This document shows positions 1 to 64,000 of a stretch of 64,000 nucleotides of DNA, piece after piece. Position numbers and translations under genes: made by a program. The notes beneath the pieces were generated by a model. The model was not told the origin of the DNA. It searched no databases and saw only the letters and a program-made list of their open reading frames with translations. Source of the stretch: a virus (taxonomy: Duplodnaviria > Caudoviricetes). Within the stretch, counting starts at the first letter, position 1. Every line of letters begins with the position of its first letter. The stretch covers positions 7,021-71,020 of IMG/VR virus record IMGVR_UViG_3300023173_000013. One strand, 5' to 3'.

Positions 1-1
1 G

Positions 2-307
2 TATGATTGTTATCTATCTCACTACCATACACTAGAGCCATTACTACCCCCTCTTGATCTTTGTATTATCCTTCAAGCTAAACCCGAAGTCGCTCTTGAG
101 CGAGTACGGAGGCGAGATAGAGGGTGTGAGACAGGGTTGACTTTAGAATACTTACAGGCACTCTCTGCTGAGATCGACCTTATCCCTAGTAGATTGAGGG
201 CTGAGACTAAAGTTGTTCATCTCGATTGGGTGGAAATGTCTAGGGCTGAGATTGCAAAGAAATGTGGCGAGATTGTCCGAAATTATTTCTTTGGTTTCTT
301 GCCTTGA
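2..307 (+). CDS. Deoxynucleoside kinase family protein, C-terminal part (5'-truncated by window edge)
   Basis: Manual translation of frame 2 gives ...PPLDLCIILQAKPEVALERVRRRDRGCETGLTLEYLQAL..., matching the dNK lid motif (PDLxIYL..xPExxxERIxxRxR.E...LEYLxxL). TGA stop at 305-307. Not in the ORF track because the start is missing. Confidence 0.75.
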   Translation, partial: YDCYLSHYHTLEPLLPPLDLCIILQAKPEVALERVRRRDRGCETGLTLEYLQALSAEIDLIPSRLRAETKVVHLDWVEMSRAEIAKKCGEIVRNYFFGFLP

Positions 308-1134
308 TTCTTTAGATACTCTGAAGTGTCTTTCTTGCATCTAGGGCTATTGGGCTTTTTGTACTTACAATAGATAGACCATGCCATAGGAAATGCGTAA
401 TCGGGGTCATACCCCTTTTCTTTCTCGAAGTATTCAGCCTTTTCGGTGACATACTTTGGTCGATCTATTTCTTTCTCTGCCTCAGCTACGAGTTCAGCAA
501 AGGACTCAGCATTTCTAGTGGGTAGTGAATGGGTTGAGTAACCCCCATACGCTTTGGTGTAAGAATCGAAAGCTAGTTTCAGGTTACTTATATCTCCTGC
601 AAGGATTGTATGGTTATTACTTCTTATCCATTCCTCAAGAACTCTCAAGTATTCCATTTCTCTCTTCTCAGCTCTTTCATCAACAACCCTTTCTAGCCAC
701 CTATGGAAAGGAACTGTAGCTTTGTTTATTTTTCTCGTTTGAGAAGCGTAAATCGTGCCGTAAGGCTCTACGAGAAAACCTGAATCATTAAGATATGCTT
801 TTTGACTGCCTGGTAAATAAATGCGAGCTAAGAATCCCTGTCCTGTTTGTTTTGTCCATACATTATGGTTTTGTCCTACTTTAGTTAAAAGCTCGGAAAG
901 CTTCTCTATGTTTTCGATAGCTTCTTCTTTATCCCACGCTTTCCATCTCTTACTCTGATCTTGTAGCCACTTTTTATATTCAAGAGACTGCTTAAACTTG
1001 AACTCCAAAAACTCCCTGTCGTCTGAATCCGTTAGATCAAAGGAATACCCTAACTTTTTCAGAGCAACTCTAGTGGTGTAAGAATCAAAGGCGATCTTCG
1101 CTACTCTCTTTATCATGTGTGCTTTTCTGTTCAT
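283..1134 (-). CDS. Hypothetical protein, probable virion cargo (N-terminal RKA..KRVAKIAF leader)
   Basis: 283-aa ORF with a good RBS (ACAGGAGAG). The N-terminus carries the shared leader motif. The C-terminus has a distinctive AWSIYCKYK..SPRC segment. Confidence 0.6.
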   Translation of the reverse strand: MNRKAHMIKRVAKIAFDSYTTRVALKKLGYSFDLTDSDDREFLEFKFKQSLEYKKWLQDQSKRWKAWDKEEAIENIEKLSELLTKVGQNHNVWTKQTGQGFLARIYLPGSQKAYLNDSGFLVEPYGTIYASQTRKINKATVPFHRWLERVVDERAEKREMEYLRVLEEWIRSNNHTILAGDISNLKLAFDSYTKAYGGYSTHSLPTRNAESFAELVAEAEKEIDRPKYVTEKAEYFEKEKGYDPDYAFPMAWSIYCKYKKPNSPRCKKDTSEYLKNQGKKPKK

Positions 1135-1173
1135 GGTGTACTCTCCTGTTTAAGGTACGCTGTTAATAGAACA

Positions 1174-1179
1174 TTTATC
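1174..1179 (+). promoter_or_regulatory. Putative phage late-promoter element TTTATC upstream of the tail tube gene
   Basis: The same TTTAT[AC] hexamer lies 39-51 nt upstream of about 10 structural or cargo gene starts (see findings). Confidence 0.45.
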
Positions 1180-1226
1180 GACCACACTCTTTGAGTGGAT
1201 AACATTTGAATCTTAGGAGATAAGTC

Positions 1227-2060
1227 ATGGCGAACACAGACTCGAACCCACAAGGTGGGGTACAAGGTACTAGTCACATTTACGATTACAACTCAAGCCC
1301 TAACACAAGAGCGGCTATTTCACAGAAGGTAAGAATCTTATCTCCTGTTTACAAACCAGGAAATGAAGCGAATAATCTTCTTTATCAGTTGGGTGTTTGT
1401 TCTTCATTCTCAGCCGACTTTAACAGAGGTGTTGAGGACATTCGTGGTATCGGTTTTGGCGATCAGATTGCTGAGCGTGTGCCGGGTGTTTCTGACCCTG
1501 TTGACGTTTCTATTGAGCGTACTCTTATGTATCTCTCTAACGGACACCAAGCGTTTGGTTTCGCAGGTGGTATTGACGGTCCTGTCCGTACACTACAGCA
1601 CCACAGATGGCCTTTTGACATTGAGCAACAGTTGGTATTCTCAACGATTGCTGATATTGAGACAGGTCAGGCTACTGCTGAACACCAAAAGGGTATTCGT
1701 GAAATCGATTTCTCAGGTCAAAAAGTGACGGGTGCTGAGGAAGCGTATGGTACAGACGGTCAGAAGCACAAAGCGATTATTACTTATTTCGAGGCTTGTT
1801 GGATGACAGCTATTTCGGGTGCTAACCCAAGTGCTGACTCATCACTTATGGCTCAGAGTATTTCTGCCGCTGCTCAAGATGTGCATGATCTGTTCTCTAC
1901 TTACGGTGAGTTCATGCCTAGTGGTAATGACCCATCACTCAAACAGTTCGCTACCATCAGACATAACAATGTCGCAGGGGCTTTTGCGAGAGGGGCTTCT
2001 GAGAGTGTTACAGGAAGTAGTGGTGGCTTTAATAATGTTGAGGCTATCGGAGTTAACTAA
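1227..2060 (+). CDS. Tail tube protein (contractile tail)
   Basis: First gene of the tail module, ahead of the chaperones and tape measure. Has a tube-like pattern (GVCSSFS..RGVEDIRGIG.G...ERVPG...VSIERT...FEACW), a strong RBS (AGGAGA) and its own terminator. Confidence 0.7.
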   Translation: MANTDSNPQGGVQGTSHIYDYNSSPNTRAAISQKVRILSPVYKPGNEANNLLYQLGVCSSFSADFNRGVEDIRGIGFGDQIAERVPGVSDPVDVSIERTLMYLSNGHQAFGFAGGIDGPVRTLQHHRWPFDIEQQLVFSTIADIETGQATAEHQKGIREIDFSGQKVTGAEEAYGTDGQKHKAIITYFEACWMTAISGANPSADSSLMAQSISAAAQDVHDLFSTYGEFMPSGNDPSLKQFATIRHNNVAGAFARGASESVTGSSGGFNNVEAIGVN

Positions 2061-2077
2061 TCCTTAGTTGGTATAAT

Positions 2078-2103
2078 GGGGGGTAGCCGTACCCCCCTTT
2101 CTT
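2078..2103 (+). terminator. Intrinsic terminator after the tail tube gene
   Basis: GGGGGGTA-GCCG-TACCCCCC 8-bp stem followed by TTTCTT. Confidence 0.65.
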
Positions 2104-2129
2104 AAAAATAAACGGACAGGATTTACATT

Positions 2130-2729
2130 ATGAACTTATCTCAACTCAAAGAGGCTTTCTCGCCCCTTTCGGAAATCGGCAACCTCCAAAAAGAGGTGGA
2201 CATCTTTGGTGTCAAGATCACTCTGAAGACTCTCTCTCCAAGAGAAGAAGCAGAGGTACAGCGAGCCATTTCACAGCTTCGTGATGACGAAGATGGGTCG
2301 GGTTTATCTACTGTCGAATACCTTGATGTATTTCGTAAAGAAACACTCGCTAGAGCGATTATCAAAATCGGGGAGTCTTCTTTAGATTCTGAGTACATTG
2401 AGACGGGTGAGACTCTTGGAAATGGGACTCCTGTTAAGGTCAAAAAGACAGAGGCTCTTTTGGAAATCTTAGAGAGCTTTTCTCGTCCTGTCATTACCGA
2501 AGCGTTCAATATCTTGGGTGTTCTTTCGGAAGAAGCTGAGAAGCAAGCCGAAAGCTTACGCCCTCAGAATGAGAACCTCGCAGACAAGAAGAAAGAGCTT
2601 CAGTCTCGTATCGAAGAAATAGAAAAAGTAGAAGCAGGGGAAGAAGTCGATCAAGTGATCGCCAATGCTCCTAAAGCAGTCACCGATTATTCTCAAGCTA
2701 TTCAGGATATGGATAACAATGAGAAATGA
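2130..2729 (+). CDS. Tail assembly chaperone (putative)
   Basis: Lies between the tube and tape measure genes. Has the acidic ITLKTLSPREE...ETLARAI pattern typical of tail chaperones. Confidence 0.55.
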   Translation: MNLSQLKEAFSPLSEIGNLQKEVDIFGVKITLKTLSPREEAEVQRAISQLRDDEDGSGLSTVEYLDVFRKETLARAIIKIGESSLDSEYIETGETLGNGTPVKVKKTEALLEILESFSRPVITEAFNILGVLSEEAEKQAESLRPQNENLADKKKELQSRIEEIEKVEAGEEVDQVIANAPKAVTDYSQAIQDMDNNEK

Positions 2730-3844
2730 AAAAGGACTACTATGCAGGAATACGATCTCTCATATTAGAGGGTAGTATTTACAAGGCTTTTATTTCTGAG
2801 GATCACGACCTGTATCTAAAGATACGGAATCCTAACGATTCTGACTTGAATTGGATATACGAGTATTCGCCTACGCATTCTTGGAAACGAGAAGTAGGGC
2901 TTATCTCACGCTGTATTCATTCGATTAATGGCAGAGTCCTTAAAGGAGATGATGGGTTGTATTGGCTTTCAGACTTTATGTCGAGTCAATGCTCTCGTCA
3001 TCTCGTTCGTAATCTAGCCATAGCGACAGTTTCTTTACTAGAAGAAGTGAAGAAAGCTCAAGACTACTTAGAGCCTTTTAGCTATGAGTTAGAGTCTAGG
3101 AATATATGGAGAAATTGGCGAGCTATGTCTTCTGTGGGTGAGCCTCTTCCTATGAGGCTCAATGACTTTCAGATTTATTGGGCTAGTTGGAATCAGCTAG
3201 AAGATGAGAAGATCGCTACCAAGACGGAGTGGGAGCAAGCGTTATTGATAACGAGTGCTTTCAATTCTAAAGGGGCAAAGGAAATAAGGTCGGGTTGGGA
3301 ATCAAATGATGCTGAAGAAAAGCAGTATCGTGAAGCCCTTATGAAAGACGCTCATAGAGGGATTGTCGGAACAGTAGAGCAGAGACGAAGCCAAGCCCGT
3401 AGAAATAACTTTGATGACCTTAGAGAGCAGATGAGGAAATGGGTAGCAGGAGAAGAAGACGAACACGATAGAATCGTGCGTGAGTACAAGCAGTCGATGT
3501 ATCGTAAGATTGAGCTTGAGAAAGAGCGAGCCGAGCAAGCTCGTGAAAGAAATAGGCGAATGGTCGAGGATTTGAATTCGCTCAAAAATATTTCTTCTAT
3601 TAACGCACCTGTTACAGCGATCTCTGACGAAGAAGTTAGACGCATGACAAGTGTTAAGAAATACAAGCAATCAAACGAGCATCAGGAGAAGTTCGAGCAC
3701 GTTAAAGAGAGGTATATTATGGCTAAAGAGACAAGTGGAAACCTTCAGATTGGAGAAGATGGTAAGCTCATTTCTAATACGCCTAATAAGCCTTCTTTAA
3801 TGAGCGAGATCGCTAATCGTGTTCCTACTTTAGAGGAGAAATAA
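2726..3844 (+). CDS. Tail assembly chaperone-associated / pre-tape-measure protein (putative)
   Basis: ATGA-coupled to the upstream chaperone and immediately precedes the tape measure gene. Has QIYWASWNQLED and a coiled-coil C-terminal half. Confidence 0.45.
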   Translation: MKKDYYAGIRSLILEGSIYKAFISEDHDLYLKIRNPNDSDLNWIYEYSPTHSWKREVGLISRCIHSINGRVLKGDDGLYWLSDFMSSQCSRHLVRNLAIATVSLLEEVKKAQDYLEPFSYELESRNIWRNWRAMSSVGEPLPMRLNDFQIYWASWNQLEDEKIATKTEWEQALLITSAFNSKGAKEIRSGWESNDAEEKQYREALMKDAHRGIVGTVEQRRSQARRNNFDDLREQMRKWVAGEEDEHDRIVREYKQSMYRKIELEKERAEQARERNRRMVEDLNSLKNISSINAPVTAISDEEVRRMTSVKKYKQSNEHQEKFEHVKERYIMAKETSGNLQIGEDGKLISNTPNKPSLMSEIANRVPTLEEK

Positions 3845-3847
3845 GTT

Positions 3848-6800
3848 ATGGCTTCAACAAAAGGTTTTAATCAAGTTTATGCTGAGGCTATGGAGCTGTC
3901 TAATAACTCAGAAGCTTTAATGGACAACCTCACTAAAGCGGCTATGGCGGCAGGTAGGCTTACGGCAGAGACAAAAAGAGACTTAGAGGTCTTTAAACAA
4001 TTAAGAGCGACTACGAAAGACATTAGTACTCAGTTAGCTGAAGCAGGTAAGAGAAACCTCACTTCAGAGGCTGTAGCACTCCAACAAATAAACGATAAGA
4101 TTCTCGCTCAGCAAAAGAGATTACAAAAGGCTTTAGAAGATCGTCTGAAGATTGAAAAAGATGATAAACTTACAGCGACTGAGAAAGTAGTAGAGTTAGC
4201 CAGAGCTAATAAAGAATATGAAAAACAGCTTGAACAACTTAAAATGATAGAAGCCCAAGAATCTTATAATGTTCAAAGAACCAAAGATCGTTTGAGAAAA
4301 CTAAGTAAGGAAATGGATAATCTGAACAGCAGGGCTTCAGGTACGATCTTTGACCCGACAGTAGGTCTTTTCCATTCCACAGGGGCAGAAATCAAAGACA
4401 TAGATAAAACTATGGATTACGTTGAGAAAAAATCAGGAGAGCTAGGAAGCACTATTGCAGATTTATTCTCAGGTAGTATGGATAATGTTCAGTCAAGGTT
4501 AGATTCCCTAGTAAAGGGTGGGGGTAACTTTTTAAGAGATTTAAATTCAGCAGGTAAAGCCGCTAGAGAGGGAAATAGGAGAAAAGCTGAGGCAGGTGAA
4601 AGTGTTAGTTTGTTCAATAAGGCACTTTCTCTGTTTGGTGGTAAGTTAGGGGGGTTTTTAGGGGGTTTTGGAAAACTCTTAGGTATGGCAGGTGGTTTAG
4701 TTGCAGGTGTCTTTGCAGTCGTTAAAGGCATTCAAGCCGTAGAAGAAGCGGTTAAGGGTGTTAATAAAGAGTTAGTAGACGCTTATGGTGCTACAGACCT
4801 TATGGCAAGTGGTTCAGATAGTGCTAACAAAAGTGTTAACGAAATGAGAAAAGCCCTTTCAGACTCAAGTTGGGCAAATAGTATCGGGGAGACACTCGAA
4901 GGTGCTAGGGGTCTTGTTACTTCCTTAAATGAAATGGGGATTAATGCTCGCACTATGGATGGTGACTTTGAGGCAATCAAAGAAACAGTCACAGTTCTTA
5001 AAGCAGGGGCTGTTTCTTTGGGCGTTGATTTTGGAACAGTAGCGAGCTTCACCCAACAGTTTAAAGAAGAGCTAGGGATGGCAACTAAAGACGGGCAACT
5101 CTTAGATAAGATGGGAGACTCTTTTGCTCGGATTAGAGATGTTGCTATGCAGTCAGGCTTTTCTACTAATCGCTTCTTCCAAGTCATTCAAAGTCTTTCT
5201 GACGGAATAGGAGACATGAACATTCGTATTGGAGAAACATCGAGAATGTTTTTATCTATGTCTAAAGTCTTAGGACCTAGAGCAGCTCAGGCGTTTACAC
5301 AAGGACTTATGGGGGGCTTTAAAGGAGAAGGTATTCAAGAGAGATTCAAGCGACTCATTCTGATGGGTGGTTCTAAAAAAATCATGCAAAGAACAGCTTC
5401 TCGTACTATTAATGAGCTACAGAAAAATCTTTCGACTCAGCAAGCAGGTATCTTGAGAGAGGTTGGGGTTGATACTTCAGACTTATCAAAAGTATCTGAC
5501 GCTCAGTTAGAAAAAGCTATGAGTGAGTTAAGGCGTAGAGGTGGTGAGGGTGGTCGTGCGAGGGGCGAGGAATTGATGAGGGCTGTCAGACTTGCTCGTG
5601 GTGGAGCCGGTGGTCTTAGTGACCAAGCGATGGCTCTTGGTGAGTTAGACTTAACAGGTACTTTGTCAGCACAGATGAAACAGCTTTACAACATACAGGG
5701 GGATAAGGGATTTCAAGGAATCACAGCGATAGGTATGGAAAAGCTAGTGCAGATGACAGGTAAGAGTTTGGACGAGCTTGAACAGTTGAGAAGACTTGAC
5801 ATGGCGAACAGAGCCGACTTCGCTCGACTAACAGAAATAACGGAAATGCAAGATTCAGAGGGCAACAGGCTAACTCCTGAAGCTATGAATGCAGTCTTAA
5901 AAGAGAATGGTTTTGGCGATGATTTCTTTGCTAAGACTATTGATGGGGTTACTAAAATAGTTGATCGAAACGGGAACATAGTAGAAGACGTGCAAGGGGT
6001 TATAGAAGCCCGTAGTGCAGAAATAGACAATCTGGGGGGCAAGTCAATAGATCAGCTTTCACTTCTTCAAGAGGTAGTAGACGCTACTATGACCTCGGCT
6101 GATATGATTAATAATTACTTAGGTGGGATTCTTCAGCAGAACGGAGATTACTTATCCGCAGTAGCAGATTGGGCTATACAAAAAATGAAAGACCCCGATA
6201 GAGTAAAGAGAATGGAGGAAGCCGAAAGATTAAGAGCTGGTATGAGGTCAAAAGCTGAGGACTTAACAGAAGAAAAAACAAAAGAGAGAAGACTAGCTTC
6301 TGAAAAAGCGAAAGAAATAAGTGAGATTAAAGACCCTCGTAAAAAAGCACAAGCTGTGAAAGAAGAAAAAGAGAGAAGGGAAAGAGCTGAAAGAGAAATA
6401 AGAAAGAAAGAGCTAGACTTGAAATTGGATAGAAATCAAGCTCGGATATTAGCTTCAGGGGCTAAACTTCATGGTACAGACCCTACAGGAAGAAGCAAAG
6501 CAATAGCTCAGATGGCTCAGAGTAAAGAGGGGCAAAGAGAACTAGAGCGTAATTTAAGTGCTACAGAAGTCCTAAAAGCCCAACTTGCGTCAGAGGGTTT
6601 TGATTTGGGACACTTAACTAATAGACAATTTAAAACTAAAGAAGAACACGATAGATTTAGAGCGTTAGAACAAAGAATGGGGCTAAAAACCCTAGAATCA
6701 ATACACAGACCATCAGGGGACAAAAGTTATGAGGAAGGAGGGGAACAGAGAAGTGTAAGAGTTATAAGAACTAGAACAGGTAAAGTTATTACAACTCAAT

Positions 6801-7657
6801 CAGCGAGACACAAGTCATCAGAGGAAGCTTACGCACAAAAAGCAATAGAGGGATTTGGAGATGCTTTTGATACAAACAATGGCCCTGTTTCTATTCTTGG
6901 TCAAGATGTTGCTAGGCATGAGAAAGCAGCACGAGCATCTAAAGAACACCAAGCCGCTAAGTCTGACTATGAAATATCTCATTTTCTCGCTGAGCAACAA
7001 AGGGATTTAGAAACAAGAAAGAAAGGCGAAGCGACTCTTATTGCCCAAGCTGTGAGGGAGGGAGATAAGGAAGCAGAAGCTGAACATCGAGCACGATTAG
7101 ATGAACTTATTTCGGAAACCCCAAACAAAGAAGACTTAGAAAAGATTTATGAAGATGAACGGAAAGCAAAAGAAAAATGGGAAACTTCTAAGAAGATGAT
7201 TGATACACAAGCAGAGAGTGTTACTAAAGGTTATAAGAAGTATAATGAAATGCAACAACAAGCAATGGTTTCGTCACTAGGGTTAGACGCTGGCTTGGTA
7301 GAATCAAAAGAGGGAAGAAAACAAATTAGGGACGCATTAAAGTCACGGTTTGAGAGAGAAACAGACCCTTTTGAAAAGGAGAGATTAAAAAGAAAGATAG
7401 ATAATTTTAATGATGTTTATGTTGATGATGGGAGATTTTCTAATTCAGGAAGACCTATGGCTATCAGAGAGGGTTCAAATTCTCGTATGATTGGAAGCCC
7501 CAATGATGAGATATTCTTCTTAGACCCAAGTAAGGGTGGTGGTCGAGGTGGTGGGGGTATGGGAGGAAATGTTTATAATATTATCGTTCCGAAAGGACCT
7601 GCTGAATCTCAATCTGCGGCGATTGCTAATGGTTTCCGTACAGCAGGACACGCTTAA
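3848..7657 (+). CDS. Tape measure protein
   Basis: 1269 aa, helical/coiled-coil, with a Gly/Ala-rich hydrophobic stretch (LFGGKLGGFLGGFGKLLGMAGGLVAGVFAVV), a Gly-rich tail and the canonical position. Confidence 0.8.
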   Translation: MASTKGFNQVYAEAMELSNNSEALMDNLTKAAMAAGRLTAETKRDLEVFKQLRATTKDISTQLAEAGKRNLTSEAVALQQINDKILAQQKRLQKALEDRLKIEKDDKLTATEKVVELARANKEYEKQLEQLKMIEAQESYNVQRTKDRLRKLSKEMDNLNSRASGTIFDPTVGLFHSTGAEIKDIDKTMDYVEKKSGELGSTIADLFSGSMDNVQSRLDSLVKGGGNFLRDLNSAGKAAREGNRRKAEAGESVSLFNKALSLFGGKLGGFLGGFGKLLGMAGGLVAGVFAVVKGIQAVEEAVKGVNKELVDAYGATDLMASGSDSANKSVNEMRKALSDSSWANSIGETLEGARGLVTSLNEMGINARTMDGDFEAIKETVTVLKAGAVSLGVDFGTVASFTQQFKEELGMATKDGQLLDKMGDSFARIRDVAMQSGFSTNRFFQVIQSLSDGIGDMNIRIGETSRMFLSMSKVLGPRAAQAFTQGLMGGFKGEGIQERFKRLILMGGSKKIMQRTASRTINELQKNLSTQQAGILREVGVDTSDLSKVSDAQLEKAMSELRRRGGEGGRARGEELMRAVRLARGGAGGLSDQAMALGELDLTGTLSAQMKQLYNIQGDKGFQGITAIGMEKLVQMTGKSLDELEQLRRLDMANRADFARLTEITEMQDSEGNRLTPEAMNAVLKENGFGDDFFAKTIDGVTKIVDRNGNIVEDVQGVIEARSAEIDNLGGKSIDQLSLLQEVVDATMTSADMINNYLGGILQQNGDYLSAVADWAIQKMKDPDRVKRMEEAERLRAGMRSKAEDLTEEKTKERRLASEKAKEISEIKDPRKKAQAVKEEKERRERAEREIRKKELDLKLDRNQARILASGAKLHGTDPTGRSKAIAQMAQSKEGQRELERNLSATEVLKAQLASEGFDLGHLTNRQFKTKEEHDRFRALEQRMGLKTLESIHRPSGDKSYEEGGEQRSVRVIRTRTGKVITTQSARHKSSEEAYAQKAIEGFGDAFDTNNGPVSILGQDVARHEKAARASKEHQAAKSDYEISHFLAEQQRDLETRKKGEATLIAQAVREGDKEAEAEHRARLDELISETPNKEDLEKIYEDERKAKEKWETSKKMIDTQAESVTKGYKKYNEMQQQAMVSSLGLDAGLVESKEGRKQIRDALKSRFERETDPFEKERLKRKIDNFNDVYVDDGRFSNSGRPMAIREGSNSRMIGSPNDEIFFLDPSKGGGRGGGGMGGNVYNIIVPKGPAESQSAAIANGFRTAGHA

Positions 7658-7669
7658 AGGAGATAAGAA

Positions 7670-8326
7670 ATGGCTCTACAGAATCGTTTTACTCAATACA
7701 AACCTGATGAGCTACAAGCTCTCCCCTCAGCTCTCAACAGACGACCCGTCTATTTCGACATTATCCACCCTGACGGCAGAACCTCACTCTTAGATAACAT
7801 AAGGCTCGTCTGTCATACGAACCCTAAAAGCCTTGCGTTTAGCTACCAAAAAAAAGTAAGCAGATCACCTACGATTGGTGGGTGGATAGAGACTTATTGG
7901 GGTGATGAACCTTACACCATTTCCCTTGATATGAGTTCAGGTGGCTTCATCAGACTTACAAGTGGTCTGTCTAATACAACAGGGGCTGTCACCTCAAGAC
8001 AATCAACCTTTGGTAAGAACATAAACCCTAATACTACCTATGGCGAAGACTTAGGGGGAAATAGACGAGAGACGATTGCCTACGATAAGTATCTCGACCT
8101 CTTAGCTCTATTTCACAACAATGGCAGTATCTATGACTCAAGAGGATATGTGACCTTACAGGGTAGAATTAAGATGGTCTTTGATGGAGGTGAATGGTAC
8201 GGGTGGTTTCAGTCGTTTACTGTTTCCGAGACAGCCGAGTCTCCCTTCACATTCAATCTGAGCATGGTATTTCAAGTCGAACGAGAAGTACATGGGGTTA
8301 GAACACAAGGGGGTTGGTTCAGATGA
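7670..8326 (+). CDS. Baseplate tail-tube initiator-like protein (paralog 1)
   Basis: Follows the tape measure gene. Shares NP.S..SY...WG.E..TIS...S.G.F and W.G...S....E....F.L.F.V with the next ORF. Confidence 0.55.
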   Translation: MALQNRFTQYKPDELQALPSALNRRPVYFDIIHPDGRTSLLDNIRLVCHTNPKSLAFSYQKKVSRSPTIGGWIETYWGDEPYTISLDMSSGGFIRLTSGLSNTTGAVTSRQSTFGKNINPNTTYGEDLGGNRRETIAYDKYLDLLALFHNNGSIYDSRGYVTLQGRIKMVFDGGEWYGWFQSFTVSETAESPFTFNLSMVFQVEREVHGVRTQGGWFR

Positions 8327-9324
8327 GAGGAACAACAGCAACAGACCCTTATATTTATCTCCCTATGGGTGATGATGTAGTCTTATTTCCTGAAGATGAT
8401 GTGAACGCCGCCCCTGTGGACTTATCTCATCAGAACCTCCGTAGGTTTTCACCTTTTATTCTTGAGGTAATCCCTCCACACCCTGACGAGCCTTGGATTA
8501 ATGAGAATCCTGCGAGAGTTACCGACCCAACTCAGAAACCATTTCGTAGCCCCTTAAATACAAGTTTAAAAGGCTACAACAAGAGGTACAGCCAATCACC
8601 TCAGAATTCTTTCGCTCCAAAGCTTTCCTCTCTCGCAGGTCCACCCGTCAGACCAACAAGTAAAACAGCTACTTCTCAGCTCTCAGATACGATTGAGGTG
8701 AGTGCTAGTTTTAATGACCGAGACGCTATTATAGACTATGTGGTTCAACACAGAGCCTTAGCTACCTTACCCCCGATTGTATTTCTTATTAACCCCTCTA
8801 GTTTTGATGTCTCTTACAATGCGATTCAAGCGTTCCAAGAGCAGACAAGATATGGGTTTGTATTTCAGAGATGGGGCGAGGAACTACCTACTATTTCTAT
8901 CAGTACCTCTATTGGTGCTTTCGTAGCAGAGCGACTCAATGGTGAAGAAATAAAAACCCAACTTGCACAGGGTACGAAGCCCTCAGAAATAAAAGCCCCT
9001 AATGGTCTGACTCACTTAGCGAGGAAGGATAGTGCAGGGTACAGGCACTTGATGTCGATCTTCTCTGTGTACCGAAATAGCGTAGCGATTGCAGACCGAA
9101 TAGGGCAGTCGAGGGCATACTCAGCAATAGGTACGCAGGCTATCCATTATGATGGTCAGACTTGGGAAGGTCGTATCGAGAGTATGAGCTACACTTACGA
9201 GGAAGGTCGTCAAAATGGAGGTATTTCTTTTGACCTTTCCTTTGTAGTCTATAAGCACTACTTCAACGAATCTATGACGAGTAGGGCAGTAAAGAGATTA
9301 AGAAACTTAAACGCAGGGGAATGA
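8314..9324 (+). CDS. Baseplate tail-tube initiator-like protein (paralog 2)
   Basis: Paralogous to 7670..8326 in its C-terminal half, with an extra Pro-rich N-terminal region. Confidence 0.55.
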   Translation: MVQMRGTTATDPYIYLPMGDDVVLFPEDDVNAAPVDLSHQNLRRFSPFILEVIPPHPDEPWINENPARVTDPTQKPFRSPLNTSLKGYNKRYSQSPQNSFAPKLSSLAGPPVRPTSKTATSQLSDTIEVSASFNDRDAIIDYVVQHRALATLPPIVFLINPSSFDVSYNAIQAFQEQTRYGFVFQRWGEELPTISISTSIGAFVAERLNGEEIKTQLAQGTKPSEIKAPNGLTHLARKDSAGYRHLMSIFSVYRNSVAIADRIGQSRAYSAIGTQAIHYDGQTWEGRIESMSYTYEEGRQNGGISFDLSFVVYKHYFNESMTSRAVKRLRNLNAGE

Positions 9325-9328
9325 TGAA

Positions 9329-12300
9329 ATGAGTAACATCTTAGAGAATAGACCCTTTGCAGGAAATTGGTCACAGGACATTCTGAACAAGCATAGGAAA
9401 GTTGTCTCATGGACACCTGATGCTATCGTTTTGTTGAATGGTGATACGAGGATTGCAGGGTGTAATGAGTGCAAAAATAAGATTGATTTCCAAGCGTTCA
9501 TCACATCTGTGGGGACAAATGCAGGAACGACATCGGGAGACATGACAGCTTCCATAGAAATGTCAATCCCAGGTCATTATGGAGACTCTATTTTCAAAGA
9601 CGGTGAGTTCATATTCTCAACAGGGGTAGAGGTGAATGTTTACTATCGAGGGTTCTTTGAAATAGAGGGGTTGAGCGAAGAAAATTCTGTGGACATAGGA
9701 AATGATGAGACAGCCGATTTAAGCAAGGTAAAGATGCGACCTTACTATCCCGTATTTCATGGGGTAGTCGTGTCTGTGAGTTATAACTTTAGTGGTGGTT
9801 TTTATAGTGCAAGTCTGAGCTGTAACTCGCTTCTCCATTTCTGGCAAAACCAAAAAGTAAATACGAATGCGGCTTATTTAGCGGCAGGACCTGCCGAATC
9901 AAGAGGTTCATTGAGGTTAGATGGTCACGTTTATACAGACATGACTCCTCATCAGATTATCTTTGATCTATTTCGAGATTCGGGTGGTTCAATGGACGGG
10001 CTTGAGTGGGTGTTTAGCTCATCAGGAAATCAGAAAGCCAAGAGTGCTGCAGGTGGCAGTATGTTCTCACAAACTCTGAGGTATTGGGAAAACCGATTTG
10101 CGGCAGGTATGTATGGGCTAAGAATGTATGGTGCTTCGGGTGCTATGTTTTCTAGCTTACAGACAGCATTTCTTGGAGATACGAGAGCCAAAAAGAGAAA
10201 AGGTGGGGAAGTAAGGAAGCTGATTAAAGGTCAGCATAATGTGACTCAAAACGCCAAAGTGACAAAGGGTTCTTTATTAAGTCTTGCGAGGGTTTTAGGG
10301 TTAGCTGTCCCAGATGCAAATAGGAAGATGATGAATGTCCTCGATCTTCAGTTCCAAGTAGAAACAGATGACACGAACAGAGGTGGTGTTGGACTTTTAG
10401 CTACCGAACTCAAAGCGTTTATTACTGATATTGGCTCGTTAGGAAATGTAGAGCTATTTCAGACTAGCTATGAATCCAAGCAAGGCATTGCTGATACTGT
10501 GGCTGAGAAAGTCGGGTATGAGTTTTATCAAGATGTAGATGGTGACTTGGTGTTCAAACCCCCTATGTATAACCTCGACACAAGATCGAGTCGGGTTTAT
10601 ACAATTAAGAGAGAAGACGTATTAGACATTTCCTTTGAGAACCAAGAGCCTGAATATACTTATGCTGTATGCAAAGGGAGTATGTTCCGAAATCTAGGTG
10701 GAATGTCTATGGAAGGTACTTGGGGTGTTAAGGGTACTTATGTCGATTATAGACTAGTGGCGAAGTATGGTTGGAAGCCTTTAGAGTTTGACACTACTTT
10801 CTTTAACAACAAGCGATCAGCGTTCTTTGCCGCTGTTGTGGAGCTTGAGAAAAAAAACTTAAACATGAACGGGTGTACTTTAAGTATTCCTATGCGACCC
10901 GAACTAAAACCAGGCTACCCTATCTACATTGAGCATATAGATTGCTTCTATTATGTGAGTGGTATTTCCCATAGTTTCTCTTTCGGTTCTGACTGCACAA
11001 CGGGTTTAACTCTGACAGCTCGAAGAAAGAAATTTATACCCCCTGGCGACCCGAATGTTGGGGGTATTAAAGGTGTCAGATTAGACGACCCTTCATTTCC
11101 CCCGAAGTATTTAGTTTACAAGGATAAAAAATTAGGGGTTTACAAGAATTTAGGGTTTCCTAATGTAGTGATGGCACTAGACCCAACCAAACCTAACCCT
11201 GCCCATTTCCCTTATGCTTTTGATATGGTCAAAGGTGCGTCTACGAGCTTGAACTCGAAAGAGCGAAAGAAGTATCGCAACCTCATCATTCAATATGCGT
11301 ATAGTCTTGGCATACTAAAACTTAAAGCAAAGACAGATGACCCTGTGGCTTTAACAGCCCCTGAGTTTTTGAAAGGACCTTGGGTCTTAACAACTGAGTC
11401 GGGAGATAAAGAGCTTTCTTTAGAGTCTAAAAGATACCCTATAAAAACTAAGAGCAAAGCGACAAAAAAAACAAAAGCTCCTGCTAGTGGTGGTAAGGCT
11501 GACAGTAAGTCTAAAACAGACCCTTCAAAGACAGGTCCTAAACCTGCTGAGAAACCTGCTGAGAAAACTCAAGAAAAGAGTGGTGACGCAAGTAAGCCTG
11601 CGAAGACCCCTGTAAAAAAAGCTCGCCCGAAATACTATACAGTCACCTCTTTGAGAGGTGAAACAAGTCTTTTACAAGCGACTCAAGAATATGAAAAAGG
11701 GCGTAGGGAAGTTGCTCGTTTAAGAAAGAGAGGCGATCAAAATGCTGACGCTAAACAAGCCCAAATAGACCAAGCCTATGCCGAAGCGAAAGCAAAACTT
11801 AGAGGGGATGACGAGGCTACTGTGATTGACTTAATCGAAGCAGTAGAGAAGAAAAGAGGGACAGCAGGAAATGCTTTAAAGCCAGGAAATACGGCAGCTA
11901 TTCTGAATGTTCTTTCTGACAAGAAAGCGAGCTTTAGTCCGAACTTGCCAGGTTATTATAGATACTATTCTTCGAGTCACCCTGATGAAGAACACCAAGC
12001 AGGTGAAAGATATAATGGGGATACAGATGCGACTGAGACACTAGAAGCTTCAAGAGTTGATGGTGTGACTGATGTTCAACTCAAAGAACCCACAGGAGGT
12101 AATCCTCTTTTTGATGAAGTGGAAATAGTTGAGAATGGGTCTGTTAAACGAGGTTTTTACACCAAGACTCGTTACACTAAAGGTAACGATGTTATCCCTA
12201 CTAAGAATATCTTTTTCTTGTCCTTTCAGCATCACACACATTTTGAGGAAAAGTCAGCTTCCTATGCTCCTGTTAGTGCTCAAAAAGGCACGAAAGGAAA

Positions 12301-13354
12301 CGTGATTTACGGTAGTGTTATAGGAACTTCCGTATCTTTGATACAGCGTCTAGGTAATGGTAAGAATTTAAAAGCGAGTGACTTAAAAAAGAAGCTGTTT
12401 AGTCGAGCGAAAGGTTCTACGGGACTAACAGGCATTGATGGAGAACTAAGCCCCGAACAAAGTGGCGACCCTGTACTTACTGACAATCTCTTAGCTACGA
12501 TATCCGCGGGGACAGCAACAAAAATTGGAAATTCTTTTAAGAGCAACTACCCTGAGCTTGCCAAAGCAGAAGATGTTGACCCTAAGAAAGTCTTAGAAAT
12601 AGTTAAAGACTATTATAGGACTTTTGGTGTTAAGTTGAACTTAGGGAAGAAAGTGACTTGGAAAAAGTCACCTGCTGGAACAGTCAGAGTGACAGACTTT
12701 AGAAGTCCCATAATCCCTGTTTCTGACGAGGGTGGCTATGAGGTGTTTGGTAGTTACCAATATGGGAGAGGGCTAGACATAATCCCACAATCAGGCTTCG
12801 ATCAGCTCTTAAAAGCAGATACTTCAAGAGCTTTGAGCCAAGCAGAGTTAGATGATGCGATTGATGTTTTTTATAAGGGTAGAAAGAGTCAGTTTAGTGG
12901 TAAGACAGCAGAACAACTCGGTGAGAGCGTGGCAAAGGCAGTGAGGGGTCGAATAGGCTCTGAAAACTTTGAAAAATTAGCAACTCGCTTAGGATTAACC
13001 ATAACAGAACAAGGAGAAGGTAAACAGCAAGCAATACTTAAAGGAATCGGAAATGCAATCATATCACAAGGCAGTAAAGAACAAGTTGTGACAAATGTGC
13101 CTACGAGACTTACAGATTTAAGACCTTTAACGAGAAATGATGCGGCTTGCGATTGTAGGGGCGATACAAGTGATGTTGAGATGTTCCTTGCAGATACAGG
13201 TAACATCTTAGCAGTATCAACTCCAAGAGATGATATTGGCGACAGTAAGATTGTAGAGCATTATGTGAAAGAAATAGACGAGAAGAAGAAGACTTGGGAA
13301 GAACGACAACAGCAACTACAGGGACTCAAGAAAGTACAGGGAGGTGAGGAATGA
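9329..13354 (+). CDS. Baseplate hub protein (gp27/gp44-like N-terminal region) with a long C-terminal extension
   Basis: 1341 aa. Hub-like motifs YEFYQDVDGDLVFKPPMYN and LSIPMRPELKPGYPIY...FYYVSGISHSFSFG, a Lys/Pro-rich linker, and a position just before the spike gene. Confidence 0.65.
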   Translation: MSNILENRPFAGNWSQDILNKHRKVVSWTPDAIVLLNGDTRIAGCNECKNKIDFQAFITSVGTNAGTTSGDMTASIEMSIPGHYGDSIFKDGEFIFSTGVEVNVYYRGFFEIEGLSEENSVDIGNDETADLSKVKMRPYYPVFHGVVVSVSYNFSGGFYSASLSCNSLLHFWQNQKVNTNAAYLAAGPAESRGSLRLDGHVYTDMTPHQIIFDLFRDSGGSMDGLEWVFSSSGNQKAKSAAGGSMFSQTLRYWENRFAAGMYGLRMYGASGAMFSSLQTAFLGDTRAKKRKGGEVRKLIKGQHNVTQNAKVTKGSLLSLARVLGLAVPDANRKMMNVLDLQFQVETDDTNRGGVGLLATELKAFITDIGSLGNVELFQTSYESKQGIADTVAEKVGYEFYQDVDGDLVFKPPMYNLDTRSSRVYTIKREDVLDISFENQEPEYTYAVCKGSMFRNLGGMSMEGTWGVKGTYVDYRLVAKYGWKPLEFDTTFFNNKRSAFFAAVVELEKKNLNMNGCTLSIPMRPELKPGYPIYIEHIDCFYYVSGISHSFSFGSDCTTGLTLTARRKKFIPPGDPNVGGIKGVRLDDPSFPPKYLVYKDKKLGVYKNLGFPNVVMALDPTKPNPAHFPYAFDMVKGASTSLNSKERKKYRNLIIQYAYSLGILKLKAKTDDPVALTAPEFLKGPWVLTTESGDKELSLESKRYPIKTKSKATKKTKAPASGGKADSKSKTDPSKTGPKPAEKPAEKTQEKSGDASKPAKTPVKKARPKYYTVTSLRGETSLLQATQEYEKGRREVARLRKRGDQNADAKQAQIDQAYAEAKAKLRGDDEATVIDLIEAVEKKRGTAGNALKPGNTAAILNVLSDKKASFSPNLPGYYRYYSSSHPDEEHQAGERYNGDTDATETLEASRVDGVTDVQLKEPTGGNPLFDEVEIVENGSVKRGFYTKTRYTKGNDVIPTKNIFFLSFQHHTHFEEKSASYAPVSAQKGTKGNVIYGSVIGTSVSLIQRLGNGKNLKASDLKKKLFSRAKGSTGLTGIDGELSPEQSGDPVLTDNLLATISAGTATKIGNSFKSNYPELAKAEDVDPKKVLEIVKDYYRTFGVKLNLGKKVTWKKSPAGTVRVTDFRSPIIPVSDEGGYEVFGSYQYGRGLDIIPQSGFDQLLKADTSRALSQAELDDAIDVFYKGRKSQFSGKTAEQLGESVAKAVRGRIGSENFEKLATRLGLTITEQGEGKQQAILKGIGNAIISQGSKEQVVTNVPTRLTDLRPLTRNDAACDCRGDTSDVEMFLADTGNILAVSTPRDDIGDSKIVEHYVKEIDEKKKTWEERQQQLQGLKKVQGGEE

Positions 13355-15687
13355 GTGAGTTAAAACGAGCACTAGATAAGGCTTTAATGGGGGTTGATTT
13401 ACCCAAAGCCAACTTAGAAATGAGTTCGGGGCAACTTGCTCAGAGTAATCCGAGTTTAGGGTGGTCTGCTCTTTCACTAGGGGTCGCTAAAATCCTTGAT
13501 GTGTACCATGAGGAAATGAGGTGCAATATTGAGGTGGTAGTAGGAGAGAAAAACAGACCCAAGTGGACAGGGGTAGAGATTACAGCCGCTTGTTCGGGTG
13601 CTCGTCATTTCTTAGGGGGTATTCCTCAAAAGGGTGACTTCTGTATTGTAGGTTGGTATGCGAACTCGAATCAGAGTGCTGACCGAAAGCAACCTGTGAT
13701 TCTGACTTGGATGACGAGGACTCCTTATTTCGGGCATGATTGGCTTCCTGTTCAAGACTACACAACCGAAGAAAACGTACTAGAGACTCCCAAGCAGAGG
13801 CAGTCTATTTCCCAAGTGGGTCAGAGATTACGTTTTAAGATGAGGCATCTCGAACAAGGAAATATCCTTGCGAGTTCTTCACAGGGTTCTGATCTCGTGC
13901 TAGATGAGAGTGTACTTCTCACCAATAGGCGAGCGAATGAAATAAGACTTCGAGATCAAGATCAAGCGATTGTGATGAGGTCTTTACAGCAGTTCCATAC
14001 GATGTCGGGTGCTAGGGTGTATGCAGGCATGGTGCAGAGAGATGCACAGCATATCCCAAAGGAAATGATTTCTGATGGTAAGACTTGGGATGGGGAAATG
14101 CAGGTTACTTCAGAGGGTCTTCCTCTTTCAGAAGCCGAATTCCCTGATAGCGAATACCCTTATAATAAGCTGACTCCACATAAGCTATTTCTGAGAGATA
14201 GTGATGGCAAGACAGAGTTTAGTAAAGACGAGGGCATTATCAATCCTTGGCTTGACCCTTATGTTTTCTTTTTAGAAGCAGGTCTAATCAATGAAGATCA
14301 CTTCGTATCTTCTCGTTCGGGAGAAGCGTTATACGGAGGTAAGTCAATCCTCAGACTAGACAGTAAAGGTGATGATGTTTCTTTAAGTGGAGGAGCGTTG
14401 TCTGAGTATCGTATTGAGGTGAGTCATACGACAGATGGTTCGCTTCCTGTGACAGAGCAGACAGACGGGTTTGATTCTAATCGACTGAGTGGAGAAGCTC
14501 CATTAGTTGAGTTTGTCATGGGTAGCGTAGTAGGAAATGACCCCTTTGGTACAGAGCGTCAGACTTATGGTGTGCCTCTAGGAGTTTCTTTTAGAGGTGG
14601 GGTAGGTAAGTTGCAGGCTTCAATCACAGGTTCGATTGGGGATCAAGCGGCTACTCTCCTGAAGATCAACCCTCTTGATACTAGGCTTGAGGACTCTTTC
14701 ATTTCTTTCACTAAGAATGGGAGCTTGAAGGCACAGATTTCAGAGCGTAGTCAGAACGCATTTCAAGCACGAGTGGAGGGTGGTGCGAGTGTTAGCACAG
14801 GGGGTTCATTTAGACTTAACTCATCTGCTGTGTTGATTGAGGGTAGTCGAAAGGGAGCTAATGCTTTTGGAATAGAGATTACTTCTCGTAAGAATGCAGT
14901 CCATATCTTTGGTGGGGGGAATGTAGTCCCAAACAATGGGGCTACGGGTCAGTTTGTCGAGGAAGAACCGATCAGCGTCAATCTCGCAGGTGTTAAGGGT
15001 ATTGCACTTCAGAGTGGTAGCGTTATCAAGATGACAGCTCCTGTTTTGGACTTTACGAATGTTCGTTCTATACGCTATGGAGCACAAGAGACAATGAACA
15101 TGAGTAGTGGTAAGTCTGTGACGATGGACACGACTAACATTAAGGAAATAGCGACAGGTTCAAAGCAAACTGTGGTGTCGGGTCCGGGTGATGTTAATCC
15201 GTTAAATCCACAGGGCATTGATGAGCAGATTACTTGTTCGCCTGCTACGGGTAGCGTTGGTGGAGCAGTTAAGAATGAAAAGGTTTATTTCGGAGATGTG
15301 AACAAGACAACGGTGCTTGCAGGTGACAGAAATACGACTGTTTCTTTAGGGAACATCAACCATACTTCCTACTTGGGTTCGGTTGTTTCCAAGTCAGCTT
15401 TGAACGAGATAGCTCTTAATCCTGATAGTATTAATGTTAAAGCAACATTAGGGAACGTAGACATTTCCTCAGTTGTGGGTAAGGTGTCTATTTCTTCTTC
15501 ACTTGGAGTTGATGTGACGAGTGCAGGACCTGTGAATATAACGGGGGCTTCAATACTCTTAACGGGGAAGGCAGGTTCACCTGTGGGTGGGAATGTGTTA
15601 TGTGGTTCTGACCTACACCCTTTGATTGGTAAGCCTTATGCTGTTTTGGGTTTGATACCTAGAACGATTAACCTTGCGACTGTTTAG
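13351..15687 (+). CDS. Baseplate central spike (gp5/VgrG-like OB-fold plus beta-helix)
   Basis: N-terminal OB-fold-like region (AKILDVY...GGIPQKGDFCIVGW) and a long Ser/Gly/Val/Thr-rich beta-repeat C-terminus. Confidence 0.65.
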   Translation: MSELKRALDKALMGVDLPKANLEMSSGQLAQSNPSLGWSALSLGVAKILDVYHEEMRCNIEVVVGEKNRPKWTGVEITAACSGARHFLGGIPQKGDFCIVGWYANSNQSADRKQPVILTWMTRTPYFGHDWLPVQDYTTEENVLETPKQRQSISQVGQRLRFKMRHLEQGNILASSSQGSDLVLDESVLLTNRRANEIRLRDQDQAIVMRSLQQFHTMSGARVYAGMVQRDAQHIPKEMISDGKTWDGEMQVTSEGLPLSEAEFPDSEYPYNKLTPHKLFLRDSDGKTEFSKDEGIINPWLDPYVFFLEAGLINEDHFVSSRSGEALYGGKSILRLDSKGDDVSLSGGALSEYRIEVSHTTDGSLPVTEQTDGFDSNRLSGEAPLVEFVMGSVVGNDPFGTERQTYGVPLGVSFRGGVGKLQASITGSIGDQAATLLKINPLDTRLEDSFISFTKNGSLKAQISERSQNAFQARVEGGASVSTGGSFRLNSSAVLIEGSRKGANAFGIEITSRKNAVHIFGGGNVVPNNGATGQFVEEEPISVNLAGVKGIALQSGSVIKMTAPVLDFTNVRSIRYGAQETMNMSSGKSVTMDTTNIKEIATGSKQTVVSGPGDVNPLNPQGIDEQITCSPATGSVGGAVKNEKVYFGDVNKTTVLAGDRNTTVSLGNINHTSYLGSVVSKSALNEIALNPDSINVKATLGNVDISSVVGKVSISSSLGVDVTSAGPVNITGASILLTGKAGSPVGGNVLCGSDLHPLIGKPYAVLGLIPRTINLATV

Positions 15688-16469
15688 AGGTCTGAGAGGT
15701 CAACTTCTTCTTGAGTAGAGAGCCATTTAAGAAATGCTTCTCGATGTTCTTGGAAGTCTCGAAACTCAGCAAAGGTCTTTTGGTCGAGGGTTTCAGTAGA
15801 CCAATTAATACCACTCTTAGCGTCACCTTTTTGGTCAGCTTCTTTCTTGCTATCAAAGAGTTGGTCAGCGTTCTTGAACGTCCAATGTCCGTCTTTCTTA
15901 TCAACAGGAGTGACGATCACTCCTACGCTTATGTCAGTCACTTCACCTTTCCATGAAACCCCTGCTGTGTGTACCCATATTATATCACCGAGCTTGGGTA
16001 TATCTGCGTCACCGTTCGTAGCGAGATCAGAAATGCGTTTAGGTCGAGTCGTGGTCGTTTTAGGGATATTTCCTGAGACATACTCTGAGGGGGTATATCC
16101 TCGTCTGTCCCTCTTCTCTTTCTTGGGTTTTGAGGGTGTTTTTTCTTCAGGGGGGGTGAAGCCTGACTCTATACTTGGAGAGGGGTTTGAGGGTGTTTCA
16201 TTTCCGATACTCAGAATATCAGTCTGAGTAGGGGTGTCAGAGGGTACGAGTATCTCCTTACCTTTATACTCTTCGATCTTGAAGTAGCCCTTTTGGACAC
16301 CGTAGTTGACGATCATTATCCACCGAGAAGACCCCATCTTAGAGATGCCGATAGCTTGGCAAGCAAAGGGCTTCCAATGGTCGATTTTCTTACGCTTCGA
16401 CCCCTTTTTTGCGAGGTCAGACTTGAGTTCTTTTAGTATGGCTTCACAAGCTGTCTTTTGTTCGTTCAT
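15684..16469 (-). CDS. Hypothetical protein
   Basis: 261-aa ORF with RBS CAGGAGG and a Pro/Ser/Thr-rich central linker. Confidence 0.55.
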   Translation of the reverse strand: MNEQKTACEAILKELKSDLAKKGSKRKKIDHWKPFACQAIGISKMGSSRWIMIVNYGVQKGYFKIEEYKGKEILVPSDTPTQTDILSIGNETPSNPSPSIESGFTPPEEKTPSKPKKEKRDRRGYTPSEYVSGNIPKTTTTRPKRISDLATNGDADIPKLGDIIWVHTAGVSWKGEVTDISVGVIVTPVDKKDGHWTFKNADQLFDSKKEADQKGDAKSGINWSTETLDQKTFAEFRDFQEHREAFLKWLSTQEEVDLSDL

Positions 16470-16543
16470 ATTTCCTCCTGTAGAACCTATATATCAGATT
16501 TGTAGATTATCTATCTTGGGTATGAGTTAATAAAACAGGAGAA

Positions 16544-17878
16544 ATGATTATGAGAAGACTAGCTAAAGCTAATGTAAATCCTATGAGACAGAGATCGCAG
16601 TATTCTTGCGTTGCCGCTTCAACTTGTATGGCACTTAATGCTCTTGGGGTTAAGTGTAACGAAGATGATGTGAATAAAGTAATCGGTGCAAAGCCGATGC
16701 AAGGTGCTAGGTGGGAAGAAGTCTTAGCCTGTGCTCAGTATTTCGGTTGTCGAGCAACCCTTACTACCCCTGCCACCCTCACTCAAGTAAAGGAATGGAC
16801 AGATCAAGGTAAGCCTGTCTTGATCGCATGGAATCCTGAAGGCAGGGATTGGAGTCACGCTAGTCTTATCTTTGATGTGACAGGAGAAAAGGGTAGCTAT
16901 ATCGTTCATGTGGCAGACCCTAATATCCCCAATCCCGACAAAACGACTCGTGAAGTAGAAGAAGACGAGTTTTATTCTAAGTGGTTTGAGAAATGGCCTA
17001 ACTACTTGGTGCGTAGACCTGCTTTAATGATCGACAGGGAAATAACTGAAGACGGCAGGCAGATCATGGCGAGCACTAAGACTGCTAGTATGGTCGAGCG
17101 TGTTGCTTCTAAGTACATTAAGGACTTGCATGGGCATGAGTTTGGACCGATTAGAGGTATGGAAGGTCCTATTCGCTTTAAGAATGGGCAAGTGCTTTAT
17201 TATGACCCAAGAGAAAATGGGGGCACTTATTACGACTCTCGGAAAGATATGTATCTTTCAGATAAAGAAATGGATTATATCCTAGCAGGGAAATATGGTT
17301 GGGAAAAGTCGGCAGGTGCAAGGGACAAGCCAAGAACCTTACAGGGAGGTACGATTAAAGTACCTATTAGGGGAGGTCATGTTCTTATTTCTAAGTGGGC
17401 TTTAGATCACATTATGATGCACAATGAAATCGGTACGGGGTCAGTATTCTCTAGGGGTATGAATGAGCGTACTTTGATTAATCTTGTGCAGAAAGCTCCG
17501 ATCAAAGGAAATGGTGGGTTATACACTATGAAGGCTAGTGGCGTGGGTTATGACTTAGTTATGCCTATAGAGGAAGCACTTGCTCTACCTGACGCAGTTC
17601 AGACTGAGGCAGTTAAAGAGGAACGAGGCAAGAAAGTGATTGTCCCTGCTGTTGAAACGTCAGCACCTCTAAGAGCATTTCAGACTGACGTAGTTACTTT
17701 GATCGTAAGACCAAGTAATCCTCAATTTTTACCTGCTGACGCTAAGCGTATTCCTGCAATTCTTGAAGAAGTTCGAGATGGTAGGTCTTATTCAGTTCTA
17801 ACAGCATTTCCCGGAGACCCTGATGTACCTGTGGCTTCTCAATGGGGTGGTCGGTTTGCAGTAGTAATCCCTAAGTAG
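16544..17878 (+). CDS. Multidomain protein: N-terminal C39-like cysteine peptidase plus two further domains separated by K-x-A linkers
   Basis: RQRSQYSCVAAS (Gln oxyanion / Cys nucleophile), DWSHASL (His) and VADPN (Asp) form the C39/papain-like set. Linkers: KTAS..RVASKY and EKSA. Confidence 0.7.
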   Translation: MIMRRLAKANVNPMRQRSQYSCVAASTCMALNALGVKCNEDDVNKVIGAKPMQGARWEEVLACAQYFGCRATLTTPATLTQVKEWTDQGKPVLIAWNPEGRDWSHASLIFDVTGEKGSYIVHVADPNIPNPDKTTREVEEDEFYSKWFEKWPNYLVRRPALMIDREITEDGRQIMASTKTASMVERVASKYIKDLHGHEFGPIRGMEGPIRFKNGQVLYYDPRENGGTYYDSRKDMYLSDKEMDYILAGKYGWEKSAGARDKPRTLQGGTIKVPIRGGHVLISKWALDHIMMHNEIGTGSVFSRGMNERTLINLVQKAPIKGNGGLYTMKASGVGYDLVMPIEEALALPDAVQTEAVKEERGKKVIVPAVETSAPLRAFQTDVVTLIVRPSNPQFLPADAKRIPAILEEVRDGRSYSVLTAFPGDPDVPVASQWGGRFAVVIPK

Positions 17879-17939
17879 TTGTAGCTACTTTATAACACAG
17901 AGGCTTTGTACTCTTTCAGAATCTTAAAGGACATCAATC

Positions 17940-18839
17940 ATGGCAGACATCTTTGATAAAATCGCCTCTGACTTCATTTCAGAGAAGGCATCTACTCCCT
18001 CAAACAACGGGGACATCTTTGACAAGATCGCTTCGGACTTCATTTCTAAGCGAGCCTCTTCACTTTCACAACCACTTCGCTCTAACTATGACTACGGTGA
18101 GAAACACGCTACGTCATTCTTAGACATGGACGAAGATGGTGATGGTCGTATTTCTCCTGAAGAATGGGAAGAGGGTTTTGACGGACTTGATTCTGACAAC
18201 TCAGGTTTCCTACAGGGAGAGGAGTGGGATAACCCTAACTTCGACCTTATTGACGAAGATGGTGACGGTGTTATTTCTCGTGACGAATGGTCTGAGGGAT
18301 TTGATGAGATTGATGCTGACGATGACGGCTTCATTTCTGAGACTGAATACTACAAGAAAGCTTCAAGGTTCGCTTCTGATCTTACAGAGGTAGACGAGAT
18401 TGTAGATGATCTTCAAGAAGACCTTGAAGAAGTAGATGACATTGTAGACGACCTTGTAGATGAGGAGGAGTTCTCAGGCAGATTTGTTTCAGATTTTGAT
18501 GCTGAAATGGAGATGCACAAATCAGCTCGCTTCCATGCTGGACCGAAAGGCAAGAAAGAGTTTGAGCAATGGAAGAAAGAAAACCCTGAAGCAGGGGAAG
18601 AATTCGACAAGCAAACAGAAATCAACAAAGATGTTGTTAAGAATCGTGCTAAAGCTATGAATTCTGAAGATTTCCAAGAGCTTGACGAAGAACAGCATGA
18701 GACAGAAGATAAGATCAAAGAACTTGAGAGCAGAGTAGATAAGCTTCAAGGTAAGAAAGAAGAAGTAGTGGATTCTGTCTCTAAGAAAGCTCGCTACGAA
18801 ATCATTGATGATCTAGGTCTTGGTTGGGGAGACTTCTAA
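17940..18839 (+). CDS. Acidic protein with four EF-hand Ca2+-binding loops, probable head-internal protein
   Basis: Loops DEDGDGRISPEE, DSDNSGFLQGEE, DEDGDGVISRDE and DADDDGFISETE fit the 12-residue EF-hand consensus. DIFDKIASDFIS is duplicated at the N-terminus. Confidence 0.75.
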   Translation: MADIFDKIASDFISEKASTPSNNGDIFDKIASDFISKRASSLSQPLRSNYDYGEKHATSFLDMDEDGDGRISPEEWEEGFDGLDSDNSGFLQGEEWDNPNFDLIDEDGDGVISRDEWSEGFDEIDADDDGFISETEYYKKASRFASDLTEVDEIVDDLQEDLEEVDDIVDDLVDEEEFSGRFVSDFDAEMEMHKSARFHAGPKGKKEFEQWKKENPEAGEEFDKQTEINKDVVKNRAKAMNSEDFQELDEEQHETEDKIKELESRVDKLQGKKEEVVDSVSKKARYEIIDDLGLGWGDF

Positions 18840-19363
18840 TGACAATCAAAACTGCAATCCCTGTTGACGAATTTTTAGACGCTAGAGGTAAGGTAGGTCG
18901 TAGAGATGACATGGCTTTACACGCAGGTAACGAGATTGTCATTTCCGATATTTCTTATGACCCTTATAGTCGTCAGAAGATGGTTAGCTATTACAAAGGC
19001 TCACGAAAAGTGACTGCTCCTGCTACTCAGGTCGTTGTTCTAAGTGGTAATAACAAGCCTCGACTTGCTTCAAAAGTAGCTTCACGACACCTTTCTAAGC
19101 GAGCCGATCATCATCATGGGTCATATATGAGCCTTCAGAATGTTCACGAAATGTATACGTTCCTAGACTCGATTGATAATATGATTGGTCACGAAGAAAA
19201 CCTCAAAGAACTAGATGATTGGGTCGAAGATAAAATCTCACACGCCCACGCTATTCTTCAAGACCTACACCGTTATTTCTCGTATGGTCGTGGATATGAC
19301 TCTGACGCTCTTGAGTCAGCAGAAGATTACCACGACTTAAACGAAGGGAAGTTCAAGTTCTAA
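18839..19363 (+). CDS. Hypothetical virion-associated protein (KVASRHLSKRA linker)
   Basis: A TAATG overlap with the previous gene suggests a start at 18839 rather than 18824. Carries the shared motif mid-protein. Confidence 0.55.
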   Translation: MTIKTAIPVDEFLDARGKVGRRDDMALHAGNEIVISDISYDPYSRQKMVSYYKGSRKVTAPATQVVVLSGNNKPRLASKVASRHLSKRADHHHGSYMSLQNVHEMYTFLDSIDNMIGHEENLKELDDWVEDKISHAHAILQDLHRYFSYGRGYDSDALESAEDYHDLNEGKFKF

Positions 19364-19650
19364 ATTAAGTCTTGATACATTTCTCGTAGAGTAGAAATGA
19401 TCTCATCAAAGTCTTTTGTCTCAACCTCAAAGGCAGGGACTTTGATTGAGTACCCCTCTTTGAAGTTGCAGTAAATGTAAACGTCATCGGGGAATTGATG
19501 TTCTTTAAGAACGAGTTGGTATTCAAGACCCACGAGGGTCTTGGAATCGAGCTGAAGATTGATGCCATACTCTCTTGCTTGAAGTATCTGATTAGAAATT
19601 ATTTCTGACTTTGCACTTGTAGTCATTTTATCTCCTGTGTGTTTGGACAC
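19360..19650 (-). CDS. Hypothetical protein (likely start 19626)
   Basis: ORF track; RBS CAGGAGA lies upstream of the ATG at 19626. Confidence 0.45.
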   Translation of the reverse strand: MSKHTGDKMTTSAKSEIISNQILQAREYGINLQLDSKTLVGLEYQLVLKEHQFPDDVYIYCNFKEGYSIKVPAFEVETKDFDEIISTLREMYQDLI

Positions 19651-19673
19651 GTTTTAAAAAAGGGGGGTTCAGA

Positions 19674-20018
19674 ATGATTATATATACGACTAGGGCAAGA
19701 GAAGGTGAATCTCACCCTTTACAGATTACTTGGGTCGATGAAATAGGTAGACCTCTAACAGTCCAAGACGTTGAATATAGCATCTTTATGTACGAGGGAG
19801 GGGTGCGTACAGAGTTGCAAGCTACAGCACCTATGTCACCCACAGACCATGCTTATCGGTTTGTTGCTAGGTATGAGATACCCGAAGGTACATCAGGGTT
19901 AGTCTTATATGCTTTGTTTACAGCTACCCTTGTTGCAGATGGTAGTTCGCTCGTAGGAGAGCAGGTCTTACAGATAGAGAAGTCGATCACAACTCAGCGA
20001 CTTAACGTGTCTCTGTGA
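19674..20018 (+). CDS. Small beta-rich structural protein (putative)
   Basis: Beta-strand pattern resembling the next ORF (LQITWVDEIGRP vs LPVTLADENGVP). Confidence 0.4.
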   Translation: MIIYTTRAREGESHPLQITWVDEIGRPLTVQDVEYSIFMYEGGVRTELQATAPMSPTDHAYRFVARYEIPEGTSGLVLYALFTATLVADGSSLVGEQVLQIEKSITTQRLNVSL

Positions 20019-20028
20019 GGTCTAAGAA

Positions 20029-20361
20029 ATGAGTGTATTATTCAAGCAACTCGACATACTTGGACCGAACGACTTACCTGTGACTCTTGCAGATGAGAAT
20101 GGAGTTCCTTTTGACCCCTATTATATTTCTTATGCTTTTTATAGGAAGACAGAGACAAGAGGTATTTATAGAGTGGGGTTAGGAGAGCGAGTTCCTTTTA
20201 GATCATCTATAGGGGTTTATTATGTAGGTGAAACTCTTAGCACCGAGTTTATTCCTGGTGATTACTATATAGAGTGGACTATTCGTAGGACAGACTTGTC
20301 TCCGAAAGAAATCATAGGCAAAAAGTACTTTGCCGTTGCCCAATACAGTTATAGCCCGTAA
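20029..20361 (+). CDS. Small beta-rich structural protein (putative)
   Basis: Ig-like pattern GVYYVG...PGDYYIEW, co-oriented in the operon. Confidence 0.4.
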   Translation: MSVLFKQLDILGPNDLPVTLADENGVPFDPYYISYAFYRKTETRGIYRVGLGERVPFRSSIGVYYVGETLSTEFIPGDYYIEWTIRRTDLSPKEIIGKKYFAVAQYSYSP

Positions 20362-20767
20362 GGAAATAAAAATGAGTTATTCTCCCGTTAAAAAAGGTCA
20401 AAAATTTACTCTTGATGATGTTTTTGAGCCGATCATTTATTTAATCACTTTCCCAGACCCAAAAGGTTATATTATCGTTCATGTTAAGGTGGTTGGATTT
20501 AACGACCAAGAAGTTAAGAAGACTTTAAGAGGTATTCACTATCTCACAAATCGGCTAGTTAATAGCTTTCAATTGAGTGATATTCTTGATGTGAAATACG
20601 AAAAGTCAGACCAAATGATTTCCTTCTTAGCTAATGAAAACATTGATTATGATGTAGAACTCACAACGAAGGCTTTAGAATATGACACTCAAAATGGTCA
20701 TTTCCATCTTTCACAAAGTCTGTTTACTGTTCTAAGCTCTAACTTTAAGAATGTAGTGGTGGTCTAA
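20330..20767 (+). CDS. Hypothetical protein (likely start 20372)
   Basis: ORF track; AAGGA lies upstream of the ATG at 20372. Confidence 0.45.
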   Translation: MPLPNTVIARKEIKMSYSPVKKGQKFTLDDVFEPIIYLITFPDPKGYIIVHVKVVGFNDQEVKKTLRGIHYLTNRLVNSFQLSDILDVKYEKSDQMISFLANENIDYDVELTTKALEYDTQNGHFHLSQSLFTVLSSNFKNVVVV

Positions 20768-20768
20768 A

Positions 20769-21275
20769 ATGAAACGATTAGCAAGCGAAGTCCTAAGAGA
20801 CTTACAAAACCGAGTATCTCAGCTTGAGAGCCGAACAAAGATCGCTAGGTCTATTCCTCGACCCCCTCAGAATGATGGCTTTATTGACCTTAAAAGAGCG
20901 ACTGCTATTTCAGATAAGGCACTTGACCGAGAGTATGGTTATGGTTTGAGCAAGCCAAACACATTTGGTTATGAGGCGAACAAGTATTCAAGCCTATATG
21001 CTTTAAATGCTATTTCTGAAAACTATAGTCTTGTTATGGCTAACCCTGATGACAAAAGTCTCATAGAAATCGTAGCAGATGCAGTCCATGACGGTTGGTC
21101 ATGGGCGGCATACAATGTAGATGACCCTCGCTATCAGACTCAGCCTGAAAAGCGAACCAATCGTATTGCTTTAGCAGACACTCCTTATCGTTCTCTTTCT
21201 GAAGACGAGAAAGAGAAAGATCGAGTGATCGCTAGAGCGTTAATTGACACTTACTATATGGCTTCAAAGAGGTAA
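20769..21275 (+). CDS. RyR-repeat domain protein with a cargo-type leader
   Basis: ADAVHDGW...LADTPYRSLSEDEKEKDRVIA matches the RyR repeat (A...H..W...L.PY..L.E.EK..DR). Leader: MKRLASEVLRDLQNRVSQLESRTKIA. Confidence 0.65.
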   Translation: MKRLASEVLRDLQNRVSQLESRTKIARSIPRPPQNDGFIDLKRATAISDKALDREYGYGLSKPNTFGYEANKYSSLYALNAISENYSLVMANPDDKSLIEIVADAVHDGWSWAAYNVDDPRYQTQPEKRTNRIALADTPYRSLSEDEKEKDRVIARALIDTYYMASKR

Positions 21276-21280
21276 TAGAA

Positions 21281-22075
21281 ATGAGAAGAACAGCAAGCGA
21301 AATGCTGAGAGAACTAGAGATCAGAATTGCTCGTCTTGAGAGACAAGCTCGTGAACCTTTCACACGCACAGCGTCATTCAATGATCGAGTTGCGGCAGGT
21401 AAACCTTATCTTATGAGTGAGGGTCTTACGAAGGGAGCAGTTCGTGAAGGTGAAGCGTCAATGCTTTACAAGATTGATGAGGGTAGAAATCAGTCGAAGT
21501 ATTACGAAATGCTTATCGTACAATCTCCTCAGAATATTGGTGGATATACCCTTATCAAGAGATGGGGTAGACTTGGACCTCGCTTTCAGCAGAGAGAAGA
21601 GTTTTTCCGTAACCTAGCAGGTGCGAAAGCAGAGCTTGAGAAGATCGAACGTAGTAAGACTAAGAAGGGCTACATTTCTGCTTTCGGTGATTATCACAGA
21701 ACACCCGATGGACGTAAGCTCCCAATAGGTCAGTACCCTGTAGGTCTTGAGTCAAGTGCAGGCTCTTGGAGAAACCAAGAAGTGACTGTATGTCTCCCTG
21801 TTCTTAGAAAGCTCAATCAAGCATTGGAAGATGCAGTTCTTGATGCTGAAGCAGGTCATTTCGGACAAGACCTTATCCAAGACCTCGAAGATGTATTCGC
21901 TATGACGGCTGATCTTGGTGAGTCAATGGCTATGGAAGTTCAGAGTAAGCTTCGCCCACCACTAGAGAGACTTCGTGGTACAAACAGACGCTTCAAGAAT
22001 GACCCTAAAAAGATCGTGAAAGAGCTAAAGACTCTTTCTCGTTATCTTGACCTACAACTTTCACTTTGTAAGTGA
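21281..22075 (+). CDS. WGR domain protein with a cargo-type leader
   Basis: NQSKYYEM...LIKRWGRLG...AKAELEKIERSKTKKGY is a canonical WGR domain. Leader: MRRTASEMLRELEIRIARLERQA. Confidence 0.8.
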   Translation: MRRTASEMLRELEIRIARLERQAREPFTRTASFNDRVAAGKPYLMSEGLTKGAVREGEASMLYKIDEGRNQSKYYEMLIVQSPQNIGGYTLIKRWGRLGPRFQQREEFFRNLAGAKAELEKIERSKTKKGYISAFGDYHRTPDGRKLPIGQYPVGLESSAGSWRNQEVTVCLPVLRKLNQALEDAVLDAEAGHFGQDLIQDLEDVFAMTADLGESMAMEVQSKLRPPLERLRGTNRRFKNDPKKIVKELKTLSRYLDLQLSLCK

Positions 22076-22086
22076 AATATCGAACA

Positions 22087-22440
22087 TTAATGGCTTAAGA
22101 GGGAGATAAGATTCTGTCTTTCTTCCTCTTTCATTATAGTGAACATTTCACTTACATCTATCAGCAACAGATTACTTGCCTGTTGAGTGTAAGGCTTCTC
22201 GTATGCGACTCGTTCAATCAGTTTGCTCACGAAATCTGAAATGTCTAAACTATACGCATCGTTCGACTTGAGATCATACAGAAGCTCTTTTAAAGATTCA
22301 AAGAGTTTCAATGAGCAGAGCTTCCTGTCGTAGGGGTCAATCTGAGAGAAGAATGTGGGGAACATTTCTTCCATGACCTTAGCGATCTTCTGTTCATCTA
22401 TATAGCGTTGTGCGATCTTTGAAGCGAGCTTATTTCTCAT
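22087..22440 (-). CDS. Hypothetical protein with a cargo-type leader
   Basis: Begins MRNKLASKIAQRYIDEQKIA. Confidence 0.55.
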   Translation of the reverse strand: MRNKLASKIAQRYIDEQKIAKVMEEMFPTFFSQIDPYDRKLCSLKLFESLKELLYDLKSNDAYSLDISDFVSKLIERVAYEKPYTQQASNLLLIDVSEMFTIMKEEERQNLISLLSH

Positions 22441-22442
22441 AG

Positions 22443-23099
22443 CTAGTCTCCTAACTTAACTAGGGTACGTTCTGCTTGAGACTCACTAATCTCACCTATC
22501 TCAACTAAGAAGTAGAGATAGTCTTCTAGGCTCACATGATCGACAGGATAAGGAGTTGGCTTGATTATGTGACCCTCAAAAGTCAGACCAAGCCGATCAG
22601 CTACTTTCTCAACAGCTTGTATATTTTCTTTAGTGTCTTCCCATATTTCTATGTGCTTAATCTGAGGAAGTCTCTTGAGGATTTCAAAAGTAGTTCTTTG
22701 CTTGTAGGGAGCTGTTTTACTACCCATGTTAGGGTTGAGATAAACCTCATCAAAGTCTAGCCCCTTATTCTTGAGTAGCTCTGCAATCCTATAGTCCATG
22801 CTACCTGTACCGACTCGACCCGTACACATGACAGCCCACACATTCGGATTAGCGATAGAATCTTTCGCTTCTGCTACAACACTCTGAATCCAAGCGTTTG
22901 AGGGAGGTACATCAGCAAGGAAAGGTCTACCTAGAGACACATTGCTGACAAACCAATTCCCTAAAGCCTTTTTATCCCACCATTCGGGAGGTTCGGGGCT
23001 TCTAAATAGAGTGCCATCAAAGTCGTAAATGTGAAGCTCAAGGTTGGCTGAAGACTTCTTAATGAATTTAGTGGCTACTCTTGCTGTGAGGGTTCTCAT
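22443..23099 (-). CDS. HAD-superfamily phosphatase (Swiss-Army-Knife RNA-repair-like HAD), paralog 1
   Basis: HIYDFDGTLFRSP (motif I DxD), MCTGR (motif II) and IWEDT (motif IV). Leader: MRTLTARVATKFIKKSSA. Confidence 0.75.
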   Translation of the reverse strand: MRTLTARVATKFIKKSSANLELHIYDFDGTLFRSPEPPEWWDKKALGNWFVSNVSLGRPFLADVPPSNAWIQSVVAEAKDSIANPNVWAVMCTGRVGTGSMDYRIAELLKNKGLDFDEVYLNPNMGSKTAPYKQRTTFEILKRLPQIKHIEIWEDTKENIQAVEKVADRLGLTFEGHIIKPTPYPVDHVSLEDYLYFLVEIGEISESQAERTLVKLGD

Positions 23100-23106
23100 T
23101 TCTCTA

Positions 23107-23156
23107 CTCCCTGTGTGATGTGGCTCAAGTATATGTCACCACACAGGAAGTATAAA
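23107..23156 (-). promoter_or_regulatory. TTTATA element followed by a 14-bp RBS-occluding hairpin
   Basis: On the minus strand: TTTATA-CTTCCTGTGTGGTG ... CATCACACAGGGAG-TAGAGAAATG. The arms pair with two G-U pairs and the right arm contains AGGGAG. Confidence 0.55.
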
Positions 23157-23175
23157 GAAATAATCTGAGGGGGTA

Positions 23176-23370
23176 TTAGCCCTCTTTCTTTGTCGCCTCA
23201 AGAGCCTCAACACGAAGTGCCTTTAGCTCGTCCATAGCTTGCTTGAAAACCTTGCGTACACGGGTAGCTGCGGCACGATTTTGCTTGCTGTCAATCTTGC
23301 TTGCGTCTGAGACAATATCAGCACTTGAGAGAAGATCAGAAATGTTCTTGAGTTTAGTTTCAATACTCAT
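23176..23370 (-). CDS. Histone H1-like Hc1-family nucleoid protein
   Basis: 64 aa. KQNRAAATRVRK...LKALRVEALE resembles the Hc1 core (KGNKAAAQRVR...L.K.YRKES). Confidence 0.65.
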   Translation of the reverse strand: MSIETKLKNISDLLSSADIVSDASKIDSKQNRAAATRVRKVFKQAMDELKALRVEALEATKKEG

Positions 23371-23446
23371 GGTGTACTCCTGTAAAGGTAGTAAAGGGTT
23401 TAAGTGTAGCCCTGAATCAAGAAGGGCTGTTTTGCTTATACCCGAA

Positions 23447-23806
23447 TTAAAGAGGTCTTTCGTGTTTTTTTAAGTATGAAAGCTTATTTTTTATGTCTAC
23501 CCCCTCTCCAAAGAGGGTGCTTGGTGCTTCGACCTTGTGTAATCTAGCGTCTAACTCAGAAATAGTAGGGTCATACTCTTCATCGTCCATGTAGATCACT
23601 CCGTCATCAGCTACCCAAACCTTTTCCCACCCTTTAGCTTTGCCTTGTGTAAAGAGGATAATCCGACCATTTCTTTCTATCCACTCTTTAGCAAAAGCAA
23701 TCGCTTCGGGGTCTTGGTTAAGAAGGGGTGTAATGTACTTTCTAGGAAGTAGTCCAAATGGTCGGATTTGCCTCCAAGTAAGCTCTCCATAACACTCGCT
23801 CTTCAT
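23447..23806 (-). CDS. Hypothetical protein
   Basis: 119-aa ORF within the minus-strand operon. Confidence 0.45.
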   Translation of the reverse strand: MKSECYGELTWRQIRPFGLLPRKYITPLLNQDPEAIAFAKEWIERNGRIILFTQGKAKGWEKVWVADDGVIYMDDEEYDPTISELDARLHKVEAPSTLFGEGVDIKNKLSYLKKHERPL

Positions 23807-23978
23807 CGTTCATTTCTCCTACAAAGACAACATTCTTAGCTCCATGAGGTAAGTCCTTTGGTCTTGTCACTATCTGTTTGAAATAGTCGGGGTGTATCTT
23901 GAGCTTGAGCTTCTGTGATTGGCTACAAGCAACGATTTTCCCCTCTCTGATGAGGTGTCCTATTTTCATTTCTAACAT
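23742..23978 (-). CDS. Hypothetical protein
   Basis: 78-aa ORF coupled to the end of the QueC-like gene. Confidence 0.4.
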   Translation of the reverse strand: MLEMKIGHLIREGKIVACSQSQKLKLKIHPDYFKQIVTRPKDLPHGAKNVVFVGEMNDEERVLWRAYLEANPTIWTTS

Positions 23979-24850
23979 GGTGCTTCTTCTCCTACTTGTT
24001 TTAAGAACTTGAGGTTCTCTTTACATTTCCAACAGACCCCACACATATTCTCATGCTTAGGGGCATGGGGTTTCTTACGATGCCCTGCAAAGAACATTGG
24101 ATTTAAGACGCAAGAGCAAGTCAGTTCAAATAACTCTTTCTCTATGAGTGTCTTGAGTTTCTGTGACTTTGGTAGAGTCGGGTAAAGACCCTTTATTTCA
24201 CCTCCTACATAGCTTGATAAGAATGGTAGAAATGTAGCCATAGATTCTTCTGTGTCAGAGAACCAATCGAGTTCTTCATCATTCTCATCGGACATTGAGT
24301 TAGGGTTATGGAAGATCACGTTATCCTCATCTACAGTAACGAGAACAGAACCGATACGCTCTTTACGGATTAAGTCTTTACATAACATAAGTGCGTATTG
24401 GAGCTTGGCAAGGCTCTCAGGTGTTTCGATCATATTGTCTTCACTTCGGTGGAGCTTTTTAAGCTGTGAGAAGTGCTTGAAAATATGAAGTTCTAGCCCA
24501 AGGGCTTCACAAATCTGAAGCCCTGCTCTTTTTTCTCGACTATTCGTTGCAGGGTTCAGTCCGTCTATGAAGACAGGGTAGAGTGAATACCCATTTTCAA
24601 GGGCGTAAGTGAGTGACCAAGTGCTGTCAATCCCACTTGAGAACAGTACAATACATTTCTTTTCATCTAGCTCAAACTTCTCCTCAGACGAGATCGAGGT
24701 AGACTCAGAAATAGATAGATCGAGTCGGTGGTGGGCTGACATCGCCTTCACAAAAGGCACGAGGTTTGATGGGACGCTAACCTCTTTTTTTATAGGTGTG
24801 AATGTCTCGTAAAACGACACAGCGTCAAATTTAAATTCCTCAAATAACAT
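23972..24850 (-). CDS. QueC-like PP-loop ATPase (7-cyano-7-deazaguanine synthase superfamily)
   Basis: CIVLFSSGIDST PP-loop and the C-terminal Zn motif TCSC...CGVCWKC. Divergent (SSGIDS instead of SGGLDS). Confidence 0.7.
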   Translation of the reverse strand: MLFEEFKFDAVSFYETFTPIKKEVSVPSNLVPFVKAMSAHHRLDLSISESTSISSEEKFELDEKKCIVLFSSGIDSTWSLTYALENGYSLYPVFIDGLNPATNSREKRAGLQICEALGLELHIFKHFSQLKKLHRSEDNMIETPESLAKLQYALMLCKDLIRKERIGSVLVTVDEDNVIFHNPNSMSDENDEELDWFSDTEESMATFLPFLSSYVGGEIKGLYPTLPKSQKLKTLIEKELFELTCSCVLNPMFFAGHRKKPHAPKHENMCGVCWKCKENLKFLKQVGEEAPC

Positions 24851-24853
24851 TTC

Positions 24854-26029
24854 TTAAACTCCAAAAAAGTTGTCTTGTGTCCACTTAGGTTCAGGAGCTT
24901 CCCCTTTACTCCACACCCATACAGGCTCGCAGAAAGTATCGGTTAGCCCGATACCATTTCTCTTGTTGAGTTTGTAGCCAACGACACCCTCATAAGTAGC
25001 ACCCAATGACTCCATATATCTTAACATAGGTGTGCATATATCCTCGCCTTTCTTGTCTGCTATATTGATCGCTATCCGACCACCCTCAGCTAGACAACCC
25101 CATGACTTACTTAGCATGGGAAATAGAAAGCCCTCTAACCATTTATCTGTAGTAGGATAACGCTTCCAACTCTGAGTGTCTTCTTCACTATACCTCTCTA
25201 TGTCAAAGTAAGGTGGGGAAGTAAAAACAAAGTCTACTTTAACATCTGTCAAATCGGCTTCCTCAGCAGGCGAACAGATGAACTTAGTCTCTTTACCTGT
25301 GTTGCAGAAATGGCTGATCTTTCGATAGGGTTCATGTAGCTCAGAGTTTGGGTCTATTCCTATGTAGCTGATCGCATTAGAAGCGTGAAAGCCTACAAGC
25401 CGATCACCCCAACCTGCTGAGGTATCTAACACTCGTTTCGCACCAAAGAAGTCGTATATAGTCTTAGCACATGAGGGCTTGAACTGACTCGCCATATAGG
25501 TGTGCATTTTTAATGCTCGATACAGAGTGCTTTGCTCAATCCCTTTAGTTTCTATTTCTCCCTTGAGTATGCCAAAGAGACATCTAAGAAATGAGTGCTT
25601 TTTATCGGGGTTCTCCCACTCATAAACAGGCGACTTTCCTGAGTGATAACCACATTTCATACGCATAATCTGAGAGTGTTGGTTAGATACTTTCAGACCA
25701 TGATTACCACAGGTAAACACTACAGGCTCTCCCTTATAAAGTAAGGGTGTCTCTTTACTTTGTCGAGGGGCTAACCAAGACTCTTTAGCATAGTTTACTT
25801 CCTCAACCTTGAGCTTTGCCCAATCAGACTTAACCTCTTGTTCTGTGTATTCTCTTACAGGGAAAGGTAAGCCTTTGATTGCTTCGGCTAGTTGCGACTT
25901 TATTTCTTTTTTAGAATAATGGTCGAGCATAGCTAACCATTGGCTAGGGGCTATCATTAGCTTGCTTTCCTTAATTTCTATGTACTCTTGGAGAGCTTTC
26001 TTTTCAGAGGTATATTCAAACAACATCAA
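24854..26029 (-). CDS. SAM-dependent DNA amino-methyltransferase, paralog A (likely ATG start 26026)
   Basis: Motif I VLDTSAGWGDRL precedes motif IV FTSPPYF. Confidence 0.8.
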   Translation of the reverse strand: MMLFEYTSEKKALQEYIEIKESKLMIAPSQWLAMLDHYSKKEIKSQLAEAIKGLPFPVREYTEQEVKSDWAKLKVEEVNYAKESWLAPRQSKETPLLYKGEPVVFTCGNHGLKVSNQHSQIMRMKCGYHSGKSPVYEWENPDKKHSFLRCLFGILKGEIETKGIEQSTLYRALKMHTYMASQFKPSCAKTIYDFFGAKRVLDTSAGWGDRLVGFHASNAISYIGIDPNSELHEPYRKISHFCNTGKETKFICSPAEEADLTDVKVDFVFTSPPYFDIERYSEEDTQSWKRYPTTDKWLEGFLFPMLSKSWGCLAEGGRIAINIADKKGEDICTPMLRYMESLGATYEGVVGYKLNKRNGIGLTDTFCEPVWVWSKGEAPEPKWTQDNFFGV

Positions 26030-26046
26030 TGTAAGTACTCCATTTC

Positions 26047-27228
26047 TTAAACTTCAAAGAAATTGTCTTGAACTTTGGGTTTATCCTCTTGTCCTTTTAG
26101 TATTCTTGTTCCATCTCCAATGTACTCGTGAGAATAACAGAGTCGGTGAGCGTGGGCTTCATAATCAAAGCTAGTATATGCCCCCCTCGCATACTTGTTT
26201 GTCTTGCTGTTGCTCCAATACCCTTTTCTTACTTCGGACATACCCTCATAAGAGCTTCTCCTACTGACTTTATTCATGCTTGTAGGTTTCCAAAGATCAG
26301 AGTTATTTCTGTGTTCTCCTAACTTTGGGTGAGCTGTCTTAGAGAAATAGCGACAGCCCCTGTCATAGAACATCTTAGCAACTATGTTAGATAACCTAGA
26401 CCCTAATCCCATACCTTGAAAGTCAGGTAAGATCACAGTCCTATGTTCTCTCCAAGCATTTCTTAAGTCTCTACTTGGGAAAGGTATCGCAGAACCGAAC
26501 CCACAGATCGTGTTGTTCTCGTTGACCAAGAGCCAACAATGAGCAGACTTGTTTATTTCCGAGCTTAGATAGTGATGATCGCTGAAGACTGCCCACGCTT
26601 CGGTTGAGCAAGGTAGGACTCTAAAATCTGAAGAGAGCCTTTCCGACCTCCCTTCTACGAGCCGTCTCGTTAACGTGTTAGCTACCCAATCGGGCTCTAA
26701 CCAATTTATGACATCTTCGTGACAAGTAGCGATGACTACATTCTTATATCCATCGTGGTCGATTACATTCCTCACACCTATGGAAATAGACTGAGCCAAG
26801 TCTCTATTACAGACAGAAGTAAACTCGTCTATTACGCACCCATCTTTCAGAGTTTTTGCTATATCAGCCCTGTGTTTCTCACCTGTACTTAGAACATGGT
26901 AAGGTCTACACAGAGAGGGGATAGAAGACAGCCCTAATCTCATAAGTAGGTTCGGGTCTACTTGAGAAGCAATCGCTTTACTACTGTCCCAAGTGGTTAT
27001 TTCTTCGCTTCCCATTTCTTTAAGAAGTGTGGACTTGCCTGAGCCACTTGGACCATAAATCACCCCTAGCGAGAAATCTTGAGGCACTTCAAAGCTAGGC
27101 ACTTTGAATGAGCTTTTCCCGTTAAACTTGTAGTCGGAAACCTCGGCTAGTTTCTCAACTATTGGTTCAAGTTCTACTTTTGAGGTGAGGGTTTGCCCTC
27201 CTATTTTTTTGTAATCGAATAAGTCCAT
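26047..27228 (-). CDS. ABC-type ATPase fused to a GNAT acetyltransferase
   Basis: Walker A GPSGSGKST, signature LSTGEKHR, Walker B VIDEF, H-loop ATCH, and the GNAT acetyl-CoA motif RTVILPDFQGMGLG. Confidence 0.85.
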   Translation of the reverse strand: MDLFDYKKIGGQTLTSKVELEPIVEKLAEVSDYKFNGKSSFKVPSFEVPQDFSLGVIYGPSGSGKSTLLKEMGSEEITTWDSSKAIASQVDPNLLMRLGLSSIPSLCRPYHVLSTGEKHRADIAKTLKDGCVIDEFTSVCNRDLAQSISIGVRNVIDHDGYKNVVIATCHEDVINWLEPDWVANTLTRRLVEGRSERLSSDFRVLPCSTEAWAVFSDHHYLSSEINKSAHCWLLVNENNTICGFGSAIPFPSRDLRNAWREHRTVILPDFQGMGLGSRLSNIVAKMFYDRGCRYFSKTAHPKLGEHRNNSDLWKPTSMNKVSRRSSYEGMSEVRKGYWSNSKTNKYARGAYTSFDYEAHAHRLCYSHEYIGDGTRILKGQEDKPKVQDNFFEV

Positions 27229-27231
27229 TTC

Positions 27232-28440
27232 TTAAACTCCAAAGAAATTGTCTTGTGTCCATTTAGGTTCGGGTGCTTCCCCTTTACTCCATATCAGAAT
27301 AGGTTCGCCTCGCTTCTCCGAACCATGATCTTGACGGACAGCTCCGGGTCTGATGTTTATTTCATATCCGACAATACCCTCATAAGTAGCCCCTAAAGAA
27401 TCCATAAAAGAAATGAGGTCTTTAGTGACTTTAAGTTTAGGGTTATCGCAGATGTTAAGGGCTATTCTCCCCCCGACTTTTAGGTGCTTGTAGACTTCTT
27501 CAAGCGTGGCAAACAAGTACCTCTCTTTCCACACTTCAAAGTCGCTATACCTCTTAATAGATTGAGTGTCTTCGTTGCAGTAAAGCTCTACATTGAAATA
27601 GGGTGGTGAGGTAAATACAAAGTCATATTCAAGCTCAGAGTAGTCTACATCTTCAGAGGGCATACAGATCGTTTTTACAGATCGGCTAGGGTCATAAAAC
27701 TTGTGTATTTCATTATAAGGCTGATGTAGCTGAGTGTTAGGGTCAATCCCTATGTAGCTCTTTGCTTCGCTTGCTAGGAAGCCCACAAGCCTATCCCCCC
27801 AACCTGCTGATGGGTCTAGTACATTCTGAGCGTCAAACAGATCGTATAGAGCCTTTGCAACTGAGGGTCGAAACTGAGTCACCATTTGACCCGACAACCT
27901 GCCTGCTCTGATGAAAGTTTTTTGGTCGAACTTATCCTCTAGGTACGCATTTCTGAGAAGCCTATGAGTGCGAGGGTTCACTTCTCCGTTATCCAATAAG
28001 TCCTGCCAAATAAAGGGGAGTGTACCACGCTCGTTTCTACCCTCTAAGTTTCGAGTAGCTTTGAGCCTTATTGGTTGGGTGAACAAGTCTGAGAGAGAGT
28101 TTCCCGACATGGTGCTAGTGGGCAGTAGTAAGTACCCTCCTCTATAAGACAGATCGTGTACCTCTATGTTTTGGTTTTCCCATTTCTCTTTAAGGTACGT
28201 TCTGTCTTGTATTCTGAGCTGAGAGAACTTTTTCTTTTGCTGTCTTTTGTTGTAAGGGAAATAGGGGAAAGGCAGTTGCTTGTCTTTAATGAGCTTCGCC
28301 ATAAACGCAAAGATGTCGTCTCTTGAGAAGTTCTCTTTTATTTCTGAGAGGACTTCTTTGCTCATGTGTATGTGGTTATCTTTGACCCAAACATACTGAT
28401 CTAAACTTGTTTTCTTTGTTTCTTCTAAATCAAATAACAT
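27232..28440 (-). CDS. SAM-dependent DNA amino-methyltransferase, paralog B
   Basis: VLDPSAGWGDRL and FTSPPYF. Confidence 0.8.
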   Translation of the reverse strand: MLFDLEETKKTSLDQYVWVKDNHIHMSKEVLSEIKENFSRDDIFAFMAKLIKDKQLPFPYFPYNKRQQKKKFSQLRIQDRTYLKEKWENQNIEVHDLSYRGGYLLLPTSTMSGNSLSDLFTQPIRLKATRNLEGRNERGTLPFIWQDLLDNGEVNPRTHRLLRNAYLEDKFDQKTFIRAGRLSGQMVTQFRPSVAKALYDLFDAQNVLDPSAGWGDRLVGFLASEAKSYIGIDPNTQLHQPYNEIHKFYDPSRSVKTICMPSEDVDYSELEYDFVFTSPPYFNVELYCNEDTQSIKRYSDFEVWKERYLFATLEEVYKHLKVGGRIALNICDNPKLKVTKDLISFMDSLGATYEGIVGYEINIRPGAVRQDHGSEKRGEPILIWSKGEAPEPKWTQDNFFGV

Positions 28441-29243
28441 CAGAACAAGTACTCCTGTGTTTGGCTTAATCTCTTTTGAGCAATCTTAAAATATTCTTCG
28501 TTAATCTCCGACCCTATGTATTTCCTCTTGGTGATCTTAGCCATCTTAGCTGTAGTTCCTGACCCTAAGAATGGGTCATAAACTAAGTCTCCCTCATTAG
28601 ACCAAGAAATGATGTGATCGTGAGCTAGGTTTTCGGGAAATGTAGCAGGGTGTTCAAAGGCATACACATCTAAGGTTGAATGTCCTCTACCTGTTAAGTA
28701 TGACCAAATGTTGGTTCTCCTACCGAACTCCCCGTATGACCCTCTTGTGATAGGAATAAGCTCTCCATCTTTCAGTCTTTTTGTACCCTTATCCATTTCT
28801 CTTTTCTCTTTATTTTTCCTGTCTTTTATTAAGTTAATTGTCGCAGGAGAACCCTTAGAAAAGACGAACATATATTCAAAAGACTGCCAATAAATCTTAT
28901 TATTCCCTACAGCACCATTTGACCCTTTTTGATATATCATAGTGTCCGTAAGGTTAAGCCCACATTCCATGAAATAGAGAGCCTGTTTGAAGCTAGACCC
29001 TGTTTCACTCCCATCTACTGTAGCGTCACCAACCACCCAAACGATGACCCCACCTTCTTTGATTATCCTACATAACTCTGAGATGATTGGTTTCCAAACA
29101 GACTCACTCCAAGTTTTATCTATCTCGTTATCGTAAGCTCTGAGGTTGTCATAAGGTGGGCTAGTAACCACTAGGTCAATAGACCTATCTTCCATTCTGC
29201 CCATAGTGTCCAAACAGGACTCGTTAAAGATCATGTTTTCCAT
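28440..29243 (-). CDS. Beta-class N4-cytosine/N6-adenine DNA methyltransferase
   Basis: DLVVTSPPY (motif IV) near the N-terminus, HPATFP, then VYDPFLGSGTT (motif I): beta-class order. Confidence 0.9.
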   Translation of the reverse strand: MENMIFNESCLDTMGRMEDRSIDLVVTSPPYDNLRAYDNEIDKTWSESVWKPIISELCRIIKEGGVIVWVVGDATVDGSETGSSFKQALYFMECGLNLTDTMIYQKGSNGAVGNNKIYWQSFEYMFVFSKGSPATINLIKDRKNKEKREMDKGTKRLKDGELIPITRGSYGEFGRRTNIWSYLTGRGHSTLDVYAFEHPATFPENLAHDHIISWSNEGDLVYDPFLGSGTTAKMAKITKRKYIGSEINEEYFKIAQKRLSQTQEYLF

Positions 29244-29246
29244 TTC

Positions 29247-29336
29247 TTAAAATCCAAATAAATCTACTTGTTTCGGTAAGCTCGTATTCTTCAACCATAT
29301 CGCTTCTTGGAAGTTCTGTATCTTCAACCCTTTCAT
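29247..29336 (-). CDS. 29-aa mini-ORF MKGLKIQNFQEAIWLKNTSLPKQVDLFGF (gene remnant or clamp-binding peptide)
   Basis: Manual translation. It fills the gap exactly, starting 1 nt after the upstream TAG, and ends in the same GGA-NTT-TAA-GAA-ATG junction as the neighbouring genes. Confidence 0.5.
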   Translation of the reverse strand: MKGLKIQNFQEAIWLKNTSLPKQVDLFGF

Positions 29337-29337
29337 A

Positions 29338-30531
29338 CTAGACCCCTAAAAACGTGTCAGAGTTCCATTTAGGTTCGAGGGCTTCCCCTTTACTCCACAC
29401 CCATATTGGCTCACAGAAAACCTTACCTACGTTCTCCATATTTTTGCCAGGTCTGCCCCCCATTTGATAACCTAAAACACCCTCATAAGTAGCTCCAAGA
29501 GATTCCATATATCTTAACATGGGCTGACATATTTCCTCTCGCTCTCCATTGGTATAAGCGTCAGCGATATTGACGAGTATTCTGCCCCCGTCTTCAAGAC
29601 ACTCCCAACACTTGGATAAAGTAGGAAATAGAAAGCCCTCTAGCCATGCGTTTATCTTTGGGTATCTCTTCCAACTCTGAGTGTCTTCTTCGCTATATCT
29701 TTCAAGTGTGAAATAAGGTGGCGAGGTAAATACAAAGTCCACCTTAACACCTGTCAAATCGGCTTCCTCAGCAGGCGAACAGATGAGCTTGACCTCTTTA
29801 CCTGTATCACAGAAATGGCTGATCTTTTGATAGGGTTCATGGAGTTTAGAGTTAGGGTCTATCCCTATGTAGCTCTCGGCATTGGAAGCATGAAACCCTA
29901 CTAAGCGATCACCCCAACCTGCTGAGAAGTCTAAGACTCGTCTCGCTTGAAATGTGTTGTAGACTACCTTAGCTGATTCGGGCTTGAACTGACTCGCTAT
30001 GTAAGACCTCATGCTAAGGGCTGATCGCAGGGCTTTGTCGTTCAAGTCTCCATCAAACATATCAGGGTTAAAGATATAGTTCAGAAATGACTTTTTATCG
30101 CTTTGCCAAGCTCGGTGAGGAGACATGAATCTTTGGTGTCCTACTTCCATACGAGCTTCTTGAGTGAACAAGTCTGAGACTTGACCTCCTAGTCGAGCTG
30201 TTGCAGGGATATAGTAAGATTCTCCTCTATATAGAAATGGGACATCTTGAACGAGTCGATTACACTCCCACTCACCTTTTGTGAATAGACTTTCATTATT
30301 CTTGAGCCTGTTAAACTCCTCTTTGACAGAGGATTGGGTGTACTCTCGATAAGGAAATGTAATCTCACCTGTGTTGATGAGTTCTTTAAGGCGATCTAAG
30401 ACTTCTTCTCGACTATAGTGAGAAATGACTTCTTGCCATAGTCCTTTAGAAATGTATAGGTTGCCTTGTACGTCCTTGATTTGACTGAGATCAAGGAGTT
30501 TAGGGGGTTCTTTGTCGTAATCTAAAAACAT
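29338..30531 (-). CDS. SAM-dependent DNA amino-methyltransferase, paralog C
   Basis: VLDFSAGWGDRL and FTSPPYF. The catalytic region is very similar to paralog A. Confidence 0.8.
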   Translation of the reverse strand: MFLDYDKEPPKLLDLSQIKDVQGNLYISKGLWQEVISHYSREEVLDRLKELINTGEITFPYREYTQSSVKEEFNRLKNNESLFTKGEWECNRLVQDVPFLYRGESYYIPATARLGGQVSDLFTQEARMEVGHQRFMSPHRAWQSDKKSFLNYIFNPDMFDGDLNDKALRSALSMRSYIASQFKPESAKVVYNTFQARRVLDFSAGWGDRLVGFHASNAESYIGIDPNSKLHEPYQKISHFCDTGKEVKLICSPAEEADLTGVKVDFVFTSPPYFTLERYSEEDTQSWKRYPKINAWLEGFLFPTLSKCWECLEDGGRILVNIADAYTNGEREEICQPMLRYMESLGATYEGVLGYQMGGRPGKNMENVGKVFCEPIWVWSKGEALEPKWNSDTFLGV

Positions 30532-30533
30532 TG

Positions 30534-31160
30534 TTATTTACCCATTTTAAATGTACCACCAACCTGTAGCTTTTTAGGTGGTACAGCCCATTCATCAACT
30601 ACTTTTTTAGGTTGCTGTTTAGGGGTTTCGTCAAGCCCTCCAATGATGATTTCTTGGGGGGCAGTATTCATCTGCCTTGTGAAAGGTTTCACAGGCTCAG
30701 AGGTTTTTATAGGCTCTGTAAGATTAGGTTCAGGACTAGGAGCAACCCTACTAACAGGCTCAGCAGAAACGACATCATCGTGTGTCTCAGTAGGTACTCG
30801 ATCTCCTTGTCCGTCTTCGGTGACAATATCAATCTTAACAGGTTCTTTTTCCACTTTAACTTGAGGAGCAACTCCCCAAATTTCTGTTGTAGTGGGTGCT
30901 TGAAATAACTCAAAATCTACAATCCCTTCCCACCGAGAAGACTCATTCTGAGCCACGATGTTGGGGTTGTGTAGGAAACGATCTGCTTGGGTGCTGATAC
31001 GTTCTTCCCAAGATGAAGAAGCCCACTTTGCTCTATCGCAGGACTTATTCTTACACCTCTTACAGAAGATCGAGGTAAACTCGTTTTCGGGGATTCTTTG
31101 GTCATTGCACTCGCCTAACAGATCGTTTTTCATACTTATCTCCTTATATAAATAAAGCAC
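30534..31160 (-). CDS. Hypothetical protein with a Cys-rich N-terminus (likely start 31133)
   Basis: C..FC..C.N..C pattern and a Pro-rich tail. AAGGAG lies upstream of the ATG at 31133. Confidence 0.5.
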   Translation of the reverse strand: MLYLYKEISMKNDLLGECNDQRIPENEFTSIFCKRCKNKSCDRAKWASSSWEERISTQADRFLHNPNIVAQNESSRWEGIVDFELFQAPTTTEIWGVAPQVKVEKEPVKIDIVTEDGQGDRVPTETHDDVVSAEPVSRVAPSPEPNLTEPIKTSEPVKPFTRQMNTAPQEIIIGGLDETPKQQPKKVVDEWAVPPKKLQVGGTFKMGK

Positions 31161-33840
31161 TCACATCTTTATTGTTATACTGCACGATACCTCCCTCATT
31201 CTCAACTAACCAAAGGGCTACATTTCTAGCTTCTTCTTTAGTTAGCTCACCTATTGTGTAGACAGGCTTAGAGGGTTCAGACTTGACCTCTTTTTTGGGA
31301 GCCTGCTCCTCACTCCCTTGCTCATAGAAGATACGACCTAAAGACTCAGGTACAGGTACTTGTATTTCCTTGTATTTCTTCTTGCCTTCCTCGTCTACGC
31401 CATCAGGCACGAGCTTTTCTTTATAGCCACGCTTGAGGTCTTTGAGGTCATAAGGGACACCCCAAGTCTTACCGATCTCTACGTCTACAAGTAGAGGTAC
31501 AGCCCAACCTTGATTAGCGATACCTTTATTTCTCGACATGAGATTGGTGAGTACAGGGATAGCTTCACCGATTACGTCTTCATGTATCTCAAAAACGATT
31601 TCGTCATGGACAGTCAGAATCATCTTGAGCTTATCGAACCAACCACGCTTCTTGACCTCTTTATAGATCAGACTCATAGCGAGCTTGGTGATGTCTGCAC
31701 TCGTACCCTGCACAGGGCCATTCACAGCTTTACGCTCGTCTTTTGATTTCTTTCTGAAGTCACCCTCATTAATGTCAGGTAGGGGCTGAACACGACCAAA
31801 AGCTGTCTTTACATAGCCATGCTTACGACCAAAGTCATGTTGGTGAGTCCACCACTTCGCAAGAGTCTTATAAGTGCCTGTGAACTTCCTGTATTTCTCC
31901 TCACCCTCTTGAGCCGAGCAACCGATAGTACGCTGTACGGCTTTACCTGTCCCACCATAAGAGAGAGCAAAGTTACACCCTTTGCCATTTCCTCGCTTGT
32001 CTTTCCAATCGGGCAAATTCTTAGCGTTCTCGCCATAGAAAGCAACTGCTGTGACGGTGTGAAGATCGCCTATTCGGTCAGAGCCACAAACGCAATAAGT
32101 GGGGGTTGCTTTAGGGATATTATCATCATTCATTTCCTGTGGGTATTGTTTCCCACAATCTGAACACTCGAAGAACGCTTTAACCCATAGAGGTTCTTTG
32201 CTGAGGTTGGTGACTAAGCGAAGCTCAACACCTGCATAGTCGATTGCGACTAGCCACCACCCATCACCTCTTGAAGCGATACAATCACGCATATAAGAAA
32301 TGATAGCAGGCTTCTTGTCCTTGTCTTTCCCATAAGCAGGAATACCTTGAAATGGTACTCTACAGCCCCCGTCTTTGACTTCCCAAGGCTTAGAGGTGGA
32401 CTTGCAAGAGAAACGACCTGTATCAGCCGCAAACTGATCGAAGCGAGGTTTCAGAGTTCCGTCTTTACCCACATCTTCGACAAAGGGGATAAGGTATTGA
32501 CCGAGAGCTTTAGAGAGGAAACGTAAGTTCTTAACTTTCCCCATGAATGGGAAGTCTTTCTCAGCTTTTTCGATCACATCATCAAGCACATCGCCTGCTG
32601 TGACTACTTGACCCGATTTCTCAGAGGCGATGAGGTTAGGTACTTTTAACTCACGAAATAAGAGTCCAAGTTGCTGAGGAGACATAATGTCATAGACGAT
32701 AGGGAAATCGATTTTCTCAGTCCCTGCTTCCTTGCCCACGAGAGCCACGTTTTTTGAGATGACTTGAACAGGGTCGGGGTAGTTTCTTTTCGCTTCCTTG
32801 CGAGCTTCATCAACTCTAATCTTATAGGACATCTTAGAGTCATTTCCTACGTCATCGGGTTCAAAGATGTTGATCGCACCTTTGATCTCACCTTTCATTA
32901 TCCGAAGGTAGTTAGGGGTTATATCTCGACCTAAGATTTCACTTGCTCCGTCATATACTTCAAGCAAACTTTCCCACCATAGGCGTTGCCCTTCTTTACA
33001 AGACTCTAAGGCTCTATTTCTGTCTACATACACTCTGCTTCTGTGCATCCAACTTACTGAAACGAGGCACATTTTTTCTAAGTTGTAGATTGAATCTGAG
33101 TGTTCGGGTGCGTCTACATATTGACCTCTTAGAATGTTCCATACACGAAGCGTACAGAGAGGGTCAGCCGCAGCGTACCATACACAAGGCTCCCAACTTG
33201 GGTCGAGGGTGGCGTAATCCTTAATCTTCTCATCGGGGATTAGCTCGTTGAGTTCGATCATCTTCATACCACAGAGTTGATCTGATAGAGCCTTCAGTCC
33301 TCGCCCACCTTTTTGGCGAGGGTTAAGCAGGTACTTAACAATGAGGGTGTCTTCCCATTTCTTATGATCGTCCCACCGATCTACCCCAAGAGGGAAGAAG
33401 CCGTTATACTCAAGAAATACGGAGTCAAATGCGATGTTGTGGAAGACAGGATTAGCCTTAGTGTCAGGGTGAAATAGCCTCCCAAACTCTTTGCCGACCA
33501 TAGACCAAGGAATGTTATATTCTGAGCCTGCTCTGTGTCCGATTGGGAAATAGTAAGCCTTGTCGGGTGTGGGTGCGAGTCCGATACCCACGATAGAGTC
33601 AACTGTTCTGCCGTCAAAAACTCGGTTATCAAGCCCCGTAGTTTCAATGTCACAGCCATATATTTCTGAAGCGATACACTCATCAATCGCTTGGGTGAGG
33701 TTTTCTTTAGTGCCAAGTATCAACTCAACATCGTTCATCCAATCGTACTTTTCGATTGAGGGCTTTCTGAGGTCTGCTAGGAAATCGTCAAACAAGGGCT
33801 TCTCCTTACTCTGTTTATATGTGAGGGTTATGAAGTACAT
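31144..33840 (-). CDS. polA: DNA polymerase, family A, with a 3'-5' exonuclease domain (probable TTG start at 33795)
   Basis: ExoI DIETTG, ExoII HNIAFD, ExoIII YAAAD; motif A IDYAGVELR, motif B RGNGKGCNFALSYGG, motif C TVHDEIVFE. Confidence 0.95.
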   Translation of the reverse strand: MYFITLTYKQSKEKPLFDDFLADLRKPSIEKYDWMNDVELILGTKENLTQAIDECIASEIYGCDIETTGLDNRVFDGRTVDSIVGIGLAPTPDKAYYFPIGHRAGSEYNIPWSMVGKEFGRLFHPDTKANPVFHNIAFDSVFLEYNGFFPLGVDRWDDHKKWEDTLIVKYLLNPRQKGGRGLKALSDQLCGMKMIELNELIPDEKIKDYATLDPSWEPCVWYAAADPLCTLRVWNILRGQYVDAPEHSDSIYNLEKMCLVSVSWMHRSRVYVDRNRALESCKEGQRLWWESLLEVYDGASEILGRDITPNYLRIMKGEIKGAINIFEPDDVGNDSKMSYKIRVDEARKEAKRNYPDPVQVISKNVALVGKEAGTEKIDFPIVYDIMSPQQLGLLFRELKVPNLIASEKSGQVVTAGDVLDDVIEKAEKDFPFMGKVKNLRFLSKALGQYLIPFVEDVGKDGTLKPRFDQFAADTGRFSCKSTSKPWEVKDGGCRVPFQGIPAYGKDKDKKPAIISYMRDCIASRGDGWWLVAIDYAGVELRLVTNLSKEPLWVKAFFECSDCGKQYPQEMNDDNIPKATPTYCVCGSDRIGDLHTVTAVAFYGENAKNLPDWKDKRGNGKGCNFALSYGGTGKAVQRTIGCSAQEGEEKYRKFTGTYKTLAKWWTHQHDFGRKHGYVKTAFGRVQPLPDINEGDFRKKSKDERKAVNGPVQGTSADITKLAMSLIYKEVKKRGWFDKLKMILTVHDEIVFEIHEDVIGEAIPVLTNLMSRNKGIANQGWAVPLLVDVEIGKTWGVPYDLKDLKRGYKEKLVPDGVDEEGKKKYKEIQVPVPESLGRIFYEQGSEEQAPKKEVKSEPSKPVYTIGELTKEEARNVALWLVENEGGIVQYNNKDVSALFI

Positions 33841-33860
33841 ATCAGAATAGGAGTAAAGCC

Positions 33861-34235
33861 ATGAGTAACTTTTGGATAAATGGTAGTGGTCACAACACGC
33901 TCAAAGGGAGCTACACAAATCCTGCTAACCCACCTTTCTTGCCTGACCATGTGATTTTAGAGTTCTTAAAAGAGCATGAGAAATCGAGAGAGGACTTGTT
34001 CGCTCTACTACCAAGTATGTTGCCCGAAGAACAAGCTCGCCTTGAGGAGCTAATCGAAAGTCACCCCTCAATACTCATTTCCAATAAGCCACCTCAGCAG
34101 ATTGAAGACAACTTTCAGACTTCAATGAACGACTTGAGGGTTAACAATACTATGTTAGGTCAGCTTAGAGGGAAAACACAGCCTTCAAACACCAAGAGTG
34201 GGTTAAGGATAAACACCAAGCCTTTACTTAGATAA
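33861..34235 (+). CDS. Hypothetical protein
   Basis: 124-aa ORF with RBS AGGAG and an upstream TTTATA. Confidence 0.55.
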   Translation: MSNFWINGSGHNTLKGSYTNPANPPFLPDHVILEFLKEHEKSREDLFALLPSMLPEEQARLEELIESHPSILISNKPPQQIEDNFQTSMNDLRVNNTMLGQLRGKTQPSNTKSGLRINTKPLLR

Positions 34236-34293
34236 ATCTTTTATCTGTCAGACAATGTAAAAACAAACACTCTAAACCTAATGGGAGATTGGT

Positions 34294-34647
34294 ATGACCA
34301 CTCAAAAATCACAAGACCCAACACACTTGAGTAGCGTTCCTCTTAAAAGCAAGAAGTTCCTTGCCTACTTGATCGCAGATGTAGGGTGGAAGATTCTCAT
34401 GTTCTATGTTGTGTGGGAGTACAAGACTCAAATCGACCACTATGCGTTTATGGTACTTGTCACCATGATTGTCACGAGTGGTTTCATTCAGATTGGCTAC
34501 ATATTAGGGCAAGCGGCACTAGATAAATACACCCATGTAGCGACTACAGCTTTAGAGCAAAATGGAGGTAAACCGACTCCTCCAAAACCAAAAAAGTCTG
34601 AGCCTCCTTTAGGGTCTGATACTGACGACTTTGATGGTACTCTATAA
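34294..34647 (+). CDS. Small membrane protein, holin-like (two predicted helices)
   Basis: Hydrophobic segments FLAYLIADVGWKILMFYVVW and AFMVLVTMIVTSGFIQIGYILG, plus a charged C-terminal tail. Confidence 0.4.
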   Translation: MTTQKSQDPTHLSSVPLKSKKFLAYLIADVGWKILMFYVVWEYKTQIDHYAFMVLVTMIVTSGFIQIGYILGQAALDKYTHVATTALEQNGGKPTPPKPKKSEPPLGSDTDDFDGTL

Positions 34648-34661
34648 GAAAGGAAATAGAT

Positions 34662-36218
34662 ATGCCTTCTTATGATGACTTAAATGTTCGGGACAGAAAA
34701 GAACAGATCAAGCACGTTAAAGCTACGGAGAGAGCAATCTCTACGATTGCTAGAAATGTAGCTAAAAAAGGGTTAGTTTTTGATTCAGTTAAAGACTTTA
34801 TTTCTGACGCTCAAGGTATGAGAAATATACAGTCTTTTCTCGACAAGTATGCAGGCAAAGAAATAGAGGGTCATGGTAATCCTCGTAATGTTAGAAGCAT
34901 CGCACAGAACAGAGCTAAACTCCTTAGAGCCTTAGCTAAGATTGTGGTTGAAGGGGCTTCCATTTCCGACCCTGAAATACAAGACCAAGTTACGTTGTCT
35001 GCTGAGCTAGGTTTCGAGTACAAGTTCTTGGGTACAGAGCAACAAAGTTTGAGAGATGCCCTAGAGGTAGACATCAGGAAATTCTTACCTCGCAATCTTG
35101 TTTTAGATGTGGATAAAGCAGGTAAGGTGACAGGTGTTCGTGAGCGTGTAGGAAATCAGATCAGAAGCCTTACGCATAAGCACAACATACTCGTTCAGAC
35201 TATTGGGAAATATAACTCTATGTTAACGTCTGTGAAAGCAGACCTCATGTCATCGAATAACGAGAGGGACACCCTTAACGCTATCCTTACAGCTATTATG
35301 TTAGAGACAGGAGTTCGTGTTGGTGGTGGTAGACCTGGCAAAACGATTAAGAAACTTGCAGACGGCACTAAAGTAGAAGTAAAAACTTTCGGCTTAACCG
35401 AGCTTCGACCTTCTCATGTCAAGAGCTTGCAAGCGAGCCGTTTTGAAATAGAGTTAGTTGGGAAATACGGTAACACTCTTCTTTATGAGATGACTGATTC
35501 TGATATTGCTACAGCTCTCAAGCCTTATGTGGATAAAGCAACTTTAGATGCAGGAATGGACTTGGGAACTCCGTCTAAAGAGCCTCCTGTTTTTAGAGGT
35601 TTGAATGGTTGGAGATACGACTACACGAAGCTCATTAAGTATATAGATCGTAAGTTTGGGCAGTTCGATATGAAGCCTCACGATTTCCGTATGCTTTTCG
35701 CTAATAGGAGATTGTTTGAGGTTATGGAGGGAGATCAAGAGCAACTACACGAAGATGTGAAAGCCCTTGTAGACGCAGGTACTCAGAATCTCCAAGAAGC
35801 AGTGGCTACTAGAGTGACTCAGTTTATTAATGATGCGATTAAGGCTGTCTCCGATTCCCTGCACCACTCAGAAATGGGTAGTGCGATTGACTACTATATC
35901 GCCCCTAACTTTGTTTTGAATTTCCTTCATCAAGGCTACATTGAAAGAAATATAAGCAAGGCTGTCGCACAAGGTTATGACACAGTATCTTTTGACATAC
36001 AGAAGTTCATTGATGTTGCGAACCTATTTGGGACTGATTCTTATCCTCTCAAGAGAGCTACTGATCTTTCACAGCTTCTTCAAGCTATGGACAGTGAAAT
36101 GGGCGAGGTGACAGGTAGTTATGACCTTAGTTCGCTCTTAGAGGACATGGATAGTGAAATGGGCGAGGTGACAGGTTCTATCATGGGCATAAGAGCCTTA
36201 AGAAGTAAAAGAGGATAA
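34662..36218 (+). CDS. DNA topoisomerase IB-like tyrosine phosphotransferase, paralog 1
   Basis: LETGVRVG (Arg), TFGLTEL, LVGKYG (Lys), HDFR (Arg), HHSE (His) and IDYYIAP (Tyr, nine residues after His). Confidence 0.75.
   Translation: MPSYDDLNVRDRKEQIKHVKATERAISTIARNVAKKGLVFDSVKDFISDAQGMRNIQSFLDKYAGKEIEGHGNPRNVRSIAQNRAKLLRALAKIVVEGASISDPEIQDQVTLSAELGFEYKFLGTEQQSLRDALEVDIRKFLPRNLVLDVDKAGKVTGVRERVGNQIRSLTHKHNILVQTIGKYNSMLTSVKADLMSSNNERDTLNAILTAIMLETGVRVGGGRPGKTIKKLADGTKVEVKTFGLTELRPSHVKSLQASRFEIELVGKYGNTLLYEMTDSDIATALKPYVDKATLDAGMDLGTPSKEPPVFRGLNGWRYDYTKLIKYIDRKFGQFDMKPHDFRMLFANRRLFEVMEGDQEQLHEDVKALVDAGTQNLQEAVATRVTQFINDAIKAVSDSLHHSEMGSAIDYYIAPNFVLNFLHQGYIERNISKAVAQGYDTVSFDIQKFIDVANLFGTDSYPLKRATDLSQLLQAMDSEMGEVTGSYDLSSLLEDMDSEMGEVTGSIMGIRALRSKRG
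36063..36182 (+). repeat. 60-bp tandem duplication encoding DLSxLLxxMDSEMGEVTGS twice
   Basis: ATGGA(C/T)AGTGAAATGGGCGAGGTGACAGGT is repeated at a 60-nt period. Confidence 0.9.
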
Positions 36219-36282
36219 GTTCGTTAAATTCGGGTTAGTTTTGGGGTATGATCTCCCATTAGTACACTAGAGGAGATTTTTC

Positions 36283-36873
36283 ATGTCTAACGTATTTGGT
36301 GGTAAAAATAAGAACAGTCTTTACATACCTATGTCCGAGATTGAGCAAGAGTTTATTTCTCGGCTTGCAGAGAAGAATGAGTTTTACATTATCATTCACG
36401 AATGGGGTTATGTGGATAACCCTACCCTCGTGTTTGGGGATAAGAATCTGCACTTTGGGTTCAAGATGTTCTTTGATCGACCTGAAAACCCTATGCCTGT
36501 TCATTTCTTTGATATGGAGCTTCGTACCCGTTCGGGCATGAGTCTATTTCGTCAAAAGATGAACTTAGGTTATGGAGGTCAGCCTATGCTTATCATGCAA
36601 GGATTAGAGCTAGAAATGGTGTGGGACATAGCTCTTAAAAACATAGACCCGAAGATCATCAAGCAGTTGATGCCTAATACGGTTGGTTTGACTTCTCGCT
36701 TACAAGACACCACAACAGGCGAGATCACTTTGCTAGGAAATATGAATCTTAGTAGAGAAGCGAGAGACTTAGCTCACAAACTCGACCAAGCAGAAAAGGC
36801 ACTTCCTATCTTAGAGCAAAAGTATAGAGCTGAGGACAGGAAGAAAGCTCAAGAGAAAGCCAAGAAGTCTTAA
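36283..36873 (+). CDS. Hypothetical protein
   Basis: 196-aa ORF with RBS GAGGAG. Confidence 0.6.
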   Translation: MSNVFGGKNKNSLYIPMSEIEQEFISRLAEKNEFYIIIHEWGYVDNPTLVFGDKNLHFGFKMFFDRPENPMPVHFFDMELRTRSGMSLFRQKMNLGYGGQPMLIMQGLELEMVWDIALKNIDPKIIKQLMPNTVGLTSRLQDTTTGEITLLGNMNLSREARDLAHKLDQAEKALPILEQKYRAEDRKKAQEKAKKS

Positions 36874-36985
36874 AAAGGAGAGTTTTCACCACTTAGATTA
36901 TCTCAACCTTTCTCATGCTCATTTCTCCCGATGTACTTTGTTTATCCGTTAAGAGTTGTAGATTTCCCGAAAGAGAGAAGTATAA

Positions 36986-37999
36986 ATGAGCTACATAGAT
37001 GAAAATTGGTTAGACCCTCTAATAGCTGAACTCAATAGAAGAAGCCCTCAGAGTTGGACTTTCGTAGAGGATAATATGGCTCACGGGAGAGGGGTGACTC
37101 CACAAATCAGGTGGAGGAAAAGTGGTTGGGTTAAAGGTCGTAAGGCTTGGATTATCAATGATGACAACGAGCAATATGTCTTACTGTTTTCTTTAATAGA
37201 GCAAGATGGGGCGATCAAAGGGAACAAAGGAATTCGTCCTGTTCTTATTTTAGAAGCCGAACAGGGCAAGAGGGAGCTTTACAAGAAAGTCTTTAAAAAG
37301 CCACACAATAAAGCAGACGCTTTGTTGAAGTCGGTAAGAAGAAATGGGCAACTTGAATATGACCTCAGACCACACATTTCCGACTTAGTAGAGGCACTTG
37401 TTTCGGCATATGATAACCTTATGATGACTCTATTTAAGGTTGATGGTGTTCCTATGCTTGGGGAAGAAGTCTTCGATGAGTATGGGTATGCAGGCGTTCA
37501 TGCGATGAAAGCTGTTGTTGAAAGTGAAGACATAGAACTCATCAATAGGAAGCACGTTGTAGAACTCTTAGGAACCCCTAAGAAAGCGATGGCTATTAGA
37601 GTCGCTAGGTTGGCGATGAAGAGAGCTTCAAAAGGCTTTTATGAAGTTACTTTAGACACCACTCTTAAAAGTATTTGGAATCCCCCGTACCTAATGAAGG
37701 ATTACCCCAAGACTTTTGATCTTGAAAGTGAGAGAGACTTAGAAGAATTGGTGGAAAAAGAGTACAAGAAATACACTAGGGGGCTGAGTTCGAGTGAGAT
37801 TTTTGACCCTAAGAAAATCATCTTTGATAAGATGGGCGTTTTCGGGCTTAGGTTTGTTATGCGAACCTCACAGCATCACGGCGGCATTTCATTACCTAGC
37901 TTTACGATCACTATAGCCTCATACGACTATAGTGATGAGGACTTGCTTCAAATTCTTAAGCATGGGACTTTCTTCTCCCATGCTTTGAGACGCTACTAG
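36986..37999 (+). CDS. Two-domain hypothetical protein with an internal KKAMAIRVARLAMKRA linker
   Basis: 337-aa ORF. The shared motif separates two domains, and TTTATC lies upstream. Confidence 0.6.
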   Translation: MSYIDENWLDPLIAELNRRSPQSWTFVEDNMAHGRGVTPQIRWRKSGWVKGRKAWIINDDNEQYVLLFSLIEQDGAIKGNKGIRPVLILEAEQGKRELYKKVFKKPHNKADALLKSVRRNGQLEYDLRPHISDLVEALVSAYDNLMMTLFKVDGVPMLGEEVFDEYGYAGVHAMKAVVESEDIELINRKHVVELLGTPKKAMAIRVARLAMKRASKGFYEVTLDTTLKSIWNPPYLMKDYPKTFDLESERDLEELVEKEYKKYTRGLSSSEIFDPKKIIFDKMGVFGLRFVMRTSQHHGGISLPSFTITIASYDYSDEDLLQILKHGTFFSHALRRY

Positions 38000-38649
38000 T
38001 TTCTCTCGTAGTGAATAATCTCATCTACTAAGCCTAGCTCTAGGCATTTCTCAGGGTTCAGCCATAAGTCTCTCTTTAAGAGTTGCTTCAGTTGCTTCTT
38101 CTTCATGTTTGTATGCTTGAGGTAGATTGACTGAATCATTTCCATGAGTGAGTCCATAGACTCTTTCTCATCATTCAGATTCTCGTATGTCCCCCAAACA
38201 CCTGTACTGATTTGGTGGATAAGCATAAAGCTGTGTTCGGTGATAAAACGCTTTGCCCCTGCACATGATAGGATAGTCGCCGCAGATGCCGCCCCTCCTT
38301 CAATATAAGTGATGACAGGGATTTGAGAGTTAAGGATATGACTTGCCCCTGCAAGCCCACTAAAAGCACACCCACCATTTGAGTTGATGTGTAAATGGAT
38401 AGCAGGTGCTGAGGGTAAGTCTAACTCTGTAACCATGTTAAAGATATGTTGCCCTATATGCCTAATCGCAATACCCAATTCCATGATCGCTTTTGGAGTG
38501 ATGTCTTGGTAAAGATAGATATGATTATCAGAAATAGAAAGCTCGCCATGATAGTCTTTGTCGCTTCCATTTCTAACAGGCATATTATTAGTGGGTGTAG
38601 GGTAAATCCTACGATTAGTTGGAGGGTTGACGTACTTCATTTCATTCAC
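37996..38649 (-). CDS. ClpP-like (S14) serine protease subunit
   Basis: IHLHINSNGG, GAASAA (Ser), FMLIHQ (His) and KRDLWL...LELGLVDEI (Asp). Confidence 0.9.
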   Translation of the reverse strand: MNEMKYVNPPTNRRIYPTPTNNMPVRNGSDKDYHGELSISDNHIYLYQDITPKAIMELGIAIRHIGQHIFNMVTELDLPSAPAIHLHINSNGGCAFSGLAGASHILNSQIPVITYIEGGAASAATILSCAGAKRFITEHSFMLIHQISTGVWGTYENLNDEKESMDSLMEMIQSIYLKHTNMKKKQLKQLLKRDLWLNPEKCLELGLVDEIIHYERN

Positions 38650-39073
38650 CTTCTCGGACTACATAGTAGCCTTCAGTCCATGCAGAAATAAGAATTCTGA
38701 CAGTTTGTGGAAGTTCAGCCCCTAGAGAGAGACACTCAGGAGCTTTGGGAGATTTCGGCTGACATATCTTGGGTGCATAAGAAGCACAATTCTTATAGTC
38801 TGCACACACACTAGGAAATGGGGCTCGTTTCAAGCAACCTCTAGGGTCACGAAGTCCCTCATTCATTAAAGGAGTGCAGTCGCCCCTCAAAGCACGATCT
38901 AATGAGTCTAGGGAAATGACATCAACAAACCTTGCCCACTCAGTATCTTTTAGCTCTAAGAATTCACCCCAAGAGCCTCCCTGTTCGTTAGGGATAATGC
39001 GAGCTATCTTTGGGTTTGCCCATGTCTTGTCTGAGAGCTTAGTAAAGATGAGTCCATTTCTACGATACATCAT
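38642..39073 (-). CDS. Hypothetical Cys-containing protein
   Basis: 143 aa with a C-x-rich C-terminal half. Confidence 0.5.
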   Translation of the reverse strand: MMYRRNGLIFTKLSDKTWANPKIARIIPNEQGGSWGEFLELKDTEWARFVDVISLDSLDRALRGDCTPLMNEGLRDPRGCLKRAPFPSVCADYKNCASYAPKICQPKSPKAPECLSLGAELPQTVRILISAWTEGYYVVREGE

Positions 39074-39405
39074 TAGTGGTACACTACTTTTTTCTCATTA
39101 ATTGCTTCTACAGCTTTGTCACAAATGTACTCGTTAAAGACTATTTCTGAGCTTAGGATTTCGGTCACTTCTTCGCTCGGAGAACCGACAAACCCTACCA
39201 TGTGTTGCTCTTGGTTGTCGTCTTCATAGAGGACTATTTTAAGGCTAGAAAAAATGTCCTCTACACCAAGTCTTTTCCCTAAGTTAATCCAAACACTAAT
39301 CAATTCTTGAGGTGTCTCTGCCTGTTCAGCTAAGAGCTTTATAGAATACTCAAAGAGTTCTGTAATATCTATTTCGTTATCGTTTTTACCACTCATCATC
39401 TTCAA
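39073..39405 (-). CDS. Hypothetical acidic protein
   Basis: 110-aa ORF coupled to its neighbours. Confidence 0.5.
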   Translation of the reverse strand: MKMMSGKNDNEIDITELFEYSIKLLAEQAETPQELISVWINLGKRLGVEDIFSSLKIVLYEDDNQEQHMVGFVGSPSEEVTEILSSEIVFNEYICDKAVEAINEKKVVYH

Positions 39406-39934
39406 ACCTTTGAGTTGGGATTTGACTTACTAACTTTCTCCAATGGGAGTCAGATTGATGTTCTAGTGAACACAGTAAATCATACCCTTCCCAAAGCTTT
39501 AGGATAAGGTCATATTCAACGTCACGTTCTTTAGTGAGCATTAAGAGTCTGTTTCCCACTTTTCGCTCTAAAATATTTCTCTTAGAGGGTTCTTCTGCTC
39601 GGTCACTTTGTTCAAAGGGGTCTGCCTTTTCTTTATAAACCCATTCTTTTAGCCCATATTTCTGTTCTAATAAAGAGCATGACTTGTTAAAGTCTGACCC
39701 TTCTTTTTCCATGACAAGAGCAACGGAGTCTCTTGCTTTACCACAAGCAAAGCAGAAGAAAGAATTAGACTCAGGGTACACACGGGCAGAAGGGGCATTG
39801 TCTGACCCATCTCCATGAAGGTCACAACGAAATTGTTGTTCACCTCCACCCTCATACACGTCATACCCATAATCTGATAGTACACGAGTGATCGGGATTT
39901 TTTCTTTAATCCGATCTGCTCTTTTACTGCTCAT
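39386..39934 (-). CDS. Stand-alone CHC2 zinc-finger protein (DnaG primase zinc-binding domain)
   Basis: FRCDLH...SARVY...FFCFACG...DSVALVMEKEG.DF...L is the CHC2 signature. No TOPRIM domain. Confidence 0.85.
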   Translation of the reverse strand: MSSKRADRIKEKIPITRVLSDYGYDVYEGGGEQQFRCDLHGDGSDNAPSARVYPESNSFFCFACGKARDSVALVMEKEGSDFNKSCSLLEQKYGLKEWVYKEKADPFEQSDRAEEPSKRNILERKVGNRLLMLTKERDVEYDLILKLWEGYDLLCSLEHQSDSHWRKLVSQIPTQRFEDDEW

Positions 39935-40385
39935 CTGTGTATAAGGGCTTCCATATAAATTGGTGGTCTAAACTTGTATTCGCTTCGGCAAAGGAAAATA
40001 AGTCAAAGCTATCGGCTTTAGGAAGATTGCTTTTACATCTTGATAGGTGTCCGTAGATCAACCGAACAAGTACTTGAAGTGCTTTGACTCTCTCAGAAAT
40101 ATCTTGAGGATTCCAAAAAAGTTCTACGAATAGGTCAAGGCTTTCTTCGCTGTCAAGAAAGCCGATCTCTCGGTGTCTTTGAAATGCTTCATGCTCCTCG
40201 ATAATATGGAGGACGGTAGCTGTGAGACTCTGAGCATAAAGCCCTAAACTTACTTCTCTAAACTCCTCTGATGTTGCGTACAAGAAATGTATAGGGCAGG
40301 GCTTTTTTGTTTTGTGAATGATTCCATCACCTTTACAAGCACAGTCAAGGGGCGTTGTGGTGATTATCAATGTTTCTGTGTTCAT
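39924..40385 (-). CDS. Hypothetical protein with an N-terminal C-x-C...C-x-x-H cluster
   Basis: DCACKGDG...KPCPIH; RBS CAGGAGG. Confidence 0.55.
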   Translation of the reverse strand: MNTETLIITTTPLDCACKGDGIIHKTKKPCPIHFLYATSEEFREVSLGLYAQSLTATVLHIIEEHEAFQRHREIGFLDSEESLDLFVELFWNPQDISERVKALQVLVRLIYGHLSRCKSNLPKADSFDLFSFAEANTSLDHQFIWKPLYTDEQ

Positions 40386-40418
40386 ACGGGCTTCCTCCTG
40401 AATCCCTTTATATAAGAC

Positions 40419-40437
40419 TAGGTAAGGACTTTACCTA
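40419..40437. repeat. Inverted repeat TAGGTAA-N5-TTACCTA (operator-like)
   Basis: Perfect 7-bp arms next to the TATATAAAG element upstream of the 40385 gene. Confidence 0.6.
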
Positions 40438-40522
40438 CAAAAAGGCACACACAAAGCAAAAAGTACACTAAGGTAGAAATTAAGAAAAAAACGCCCAACT
40501 TTGTCATTGAGTTAGGATTTCT

Positions 40523-40550
40523 GTCGGTTATAACAACCGTAATAACCGAC
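40523..40550. repeat. Inverted repeat GTCGGTTAT-N10-ATAACCGAC
   Basis: Perfect 9-bp arms in a 200-bp intergenic gap, flanked by outer TTAGG/CCTAA. Confidence 0.65.
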
Positions 40551-40585
40551 CCTAAAATCATACTCAGTTCAAAGAGAAACATTTC

Positions 40586-40945
40586 TTAATCCCTCCACCA
40601 ATCATCTAGGCTACCCCAAGGAATAAGCTCATAGATTTCGTCGGGTATGCTACCCGTACAATCATACTCAAACCACTCACCCGAAGTACGCCATTTCTTT
40701 AGGGCTTCATGTAAGTCACGTTCACGCCACCCAAGCCCCTCAAGATAACACACTAATCTGAGTTCGTTAGCATTTCCTGTCTGTAGGGTTTTGAGTCGTC
40801 TTTTAGGGTCTTTTGAGCGACCTATTTTTATCATGCCTGTGGAGCGTTCTTGAATGAAGTAAAGGCAATCACCTTTGCGTTCAAGTTTACGCTCTTTCAA
40901 ACTTTTTAGAATACTAGAGATGTCCATTAATAATCCTATTGTCAT
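40586..40945 (-). CDS. GIY-YIG family nuclease (T5orf172/MUG113-like; likely start 40927)
   Basis: LYFIQ...IKIGRSKDPKRRLKTLQTGN...ERDLHEAL...GEWF. Confidence 0.85.
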   Translation of the reverse strand: MTIGLLMDISSILKSLKERKLERKGDCLYFIQERSTGMIKIGRSKDPKRRLKTLQTGNANELRLVCYLEGLGWRERDLHEALKKWRTSGEWFEYDCTGSIPDEIYELIPWGSLDDWWRD

Positions 40946-40978
40946 TAGGTACTCTTTATATAGTACCCGACTAGATTA

Positions 40979-42439
40979 TTATGTGGTTTCTTGGATATGC
41001 TCTACTAAGCTAAGTAGATTTTCACCTAGTTTCATTTCTAGGTCGTCTACGAGATTCTGAAGATTAGTGCCTCTCTTTTGGATAGGTCCAATCATAACAG
41101 CTTCGTCAAGAAATGCGTCTAGGTTGAAAGTAAGGTGTTTGGGGTTTGTCATTACAGCGTCTTCCAACTTTTCTCCTACCTTACCCTCTGAGAGAAACTT
41201 TAAGACTACAGTAGGGTTGATGTAGTAAGACACAGTAGTATCAAACTCACCATGACTGATTGCTTCTTGTGCATTTCTAATCGCTTGGTTGACAGTATCT
41301 GTTATTTCCTGTGTCGCTCTCTCTTTGAGACTTTCAGCCTGCTCATTAGCGAACTCTCTAATCTTATAAAGCAGATCAACTTTTTTGTTCTTTAGGTGGT
41401 TAAAGACTTCTTGTGTTGCCTTGAGCTTACGGAAATCAGTAAGGGTTAGGTTAGTGTCTTTGACGATCTTCTTAAAGTACCTGTTTAACTGATCTCCTGT
41501 AATTACATCTCCATCAGGTCTTGTAAACAGAAATGGGTCTATCCCTAGCTCATTTCTGGTTATTTCAGCTTCAGTCGCAAGATTTCTCAATTCTGCCAGG
41601 ACTTGGGGGTCACTTAGATAAGCTACATTTTCGGTGTACGCTTTCCCTCTAAACCTCACTTCAATCTGATCGCCATCTTTACCGATCAAGTCCTTAATGA
41701 AGCTCAATTTCAGAGTTCTAGCACCAAAGGTTTCCATTTCAATATATTCACCCTCCTCATCTTTTAGGTATTTCCCGTCCATACCTTTCATCTTAGAAAT
41801 ACCTTCACCCATAGCAGGTCGGATTCCTGTTTCCATGATGATCGCCACAATCAAGGCTTTGACTCTTAAAAAGACATCATTAGACATCAGGTCGCTCTTT
41901 ACCACATCTACGATATGGTTATATCTTTTAAGGAGTGTGGTCATCTTCTTAATCTTATAGTTTACATCGTCTACTTCGTTGACGAACAAGTCGGTGATAT
42001 ATTGTATTTCGCCTGTGGAATCTACATCAACGGCTAGAGTTTTAGGTAGGAACTTCCTTAACTCTTCGGGGATAGTGTTAAGATAGTTCTCTTGCCCCTC
42101 GTCCATCATTCTGCCCTTGACGTACTCTTCTACGAGCTTCCATATCTTATTAAAAACAGGTTTTTCTTCCCCTGCTTTCTTTCCATGAAAGTACTCAACA
42201 AAAGCACTTACTAGGCTCTTTTGAATGTCTTTATCAGCAAACTCGAAATGTGAGCTAACAAAGTCTTTGTATGCAGGGTTCAGTAAGACCAACTCAGCGA
42301 TCTTCTTTTTGTTAAGCAACTCGCCCAAGTTCCCTACTGTCGAGATCATCTGTCTTAAAACGACAGCACTAGCTTTTACTGCATCACTTTGTGATTCTCG
42401 AAGAAAGTCTATTTCCCCACCTGCCTGTAAATGTCTCAT
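40979..42439 (-). CDS. DNA topoisomerase IB-like tyrosine phosphotransferase, paralog 2
   Basis: METGIRPA (Arg), TFGARTL, FRGKA (Lys), TDFRK (Arg), SHGE (His) and VSYYINP (Tyr). Shares KFLP..L..DVD and VK.DLMS with paralog 1. Confidence 0.75.
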   Translation of the reverse strand: MRHLQAGGEIDFLRESQSDAVKASAVVLRQMISTVGNLGELLNKKKIAELVLLNPAYKDFVSSHFEFADKDIQKSLVSAFVEYFHGKKAGEEKPVFNKIWKLVEEYVKGRMMDEGQENYLNTIPEELRKFLPKTLAVDVDSTGEIQYITDLFVNEVDDVNYKIKKMTTLLKRYNHIVDVVKSDLMSNDVFLRVKALIVAIIMETGIRPAMGEGISKMKGMDGKYLKDEEGEYIEMETFGARTLKLSFIKDLIGKDGDQIEVRFRGKAYTENVAYLSDPQVLAELRNLATEAEITRNELGIDPFLFTRPDGDVITGDQLNRYFKKIVKDTNLTLTDFRKLKATQEVFNHLKNKKVDLLYKIREFANEQAESLKERATQEITDTVNQAIRNAQEAISHGEFDTTVSYYINPTVVLKFLSEGKVGEKLEDAVMTNPKHLTFNLDAFLDEAVMIGPIQKRGTNLQNLVDDLEMKLGENLLSLVEHIQETT

Positions 42440-42501
42440 ATACCCTCTTTTCTCTGTTAAGAAGTTTACAGAAAGGTATGGTCATAAAAGATTTACTGAG
42501 C

Positions 42502-44010
42502 TTAAACTACATCATCAAGAGGGTCTTCCTTCTTTGGTTTAGCATTGGGCGAAGCACCCATCTTGAAGTTCATTGGGGTGTTCAGAATACGACCCACCGG
42601 CCAAGCTGTCTGTGCTTCAAAAGCCTCAAAAGGAGCTTGGTCACGAGACTTCAAGCATTGATACTTAATCATGCCTTTCTGCCTCATATTATCGTCATAC
42701 CAAGAAGCGATTACAACGTCTGCTGAACGCTCTGCTTCGTTGGCATACGAGAGGTGAGTGAGGTTATATGTACCGTCATTCTTCTCAGCCGCTTTGAAGC
42801 CCTCACGGTTAATCTGAAATAGACATAGGATAGGAACGCCTTGCCCTCTATTGAAGCCCATAGCTGTCTTTTTCAAGTCTCGGATAACTTCATTCAAACG
42901 CTCAGTAGTAGACGCTACCCAACGTCTACTAGACATTAAGAGTGCGTGGTCAACTACTACTAATTTCACAGGGTGTTTAGAGGCGATAGTCTCTGCTTTA
43001 GTCCTCATGTCCTCAACAGTAAAGTCAAGGCTATCGGGGTCAGCTACCTCAAAGAAAATAGAGCCGTAAGTACCATTCTGCATATTGGTCTTGAGATCAT
43101 CAATCACCTCTTTCAGAAATAGCTCCTCGTCTTGAGTGAGCTTACCATCTCTGATTTTGATCGGGTCAAGACCAACATCAGGATTGGGCTGAGCTTGAAT
43201 ACCTAAAGCGATACGCTTCTGCCGAAACTTAGGGTGCATACTATGAAATGCGTAGATGGTTCTGCGACATTGAGAATAGTGCATTTCTAACGAGAAATAG
43301 ATGGTACTTGTCCCACCAAAAATCGCTTGGTTATACACCCAATTTACAGCCGACTTAGACTTCATGTGTCCTGTAAAGCCTGCCATAATGTAGAGTTCTT
43401 TTCTCTTAAAGCCACCGATAGCGTCATCAATGACTTGCAGTCCTGTCTTTGGTAAAACTTCCACTTTTGTATCCTTAATCTTTTGATATTCCTCCCAAAA
43501 TTCCTCACCATCTCCAAGAGCTTCGCCCCCAATACGAGTGCCAAATGTAGGGGTCATTAAATCATGTAGTTGCTGAAAGATAAATCGCCCTGCATCACGA
43601 GCACCCTTGAGCGTTCTCTTAGTTTTCCCCTCTTTAATCTCAATGCCATTTCTAGTGATTTCTTTGACCTGTGCCATAGTCTCACTGAGAGACATGATAC
43701 GGGCTTCTTCTACTTGCTTTTCAATTAAGAAGATGAAGTCACCACGATAGGCAGGCTCAATCGTAGAGAGTGAACGAATACGATCAGCTTCATCATATTG
43801 ATTGTTGCTGTCTAGGAAGTTAATCGCTGTTTCTTGAGTGGGTAAGTGAGAGTGCTGAGACACAAACTCTTTGATATAGTCATAGATCACACGATCTACA
43901 GGCATATCAAAGTTAAGGATTGATTCTCGCAAAGCCGTATAGTTTTGAAGCATGGCTTTTTCATCATCACCGATACGAGGTTCGGGGATTATTGATCTTA
44001 ATATTCTCAT
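42502..44010 (-). CDS. DnaB-like (SF4) replicative helicase
   Basis: AGFTGHMKS (variant Walker A), YFSLEM, VVVDH, LFQINRE and AERSADVV. Confidence 0.85.
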   Translation of the reverse strand: MRILRSIIPEPRIGDDEKAMLQNYTALRESILNFDMPVDRVIYDYIKEFVSQHSHLPTQETAINFLDSNNQYDEADRIRSLSTIEPAYRGDFIFLIEKQVEEARIMSLSETMAQVKEITRNGIEIKEGKTKRTLKGARDAGRFIFQQLHDLMTPTFGTRIGGEALGDGEEFWEEYQKIKDTKVEVLPKTGLQVIDDAIGGFKRKELYIMAGFTGHMKSKSAVNWVYNQAIFGGTSTIYFSLEMHYSQCRRTIYAFHSMHPKFRQKRIALGIQAQPNPDVGLDPIKIRDGKLTQDEELFLKEVIDDLKTNMQNGTYGSIFFEVADPDSLDFTVEDMRTKAETIASKHPVKLVVVDHALLMSSRRWVASTTERLNEVIRDLKKTAMGFNRGQGVPILCLFQINREGFKAAEKNDGTYNLTHLSYANEAERSADVVIASWYDDNMRQKGMIKYQCLKSRDQAPFEAFEAQTAWPVGRILNTPMNFKMGASPNAKPKKEDPLDDVV

Positions 44011-44732
44011 AGTTTCATCGTCTTATGTCTAGCTGTTGGAAGTGCAGGGTTATTATTTCCACTAAGAGTCTGAACACTCAAAGAACCTCTTACTTTTGCG
44101 TCAGACCTCCCACCAACAATACCGATTCGCTCCCAACCGTCTAGTGCATCATCTACTGCTCTTGACCAAGAAATGTGACCTTCTTCTAAAGGCTTTTCGG
44201 GTTCGACTACAAGCCATGTGGGTTTGCCCAAATGTTGACGTAGCTCGATAGTCTCAGCGAGGACTTCGGGCATAGCACTATTTCTAGCAGTCTTAACACC
44301 CAAACGAATCACAAGTAGTGTAGGAGACTCAGCCAAGTCTTCTAGCGTTGCTACACGAACATCTCGCTTGAAATCGGGGTCAATGATTTCAGAGTCAGAG
44401 CGAGCAAGGTTAGAGAGCCATGCAGAAATGAGAGTAGCGTCAGAAACGACTTTGATAAACTCTTCGGGTCTTGCATGGTGAGCGAGAGCCGATCTCATGT
44501 GTAGCATTAGCTCGCCTTTATGAGCTGTAATCACTACGTTCTCACGAACCTTGCCTTTAAGTAGGCTTGTTTTCTTAATAGGTACAACTTCTAGTCCTGC
44601 CCATGCTTTCTGTGCCTGTACTCCGAGAGCCTTTTTAAGAGTACAAGAGCATGGGATAGCCTGTGGGATTCCATAGTGTCCATCATCAACCTGTATATAG
44701 CCGTAATCATGGCACTTTTTACACTTCGCCAT
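44007..44732 (-). CDS. DnaC/DnaI-like helicase loader homolog with degenerate ATPase motifs
   Basis: N-terminal CKKC...PCSC Zn knuckle and C-terminal PTLLVIRLG...RQHLGKPTWLV, which parallels the DnaC DLLIIDDLG...R...KPTIITTN. Coupled to the helicase gene. Confidence 0.6.
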   Translation of the reverse strand: MAKCKKCHDYGYIQVDDGHYGIPQAIPCSCTLKKALGVQAQKAWAGLEVVPIKKTSLLKGKVRENVVITAHKGELMLHMRSALAHHARPEEFIKVVSDATLISAWLSNLARSDSEIIDPDFKRDVRVATLEDLAESPTLLVIRLGVKTARNSAMPEVLAETIELRQHLGKPTWLVVEPEKPLEEGHISWSRAVDDALDGWERIGIVGGRSDAKVRGSLSVQTLSGNNNPALPTARHKTMKL

Positions 44733-44776
44733 TTAACTCCCCCCTTTCATGTGGTTAGTTGTTGTCTCTCTTTATA

Positions 44777-46378
44777 TCAGACTTTTATAATGTCTCTTGC
44801 ATCTTCTAGCAGTCCATCAAAAATGTCGTTAAGCTCGGACTGACCTACCTCAAGAACATCATCTTCTTCTCCGTCTTCTTTTAGTCTTTTGCCTAAGACG
44901 GCTTCAATCAAGTTCATCTTATTCTTGAGGGTTTTCATTACCCTGTCGTCAATCGTTTTAGGGGCACAGATATGGTAGCTGAACACCTTATCGTGAATAG
45001 ACCCGATACGAATCATGCGACCAATAATCTGAAGGTAGTCACCTGCTGACCAAGGGGTGTCATAGAAGATAACAGCCTTAGCAAGTTGTAAGTTCACACC
45101 CTCAGCCGCAGCCATAGTAATCAAGCAGACTTTGGTTTCGCTCTTAGCGTCTTGAAATGTTTGCTGACTTGCTACACGTTGATCTCCCGATTCTGCCCCT
45201 GTAATACGACAAGTCTTAATGCCTTTGCCCTCTATTTCTGCTTCGAGAATATCGACCATTCCTCTAAACCTAGAGAAGATAATCACCTTCTCACCCTCAA
45301 GTTCATTTTGCAGTAAGTCTAAAAGGGTGTCGAGTTTACCACTATCGCCATCACAGTCAATAAGAGCAGGGTGGTTGACGATTTGCTGACAGATCGTGAC
45401 AGCAGTTAGTTTAGTCACTTCACGCTCTATGATCTCGCCTGTTTCGGGGTCTAAGACTTCAAGCAGACCCTCAAGGGCTTCTTTGTATTTCCCTTTCTGT
45501 TGCTTAGAAAGCTCACAGGAAATAACCTTAGTTGTGAGAGGGGGTAATTCTTGAGCAACTTCGTGTTTGGGTCGCCCAATGAAATAAGGGTCGATCACAT
45601 TACGAAATGCTTCTACATCTCGTTTCCTATGTCCGACTACAATCTGAATGCGTCTACGAGAGCCTGCAATCGTTTGTTCTCTTGTGATGCAGTACTCACG
45701 CATGAAAGAGGTCTTAGTGGTGAACAAGTGAGGTACAGTCACCTTATAGATAGCCCATGCTTCCATGAGCCTATTCTTGATGATCGTAGCTGACAGACTC
45801 CACACACGTTCTGCTGAACCTGCGAGGTGTTTACATACTTGGTGAACTTGAGAGGAGTCGTTCTTAAAAGCAGTAGCCTCATCAAACACCATGATATGCC
45901 CCGAAATAGGCTGTAGGTATTGGAAGTCCATGACGGCTGTACGATAGCCCATAATCATGGCTTTCGGTCCTGCGTTATAGGCTTGGAACTCCTCATGGAT
46001 TTTGGCTCTTTTTTTCTTTGTGCCTAAGCACTTGAAGACTTTAACCCCAACCGTAAAGCGATCTATTTCTGACTCCCATTGACCAACGGCTGACTTAGTA
46101 GTGCAGATGAGTGCAGGAATGTCGGGCTTCTTGTCCCACAGGTAGCTGAGAGCCGCAACAGTCTGAAGGGTTTTACCAAGTCCCGTATCATCGCCTAACA
46201 CGAAGCGAGGCATAGCGAGTAGGTGTAAGATACCCTGTATTTGATACTGCCTAAGAATCAGAGGAGAACCATCATCAAGAGCTGTCTTTAAGGTCTTTGA
46301 TTCGGGTGCTTTGAGGTCGTTTTTGGTTCTGATTTTCCGAAGTTTTTCAATCGTTGCTAGGAGCTTTTCACTTTCCAT
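44777..46378 (-). CDS. SNF2-family (SF2) helicase/ATPase
   Basis: LGDDTGLGKT, VFDEAT, LSATIIKN, IIFSRF, AEGVNLQ and QIIGRMIRIG. Confidence 0.9.
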   Translation of the reverse strand: MESEKLLATIEKLRKIRTKNDLKAPESKTLKTALDDGSPLILRQYQIQGILHLLAMPRFVLGDDTGLGKTLQTVAALSYLWDKKPDIPALICTTKSAVGQWESEIDRFTVGVKVFKCLGTKKKRAKIHEEFQAYNAGPKAMIMGYRTAVMDFQYLQPISGHIMVFDEATAFKNDSSQVHQVCKHLAGSAERVWSLSATIIKNRLMEAWAIYKVTVPHLFTTKTSFMREYCITREQTIAGSRRRIQIVVGHRKRDVEAFRNVIDPYFIGRPKHEVAQELPPLTTKVISCELSKQQKGKYKEALEGLLEVLDPETGEIIEREVTKLTAVTICQQIVNHPALIDCDGDSGKLDTLLDLLQNELEGEKVIIFSRFRGMVDILEAEIEGKGIKTCRITGAESGDQRVASQQTFQDAKSETKVCLITMAAAEGVNLQLAKAVIFYDTPWSAGDYLQIIGRMIRIGSIHDKVFSYHICAPKTIDDRVMKTLKNKMNLIEAVLGKRLKEDGEEDDVLEVGQSELNDIFDGLLEDARDIIKV

Positions 46379-46435
46379 CTCTGAGCCTTTCTATGGAGGA
46401 GGTTTGGCTCATACTATATAGGAAAGAGGTCAGAA

Positions 46436-46954
46436 CTACTCGAACAAGATCGAAAGTAGCTCGCTGTACTCGTTAGAGTTTCTCATGGCTGTATTTCTGA
46501 TGAGGTTATACTCTCTGATGTGAAGCTCCATAAACTCAAACCCTCCCCCTCTAACAACAAGCCTAGCCATCGTGACGGCACTCCAATAAGTATAGATCCA
46601 TTTCATAGCGTCTCTCATCGCTTTGTTGACTTTCATTTCTTGTATAGGAGTAAGTCTGACTCTATCTTCTTCATACCTTCGGTCATAATGCCTGAAGTCT
46701 TTTAGGTTTTCTCTGTAGATCAGCCCCAAGATCGCAAACTCTCCCGAAATGCGAGTAGTCCCACTAGGGAAATCGTAGTTATTCTTCCACCTGCGAAAAG
46801 CAATCGTCTTTGCTAAAGGGTCGTCAATATCATTGAAGATTTTAACGATTTCTTGGATTCCTAAGTGTGTCATTTTCACTAGGGTTGAGTGGGCTCGTCT
46901 AAATTCTACTGACCTCATAACAGAACCTTTCTTTGTGTTTTGTTTATAACGCAA
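46436..46954 (-). CDS. Hypothetical protein (start uncertain)
   Basis: 172-aa ORF overlapping the divergent promoter region. Confidence 0.4.
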   Translation of the reverse strand: MRYKQNTKKGSVMRSVEFRRAHSTLVKMTHLGIQEIVKIFNDIDDPLAKTIAFRRWKNNYDFPSGTTRISGEFAILGLIYRENLKDFRHYDRRYEEDRVRLTPIQEMKVNKAMRDAMKWIYTYWSAVTMARLVVRGGGFEFMELHIREYNLIRNTAMRNSNEYSELLSILFE

Positions 46955-47458
46955 TATAGACAGACTAAAGAAACTTACAGAAGGAGTTCAGAAATGAAGC
47001 CGATCAAACTAATGAAGCCCTTTTTCTTTGAGAACTCAAGAGTTCCTGTGATTCTGAGCAAGCTCGCACCGATAGAGATCAACGCAATCACGCTCTTTTG
47101 CTTTGTATTTTCAAGAGGTGAACTTTCGGAGAAAACAAAGCGTCACGAGACTATCCATTTCCAACAGTACCTTGAGACTTTCGTGATTGGTTTCCTGTTG
47201 GTTTATCTCTACGATTTCTTGTATGCCGCAATCATCAAAAAGAAAGGCTTCACTCGTGATTCTTACCTTGCGATTCGCTTTGAGCAGGAGGCTTGGGATT
47301 GCGATGATTACATGAATTACCTTGATTGTCGGAGAAGGTTTGCTTGGCTTGATTACCCTATAGGTGGAGATGAAGACTTAGATATAGCCAAACCCATACA
47401 TGGTGATAAGTGTAAAGATTCAAAAGACTCTGATGATGAGAATACCCCTAACACATAG
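46940..47458 (+). CDS. HExxH zincin-like metallopeptidase-fold protein (likely start 46995)
   Basis: RHETIHFQQ plus downstream FEQEA. RBS AAGGAG lies before the ATG at 46995. Confidence 0.55.
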   Translation: MFITQYRQTKETYRRSSEMKPIKLMKPFFFENSRVPVILSKLAPIEINAITLFCFVFSRGELSEKTKRHETIHFQQYLETFVIGFLLVYLYDFLYAAIIKKKGFTRDSYLAIRFEQEAWDCDDYMNYLDCRRRFAWLDYPIGGDEDLDIAKPIHGDKCKDSKDSDDENTPNT

Positions 47459-47468
47459 GAGATAAGAA

Positions 47469-48539
47469 ATGAGAAAGACAGCAAGTACACAGAGAGTTGC
47501 CCGTATGCACCTCGCTCGAATGAACAAGAGAGCCTTCTTCATGGATAATATCCAAGAGGGAGTTGTGAGTTCCTTTCTTCAGAGTGAAGCATCAAAAGAA
47601 GCCAAGTCTATTTCAGGAGAAGGGCAAGCAGGTCTAAAGTTCTTACAAAAGCATTTCGGACTTAACTCCCTAGAGAGCTTCATCAAGGCTATGGAAAAAT
47701 CCGATTATGACGAGAGCAATCCTATTCAGAAAATGGTAGCGATTGCAGGTTCTAAAGCTAAAAGTGCAGGCGAAGCAGGAGATATACTAGGTAGGTTTGC
47801 CAACGCATTTCAGAAACAAGACATCAAAGGCATGGCAGAAGCAACAGGGTTCGAGGAACAAACCGTAGCTCTTGTTCTTTTATGGTATGTAAGAAATGAA
47901 AAGAACGTCCAAGCCCCTCCTGCAAATAAACAAGCGTCTGTAAGTAAAGAAGCGTTTGGATTGTGGAATCCTTTTGCTGTCGCTCCTCCTCCTCCTCCTC
48001 CATTTCAAGCCCAAGCCGTGATTGTAGAGAAGGTTCTCAATTTATCGGGGACTGTCATTAGTCAACTTTCAACTCTGATTGGAAAGGGATTGGGTTGGTT
48101 ATACTCAATCATACCTCATGGTTGGTTGCCTTCTTTACCTGCGGGTAAAGCATGGTCTGCTATCTATTTCATTCTAGGGAAAGCATGGGCTTTGGTCGCC
48201 AAAGCAGGAGGCTTGGCTTTAGGTCTTATCAAGGCTTCTATTGTTAAGAGTACAGGAGCTTTTGGGATTGTCGCTGTCCTTAAAGTTCTCGGTGTTGCTC
48301 TTATCGTGTACTATGCTCTTTTAGGCATTTCTTGGCTGAGTTATCAAGTCACAAGACTCCCAAGTAGAGTGCTTGTGGAGTTCCCTCTCAAAGTCATTTG
48401 GACTCTTATTAAGCTGATCGGTAAGGGGGTGATAAAAGTCACTTCTTGGGCGTATGCTAATATCAAGTCTCTCATTTCCGACAATAAAGACTTGCTAGAG
48501 CCAAGCGACCCTATGCTCTTGGAAATGGAAGCGATCTAA
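47469..48539 (+). CDS. Probable virion cargo protein with membrane helices (paralog of 53038..54144)
   Basis: Leader RKTASTQRVARMHLARMNKRA|F, KQD...ALVLLWY shared with the paralog, a hexa-Pro, and a long hydrophobic C-terminal half. Confidence 0.6.
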   Translation: MRKTASTQRVARMHLARMNKRAFFMDNIQEGVVSSFLQSEASKEAKSISGEGQAGLKFLQKHFGLNSLESFIKAMEKSDYDESNPIQKMVAIAGSKAKSAGEAGDILGRFANAFQKQDIKGMAEATGFEEQTVALVLLWYVRNEKNVQAPPANKQASVSKEAFGLWNPFAVAPPPPPPFQAQAVIVEKVLNLSGTVISQLSTLIGKGLGWLYSIIPHGWLPSLPAGKAWSAIYFILGKAWALVAKAGGLALGLIKASIVKSTGAFGIVAVLKVLGVALIVYYALLGISWLSYQVTRLPSRVLVEFPLKVIWTLIKLIGKGVIKVTSWAYANIKSLISDNKDLLEPSDPMLLEMEAI

Positions 48540-48955
48540 GATTGAGGTGGGGGTACAGGTGCAGGGGGGGTTGCTTTTTCTTCTTTTCTTTTAGGCATAG
48601 GTACTTTCCTTATCGTTTTCTTGTCTTTGATGTGTAGTGGGTAGCTTTCTATATCGGAAAGGTCTACCCACTCCCATTCGGTATGTTCAGAGTTGAGTCG
48701 TGGGGTGAACTGATAAGACACCTCAGCTAGAAATAGAGTATAGCCTCTTATAGAGACATGGTTGTAAACCTTAAAAGGAGGTAGAGGACCTACTTCTTCT
48801 CGGCTTTCTCTAATGGCAGTCTCATAGGGAGACTCACCTATTTCGGTAGTGCCGCCGGGGAAGTTCCAATAGCCTCCCCATTCGTCTTTATTTCTTTTTG
48901 ATCTTCTAAGTAAGAGGGCTTTCCCGTCTTTCTGAAACATAACTCCTGCACCCAT
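48536..48955 (-). CDS. NUDIX hydrolase
   Basis: Nudix box GGTTEIGESPYETAIRESREEVG. Confidence 0.9.
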   Translation of the reverse strand: MGAGVMFQKDGKALLLRRSKRNKDEWGGYWNFPGGTTEIGESPYETAIRESREEVGPLPPFKVYNHVSIRGYTLFLAEVSYQFTPRLNSEHTEWEWVDLSDIESYPLHIKDKKTIRKVPMPKRKEEKATPPAPVPPPQS

Positions 48956-49056
48956 GTCAGACTCCTATCTATTTCTTGTTCGACAGGGGGAGTTTTATAG
49001 ATAGTTTATAAACGTGAGATGTAAAACTCTGAGCCTCTAAAGAAAGAAGTTAACTC

Positions 49057-50223
49057 ATGTACGCATATGATTTACTTGTAGACCCACAGACTTTCCAAAG
49101 TCAGCTCCGAAATAAAAGAGCGAGTTCCATGCCAATGGTGAACAAAGAAATTCAGATTCGCCTTGCTCGTATGCAGTTTGAAGTGGCTCTTAAAGAGGCT
49201 AAGACAGCAGGGTGGCTTGGTGACGCATGGGATGGGGTGAGGGATTGGTTGTCGAATGTATTTTCTCTTGGAAGTACTTTTATTGCAGGTCTTAAAGACT
49301 TAGTGGTTCGAGGAGTGAATTATTTATTTAAGGCATTTCTCGGAGATCGAGAGTTCAATAACTTTTTCATTAACTGGTTTAAGAAATGGGTCTATGAGTC
49401 AATGGGCCCAATCGTGTTTCAGTCGTATCTTAAAGGTGCGAATGACTTTATCTCAGCCTCTAAATATTTAGACCCTAGAGATATACAACCTGAATATACA
49501 ACGCCCGGACAAGCGGGAAAAGATAACTTCGACCTCCATGCTTATCTCAAAGGCTTTGAGTGGGCAAAGAACAGTCTTGCGAATGGTGTGCTAGATAGTC
49601 GAGTAACTCAGCTCAGAAATGTAGCTAAAAGTGAGAGATTGGAAGATTACCTTGTCGCCCGTATCGAAGACGAGTTCCCTGGGAGAGCAGTTCTTAAAGT
49701 CCTTGAGGAAATGATTGCTCTAATCAACCCTTATGGTATTTGGGAAGCTATGAAAGAGACTTATGGCAAAGTCTTAGGTACAAACGCAGATGGTGGGAAA
49801 TGGGGTGTTTTCAAAGCAGGTGCAGGTTCTTTGCTTGTTGGGAGTGTTTATGGGTTATTTAAGCTATTTATAGCTATTATGGCTGGATTTAACTTTGCTA
49901 CTATCTTTACAGGGGGAGTCATTTCAGGTCTTGGTGCTTTGTTTGCTACGTTTGTTTATAAGGGTGGGTCTTTAGGTTTTGCTAAGTCCTCAGCGGCAAA
50001 GCTACTGATGAAAGGCTTTAAAAAACTGTGGCTTAAGTTCGCTAAGAGTGAAGAAGATTCGTTCCAAGAAGAAGTCGAAAAAGAAGTAAAGCAATCGCCT
50101 GAGCAAATCTTCTTAGAGAACGCTAAAGGGAAGCTAATCCCTGCCCAAGAAGCTACTAAAGAAGACATACAAGGTGCAGTCCGTGTTGCTCGCCTCCACA
50201 TGAACCGTAAAGGACTAATCTAA
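49057..50223 (+). CDS. Probable virion cargo protein with a hydrophobic C-terminal hairpin
   Basis: IRLARMQFEVALKEAKTA|GW, a C-terminal VRVARLHMNRK, and a Gly-rich hydrophobic segment. Confidence 0.55.
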   Translation: MYAYDLLVDPQTFQSQLRNKRASSMPMVNKEIQIRLARMQFEVALKEAKTAGWLGDAWDGVRDWLSNVFSLGSTFIAGLKDLVVRGVNYLFKAFLGDREFNNFFINWFKKWVYESMGPIVFQSYLKGANDFISASKYLDPRDIQPEYTTPGQAGKDNFDLHAYLKGFEWAKNSLANGVLDSRVTQLRNVAKSERLEDYLVARIEDEFPGRAVLKVLEEMIALINPYGIWEAMKETYGKVLGTNADGGKWGVFKAGAGSLLVGSVYGLFKLFIAIMAGFNFATIFTGGVISGLGALFATFVYKGGSLGFAKSSAAKLLMKGFKKLWLKFAKSEEDSFQEEVEKEVKQSPEQIFLENAKGKLIPAQEATKEDIQGAVRVARLHMNRKGLI

Positions 50224-51557
50224 TGAAGTGCATTGTACCCCTTATTAAAATTGCTCTTAAGCACCCTCAAAGCAGAATCGCTCAATCAACTTTCAACCTT
50301 ATTTCTGATATGGCAGATGAAGAAAGAGCATCATCACATAACTTAAAAAACGCAAGTGAACAGTCTAATTATTGGAGAAGTTCTCTTGCTGTGATGAAGT
50401 ATGCTTCACAAGGCATACCTGTGGATCATTATCTTTCTGTGATCTCAAACAAAACAAGTAACCTCAAGGTTGAATTGAGTCCTTACTATTCATACTTGGG
50501 TGGGGACAGCCTAGATCAAATCGAGCATTTGATGAGGATTGCCGCAAAGAGCAAAAAAAAGCCTGCTCTTTCGATTTCGGAGCAAAGTGCAATTATTCAA
50601 GACCCTAAAGCTGACCCTAAAGCTAGAAAGAGAGCTTTTAATGCGATTTTTAAAGCTTTGGGCGAAGAAGGTGCTTCTTTAAAAAAGGCTTGGGAAGACA
50701 ATCTTAAAAAGAAGAGGAAAGTAAAGTACAAAACAAGCAAAGGAGCAGAGAGAGAGAAAGAGGTGTCTCTTAAAACGATTGCAGGTTTTAGTAAGGTAAA
50801 GAACCCTAGCTTAAAAGAGGCATATCAAAAAATTTGGCAAGAACAATATGAGGGATACCTCAAAGCAGTAGTGTCTAGTGCCGAAGGCTTAGAAGGTAAG
50901 AAAGAAGCCCCTAAAGAAGCTCCTAAAGAAGCCCCTAAAGAAGCCCCTAAAGAAGCCCCTAAGAAAAACCTACCACCCTCTCTGCAAGGGTTATCAGAAG
51001 AAGAGTTGAATAAAGTGATGAAAGGTGAACCTACTAAGAAAGATGCACCTAAAAAGAAAGATGCACCTAAAAAGAAAGAAATGGAAGTAACAGACAGCCA
51101 GGGAAATAAAATAAAAATAACAGACAACCGAGGAATGTCTTTGGAAGATTTCAATAAATCTTACGAAGAGGCGATGGCAAAACTAAATAAAACAGTTGAA
51201 AAACTTCCTCCAATAGCGAGGAACGAAAAACTAGAGGCTTTAGATAGGCTAGTAAACCCAGATGCCTATAAAACTAAAAAAGACAGAAATAGTATAGACT
51301 TCAGTAAAGCAGAGCGAGAACTTGTTGATTACTATAAAGATATGTCTGAAGGTATTTTTTGGGATGATCCAAAAAGTAGAAAAGATTATGAGAAAACTCT
51401 AAAAGAAGGAGAGGAATCTCTTAAGTGGTTACAAGATTTGGATGAAAGTGAATACGATGGTGAAGCAGGTCCAAATGGTGAAGGAGAAATTGCATTGATG
51501 GAACTGATAGACGAGTATAAAAAAGAGTGGGGATCCATGTTTGAAAATGACGACTAG
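50223..51557 (+). CDS. Hypothetical Lys/Glu-rich protein with K-x-A motifs and low-complexity repeats
   Basis: LKNAS, MKYAS and MRIAAK; KEAP x5 and KKDAPK x2. Confidence 0.55.
   Translation: MKCIVPLIKIALKHPQSRIAQSTFNLISDMADEERASSHNLKNASEQSNYWRSSLAVMKYASQGIPVDHYLSVISNKTSNLKVELSPYYSYLGGDSLDQIEHLMRIAAKSKKKPALSISEQSAIIQDPKADPKARKRAFNAIFKALGEEGASLKKAWEDNLKKKRKVKYKTSKGAEREKEVSLKTIAGFSKVKNPSLKEAYQKIWQEQYEGYLKAVVSSAEGLEGKKEAPKEAPKEAPKEAPKEAPKKNLPPSLQGLSEEELNKVMKGEPTKKDAPKKKDAPKKKEMEVTDSQGNKIKITDNRGMSLEDFNKSYEEAMAKLNKTVEKLPPIARNEKLEALDRLVNPDAYKTKKDRNSIDFSKAERELVDYYKDMSEGIFWDDPKSRKDYEKTLKEGEESLKWLQDLDESEYDGEAGPNGEGEIALMELIDEYKKEWGSMFENDD
50901..50960 (+). repeat. 12-bp tandem repeat x5 (AAAGAAGCCCCT) encoding KEAP
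   Basis: Directly visible; one unit has GCT instead of GCC. Confidence 0.9.
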
Positions 51558-51568
51558 GGGAATGAAAA

Positions 51569-51940
51569 ATGAGTCTTAATCTATATCACTACAAAGCAGA
51601 GGTTATTTCCGTATATGACGGAGACACTATGACTCTTATGGTCGATCAGGGCATGAAGCACTACAATCGCATTAAGGTGCGTATGTACGGTATCAACACC
51701 CCAGAGATCAGAACCAAAGACCTTGAGGAGAAAGCTAGAGGCATTGAAGCTCGTGAATACCTCAAGTCTCGCCTAGAGGGTAAGCAGGTCATCATCTACA
51801 CGAAAGAGAAGGGCAAGTTCGGGCGTTGGCTTGGAGTCGTGTGGGTCTATGAGGAGGGCATGGAAGAACTAGGGGAGTCCCTCAATGACGAGCTCATAAG
51901 AATGGGTCATGCTGTCGCTTACTTCGGAGGAGCAAGATGA
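51569..51940 (+). CDS. Thermonuclease (staphylococcal nuclease fold)
   Basis: VISVYDGDT, KVRMYGINTPE and GKFGRWLG. Confidence 0.9.
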   Translation: MSLNLYHYKAEVISVYDGDTMTLMVDQGMKHYNRIKVRMYGINTPEIRTKDLEEKARGIEAREYLKSRLEGKQVIIYTKEKGKFGRWLGVVWVYEEGMEELGESLNDELIRMGHAVAYFGGAR

Positions 51941-53034
51941 AACTACACCTTTTTGATTTTGACGGGACTTTGTTTAAATCTCCTGAGTATGTTCCCGATT
52001 GGTGGGAAGCTCCAGGCCAATGGTCTTGGTTATCACACCCATTATCTTTAACAGACCCTTGTGTTCCTTTAAATCCCTCAAGTGATTGGTGGATTAAGTA
52101 TACAGTTGAAGAAGCAAAAAAGAGTGTCAGAAATAGAGACGCTTTGACCATTATATGCACAGGTCGTGTTAAGGCACACAAACCACGCATTTTGTCTCTT
52201 TTGAATAAAGCAGGGATAAGAGGATTAGATAATCTCTATTTCAACACAGGCATCTCTGCGGCAAAGTTCAAGTTAGAAGTTATTGATGACTTATACAGGA
52301 AATATTCGTTTGAAGAAGTACACATATGGGAGAACGAAAATTACAATCACTACAAAGAAGTGATTGAGTCAAAGTACGGTATTCCCTGTGTAATCCACCC
52401 TATCCATGAAGAACATGGTCATTATCAATGTACGCCCCAAGATATTAGACTAGACGGTCAAGACGTGAATATAAGAAATGAGAAGGAAGTCCTCCCCCCT
52501 AACGCATTAAGAGTAGCTTCAGCTAGAAAAAGTATGGCAATCAGAGTAGCTTCTCTCAAGGTTGCTCAAATGGAGAAAGAAGCCTTTATCAACGCTAAGA
52601 AGATAATCACTAAGATCATGTCTTATTTCCCCAATGAGATTCAGGCATTTCTTCAAGGAGCGAATGAAGAGCAAATCACAAAGCAGATCAAACTGCTTCA
52701 GAAAGACAAAGAGTTTATGAAGATCGTAGAGGAAGCCCCAAAGAAATCCTCTATTAGAGAGCTTTGGGGGTACTTCTCGTTCTCCATAAAGCGAGCTTTC
52801 AACTTCGGTAAAAAGGCTCTAGGAGTCGCCATATTCTTAGGTGTTTTACTCGCTATGCTAGGTGGTGTGGCTTATTACCTTGGAGGGGGTCAGATTGGTG
52901 CTCTACTATCAGGGTTTCTATTTGCACCTGCGGTTGACTTTGAATACGACCCAGACCCTAAGTCAATCCGAAAAAGACAAGAAAGCAATGCAAGAGAAAT
53001 CGCTAGAAATAGACTTCTCAATGATAGGAGGTAA
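51937..53034 (+). CDS. HAD phosphatase (RNA-repair-like), paralog 2, fused via RVAS...KEA to a membrane-helix domain
   Basis: LHLFDFDGTLFKSP, ICTGR and HIWEN; linker ALRVASARKSMAIRVASLKVAQMEKEA|F; C-terminal transmembrane segment. Confidence 0.75.
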   Translation: MKLHLFDFDGTLFKSPEYVPDWWEAPGQWSWLSHPLSLTDPCVPLNPSSDWWIKYTVEEAKKSVRNRDALTIICTGRVKAHKPRILSLLNKAGIRGLDNLYFNTGISAAKFKLEVIDDLYRKYSFEEVHIWENENYNHYKEVIESKYGIPCVIHPIHEEHGHYQCTPQDIRLDGQDVNIRNEKEVLPPNALRVASARKSMAIRVASLKVAQMEKEAFINAKKIITKIMSYFPNEIQAFLQGANEEQITKQIKLLQKDKEFMKIVEEAPKKSSIRELWGYFSFSIKRAFNFGKKALGVAIFLGVLLAMLGGVAYYLGGGQIGALLSGFLFAPAVDFEYDPDPKSIRKRQESNAREIARNRLLNDRR

Positions 53035-53037
53035 AAG

Positions 53038-54144
53038 ATGAACAAGCAAGCAAGACAAGAAATGGTTATCCGAGTAGCTTCTAAGAAAATGGCTCGTATG
53101 GAAAAGCAAGCTCATTTCCTTAGTGGCATACAGGAAAAACTCACAGCGTTGTTTATGAAGGAAGCTGACCAAAGAGTTCAGAAAGAGCTTAAGGGTCAGT
53201 CGAGTGCTTCTAAAGTGGGTCTAGCATGGGCGGCTAAAGAGGCAGGTTTAAATAGCTTTAACGACATACTTGAACTTGCAAAGAAAGGGGCTAAGCCTAA
53301 TCTTAAAGACCCTATTCAAAGGCTCATTTACGAGCGTACCAACGGAATGAAAGACCCCGTTGAAGTGGCTAATCTAGTCGGTGAGCTGAGCCTTGCATAT
53401 AAGAAGCAAGATGTAGGGGAAATGGCGAAAGTCCTCAAGGTAGACGAGGAAGTGATCGCACTCGTTTTGCTTTGGTACACAAGAAATAAGACTGCCGATG
53501 AATATGATTGGGGCGAGCACCGAGTCAGAAAGATTGACCAAGGAACTGAGAAGTTACTCAACCTGTCTGCTAAGACTCTCAAAGTGGTTAGTTTTCTCAC
53601 AGGAGGAAATGCAATCGAGTGGATTGTGAAGCTACTCCCTAAAGGCTCTTTAGTAGGGAAGCCTTTGAAATGGGGTTGGTGGACACTACTCTTAGTGAAC
53701 AGATGGACAATTTTGTCGGGCATTTACAGCTTTGCGGCAGCTAACATTTCCACTTTGGTCGGTTGGATGATGTCGGGTGCAGGGGGTGCTTTCCTAGAGT
53801 TTGTCGCTGTAGGTCTTCACTTATATACTACACCTATTTGGCTTATCCTCTTTGCGACTATTGCTCTTTCTGAGTTCCTTCATGTTGGTCGAGCCGAGCG
53901 TGAATGGGGTCTAAAAAATCCGTTCACTTCTCTATTTCTAGTTCCTATTAAGTCCATCTTTGCGATTCTGAAGCAGGTCTTTACGGGTGCTGTGAAAGTT
54001 GGCAAGGCTATCATCGCAGAACTCAAAGAGTATCTGCTCGAAAACGCAAGTATCTTGAAAAGTGCATTTCCTAACTTATCAAGTTGGCTTTCAGAGTCAA
54101 GAGCGTTCAGCCCTCGTGAACAAGATCAGCTCGCCTTAGCTTAA
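53038..54144 (+). CDS. Probable virion cargo protein with membrane helices (paralog of 47469..48539)
   Basis: Leader MNKQARQEMVIRVASKKMARMEKQA|HF; KQD...IALVLLWY..NKTA. Confidence 0.6.
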   Translation: MNKQARQEMVIRVASKKMARMEKQAHFLSGIQEKLTALFMKEADQRVQKELKGQSSASKVGLAWAAKEAGLNSFNDILELAKKGAKPNLKDPIQRLIYERTNGMKDPVEVANLVGELSLAYKKQDVGEMAKVLKVDEEVIALVLLWYTRNKTADEYDWGEHRVRKIDQGTEKLLNLSAKTLKVVSFLTGGNAIEWIVKLLPKGSLVGKPLKWGWWTLLLVNRWTILSGIYSFAAANISTLVGWMMSGAGGAFLEFVAVGLHLYTTPIWLILFATIALSEFLHVGRAEREWGLKNPFTSLFLVPIKSIFAILKQVFTGAVKVGKAIIAELKEYLLENASILKSAFPNLSSWLSESRAFSPREQDQLALA

Positions 54145-55268
54145 TCGACAAAGTACTCTTGAGTGATCTTTATGATCTGCTTATTACTCTTGAGCACTTT
54201 GAAAATGCTTTTACGAATTGAGCGTAGTTCTACGACACTTATATTATGAGACTCAGCCCAAGCCTCATCTTGTACTCGCTTAGTGTCTGAAACGCCCTCA
54301 AACGAACCCTCTAAATACTCTGATAAGATTGAAGTCCACAGCTTCGCATCTTCATTAGATGACACGCATAACTCAAACTGCTCATAGAGCTTAGACCAAC
54401 CTATTTCTCTGTGAATTTTAATCTCGTGTGATTCTTCTTCGTAGTACATCTCAGAGCTAGTGATCGCCCTTGTTGACTCGTCATAAGTGTTAAACACATT
54501 AGCAGTTTTCGGGGCAACCCAAACAAAGTCTTTCTGCTTCTTTTTCTCTTGTTCTGTTCTCGCATATTTATGTCGTAAGCGAGCATGACAGTCTTGCCCT
54601 TGTTTCTGTCGAGTCTGAGTGATGAACTGCCAAAACATCGTGCCTTGAACCCAATTGAAATAGATTTTCTTTCCTTCATTCAGCTTCTCAGCGAGCTTGT
54701 TCTTTTTGATCGCCCACGTTAAGAAATCACCTACGAGGTCTTTTGCTTCTTCATGTGAGGAAGCGAGGTTATGCTTCCCGAAAATGTAGGTAATCATTTT
54801 CTTTTGCCACGCAAGATAGCGAGTCTCATCGTTCTCTGTAGCGTAGAGATACGCAGAAGTCTCGTTCAGACGCTTTCGCTCTTTTACTTTAAAAGTCTTC
54901 TGAGTAGAAGGGTAAAGATCAGCCAACTCAACTGTTAAGTCAATCTTAGGTGTAGAGGGATAAAGGTCAGCCAACTCAACTGTTAAATCGAGATTAGGTG
55001 TTGAGTACAGGTCAGCCAACTCAACTGTAAAGTCAATCTTAGGTGTTGAGTACAGATCAGCTAACTCAAATCGAGTGTGCAGTTCTAAGTCTTCTTTGCC
55101 CCACACGCTTTTTATGTAAGAAGCAGAAATAGACTTAGGACAAGAGATGTTCTCTTGTGGTATATTCATCATGTGTGTACTCCTGAGACAGGGATAAGAT
55201 AGGCGTAATCTGTGAGTCTGAACTCTACGCTTGTTGAAGTTTGTACTACATCTTCTCACACTCGTCAA
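54141..55268 (-). CDS. Divergent sigma-70/ECF-like factor with N-terminal tandem repeats (likely start 55172)
   Basis: HEEAKDLVGDFLTW resembles region 2 (EDAEDLVQDxF), and WAESHNISVVELRSIRKSIFKVLK resembles the region-4 HTH. RBS CAGGAG lies before the ATG at 55172. Confidence 0.5.
   Translation of the reverse strand: MTSVRRCSTNFNKRRVQTHRLRLSYPCLRSTHMMNIPQENISCPKSISASYIKSVWGKEDLELHTRFELADLYSTPKIDFTVELADLYSTPNLDLTVELADLYPSTPKIDLTVELADLYPSTQKTFKVKERKRLNETSAYLYATENDETRYLAWQKKMITYIFGKHNLASSHEEAKDLVGDFLTWAIKKNKLAEKLNEGKKIYFNWVQGTMFWQFITQTRQKQGQDCHARLRHKYARTEQEKKKQKDFVWVAPKTANVFNTYDESTRAITSSEMYYEEESHEIKIHREIGWSKLYEQFELCVSSNEDAKLWTSILSEYLEGSFEGVSDTKRVQDEAWAESHNISVVELRSIRKSIFKVLKSNKQIIKITQEYFVD
54902..55067 (-). 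repeat. Four 45-48 bp tandem units encoding ELADLY(P)STP(K/N)(I/L)D(F/L)TV
   Basis: TCAGC(C/T)AACTCAA recurs four times at a 45-48 nt period. Confidence 0.9.
55240..55268 (-). promoter_or_regulatory. Host sigma70-type promoter driving the sigma-like gene
   Basis: Minus strand: TTGACG, a 17-nt spacer, then TACAAA. Confidence 0.6.
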
Positions 55269-55340
55269 GAGGGTTCGGTTGTTTTTTTATCTTCTATATG
55301 AGGTAGTGTGTAAGCAGTCTTAAAATTACTAGGAGCAGGT

Positions 55341-58300
55341 ATGTTAATCACTCAAGATCAAGCGAGAAGCGTCATCGCTAAACTCATCTACATTTCGATT
55401 TGTGGAGACTCTACAAAGACAGCATCTGAAACGACAGAGCTAAAGAGACAGCTCATTTCTTTCATTAAGACTTCTGCAATGACAAGAAAAAGACTGTCTG
55501 ACCCAGGCACTAATCTGAGTGAATGGGAGATTGGCGATCACTTTCAATCAATCATTGACTTAGTGGAAATACAATACTTTCACACTCTGCTTCTCATACG
55601 CACAGGACTTGACATTGACACTCTTAGTCAGACGGAGTTTAAAGCGATTCAGAGAACGTCTAATGGGAACAAGTTCTACAAGAAACTCGTAGAGTTTGGA
55701 TATGACAAGATTTTGTTTACGGGTACAGGGATAACAACACAACGAGATCAAGAAAGAGAAATGAAAGACTTGTATAGAAAGTCTCGTAAATCTTTCACTC
55801 TAAGTGGCTTAATCAACTATATAAAGAAGCAAAATATCAAGAGTGTCGGTGGAGATGACCCCGCTGAATTTGTCGTGAATACGATCTTAGAGGTGGTTGC
55901 AGGAGAAACAGGTGAGCAGACAGGTGATGACTACTTAAAGACACTTGGCATTTCGACTATGAGAAGAGTCACGAGTTCTCGTAGTATCTTAGCTTTCTTT
56001 ATGAATGAAGCGAGCAACTCTTATTCAAAGAGAGCATCATTGACTTCTGATGAAGAAGGCACTAAAGCAGGAGATTGGGAAAGATTTAAAGCAAAGACTG
56101 TCGCTGATCTTAAATTTGCAAAGAGAAAAATCTACGACTACACAAGAAGAAAGATGAATCAGCTCAAAGACATTTCTTTGCCCTTACTCACAATGGAAAT
56201 GGAAGATGGGATCAGTATTTACGATCAGATCACTGATCTTAGCTTTGATGGAGGCGAAGCTGAAGCATTTCTTGATGAGTACGTCAATAAAGGTCTTAAT
56301 AGCACCAAGTTAAGGACTCTAGCAAAAGACCTCTCAAGGAAACTTGATAGGGACTCCTTACAGCCTTCTGATGTCCCTAGTATCTTCGGCAGTCTTTTTG
56401 CTGATGGTATGAGTGTTAATCTTATTCGTTATGCTCTTGCTAACATTGAAGCAGTTTCTTCTGATAGAAGTGTGCAGAGAAACATGAGAGAGTTAGCGTA
56501 TAAGCGTATTTATGCTCTTGGTGGTTTAAGTCCTCGTGAAATCGGCTTACTCGATACGGAAGTAGGAGGAAATAAAGCAGTCAGAGGGCGAGCAAAAGCT
56601 TCTATGAAGAGGCTTGTTTCAAGTAGATTTGGACTAGAAGATTTGCGTCCTATGTTTACTTTATTTGACAAACATATTGGGGGGACAGAACTAGACGAGG
56701 AGAATGGTTATTCTTACTTTGTAGACACAGATCAGTACCCTCTTATTTCTGACGACTTTTGGAGTAAAGTCGTAGCTCCTGCTGAAAAAGCATTAATTCG
56801 TTTTGAGACTTTGCCTATACAGATTTCTGACAAAATAGGTATCGGTCTGCAAGCGACTATTTCTGAAGTTAATGGCTTGTTTGGTTTGATATTAAAGAGA
56901 GCAAAAAGCTTCGGAGTAGCCGAATCCCAATTTGATGATTTTGTGCTTGCTGATGTAAATTCTGATTCCATTGATCTGAACCATAACTTAGGCGAAATAG
57001 ATCATCTTCGCAAGAAGATGAAAAAAGCTTTAAGCTCGAAGAAGATCGTAAGCCACCCATTAAACTCATTAAGTTCTCTTAACTATGAAGAGGTAGACAC
57101 TAGCACTAGGGCTTCAAGTTTACACGCAGGGAACTTGACTAATGAGAGGTTAAGCACCTTTAGCAAGCTGAAGTCAGCGATGCTCAAAACCGAGCCTTAT
57201 AAGAGTGATATGGAAGACTTAGAAGCCTACAGGCTTTGGGTTCAATCCTTCTCTTTCTCTGCTGTTGAAGCGATTTCTAAGATATACTCAGGCGACTCAG
57301 GCAACTTGCTCGGAGGTAAGAAAGGTCCTAACGATGAGCAGTTAGAGGAGTTTGCGAAAGTTGTATATGAGGATCTTCAACCTCGATACAATCGTAAACC
57401 TTCTTTTAACAGAGGAGGAGAGTTTAATAGTCTTAAAGATATTGTCTCCGACATTTCCATCCTCAGTAAATTTGAGAAGGCTTTTCAAGATGTCGTTGAT
57501 TACAGCAATCAAGACCCAGATGATATTGATCGTCCTGAAATGATTAAGCGAGCAGGCGTATTTTATGACGCTTATAAGACGCTTAGTGACAATTTCTCTA
57601 CCACTTATGCTAATGGCATCAAAGCCATTTCTGAGAATAGCGAGTATGCAGATGACTTCGCAACGCTGAAGCAAAGTATCGTCAGAGAAATTGCCCTTGA
57701 GAGTCTTTCCCCTCGCAGTAGACGTGGGACAGAGAAGTTCACTTCTCAGATTAAGAGGCAAAGGGCGACAGCGACAGCTAAGTTGTCTTCTACAGCATTA
57801 AATCAAGCCCAAATTATTGAAGATGTCTTAGGTAAGGACAAAGGTGGTCCTGTTATGACCGAAGACAAGATTCAAAAAGCAATCCAAAAAGCTAAAGACG
57901 CTTGGGTGAAAGCGACTCAAAACTTAAAGTCTGAAGTAATGACAAAAGCTGAAGTTTCTACGTTCATTCAAAGCGTGAGTGGGGAGATAACTGAAGCAGA
58001 GATACAGAAGAAGTTGAAGGAATTGGAGACTGCTGGGTTCAGTACTTTTGTTGTGCAAAATGTAGGGACATACCTTGATGAAGACATTTCAATAACCAAT
58101 GATGAAAAGCGAGAGCTAACAGAGCTACTTGAGAACGCTTCTTCTCAGACAGAAAAAGTCTCAGAAAGACTCACGACAGAGGTAGAATCCTTACTTTCTC
58201 AAGGAGATTTCCTCTTGCCTGAAGCTCGTATCAACGCTTTAGAGATTTCTGACAAAGCCAAGAAAACTCTGATGAAATCTTACGAGAAATTCAGAGACGC

Positions 58301-59645
58301 TATGGCACTCGATATTCTTACAGAGTATCCTGAAAGAGAGGCTTTGAGAGCAAAGCTAGAAGCCGAAGAAAAGGGTATGGCGAAGAAAGAGGAAGCCGAG
58401 AAACTTCTTGATACTCTAAGTAAAAAGAATAAGACTGATCTGACTGCTGATGAACAGACAGAGCTTGCTCAGTTAAAGCAAGGATTACACCCTCTACAAG
58501 AGGAGAGTGCCAAGCTCATTAGTGGGACTGCTGAGGCAGGTAAGATTGCGAGAAATAGAGCAAGAATGGAGAAGAAAGAAAAGAAGCAGAGATACTCTGT
58601 CAAGGTTGATGAAATAATGAAGCAAACAGACCTAGACGTAGAGATCGCTTCACAAAAGAAAATTGAAGATGCAAAGAACATCTTGACCTCAAGAATACTT
58701 GGCGACACAGCTTCGACAGGAGCTTCATTACCAAGCCCTCTAACCTATAAGAATCAAAATATCGCTCGTGGGTTAGCTTCTGTAGCTAATGCTAAGTTAC
58801 TAAGCGATAAAAGTGTCGCTAAGAGCGTAACCTCAGCAATCGTAAAAGCTGACCCCTCAGACCTTCTTAACTTTTTAGATACCTCTCCTGAATGTTTCTC
58901 AGGGGTGAGTACGAATAAGGTGCAGGTGTCTTTGCTCAAAGGATTTGTGAAGTCCTTTAAGGAAATAGGTCGCTTCTATGACTCAAATTCAGGTTCTTCT
59001 TATACCCCGACTTTTAACTCCCCTTTTGAGGATTCTGCTTCAGGAAGAATAGCGAATTATGTGTCAGACTTTGTGGCATACATTGCAGTTTGTTGTTCTA
59101 TTGAAGTCGCAGAGCAGACGCTCCGAAACTACTACGAAGTAGATAATGGTCAGATTTACGTCAAACAATCAGCAGGTGTCTTTGACCTTTATAAGAGTGT
59201 TGGCTTCTATACAGAAGCAAGGGAATTTCTTGAAAAGAACGGATACAATGAAGGGGTTAGTAACCTTCTTAAAGGACAAGCAGGAATGACTGAAGAATCT
59301 GTTACACGTCTTGGTGAGGAATTGAGAGATCACATAAAAGGGCTTCTTGAAGACCAACTTGACACACAGATTCCGAGGTCTTACTTAAGAAGAAACCTTA
59401 TTTCAGTTGAGGTTAGTGGAGGTGAGGAGCAAGAGCCGAAAATCTCAGCCAATTTCTCTATTCAATTAGGTAACATTGGAGACAGAAGAGATGAGATTTC
59501 AAGCAACTACAAAGGGTTCCTTAATGGTCTTGTTCTTTTGGGTGGTGCTTATCTTAAAGGAGGCGAAGATGTACTTTATGAGTCTCTTGGCTTAGACCCT
59601 GACTGTGGAAATGCGTTTGCTTCTTTGGTGGAGTTAGAAAGGTAA
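55341..59645 (+). CDS. Large (1434 aa) hypothetical protein, probable virion component, with an embedded sigma-like segment
   Basis: KTAS, KTSA and KRAS motifs near the N-terminus; TTTATC upstream; directly precedes the baseplate genes. Confidence 0.6.
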   Translation: MLITQDQARSVIAKLIYISICGDSTKTASETTELKRQLISFIKTSAMTRKRLSDPGTNLSEWEIGDHFQSIIDLVEIQYFHTLLLIRTGLDIDTLSQTEFKAIQRTSNGNKFYKKLVEFGYDKILFTGTGITTQRDQEREMKDLYRKSRKSFTLSGLINYIKKQNIKSVGGDDPAEFVVNTILEVVAGETGEQTGDDYLKTLGISTMRRVTSSRSILAFFMNEASNSYSKRASLTSDEEGTKAGDWERFKAKTVADLKFAKRKIYDYTRRKMNQLKDISLPLLTMEMEDGISIYDQITDLSFDGGEAEAFLDEYVNKGLNSTKLRTLAKDLSRKLDRDSLQPSDVPSIFGSLFADGMSVNLIRYALANIEAVSSDRSVQRNMRELAYKRIYALGGLSPREIGLLDTEVGGNKAVRGRAKASMKRLVSSRFGLEDLRPMFTLFDKHIGGTELDEENGYSYFVDTDQYPLISDDFWSKVVAPAEKALIRFETLPIQISDKIGIGLQATISEVNGLFGLILKRAKSFGVAESQFDDFVLADVNSDSIDLNHNLGEIDHLRKKMKKALSSKKIVSHPLNSLSSLNYEEVDTSTRASSLHAGNLTNERLSTFSKLKSAMLKTEPYKSDMEDLEAYRLWVQSFSFSAVEAISKIYSGDSGNLLGGKKGPNDEQLEEFAKVVYEDLQPRYNRKPSFNRGGEFNSLKDIVSDISILSKFEKAFQDVVDYSNQDPDDIDRPEMIKRAGVFYDAYKTLSDNFSTTYANGIKAISENSEYADDFATLKQSIVREIALESLSPRSRRGTEKFTSQIKRQRATATAKLSSTALNQAQIIEDVLGKDKGGPVMTEDKIQKAIQKAKDAWVKATQNLKSEVMTKAEVSTFIQSVSGEITEAEIQKKLKELETAGFSTFVVQNVGTYLDEDISITNDEKRELTELLENASSQTEKVSERLTTEVESLLSQGDFLLPEARINALEISDKAKKTLMKSYEKFRDAMALDILTEYPEREALRAKLEAEEKGMAKKEEAEKLLDTLSKKNKTDLTADEQTELAQLKQGLHPLQEESAKLISGTAEAGKIARNRARMEKKEKKQRYSVKVDEIMKQTDLDVEIASQKKIEDAKNILTSRILGDTASTGASLPSPLTYKNQNIARGLASVANAKLLSDKSVAKSVTSAIVKADPSDLLNFLDTSPECFSGVSTNKVQVSLLKGFVKSFKEIGRFYDSNSGSSYTPTFNSPFEDSASGRIANYVSDFVAYIAVCCSIEVAEQTLRNYYEVDNGQIYVKQSAGVFDLYKSVGFYTEAREFLEKNGYNEGVSNLLKGQAGMTEESVTRLGEELRDHIKGLLEDQLDTQIPRSYLRRNLISVEVSGGEEQEPKISANFSIQLGNIGDRRDEISSNYKGFLNGLVLLGGAYLKGGEDVLYESLGLDPDCGNAFASLVELER

Positions 59646-59652
59646 TAGTGGC

Positions 59653-59700
59653 TTTATCTTCTCTCTCTTTCGTGAGACAACATTAAGAAAGAGAGGGAAG
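59653..59700 (+). promoter_or_regulatory. TTTATC element overlapping a 14-bp RBS-occluding hairpin
   Basis: CTTCTCTCTCTTTC (59658-59671) pairs with GAAAGAGAGGGAAG (59687-59700), with one G-U pair. Confidence 0.6.
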
Positions 59701-59701
59701 T

Positions 59702-60748
59702 ATGAGCATAGACGCTCGAATAGCTCATCTTTGCCCACACTACATAAGGTATGAGCAGGTAGAAATAATAGGAGGTCGAGAGATTATCCCTCGTTCTCCT
59801 ATTTCAGGAGAGGGCTTGCTTGATCTCAGAGTAGATGGGATTTCTATACCTAAAGAAGGATTACGCTCTGAAACCAAAGCAGTATTTCCTAGCATAGCTC
59901 CTTATCGAGTTAAGGCAGGGTTAAATGTCTTGGTAGTCGGTGGAGCAGAGGTTTCAGAAAGAGAAATAACAATCCCGCCAAAGATTTATAGGCAACAGGA
60001 TTTAGTGGACTTTTTAAACACAAGTCTTCCATTTCCTTTGAGAGCCGTAGTGTCAAACAAGAGCGTAGCGATCACAGATGACAAGCAGATAAGTAAGTTT
60101 AATCTGAGTGGGTCAGTCCTCAAGACCTTTGGGTTTAAGGGGAACTCTTTTAGAGCTTCCAAAAAGGTTTTATTTCCTTCGTGGAAACTCACAAAACAGG
60201 TGAACTTTAGGGGCTATAAAGTCCTGCTGTCTCGATCTATTTCCACAGAGGGTTTGATTGACATTTCTTATACTTGTGAGAAAGACCTGTGTCGTAGGTG
60301 TTCGGGTACAGGGGTAGAAAACGACCTTCGTTTTGACGAGCAAGGTGGGATAGAAATGATAGAGGGTTATGACTTGCTCTATCAGAAGGTAGCTAAAGTC
60401 TTATTAACGAGATTAGGGTCGAATCCATTTCATCAGTTCTATGGTTCTACGGCTATGGGCTTGATAGGGCAAAAGGTAAGTCAAGGCGTGGTATATTCAT
60501 TAAGAGAGTCAGTAAGGCGAGCTTTAGATGACTTAATTAATGTCCAAGACCAACAGAGTAGAATACAAACAATGAGCTTAGAGGAAAGAGTCAAGCAGGT
60601 AAGAAATGTAGAAGTGTCTACAATAGGAGATGATGAAACCTCTTATCTTGTAGAAGTGACGGTTGTTAGCTATTCCTATCAACCTGTCAGAATAAACTTA
60701 GTTTTCGCAGTCCCAGGCTCTATTCCACTTGATGGAGATTTAGCATGA
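59702..60748 (+). CDS. Baseplate wedge / sheath initiator (gp25-like C-terminal domain)
   Basis: DLLYQKVAKVLLTRLGSNPFHQFYGS...VRRAL...VKQVRNVEV is the gp25/W pattern, and the gene precedes the J-like gene. Confidence 0.7.
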   Translation: MSIDARIAHLCPHYIRYEQVEIIGGREIIPRSPISGEGLLDLRVDGISIPKEGLRSETKAVFPSIAPYRVKAGLNVLVVGGAEVSEREITIPPKIYRQQDLVDFLNTSLPFPLRAVVSNKSVAITDDKQISKFNLSGSVLKTFGFKGNSFRASKKVLFPSWKLTKQVNFRGYKVLLSRSISTEGLIDISYTCEKDLCRRCSGTGVENDLRFDEQGGIEMIEGYDLLYQKVAKVLLTRLGSNPFHQFYGSTAMGLIGQKVSQGVVYSLRESVRRALDDLINVQDQQSRIQTMSLEERVKQVRNVEVSTIGDDETSYLVEVTVVSYSYQPVRINLVFAVPGSIPLDGDLA

Positions 60749-63700
60749 TTTACATAACCAAACCTGACGGAGTAAGCGTCACAGGCACAACGACTTTTTC
60801 TACCTCGAACAATGAGGTATTTCTTAGAGGTTCGGTTGGGGAAGTCGGAGTTCTCAAGGTGATCTATGAGGGGGAAACTTTCAGCTCGGAAGATAGTGAT
60901 GTTCTCATCAACTTAGATAAGACTTTTGTGTTTCCGAACCCTAGTGTATTTCCTAATGGGATAGAAATAACAGACGGAGTAAACACGTTCAAGTTAGAGC
61001 TGTATGTACCTAATCAGAACCCTAGTTATGCGTCTGCGAACTTAATCTTATCGAGCGAGGTCTTGAACTTACCTGAACCTCCTGTGGGTATTTCGGTAAG
61101 AAGGGAATCTAACTCCGTAAAAATTGTATTTCCCCATGTAGATACTGAGGTGGTTTATTACACGATTTATGCGAGTTCTATTTCGGGTGGTGGAGCTGAG
61201 GGTTATAGTCAGATTAACCTTGAGCCTTTAAGTCCTGCCAAGTACGGAAATAGGTCAGAGGTTGTCGAGAAAGTCGGTGAGGTAGTCAACGATATACCGA
61301 CAGAACAAGTAGACCCTTTGATTGCTGAAGTGAGTGTTATTCAGAAAGACAATACAGTAGAGGTTTCCACAACTACTGTGGGGGAAATAGAAGTACCCGA
61401 ATCTGTGGTACGAATGAGAGTTTCTTCTGAGATACACCAAATATACCTTAGAACAGAAGTGTCCTTTCGCCACTTCAGAAATGGTACTGAAGATACATTT
61501 CCACCGACAATCTTGAGTGGTACTTTTGCGAGTCTTCCTTCATCTAGTTCGCTCTATTATATCGTGACTGCAACCAAGGTGATTGAAGGGGTTGAGGTAG
61601 AGTCTGCGTACTCTACAGAGGTGTCGGGTAAGCCTGTTCAGATTCAAGCTTCAAACACTTCAATTCCTGTGGTCACACGAGATGATCTAACTAGAAGCAT
61701 GATTACGTCTATGTACTTAGCTCAGCCTGATGTAGCCGTACAAGCAGGTAGTGTTATTCGAGACATCATCATAGACCCTATCGTTTCAGAAATGGAGCGT
61801 TCTAGGTTCTTGTTAGACTTTGCTTATCGTAGCTCTAGCTTTCTTGGGTTATTACAGATAGACGACCCTTTGAATGAGGGCAGGTCTTTACCTGTTGCAG
61901 ACAGTCAGTACAAGACAGCTTTACAATCAGCGTTATTTCTGCAAGACGAACAACAAGTCCAAGACTTAATAGACGCTAGTTTTGAGAAGCTCGCTTCTAA
62001 CTTTGGTGTTGTTAGACAAGAGTCTACACAAGCGAGGGGTGAAGTTGAGTTTTCTACATCAACCCCTCCCACGTTCAGTTTTAACATTCCTTCGGGAACT
62101 GAGGTTTCAAGTGGCTCGCAAGTATTCAATACGACAGCAAATGTCAGTATCCCACTTGAAACAGCCTCTCAGTATTACAACCCTGTGACAAAGAAGTATT
62201 CTGTCAAAGCTCCTATAGTTGCTCTTGACGGTGGTTTGGCAGGAAATATCACAACGGGTCAGATTAATACAGGTGCTCCATTAGGTTTGTCCGTGACAAA
62301 TCCTTCTCCTACTTTTGGAGGTCAAGATCGAGAAACGAACTTAGGTTTAACCACTAGGGCGTTGGGTGCTTTAAGCTCAATAGACGGAGGTACGAGGGGT
62401 GGTTATGAAAGGCTGAGTCGCTCAGTTGCAGGAGTTTCAGATTCATTCATTGTTGATTCCTCAAGTATCTTTATGAAGCGAGATAATAACTTGGGGGGTG
62501 CTGTAGACATATGGGTGAAGGGTGAAAGTCTGAGTCAAGTGACTGATGTTTTCGCCCCTTCATTTCAGTCTTCTTTTGGCTCTCGTTTTGTCCCTGTAGG
62601 TGGCTTAGGGTCTTATCGGTTTAGATCACTTGAAGCGACAGAAGATAAGCCTATCTACGAAATGATAAACAGGACTTTCTATAACTCTGACGGCTCTGTT
62701 AGAGTGCAGTATGGGCTTAGGAAATCTAACGGGGAATACTTTGACCTAACAGGGTATTCAGTAGAAGATTATCGCACCATTGCTTTAGATGATTCTCTCG
62801 TTCAGCCGAGCTATACGATAACTGAAATCCTACTAGGGGATTGGAGAAGTGATTCTTCTTCAGAAATGTTCCTCTCAAGACAGCCTGTTCGTAGTGTTTC
62901 TTCTGTTGTTTGGGAAGACGGGGCTGATGTAGAAAACTATGTCGTAAACACCAATAACGACCCTCTACTCTTAGGGGGTTCTTCAAAAGATTCTGTTTCA
63001 GTCACGCTCTCAAATGAGGATAGAAATAAGATCGTTTCCATTAGTGAGGAATCGCATACAATAGTCGGCTTTTATGAGGAACGACTTGATAAGCTAGGGG
63101 CAGACCCTCTTTCCTTAGTCGTTAAGAGTCCGACAGGAAAAGTCTATAAGAGTCCTTACGCTTCTGACCCTGATTACGACATACTAGATGATGGTGCAGG
63201 GCAGGTTTCTATAAAGCGTACAAGCACGAGCCAAATCCCTGATGGTGGGGCTTTATTTATTTCTTATGATTACCTAGAAAATGTAGTCGTCACATACACG
63301 ACAAACTTAGTTATTCAGACAGCACAGACGCTTCTTGATGAGCAAAGAAATCTAGGTGCTGATGTCGTAGTGAAAGAAATAAGAAGTGTGCCTTTGAGCA
63401 TCACAGCGACAGTCATTCTCGATGAGGGTTATGACGCTTCTGATGTGAATAGTCTATTGAGGTTTAGGCTTTCGAGCTTAATCAGATCAGAGACTATCGG
63501 TGGTTCGATTAGACCCTCAGAAGTAATCCGAGAAATAAACTCAACAGAGGGTGTTAGCCATGTGAGCTTACCTCTTACGAGAATGTCTTTTGAGGAAGGT
63601 TCTTTCATTCTTAGAGAGAGGGTAGCTGTGGCTCTTGGGGGCTACCGAGAAGTGGCGAGTTTGTCTAATGCGTCTGTCAAGGTTTGGGTGATTGATACAA

Positions 63701-64000
63701 GGCTTTTGAACACGCCTCAAAACTTGGGGGGCATGGGTGCTCGTATTTTTAAGAGAAATAAGTCTACAAGTGTAGAAACGAGCCTTACTTTATTAGATGA
63801 TGTGCAGAGAGTAGTGTCATCTAATTGGACTACAAATACAGCAAGCATTGTAGGAAATGCAGGCTTAGCAGGGTTAGATAATAGTGTCAGTAAGATTCTT
63901 GTCGGTCTTGATTTAGGTGACGACCCCTCACTCTACGACTTTGAAGTGGACTATGTAGTGGAGGATAAAGATGAAGTCATTTCTGAGGCTTCTTTAAATA
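60745..64000 (+). CDS. Baseplate wedge protein (baseplate J/gp6-like), 3'-truncated
   Basis: Manual translation from the ATG at 60745, in frame wherever checked: GSVIRDIIIDP, ARGEVEF...IPSGTEV, GGLAGNI, VTNPSPTFGGQDRET and ADVVVKEIRSVPLSITATV. Missing from the ORF track because there is no stop in the window. Confidence 0.85.
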   Translation, partial: MIYITKPDGVSVTGTTTFSTSNNEVFLRGSVGEVGVLKVIYEGETFSSEDSDVLINLDKTFVFPNPSVFPNGIEITDGVNTFKLELYVPNQNPSYASANLILSSEVLNLPEPPVGISVRRESNSVKIVFPHVDTEVVYYTIYASSISGGGAEGYSQINLEPLSPAKYGNRSEVVEKVGEVVNDIPTEQVDPLIAEVSVIQKDNTVEVSTTTVGEIEVPESVVRMRVSSEIHQIYLRTEVSFRHFRNGTEDTFPPTILSGTFASLPSSSSLYYIVTATKVIEGVEVESAYSTEVSGKPVQIQASNTSIPVVTRDDLTRSMITSMYLAQPDVAVQAGSVIRDIIIDPIVSEMERSRFLLDFAYRSSSFLGLLQIDDPLNEGRSLPVADSQYKTALQSALFLQDEQQVQDLIDASFEKLASNFGVVRQESTQARGEVEFSTSTPPTFSFNIPSGTEVSSGSQVFNTTANVSIPLETASQYYNPVTKKYSVKAPIVALDGGLAGNITTGQINTGAPLGLSVTNPSPTFGGQDRETNLGLTTRALGALSSIDGGTRGGYERLSRSVAGVSDSFIVDSSSIFMKRDNNLGGAVDIWVKGESLSQVTDVFAPSFQSSFGSRFVPVGGLGSYRFRSLEATEDKPIYEMINRTFYNSDGSVRVQYGLRKSNGEYFDLTGYSVEDYRTIALDDSLVQPSYTITEILLGDWRSDSSSEMFLSRQPVRSVSSVVWEDGADVENYVVNTNNDPLLLGGSSKDSVSVTLSNEDRNKIVSISEESHTIVGFYEERLDKLGADPLSLVVKSPTGKVYKSPYASDPDYDILDDGAGQVSIKRTSTSQIPDGGALFISYDYLENVVVTYTTNLVIQTAQTLLDEQRNLGADVVVKEIRSVPLSITATVILDEGYDASDVNSLLRFRLSSLIRSETIGGSIRPSEVIREINSTEGVSHVSLPLTRMSFEEGSFILRERVAVALGGYREVASLSNASVKVWVIDTRLLNTPQNLGGMGARIFKRNKSTSVETSLTLLDDVQRVVSSNWTTNTASIVGNAGLAGLDNSVSKILVGLDLGDDPSLYDFEVDYVVEDKDEVISEASLN

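Follow-up and report, generated by a model that had tools for sequence, protein, structure and literature searches.

Some 15 otherwise unrelated proteins of a giant phage carry the same short basic peptide, and the question raised by this locus is what such a peptide may be for. The DNA is a fragment of an uncultured giant phage; the window, that is the whole stretch of 64,000 nucleotides that was analysed, is contained in a 71-kb record. The initial annotation read the peptide as an address, [RK]-[VIL]-A, combined with a separate cleavage code, K-x-A, which would load a diverse enzyme cargo into the capsid. In the following, it is argued from the sequences of the window and of its relatives that the tagged proteins are probably loaded into the capsid and trimmed there, the recurring peptide being the putative substrate site of the clade's prohead (head-maturation) protease.

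A short peptide on unrelated proteins

All the strings first reported are present at their genes, the one placed at 18839 belonging to a gene that starts at 18824 in the present ORF call. With shuffles of each protein as the baseline, the strict core [RK]-[VI]-A-[SRTQK]-x-[FYH]-[ILMF], a heptapeptide, occurs 10 times in the 71-kb record (0.17 expected), and the claim of a motif shared by about 15 unrelated proteins thus holds. On the same record, [RK][VI]A[SRTQK] is found 29 times (7.0 expected), the core when position +6 is hydrophobic 18 times (1.8 expected) and [RK][VIL]A followed by K.A 4-14 residues later 14 times (2.4 expected); among the 24 orders of the four residue classes, the observed one ranks first (29, the runner-up reaching 17). 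A second [RK].A follows the core after 4-16 residues in 9 of 15 cases on the record (10.5% background, p = 4e-6) and in 6 of 22 in G001, an independent 275-kb relative (p = 0.014). As to the search procedures, our own EM motif finder overfitted and single-seed BLOSUM word scans could not separate the motif from noise, whereas a gapped-word scan did.

The carriers include WGR, RyR, EF-hand, HAD, papain-like peptidase and membrane-like proteins (table 1), which supports their description as diverse accessory enzymes, although most remain unnamed in PHROG and Pfam searches. They are variable genes inside conserved synteny, 11 of 14 share the strand of the structural genes, and the part of the record that precedes the window adds three more carriers; a megablast search of 10 kb against cultured phages gave no match. 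The broader core pattern has 15 matches on the record, six of them internal and one C-terminal. The suggested tie with the element TTTAT[AC] has to be abandoned, the element accompanying 4 of 14 carriers and 9 of 47 other genes. The reported absence from replication and modification genes is approximately right, but not strictly so, with two [RK].AS sites in 26 such genes against about 3.5 expected (summed from the per-gene table).

Table 1. Tag regions and peptidase genes of the window (nucleotide positions).
Feature	Gene	Position	Strand	Basis or remark
N-terminal leader, R-V-A at residues 10 and 22	283-1134	1054..1134	-	G001 orthologue alignment starts only at residue 32
C39-like papain-fold peptidase domain, ends Q-I-M-A-S	16544-17878	16544..17077	+	Pfam PF13529, 1.2e-6
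Inter-module linker with K-T-A-S and R-V-A-S-K-Y-I	16544-17878	17078..17119	+	residues 175-189, pLDDT < 50
Second linker site, E-K-S-A	16544-17878	17303..17314	+	residues 250-260, pLDDT < 50, between two predicted modules
Duplicated leader of EF-hand protein, three [RK]-x-A-S and E-K-A-S	17940-18839	17940..18059	+	
Internal tandem sites and helix	18824-19363	19061..19105	+	directly before conserved C-terminal domain
Leader B, diverged copy, on RyR-domain protein	20769-21275	20769..20849	+	
Leader B, canonical 23 residues, on WGR-domain protein	21281-22075	21281..21349	+	three [RK]-x-A sites
N-terminal leader	22087-22440	22381..22440	-	
N-terminal leader of HAD_SAK_1 protein	22443-23099	23046..23099	-	motif kept in G001 orthologue
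Internal site pair and helix	36986-37999	37583..37627	+	R-V-A position conserved in three orthologues at 33% identity
ClpP-like protease, in replication block		37996..38649	-	Pfam PF00574, 5.5e-28; G001 orthologue likewise in replication block
N-terminal leader, K-T-A-S, R-V-A-R, K-R-A	47469-48539	47469..47534	+	
N-terminal leader region	49057-50223	49114..49209	+	
C-terminal tail tag	49057-50223	50182..50220	+	comparable C-terminal tails in G001, G003 and C39-family homologues
Loose sites	50223-51557	50247..50294	+	weak; left out of firm carriers
Joint between HAD domain and C-terminal part, two R-V-A-S, ends K-E-A	51937-53034	52510..52584	+	
N-terminal leader, ends K-Q-A	53038-54144	53038..53112	+	conserved in 6 homologues; mature part directly after K-Q-A

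The tags are of more than one type, so that the single leader first described becomes two families. One of them, leader B, is found on 12 unrelated genes. Homologues swap modules exactly at the tag: in P0006, a HAD domain and a domain like that of gene 53038-54144 are linked via a joint as in 51937-53034, while in G001 the C-terminal domain of 18824-19363 and the EF-hand protein form one fusion, whose joint shows a decayed motif. The junction motif K-T-A-S/R-V-A-S-K-Y-I of 16544-17878 recurs in the G001 and LR745208 orthologues. The EF-hand protein of the window resembles, at its ends, the product of G001 205439-206293, which contains five sites; the LR745208 homologue of the HAD_SAK_1 protein lies within the head module; and gene 53038-54144 has no homologue in G001-G003.

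The tetrapeptide and the head module of relatives

In G001, the strict core is again in excess (12 versus 0.39 expected), and an unbiased gapped-word scan of its proteome places R.AS first of 24,000 three-residue words (80 versus 26, log10 p -16.8), followed by K.AS, RTA, RVA and TAS. The general signal is the tetrapeptide [RK]-x-A-S, shorter than initially thought, and the address and the cleavage code of the earlier proposal, both of which are present, are the same kind of site. With the second position restricted, [RK][TVIKRL]AS occurs 104 times (23.4 expected), 64 of 271 G001 proteins having at least one such site. Taking Ala as P1, this position is enriched for Ala only and P1' mainly for Ser; P3 is Arg in 59 and Lys in 45 of the 104 sites, and not aliphatic. 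Permuted words show no enrichment. Codon use at 97 sites, both Ser codon families included, is like that of the genome; the signal is thus at the peptide level, and a DNA-level motif was rejected. However, regions of G001 that include replication genes are still 4-5-fold enriched; therefore, not every site is a cargo mark, and four residues do not identify individual substrates reliably. The genome-wide enrichment is absent from the cultured relatives phage G (strict core, 1 versus 0.8 expected) and Tunturi_5 (0 versus 0.4).

Comparison of head with replication genes had been proposed as a check in the initial annotation. The most site-enriched G001 proteins are those of the head module, in which the genes for portal, a 1146-aa protein, protease, scaffold-like protein and capsid protein follow one another. 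The scaffold-like protein, which is acidic and 681 aa long, contains nine sites and the prohead protease five, with an 866-aa protein upstream of the terminase also among the top-ranked. This concentration supports the link to capsid maturation and K-x-A as a likely cleavage code. It extends to 36 loci that were retrieved via the protease and in which the ORF directly downstream was scored: this ORF is acidic and 381-760 aa long in 35 of them, with up to 10 site copies, and the whole set contains 207 [RK].AS sites for 22.2 expected. Five of six permuted or substituted control words occur in these ORFs at 0.9-1.6 times expectation, and the sixth, [RK].GS, is depleted (0.11-fold).

The protease itself is recognized by PHROG as a head maturation protease (1.6e-15), but not by Pfam or by a sequence search of the PDB, and plain Foldseek gave only a weak match (E 5e-3). 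VIA-align of its structural model yields T4 gp21 (5jbl) as the best match, with Z 10.8 and rmsd 3.0 over 145 residues, and herpesvirus proteases come next, with Z 5.6-6.7; the predicted fold is, therefore, that of T4 gp21 and herpesvirus assemblin. Among 70 homologues with 33-63% identity, the [KR]-x-A positions on either side of the catalytic domain stand out as conserved amid variable sequence, namely K/R5 in 68 and A7 in 65, and K/R287 in 66 and A289 in 64, the latter site lying in a segment with pLDDT < 50. Such conservation points to autoprocessing. Neither a head gene nor a prohead protease was found in the window or its 71-kb record. The prohead protease, which the initial annotation had wished to see identified, is encoded in G001, and the likely agent for the window is a protease of this fold encoded outside both, although this putative link rests on relatives of at most 74% identity (DNA polymerase). 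The ClpP-like protease of the window was rejected as the cutting enzyme on account of its location in the replication block and of the non-site-specific nature of its family.

Proposed loading and trimming, and competing readings

The reading that we favour, with somewhat better than even confidence, is that assemblin-like [RK]-x-A↓S maturation sites, together with two families of leader and tail helices, mark head-internal cargo. The substrate site would consist of a basic residue, any residue, Ala and Ser, with the cut presumed between Ala and Ser. On accessory proteins it would take three forms: (i) leader B, N-terminal, which starts with M-R-R-T-A-S and ends with E-[KR]-x-A; (ii) a short predicted amphipathic helix, R-V-A-S-basic-aromatic-aliphatic, at N-termini, domain joints or the C-terminal tail, usually with a second [RK]-x-A or the protein end as its boundary; and (iii) bare sites in presumably disordered linkers. 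Tagged proteins may join the prohead during assembly, the helix or leader providing the contact with the scaffold core, and the protease would then trim the carriers or split them into modules, as for T4 Alt and the internal proteins. What the analysis shows are the statistics, the accumulation of sites in the scaffold and the protease of related phages, the fold of this protease and the presence of sites in linkers; which bond is cut, that the helix acts in targeting, and that the carriers are packaged and injected is deduced. A helix enclosed by two sites, or by one site and the C-terminus, has the look of an excisable element. A bolder version, to be regarded as possible but doubtful, is that of a position-independent, excisable capsid-loading tag, an amphipathic helix bounded by assemblin-type Ala↓Ser sites, by which any protein could be loaded via its N-terminus, C-terminus or a joint and then released in the head; a large clade of phage G-like jumbo phages, aquatic and uncultured, would make use of it, possibly for dozens of enzymes per virion. 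Several points count against the favoured reading: the conserved residues of the heptapeptide are on the prime side of the proposed cut, tags are decayed in some G001 orthologues, G001 regions with replication genes are enriched as well, the cultured relatives do not share the genome-wide enrichment, and the window and its record contain no head gene.

Unlikely, but the best placed of the alternatives, is that the heptapeptide and leader B are docking helices only, which bind scaffold, portal, capsid interior or another hub with no cleavage involved. The amphipathic character of the extended motif, its indifference to position (N-terminal, internal or C-terminal), its recurrence in many phages of the clade and the heptad-like hydrophobic pattern of leader B would all suit such a role. 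Left unexplained are, however, the bare tetrapeptide as the top word of a proteome, its up to 10 copies in acidic scaffold-like proteins and the conserved positions around the catalytic domain of the protease.

It is distinctly improbable that the C39-like peptidase, rather than the prohead protease, cuts the sites, freeing the modules fused to it and processing the other tagged proteins. Its gene encodes approximately three modules, whereas most carriers are single-domain and 51937-53034 has two, and the peptidase domain is modelled by AF2 with pLDDT 76-92 over most of residues 11-140. More than 538 homologues of the domain all end at the same M-A-S and diverge beyond it, variable modules coming next; [RK].A[ST] occurs within 30 residues in 34% of homologues, compared with 14% in control windows. 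However, phage G and Tunturi_5, which have no C39 peptidase, keep [RK]-x-A sites at the ends of their prohead protease and in their scaffold-position proteins, and the sites conserved in the protease family suit autoprocessing by that enzyme. Docking of the motif in cis into the C39 active site was rejected, since the AF2 model has the segment disordered and outside the active site. Known C39 enzymes, moreover, cut after Gly-Gly. Autoprocessing by peptidase domains has been proposed for polyvalent proteins (PMC5512222), a precedent in favour of the C39 domain.

That no dedicated signal exists, the leaders being recombination cassettes or recent duplications and the remainder a helix-forming compositional bias, is very improbable and already disfavoured. 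Leader B genes are, indeed, nearly invariant in DNA over their first 23 nt, and some carriers are paralogous (47469 and 53038), but the second half of leader B varies synonymously, and the genome-like codon use, the unenriched permuted words and the two other large phage proteomes devoid of enrichment speak against it. Finally, R-x-x-S as a phospho-acceptor for a basophilic protein kinase, or as the target of some other modification, is scarcely credible and was rejected, since, although Arg/Lys at -3 to Ser matches the basophilic kinase consensus, Ser is not invariant (the extended motif often has Arg, Lys, Gln or Thr in its place), the most specific position is Ala at -1, no kinase was found in the window and the concentration in scaffold and protease suits proteolysis better.

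Relation to known systems

The favoured reading, i.e. maturation sites and helices that mark head-internal cargo, has a close precedent in T4. The protease fold is shared, the scaffold core and the protease each hold several copies of a short consensus site, and short N-terminal leaders are found on unrelated, variable accessory proteins, in T4 those by which IPI-III, Alt and gp24 are targeted to the capsid, 10-20 residues long (PMC5694885). Leader B and several R-V-A leaders fit this type, but internal and C-terminal matches to the core also occur. T4 differs in cutting after Glu, at (L/I)-x-E, where the present sites have P1 Ala, P1' Ser and a basic P3. The present system is further distinguished by tags at C-termini and domain joints as well, by two leader families, by conserved residues on the prime side and by a larger scale, considering the number of G001 proteins with sites.

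Among giant phages, phiKZ, 201phi2-1 and SPN3US (gp175 and gp245 proteases) likewise load many head proteins, with a cleavage motif that defines the substrates, a protease that self-cleaves at its C-terminus and propeptides, among them those of ejection proteins, that may hold multiple sites (PMC5694885; PMC10052503). All cuts reported for SPN3US, except the self-cleavage, give N-terminal propeptides (PMC10052503). Their motif, A/S/G-x-E, differs from [RK]-x-A-S, and so does the head lineage, the major capsid protein here being phage G-like (38% identity to phage G gp27).

Herpesvirus assemblin shares P1 Ala and P1' Ser with the proposed sites, besides a related fold. The consensus of its R and M sites is (V/L/I)-x-A↓S, to which the V/I-M-A-S end of the C39 domain conforms, but the general site does not, P3 being basic and not aliphatic. 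In vivo, assemblin ends in Ala, and its M site lies close to the C-terminus by which the scaffold binds the capsid protein (PMC4498786), a position resembled by the site about 22 residues before the conserved C-terminal tail in the scaffold-like proteins of G001 and LR745208. Unlike assemblin, the protease is here unfused from the scaffold, and its substrates would be far more numerous.

Polyvalent proteins (Iyer et al. 2017, PMC5512222) also bring together diverse conflict-type enzyme modules whose packaging and delivery along with the DNA is predicted, but they are defined by 2-15 conflict-related domains per polypeptide and a virion-gene context, while most cargo here is spread over small individual genes that are tagged one by one; WGR and RyR have no occurrence in that paper. 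The parallel with encapsulins is functional only, the sequences being unrelated, encapsulins having no protease and shell binding being hypothetical in the present case. Their cargo-loading peptides are short, portable and terminal, and direct proteins that are unrelated to one another into an HK97-fold shell.

Should the site be correct, sequences would suffice to predict the processed head proteome throughout a large jumbo-phage clade, and a phage protease of the gp21 fold would have an Ala↓Ser specificity otherwise known from herpesvirus assemblin; to our knowledge, the phage proteases characterized to date cut after Glu. If the loading-tag reading is also true, the cargo itself could be read from sequence alone, and a portable tag that also works C-terminally would be useful for loading proteins into capsids. 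Since they make up the variable part of the genome, the tagged genes readily suggest themselves as candidates for factors that are injected for host takeover or counter-defence. With the exception of phage G and Tunturi_5, the clade is known solely from metagenomes. Relatives of the protease number at least 572 in viral contigs.

The tetrapeptide site in the window and its relatives

The window makes up the final 64 kb of a virus record that is 71 kb long, and none of the portal, terminase, capsid or prohead-protease genes is present in it. A megablast of 10 kb against cultured phages found no close cultured relative, and the uncultured relatives were located via the window's polymerase: G001 (275 kb, estimated 88% complete), which is syntenic with the window in reversed orientation; G002, approximately the same phage as G001; and G003, a 61-kb fragment closer to the window. 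The major capsid protein of G001 shares 88.6% identity with that of the uncultured record LR745208, 47% with that of Tunturiibacter phage Tunturi_5 and 38% with that of Bacillus phage G, identities by which the lineage of the window and G001 phages is judged to be phage G-like.

The initial annotation had proposed that unrelated proteins share two signals, an [RK]-[VIL]-A 'address' and a K-x-A 'cleavage code', and all the strings it quoted were found in the window. Against per-protein shuffles of the window's record, the strict core [RK]-[VI]-A-[SRTQK]-x-[FYH]-[ILMF] occurs 10 times (0.17 expected) and the core followed by K-x-A 14 times (2.4 expected); of the 24 orders in which the four residue classes can be arranged, that of the core is the commonest. 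These patterns were shaped on the window's genome, so that G001 is the fairer test: here the strict core is found 12 times against 0.39 expected. LR745208 shows a weaker motif excess, with many instances adjoining head genes, and there is no strict-core enrichment in the phage G or Tunturi_5 proteomes.

Because K-T-A-S, K-R-A-S, R-L-A-S and R-V-A-S kept recurring, the general form [RK]-x-A-S was also tested; as a four-residue motif it yields false positives, and it was seen 148 times in G001 against 55.8 expected (z = 13) and 36 times against 14.7 on the window's record. An unbiased ranking of the full set of 24,000 three-residue words, taken both ungapped and with a single gap, puts R.AS at the top in G001 (80 versus 26), with RV.S, K.AS, RTA, RVA and TAS also among the top 14, and RVA, KRA and KTA stand near the top in the window's record. 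Taken position by position, the site has Arg or Lys at P3, mostly Thr, Val, Lys, Ile or Arg at P2, only Ala at P1, and Ser at P1′, where His, Arg and Tyr are also about twofold enriched. Codon usage at 97 sites is like the genome's, both serine codon families included, which places the constraint at the level of the peptide, not of the DNA. As read from the proteomes, the signal is the tetrapeptide [RK]-x-A-S; the motif first described is real, and its 'address' and 'cleavage code' are two examples of a single type of site, as follows from the position specificity and the word scan. In the Tunturi_5 proteome (loci L055-L070) the second most over-represented three-residue word is K.AA (87 versus 40.8), which may represent a related specificity that differs at P1′, and the scaffold-position protein of that phage has 20 [RK]-x-A.

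Accessory proteins and their tags

The window proteins that carry tags, i.e. leaders, helices or linkers with such sites, are collected in the table; 11 of the 14 lie on the plus strand, where they adjoin the baseplate genes and large genes of structural type; the replication genes are on the minus strand. Several have no G001 orthologue although their neighbours have one, and in LR745208 a HAD homologue lies within the head module.

Features of the window and of relative G001 (window coordinates unless G001 is named)
Feature	Coordinates	Remarks
C39-like peptidase	16544-17878	carrier; C39-like domain at 16544-17077
Acidic protein with four EF-hands		carrier
WGR protein	21281-22075	carrier; leader B; near-invariant 23 nt at 21281-21303
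RyR-domain protein	20769-21275	carrier; leader B; near-invariant 23 nt at 20769-20791
Two HAD_SAK_1 proteins		carriers
Paralogues	47469; 53038	carriers
Protein 49057	49057	carrier
Protein 36986	36986-37999	carrier; C-terminus at 37916-37999
Three small proteins		carriers
DNA polymerase A, DnaB-like helicase, primase, SNF2 helicase		
Two topoisomerase-IB-like genes	34662-36218; 40979-42439	paralogues
DNA methylase block; NUDIX gene; ClpP-like protease gene		
Methylases and ABC-GNAT fusion	24854-30531	common C-terminal tails
Baseplate genes	3′ end of window	
Genes with upstream TTTAT[AC], examples	1227; 17940; 19674; 33861; 36986; 49057; 55341; 59702; 31144-33840	31144-33840 on minus strand
G001 protein sharing an end with 36986-37999	92754-93188 (G001)	
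G001 882-aa protein	176137-178785 (G001; L012:16137-18785)	Dps/ferritin-like C-terminal domain; R-V-A-R site

Three forms of tag are found. Leader B is a 23-residue N-terminal leader on 12 otherwise unrelated genes. Behind its opening M-R-R-T-A-S, a heptad-like helix runs through R-[IV]-A-R-L-E to the closing [KR]-[QT]-A; synonymous variation is seen in the second half of the leader. The opening 23 nt of these genes (the two window members and 10 others, in G001 and in the record upstream of the window) are near-invariant in DNA, which may reflect a translation-initiation or RNA-level constraint. The second form is a heptapeptide helix, R-V-A-S-basic-aromatic-aliphatic, placed near N-termini, at joints or, as a tail of 7-15 residues, at C-termini. 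It is followed by a further [RK]-x-A at above-chance frequency, so that two sites, or one site and the protein end, bracket the helix. The third consists of bare sites in linkers, e.g. in the C39-like peptidase.

The tags are the exact points at which homologues exchange modules. In G001 the orthologue of the C39 protein ends three residues past the heptapeptide; homologue P0006 has a HAD domain and a 53038-like domain united by the same joint as in 51937-53034, and P0005 has the 53038-like domain with a different N-terminal region; the 18824 domain is fused to the EF-hand protein in a single G001 gene. The internal R-V-A position of 36986-37999 is kept in three orthologues at 33% identity, with differing flanking residues. 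The last 28 residues of the same protein are 75% identical to those of an otherwise unrelated G001 protein (table), a shared end that could be another portable tail. Under the proposed explanation, in which a head-maturation protease would cut the site and tagged proteins would be packaged, a targeting role of the helix or leader B is taken to be the less secure part.

The prohead protease and the head module

The G001 prohead protease, member of a large family (1,786 representatives at E < 0.001), carries the site itself. In an alignment of 70 members (33-63% identity), conserved [KR]-x-A positions flank the catalytic domain on both sides within otherwise variable sequence: K/R5 in 68 of the 70 and A7 in 65, R/K25 in 57 and A27 in 39, K/R287 in 66 and A289 in 64. 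The AF2 model is confident at residues 40-250, with site 287-289 in a disordered linker; in structural comparison it comes closest to the T4 capsid assembly protease gp21 (Z 10.8, rmsd 3.0 Å, 145 of 166 residues), followed by a run of herpesvirus proteases (Z 5.6-6.7). Many of the homologues P0128-P0276 are 860-1850 aa long with 2-5 separate matched stretches, and may harbour inteins or represent fusions.

Herpesvirus assemblin cuts (V/L/I)-x-A-S between Ala and Ser. The C-terminus of pseudorabies assemblin in vivo is indeed Ala (PMC4498786). By analogy, the scissile bond of [RK]-x-A-S would be Ala-Ser. The phage gp21-type proteases characterized so far, those of T4, phiKZ, 201phi2-1 and SPN3US, all cut after Glu (PMC5694885).

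Site enrichment in G001 is 11-fold in the head module, 8- to 10-fold in two slots with window-type carriers, still 4- to 5-fold in regions including replication genes and just 1.4-fold at 220-275 kb. The greatest excess is seen in the protease, in an 866-aa protein encoded upstream of terminase, in a nearby pair of small proteins and, with nine sites, in a 681-aa protein in the interval between prohead protease and major capsid protein; the last, with 21% Asp+Glu and repeats rich in Met, Ala, Glu and Asp, appears scaffold-like by composition and position. LR745208 has sites on the same proteins at about 40% identity. Of 80 loci fetched via the protease family, 36 were analysed: the ORF directly downstream of the protease, acidic and of 381-760 aa in 35 of them, contains 207 [RK].AS sites against 22.2 expected, five of six control words standing at 0.9-1.6 times expectation and [RK].GS being depleted (0.11 times). 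In the scaffold-like proteins of both G001 and LR745208, a site some 22 residues ahead of a conserved C-terminal tail is placed like the herpes M site, which frees scaffold from capsid protein.

Alternatively, the C39-like domain could process its own fusions. Over 538 homologues of the domain are known, those ranked highest being 80-90% identical across it, whereas many other window proteins are much further from their G001 orthologues (30-60% identity). The C39-like domain always ends in G-R-Q-V-M-A-S, behind which come hypervariable modules 12-550 aa long, and looks like a conserved head with exchangeable payloads. That all homologues diverge after M-A-S, with sites enriched directly past it, speaks for such self-processing; phage G and Tunturi_5, however, are without the domain and yet have [RK]-x-A sites at protease termini and on scaffold-position proteins, and the sites conserved inside the prohead-protease family favour the prohead protease as the enzyme. 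In the AF2 model of 16544-17878 the confident C39-like domain is followed by a disordered segment with K-T-A-S and R-V-A-S, a small module, a disordered segment with E-K-S-A and a poorly predicted C-terminal part.

Upstream elements and other shared ends

TTTAT[AC] lies 40-63 nt upstream of 13 window genes, that of the DNA polymerase included, within a narrow range of distances to the start codon, and looks promoter-like; the association with motif carriers suggested in the initial annotation proved not to be specific (4 of 14 carriers versus 9 of 47). Common C-terminal tails containing Q-D-N-F-F-G/E-V are shared by the methylases and the ABC-GNAT fusion, and both topoisomerase-IB-like paralogues, like the G001 orthologue, have duplicated acidic helices at the C-terminus after K-R-A/G-T.

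What the first reader, a model, noticed from the sequence alone, without database searches (positions are those of the whole stretch)
23972..30531. DNA-modification cassette whose unrelated enzymes share a C-terminal Q-x-x-[LF]-F tail (clamp-binding-like tag)
Seen: six consecutive ORFs downstream of the DNA polymerase end in related tails. These are MTase A ...WTQDNFFGV, ABC-GNAT ...KVQDNFFEV, MTase B ...WTQDNFFGV, beta-MTase ...TQEYLF, the mini-ORF ...KQVDLFGF and MTase C ...NSDTFLGV (degenerate). Three different folds carry the tail. The last 66 nt of MTases A and B (24848-24913 vs 27226-27291) differ at only 5 positions, all synonymous, which points to selection on the peptide. The polymerase itself ends in VSALFI. 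Established: bacterial beta-clamp partners bind through a QL[SD]LF-type pentapeptide, often at the C-terminus. Inference: the phage tethers a set of methylases and a base-modifying acyltransferase to the replisome clamp so that nascent DNA is modified co-replicationally, with new enzymes joining by acquiring the tail.
Basis: partly seen in the sequence, partly recalled or inferred. Interest (0 to 1): 0.85.

Follow-up and report, generated by a model that had tools for sequence, protein, structure and literature searches.

The report
Clamp-docking tails on phage DNA-modifying enzymes
In this fragment of an uncultured giant phage, DNA methylases of three classes and a predicted DNA-acylating enzyme all end in the same short aromatic peptide, which most likely hooks them onto the phage's own replication clamp so that new DNA is modified as it is copied; binding has not been measured.

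Summary
Five intact enzymes and one gene remnant downstream of the family-A polymerase end in a hydrophobic-aromatic tail. The tail is kept in related IMG/VR phages and occurs there on further folds.

- **Selection acts on the peptide.** In the QDNFF core, synonymous sites are saturated and pN/pS is 0.28, the same as in the enzyme body.
- **The tail is an add-on.** Many distant ABC-GNAT and methylase homologs stop at the domain end. Fifteen ABC-GNAT relatives carry the textbook beta-clamp peptide Q-x-x-[LM]-F at the extreme C-terminus instead.
- **A clamp exists in the lineage.** A near-complete collinear relative (275 kb) encodes a DnaX-like clamp loader and a 419-aa protein that no Pfam model matched, yet it folds as a DnaN beta clamp.

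- The mini-ORF is the last 29 codons of a deleted Dam-type methylase.
- Q is only partly conserved.
- The final Gly-Val (GGAGTT) also serves as the ribosome-binding site of the next gene.
- MTase C's tail is a conserved variant, not decay.

No binding has been shown, and the window's own contig (about 23% complete) does not reach a clamp gene. This scan has noted similar tails on methylases in at least seven other phage genomes. I found no paper describing this.

The parts
31144..33840 (-). Family-A DNA polymerase with 3'-5' exonuclease. It ends ..KDVSALFI (tail codons 31147-31161).
   Evidence: PF00476 E 3.9e-63 and PF01612. The C-terminal R-D-[IV]-T-x-L-[FL] is conserved in about 50 homologs down to 48% identity.
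29338..30531 (-). MT400-C, a ~400-aa amino-methyltransferase paralog. Head MFLDY, tail ..PKWNSDTFLGV (29341-29361).
   Evidence: PF01555 32 bits. It is 76% identical to the G001 ortholog, which ends ..KSDTFLGV. See alignment A2.
29247..29336 (-). Remnant of a D12/Dam-class methyltransferase. It is 29 codons long and ends ..PKQVDLFGF (29250-29270).
   Evidence: It matches the last 29 residues of the intact 237-aa genes L007:7342-8052 (PF02086) and L002, which end ..KQVDLFGI and ..KQLDLFGL.
28440..29243 (-). Beta-class N6/N4 DNA methyltransferase. Its tail ..SQTQEYLF (28443-28457) lies beyond the Pfam domain.
   Evidence: PF01555 E 1e-40 covers residues 22-257 of 267. The L007 ortholog ends ..TQEYFF.
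27232..28440 (-). MT400-B paralog. Head MLFDL, tail ..PKWTQDNFFGV (27235-27255).
   Evidence: Its 3' end is 92% identical to that of MT400-A, against 60% gene-wide.
26047..27228 (-). ABC-ATPase/GNAT fusion, a predicted DNA-base acyltransferase. Head MDLFDY. A 21-aa extension follows the family core (..SHEYIG) and ends QDNFFEV (26050-26070).
   Evidence: phrog_11143 E 2.6e-83 covers residues 15-372 of 393, and GNAT PF00583 also hits. The function is predicted in PMC7824862.
24854..26029 (-). MT400-A paralog. Head MLFEY, tail ..PKWTQDNFFGV (24857-24877).
   Evidence: The AF2 model has pLDDT 94. Its last strand is residues 365-374, residues 375-391 are coil, and confidence drops over 381-391. The Rossmann half is nearest to Trm11-type amino-MTases.
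23972..24850 (-). QueC-like PP-loop protein at the end of the array. It has the MLFEEF head but no aromatic tail (ends ..GEEAPC).
   Evidence: PF06508 and phrog_1550. It serves as the contrast case: the adjacent non-methylase, non-acyltransferase enzymes (here, and the TS-like, Asn-synthase-like and PALP proteins in L002) lack the tail.

Best explanation
The tails are clamp-binding motifs. Each enzyme that works on polymeric DNA carries a short C-terminal hydrophobic-aromatic peptide on a flexible linker. These enzymes are three methylase classes and the ABC-GNAT predicted base acyltransferase, plus a FemAB-like GNAT and an unknown protein in relatives. The core is [QSK]-[DE]-[NT]-[FY]-[FL], with the variants Q-V-D-L-F and Q-E-Y-[LF]-F.

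The peptide would insert into the hydrophobic cleft of the phage-encoded, divergent DnaN-type sliding clamp. That clamp is loaded by a phage DnaX-like loader. The family-A polymerase would contact the same clamp through its own conserved C-terminal ..T-x-L-F.

Clamps on or left behind at replicating DNA would then concentrate the whole modification set on newly made DNA, before host nucleases can reach it. New enzymes would join the set by gaining a tail.

**Shown:** the tails, their conservation, their add-on nature, peptide-level selection, flexible termini, and a DnaN-fold clamp plus loader in a collinear relative.

**Inferred:** that the tail binds that clamp rather than the host clamp or another partner, and that modification is coupled to replication.

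The final G-V codons (GGAGTT) additionally serve as the Shine-Dalgarno site of the tightly coupled downstream gene.
For: 1. **Conservation across genomes and folds.**
   - Related IMG/VR loci L001, L002, L007, L008 and L010 keep tails on the MT400 paralogs, the Dam-class MTase (..KQVDLFGI, ..KQLDLFGL), the beta-MTase (..QEYFF) and the ABC-GNAT.
   - They also occur on a FemAB/LPG-synthase-like GNAT (..PNTYFGV) and a 347-aa unknown protein (..PQTYFGV).
2. **Selection on the peptide, not the DNA.**
   - Across 15 MT400 genes the QDNFF core has pS 0.93 and pN/pS 0.28. The gene body has pS 0.78 and pN/pS 0.29.
   - Phe codons alternate between TTT and TTC, and Tyr substitutes for Phe.
3. **The tail is an appended module.**
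   - The ABC-GNAT core ends at C[YF]SHEYIG.
   - Of 117 homologs, 62 stop there and 55 carry an extension of at least 12 aa.
   - 43 of those 55 end in the aromatic motif. 15 end in Q-x-x-[LM]-F-COOH (QPSLF, QLTLF, QLNLF, QESLF), which is the Dalrymple beta-clamp pentapeptide cited in PMC9690074.
   - In the wider MT400 family, 26 of 44 C-terminal extensions end in the motif, against a 6.5% null rate (p = 4e-20).
4. **A clamp exists in the lineage.**
   - G001 (275 kb, 88% complete) is collinear with the window's contig. 54 of 76 ORFs match at a mean identity of 58%, and PolA is 74% identical.
   - It encodes a DnaX-like loader (PF13177, E 1.5e-23).
   - It also encodes a 419-aa protein whose AF2 model (pLDDT 93, pTM 0.88) matches DnaN structures at Foldseek E 2.5e-21 and TM 0.71-0.78.
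   - The family profile of that protein hits DnaN in the PDB at E 4.5e-11.
   - Clamp and PolA homologs are both listed with longest contigs of identical length (247,547, 296,515 and 316,823 bp), so they probably lie on the same large contigs.
5. **Flexible placement.** In the MTase A model, residues 375-391 are coil with lower confidence.
6. **Only DNA-polymer enzymes carry the tail.** The QueC-like, thymidylate-synthase-like, Asn-synthase-like and PALP neighbours lack it.
7. **An independent parallel in a cultured phage.** The ABC-GNAT of the T4-like Aeromonas phage PX29 ends ..GLDFMFGI, and its gp43 polymerase ends ..SLTDLFGDW. That genome has a gp45 clamp.
Against: - No binding has been measured or modelled with confidence.
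- The clamp gene is not on the window's own 71-kb contig, nor on three other fragments. For this phage it is inferred from a relative with about 58% mean protein identity.
- The commonest tail (D-N-F-F-G-V) is not a canonical QL[SD]LF. Q is present in only 7 of 16 MT400 genes.
- Part of the tail (G-V) is explained by an overlapping ribosome-binding site. The Gly codon is GGA or GGG in 21 of 21 tails, against 45% genome-wide, and GGAG sits at the usual -12 position.
- Within this genome the near-identical 3' ends of MTase A, MTase B and the ABC-GNAT point to gene conversion. The within-genome similarity alone therefore overstates selection.
- The MT400 linker is short, only about 9 residues after the last strand.
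Confidence: 0.6

Rival explanations
1. The tails are docking peptides for a shared partner other than the sliding clamp. Candidates are the family-A polymerase, the DnaB-like or SNF2 helicase, an SSB, or a scaffold that assembles the modification enzymes into one complex. The N-terminal [LF]-F-[DE] heads might take part in such an assembly.
For: - The tails are conserved, flexible and shared across folds. That requires a common reader but does not name it.
- The commonest tail is not canonical.
- Three families also share an N-terminal M-x(0-2)-[LF]-F-[DEN] head, whose rate at internal Met residues is only 0.6%.
- The cassette sits next to the polymerase here and next to the helicase in L001 and L007.
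Against: - Orthologous ABC-GNATs carry textbook beta-clamp pentapeptides at the same position.
- The lineage encodes a clamp and a loader.
- A T4-like phage's ABC-GNAT tail resembles its own polymerase's tail.
- No alternative receptor has been identified.
Confidence: 0.2
2. The shared ends are a by-product of DNA-level constraints and cassette turnover. A conserved junction (..TTTGGAGTTTAAGAAATG..) gives translational coupling and acts as a recombination linker. Gene conversion spreads it among neighbouring genes, and the peptide has no function.
For: - GGAG within the G-V codons lies 12 nt before the next ATG, which is the usual SD position in this lineage.
- The Gly codon is always GGR.
- pS is lower in G-V (0.45) than elsewhere.
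- The last 24 nt of the ABC-GNAT differ from those of MTase B at one base, and the 3' ends of A and B are 92% identical against 60% gene-wide.
- Chimeric and deleted genes show frequent recombination. Examples are the window's Dam remnant and the L002 58-aa beta-MTase/MT400 chimera.
Against: - Synonymous sites in the QDNFF core are saturated, while the residues are kept.
- Tails without G-V exist (..QEYLF, ..QESLF, ..HTPFF).
- Tails persist on genes with no coupled downstream gene. Examples are the last MT400 of L002, which faces a convergent gene, and the second ABC-GNAT of L010.
- The motif recurs in distant family members from unrelated contigs.
Confidence: 0.12
3. The tails are recognised by the host. 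They bind the host DnaN to hijack or poison host replication, or they act as C-terminal degrons that time enzyme turnover.
For: - Canonical Q-x-S-L-F tails in relatives would fit a bacterial beta clamp.
- Phage proteins that use host clamp motifs are known, for example MuC (bioRxiv 10.1101/2025.01.04.631326).
Against: - The lineage has its own clamp and loader.
- Tails occur only on DNA-modifying enzymes, not on typical takeover proteins.
- No degron-like consensus is evident.
- The host is unknown.
Confidence: 0.08

Closest known systems
Bacterial beta-clamp-binding motif clients (QL[SD]LF pentapeptide or QLxLxL hexapeptide on Pol II, III, IV and V, delta, Hda, MutS/L and ligase)
   Same: A short hydrophobic peptide sits at a flexible, usually C-terminal, end of unrelated DNA enzymes. 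Relatives of the ABC-GNAT carry exact Q-x-[ST]-L-F-COOH. A DnaN-fold clamp is present in the lineage.
   Different: The clients are DNA-modification enzymes, which I did not find reported as beta-clamp clients. The main tail, D-N-F-F-G-V, departs from the consensus. The presumed receptor is a phage-encoded clamp only 12-16% identical to cellular DnaN, in which 'CDGFGL' replaces the cellular DnaN motif at the aligned position (SDGFRL in T. maritima; that this motif lines the peptide cleft, as TDGHRL in E. coli, is from memory).
DNMT1-PCNA (PIP-box-mediated replication-coupled maintenance methylation in eukaryotes)
   Same: A DNA methyltransferase is recruited to newly replicated DNA through a clamp-binding peptide (PMC9690074).
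   Different: The clamp type differs (beta versus PCNA), and so do the motif (not Qxx[ILM]xx[FY][FY]) and its position. Here a whole set of enzymes, including a non-methylase, shares the tag. The likely purpose is protection from restriction rather than epigenetic inheritance.
C-terminal gp45-binding tails of T4-family gp43, gp33 and gp55 (recalled from memory), with the PX29 example examined here
   Same: A phage-encoded clamp is read by C-terminal hydrophobic tails on several phage proteins. The PX29 ABC-GNAT ends ..GLDFMFGI and its gp43 ends ..SLTDLFGDW.
   Different: The clamp here is DnaN-type and dimeric, not gp45/PCNA-type. The polymerase is family A, not family B.
ABC-ATPase + GNAT predicted DNA-base acylation system (Iyer et al.; PMC7824862)
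   Same: It belongs to the same protein family (phrog_11143) and lies in the same genomic context among DNA-modification genes.
   Different: That work does not describe terminal docking motifs. Here the family divides into tail-less members, canonical Q-x-S-L-F members and QDNFFGV members.

Membership tests
Beta-clamp-binding-motif (CBM) clients | A short Q-x-x-[LMF]-F-type peptide in an exposed, flexible terminus | tested here: met
   QVDLF, QEYLF and QDNFF lie at or within 2 residues of the C-terminus. The MTase A tail is coil with lower pLDDT after the last strand. Q is only partly conserved in MT400.
Beta-clamp-binding-motif (CBM) clients | The motif is conserved in orthologs and absent from tail-less homologs (modular add-on) | tested here: met
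   Fifteen ABC-GNAT relatives have canonical Q-x-x-[LM]-F-COOH.
Beta-clamp-binding-motif (CBM) clients | A DnaN-type clamp is available in the same system | tested here: inconclusive
   A clamp is present in the collinear relative G001. None is present on the window's own 23%-complete contig.
Beta-clamp-binding-motif (CBM) clients | The motif physically binds the hydrophobic cleft between clamp domains II and III | not testable with these tools
   This needs ITC, SPR or a co-structure.
PIP-box proteins (PCNA clients, e.g. DNMT1) | Q-x-x-[ILM]-x-x-[FY]-[FY] | tested here: not met
   The window's tails lack the aliphatic residue at position 4 and the 8-residue spacing. The lineage's clamp is DnaN-type, not PCNA-type.
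N6/N4 DNA amino-methyltransferases (PF01555) | Pfam match over the gathering score, and a (D/S)PP(Y/F) motif | tested here: met
   The beta-MTase scores 140 bits. MT400-C scores 32 bits, which is over the cutoff, while MT400-A and MT400-B score 22-26 bits, just under it. All have TSPPYF. That the MT400 substrate is DNA is inferred from context. The nearest solved folds are Trm11-type tRNA amino-MTases.
ABC-ATPase/GNAT predicted DNA acyltransferase (phrog_11143) | Full-length profile match with a Walker A motif and a GNAT acetyl-CoA domain | tested here: met
   phrog_11143 E 2.6e-83, PF00583 E 3.3e-8, and a P-loop at residues 55-72. The chemistry is untested.
DnaN beta sliding clamp (for the G001 419-aa protein) | A three-domain beta-clamp fold and sequence-profile homology | tested here: met
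   Foldseek E 2.5e-21 and TM 0.71-0.78 to DnaN structures. The profile matches PDB DnaN at E 4.5e-11. The single-sequence Pfam scan and the genome-wide PF00712 and PF02768 searches found nothing.

The most novel reading that the evidence does not exclude
This group of giant phages may run a private 'tool-belt'. A divergent phage DnaN clamp has an altered cleft ('CDGFGL' in place of the cellular DnaN motif at that position) and reads a phage-specific tail dialect (D-N-F-F). That would insulate it from the host clamp. Any DNA-modifying enzyme (methylases of three classes, an ATP-driven base acyltransferase, a FemAB-like aminoacyl transferase) would plug in simply by gaining the tail.

The equally conserved, flexible N-terminal [DS]-L-F / [LF]-F-[DE] heads on the MT400, ABC-GNAT and QueC-like proteins could be a second clamp-binding motif. 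Together with the tail, they would give bivalent binding to the two cleft sites of the clamp dimer.
Probability: 0.25. Interest if true: 0.85.

Novelty: new variant of a known kind. Interest (0 to 1): 0.7.

Why it matters
If the tails bind the clamp, phages couple DNA modification to replication in the way animals couple DNMT1 to PCNA. Here, though, a whole interchangeable set of enzymes would be involved.

- **It would explain a timing problem.** A 300-kb genome could be fully protected before host nucleases reach unmodified DNA.
- **It gives a sequence signature.** A C-terminal aromatic tail beyond the catalytic domain would help pick out enzymes that act on DNA among uncharacterised phage proteins such as the ABC-GNAT.
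- **It points to a missing replisome part.** PMC7824862 reported some T7-like-polymerase jumbo phages with a clamp loader but no detectable clamp. The divergent DnaN found here could be that missing part, although whether this lineage belongs to that group was not tested.
- **It suggests a way to disarm phage anti-restriction.** A single interface could be targeted, which matters for phage-host studies and for engineering.

Tried and rejected
- **Co-fold.** I co-folded the G001 clamp (alignment A1) with the last 44 residues of a G001 MT400 (alignment A2) using complex prediction. The result was 'no answer' (ipSAE 0.01 and 0.00, controls not run). This counts neither for nor against binding. 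Five earlier attempts failed because the machine was busy.
- **Pfam DnaN searches.** PF00712 and PF02768 found nothing on the window's genome or on four related records. The clamp was found only by noticing a DnaN-like N-terminus, then folding the protein and searching with its family profile.
- **Search for cultured relatives.**
  - Megablast of the cassette against GenBank phages gave no match.
  - tblastn of the clamp gave one uncultured 485-kb phage.
  - No cultured relative was found, and the host remains unknown.
- **Paralogy alone.** Rejected, because the tail occurs on at least 5 unrelated families and is absent from many distant homologs of each.
- **RBS or U-rich element alone.** Rejected for the aromatic core, but accepted for the terminal G-V.
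- **The mini-ORF as an independent tagged peptide gene.** Rejected in favour of a deletion remnant.
- **PIP-box reading.** Rejected on spacing and on clamp type.
- **Clamp-cleft mapping.** I could not map cleft residues in 3D, because model coordinates are not exposed to scripts.

Full report
**What is in the window.** The window is bases 7021-71020 of a 71,020-bp IMG/VR virus record that CheckV rates about 23% complete. It is therefore a fragment of a much larger phage. On the minus strand, downstream of a family-A DNA polymerase (31144-33840), lie the following genes:

| Coordinates | Gene | C-terminus |
|---|---|---|
| 30534-31160 | conserved 208-aa protein | no tail |
| 29338-30531 | MT400-C | ..NSDTFLGV |
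| 29247-29336 | 29-codon ORF | ..KQVDLFGF |
| 28440-29243 | beta-class N6/N4 methylase | ..TQEYLF |
| 27232-28440 | MT400-B | ..TQDNFFGV |
| 26047-27228 | ABC-ATPase/GNAT fusion | ..VQDNFFEV |
| 24854-26029 | MT400-A | ..TQDNFFGV |
| 23972-24850 | QueC-like PP-loop protein | no tail |

No other ORF of the contig ends this way. The two genes are otherwise only 60% identical at the nucleotide level.

**Conservation elsewhere.** Ten related IMG/VR loci were fetched with MT400-A and the ABC-GNAT as queries.
- Their cassettes keep the tails and extend them to more folds.
  - L007 and L002 have an intact 237-aa D12/Dam-class methylase ending ..KQVDLFGI or ..KQLDLFGL.
  - L008 has a FemAB/LPG-synthase-like GNAT (..PNTYFGV) and a 347-aa unknown protein (..PQTYFGV).
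  - L010 has two ABC-GNATs ending ..QQESLF and ..IQGSLF.
- The window's mini-ORF aligns residue for residue with the last 29 residues of the Dam-class gene. It is a deletion remnant, not a gene in its own right.
- Neighbouring enzymes that are neither methylases nor acyltransferases lack the tail. These are the QueC-like, thymidylate-synthase-like, Asn-synthase-like and PALP proteins.

**Peptide or DNA constraint?**
- A Nei-Gojobori count over 15 MT400 genes gives pS 0.93 and pN/pS 0.28 for the five core codons. The enzyme body gives pS 0.78 and pN/pS 0.29. The aromatic core is therefore kept at the protein level.
- The last two codons behave differently, with pS 0.45 and pN 0.04.
  - Their Gly codon is GGA in 17 of 21 tails and GGG in 4 of 21. 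It is never GGT or GGC, although those two make up 55% of Gly codons genome-wide.
  - GGAG then lies 12 nt before the next ATG ('GGAGTTTAAGAAATG'). That is the modal Shine-Dalgarno position in this lineage.
  - The terminal G-V is therefore dual-coded.
- Within this genome, the 3' ends of MT400-A and MT400-B and the last 24 nt of the ABC-GNAT are nearly identical. This points to local gene conversion.
- Chimeric and truncated genes in the cassettes show that turnover is high.

**The tail is an add-on that grades into the textbook motif.**
- The ABC-GNAT family core ends at C[YF]SHEYIG.
  - Among its 120 best homologs, 62 stop at the core and 55 have an extension of at least 12 aa.
  - 43 of those 55 end in ([FY][FL]|[LIM]F)x0-2.
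  - 15 end in Q-x-x-[LM]-F at the very C-terminus, for example QPSLF, QLTLF, QLNLF and QESLF. This is the beta-clamp pentapeptide QL[SD]LF described in PMC9690074.
- In the wider MT400 family (representatives at 50% identity), most members stop 1-3 residues after the last strand (..EPIWIWRK). Of 44 members with an extension, 26 end in the motif, against a positional null of 6.5% (p = 4e-20).
- In the AF2 model of MT400-A (pLDDT 94), the last strand is residues 365-374, and everything after it is coil with falling confidence.

**Is there a clamp?**
- Pfam DnaN models found nothing in the window's contig or in four related records.
- The 275-kb relative G001 (88% complete) is collinear with the window's contig. 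54 of 76 ORFs match at a mean identity of 58%, PolA is 74% identical and the helicase 84%.
- G001 encodes a DnaX-like clamp loader (PF13177, E 1.5e-23).
- About 14 kb from that loader it encodes a 419-aa protein with no Pfam match.
  - Its 83 homologs come from large contigs, and three are named sliding clamp by JGI.
  - Its AF2 model (pLDDT 93, pTM 0.88) matches DnaN crystal structures at Foldseek E 2.5e-21 and TM 0.71-0.78, at 12-16% identity.
  - Its family profile hits T. maritima and H. pylori DnaN at about 1e-10.
  - In that alignment the phage 'CDGFGL' lies opposite the DnaN motif 'SDGFRL'. From memory, the equivalent TDGHRL of E. coli lines the peptide-binding cleft.
- Clamp and PolA homologs are listed with longest contigs of the same length (247,547, 296,515 and 316,823 bp), so they probably share those contigs.
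- The polymerase's C-terminal R-D-[IV]-T-x-L-[FL] is conserved across about 50 homologs.
- In G001, every detectable methylase ORF (8 of 8) carries a tail, against 19 of 278 other ORFs (p = 2e-9).

**An independent parallel.** In the cultured T4-like Aeromonas phage PX29, which has a gp45 clamp, the ABC-GNAT ends ..KSGLDFMFGI. The gp43 polymerase ends ..KKTSLTDLFGDW.

**Best reading and its limits.**
- The most economical explanation is that the tails dock DNA-modifying enzymes onto the phage's own DnaN-type clamp. That would concentrate them on replicating DNA. I put this at about 0.6.
- It rests on motif likeness, modularity and the presence of the clamp in a relative, not on any binding evidence.
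- The one co-fold I could run gave no verdict.
- The rivals are another shared partner (0.2), junction or gene-conversion by-product (0.12), and a host-directed role (0.08).

**Comparison with what is known.**
- Beta-clamp motifs on polymerases and repair proteins are established, as is DNMT1-PCNA coupling (PMC9690074).
- The ABC-GNAT was predicted to acylate DNA bases (PMC7824862).
- A phage transcription factor that uses the host clamp has been reported (bioRxiv 10.1101/2025.01.04.631326).
- I found no paper describing clamp-binding tails on phage or bacterial DNA-modification enzymes.
- This scan has recorded comparable tails on methylases in at least seven other phage genomes. The phenomenon therefore looks general.
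- What this window adds:
  - non-methylase clients;
  - the gradation to canonical Q-x-S-L-F within one family;
  - a divergent DnaN in a family-A-polymerase giant-phage lineage;
  - the dual-coded G-V/SD junction.

Noticed in passing
window 23972-30531 (N-termini), L001, L007, L008, L010: Three unrelated families begin with a shared flexible head M-x(0-2)-[LF]-F-[DEN]. MT400 has MLFEY, MLFDL or MFLDY, the ABC-GNAT has MDLFDY, and the QueC-like protein has MLFEEF (MLFETT in L008). The rate at internal Met residues is 0.6%. In the wider ABC-GNAT family, an N-terminal [DSG]-L-F-[DES] before ..IGG is common even in tail-less members. Residues 1-10 of the MT400-A model have pLDDT 69. This could be a second docking motif.
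   Followed up: partly
L023:14864-16123 (+) and L023:642-1952 (-) (G001 254864-256123 and 240642-241952): The giant-phage relative encodes a 419-aa DnaN-fold sliding clamp with no Pfam match and a DnaX-like clamp loader, alongside a T7-like family-A polymerase. PMC7824862 noted jumbo phages with such a polymerase and a clamp loader but 'no detectable clamp'.
   Followed up: yes
L025:1471-2649 and L030:1472-4234 (Aeromonas phage PX29, GU396103.1): In this T4-like phage the ABC-GNAT homolog ends ..KSGLDFMFGI and the gp43 polymerase ends ..KKTSLTDLFGDW. The tails are of a similar L-x-x-[LM]-F-G type, and the genome has a gp45 clamp.
   Followed up: partly
L002:4885-5061, G001 146987-147277 and 76996-77124, L008:3745-4977: Debris in the cassettes shows rapid gene turnover. 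There is a 58-aa chimera of a beta-MTase N-terminus and an MT400 C-terminus that keeps the tail. There is a 96-aa beta-MTase fragment ending ..QTQEYFF. A 42-aa ORF matches the ABC-GNAT. One MT400 has Cys in place of the expected stop, so its tail is followed by 9 extra residues (..QDTYFGVCEVGHVGKP).
   Followed up: partly
G001 246254-248217 (L023:6254-8217): An N6_N4 methylase is split into an N-terminal ORF (193 aa) and a C-terminal ORF (233 aa, ending ..LSIFDLF), with two small ORFs between them. This may be an inserted element.
   Followed up: no
window 20769, 21281, 47469; G001 (at least a dozen ORFs): Many otherwise different proteins start with M(M)RRTASE[IV]L.. or a close variant.
   Followed up: no
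window 30534-31160 (-): A conserved 208-aa protein always follows the polymerase in L002, L004 and L007 as well. It has an N-terminal Cys-rich segment, a low-complexity middle and a conserved end ..GGTFKMG. It has no Pfam or PHROG match, so it could be a polymerase accessory factor.
   Followed up: no
window 40979-42439 (-) and 34662-36218 (+): There is a weak eukaryotic-type topoisomerase IB match (PF01028, E 1e-5) in the 486-aa protein. A 518-aa paralog-like protein is also present (31% identity via the G001 homolog).
   Followed up: no
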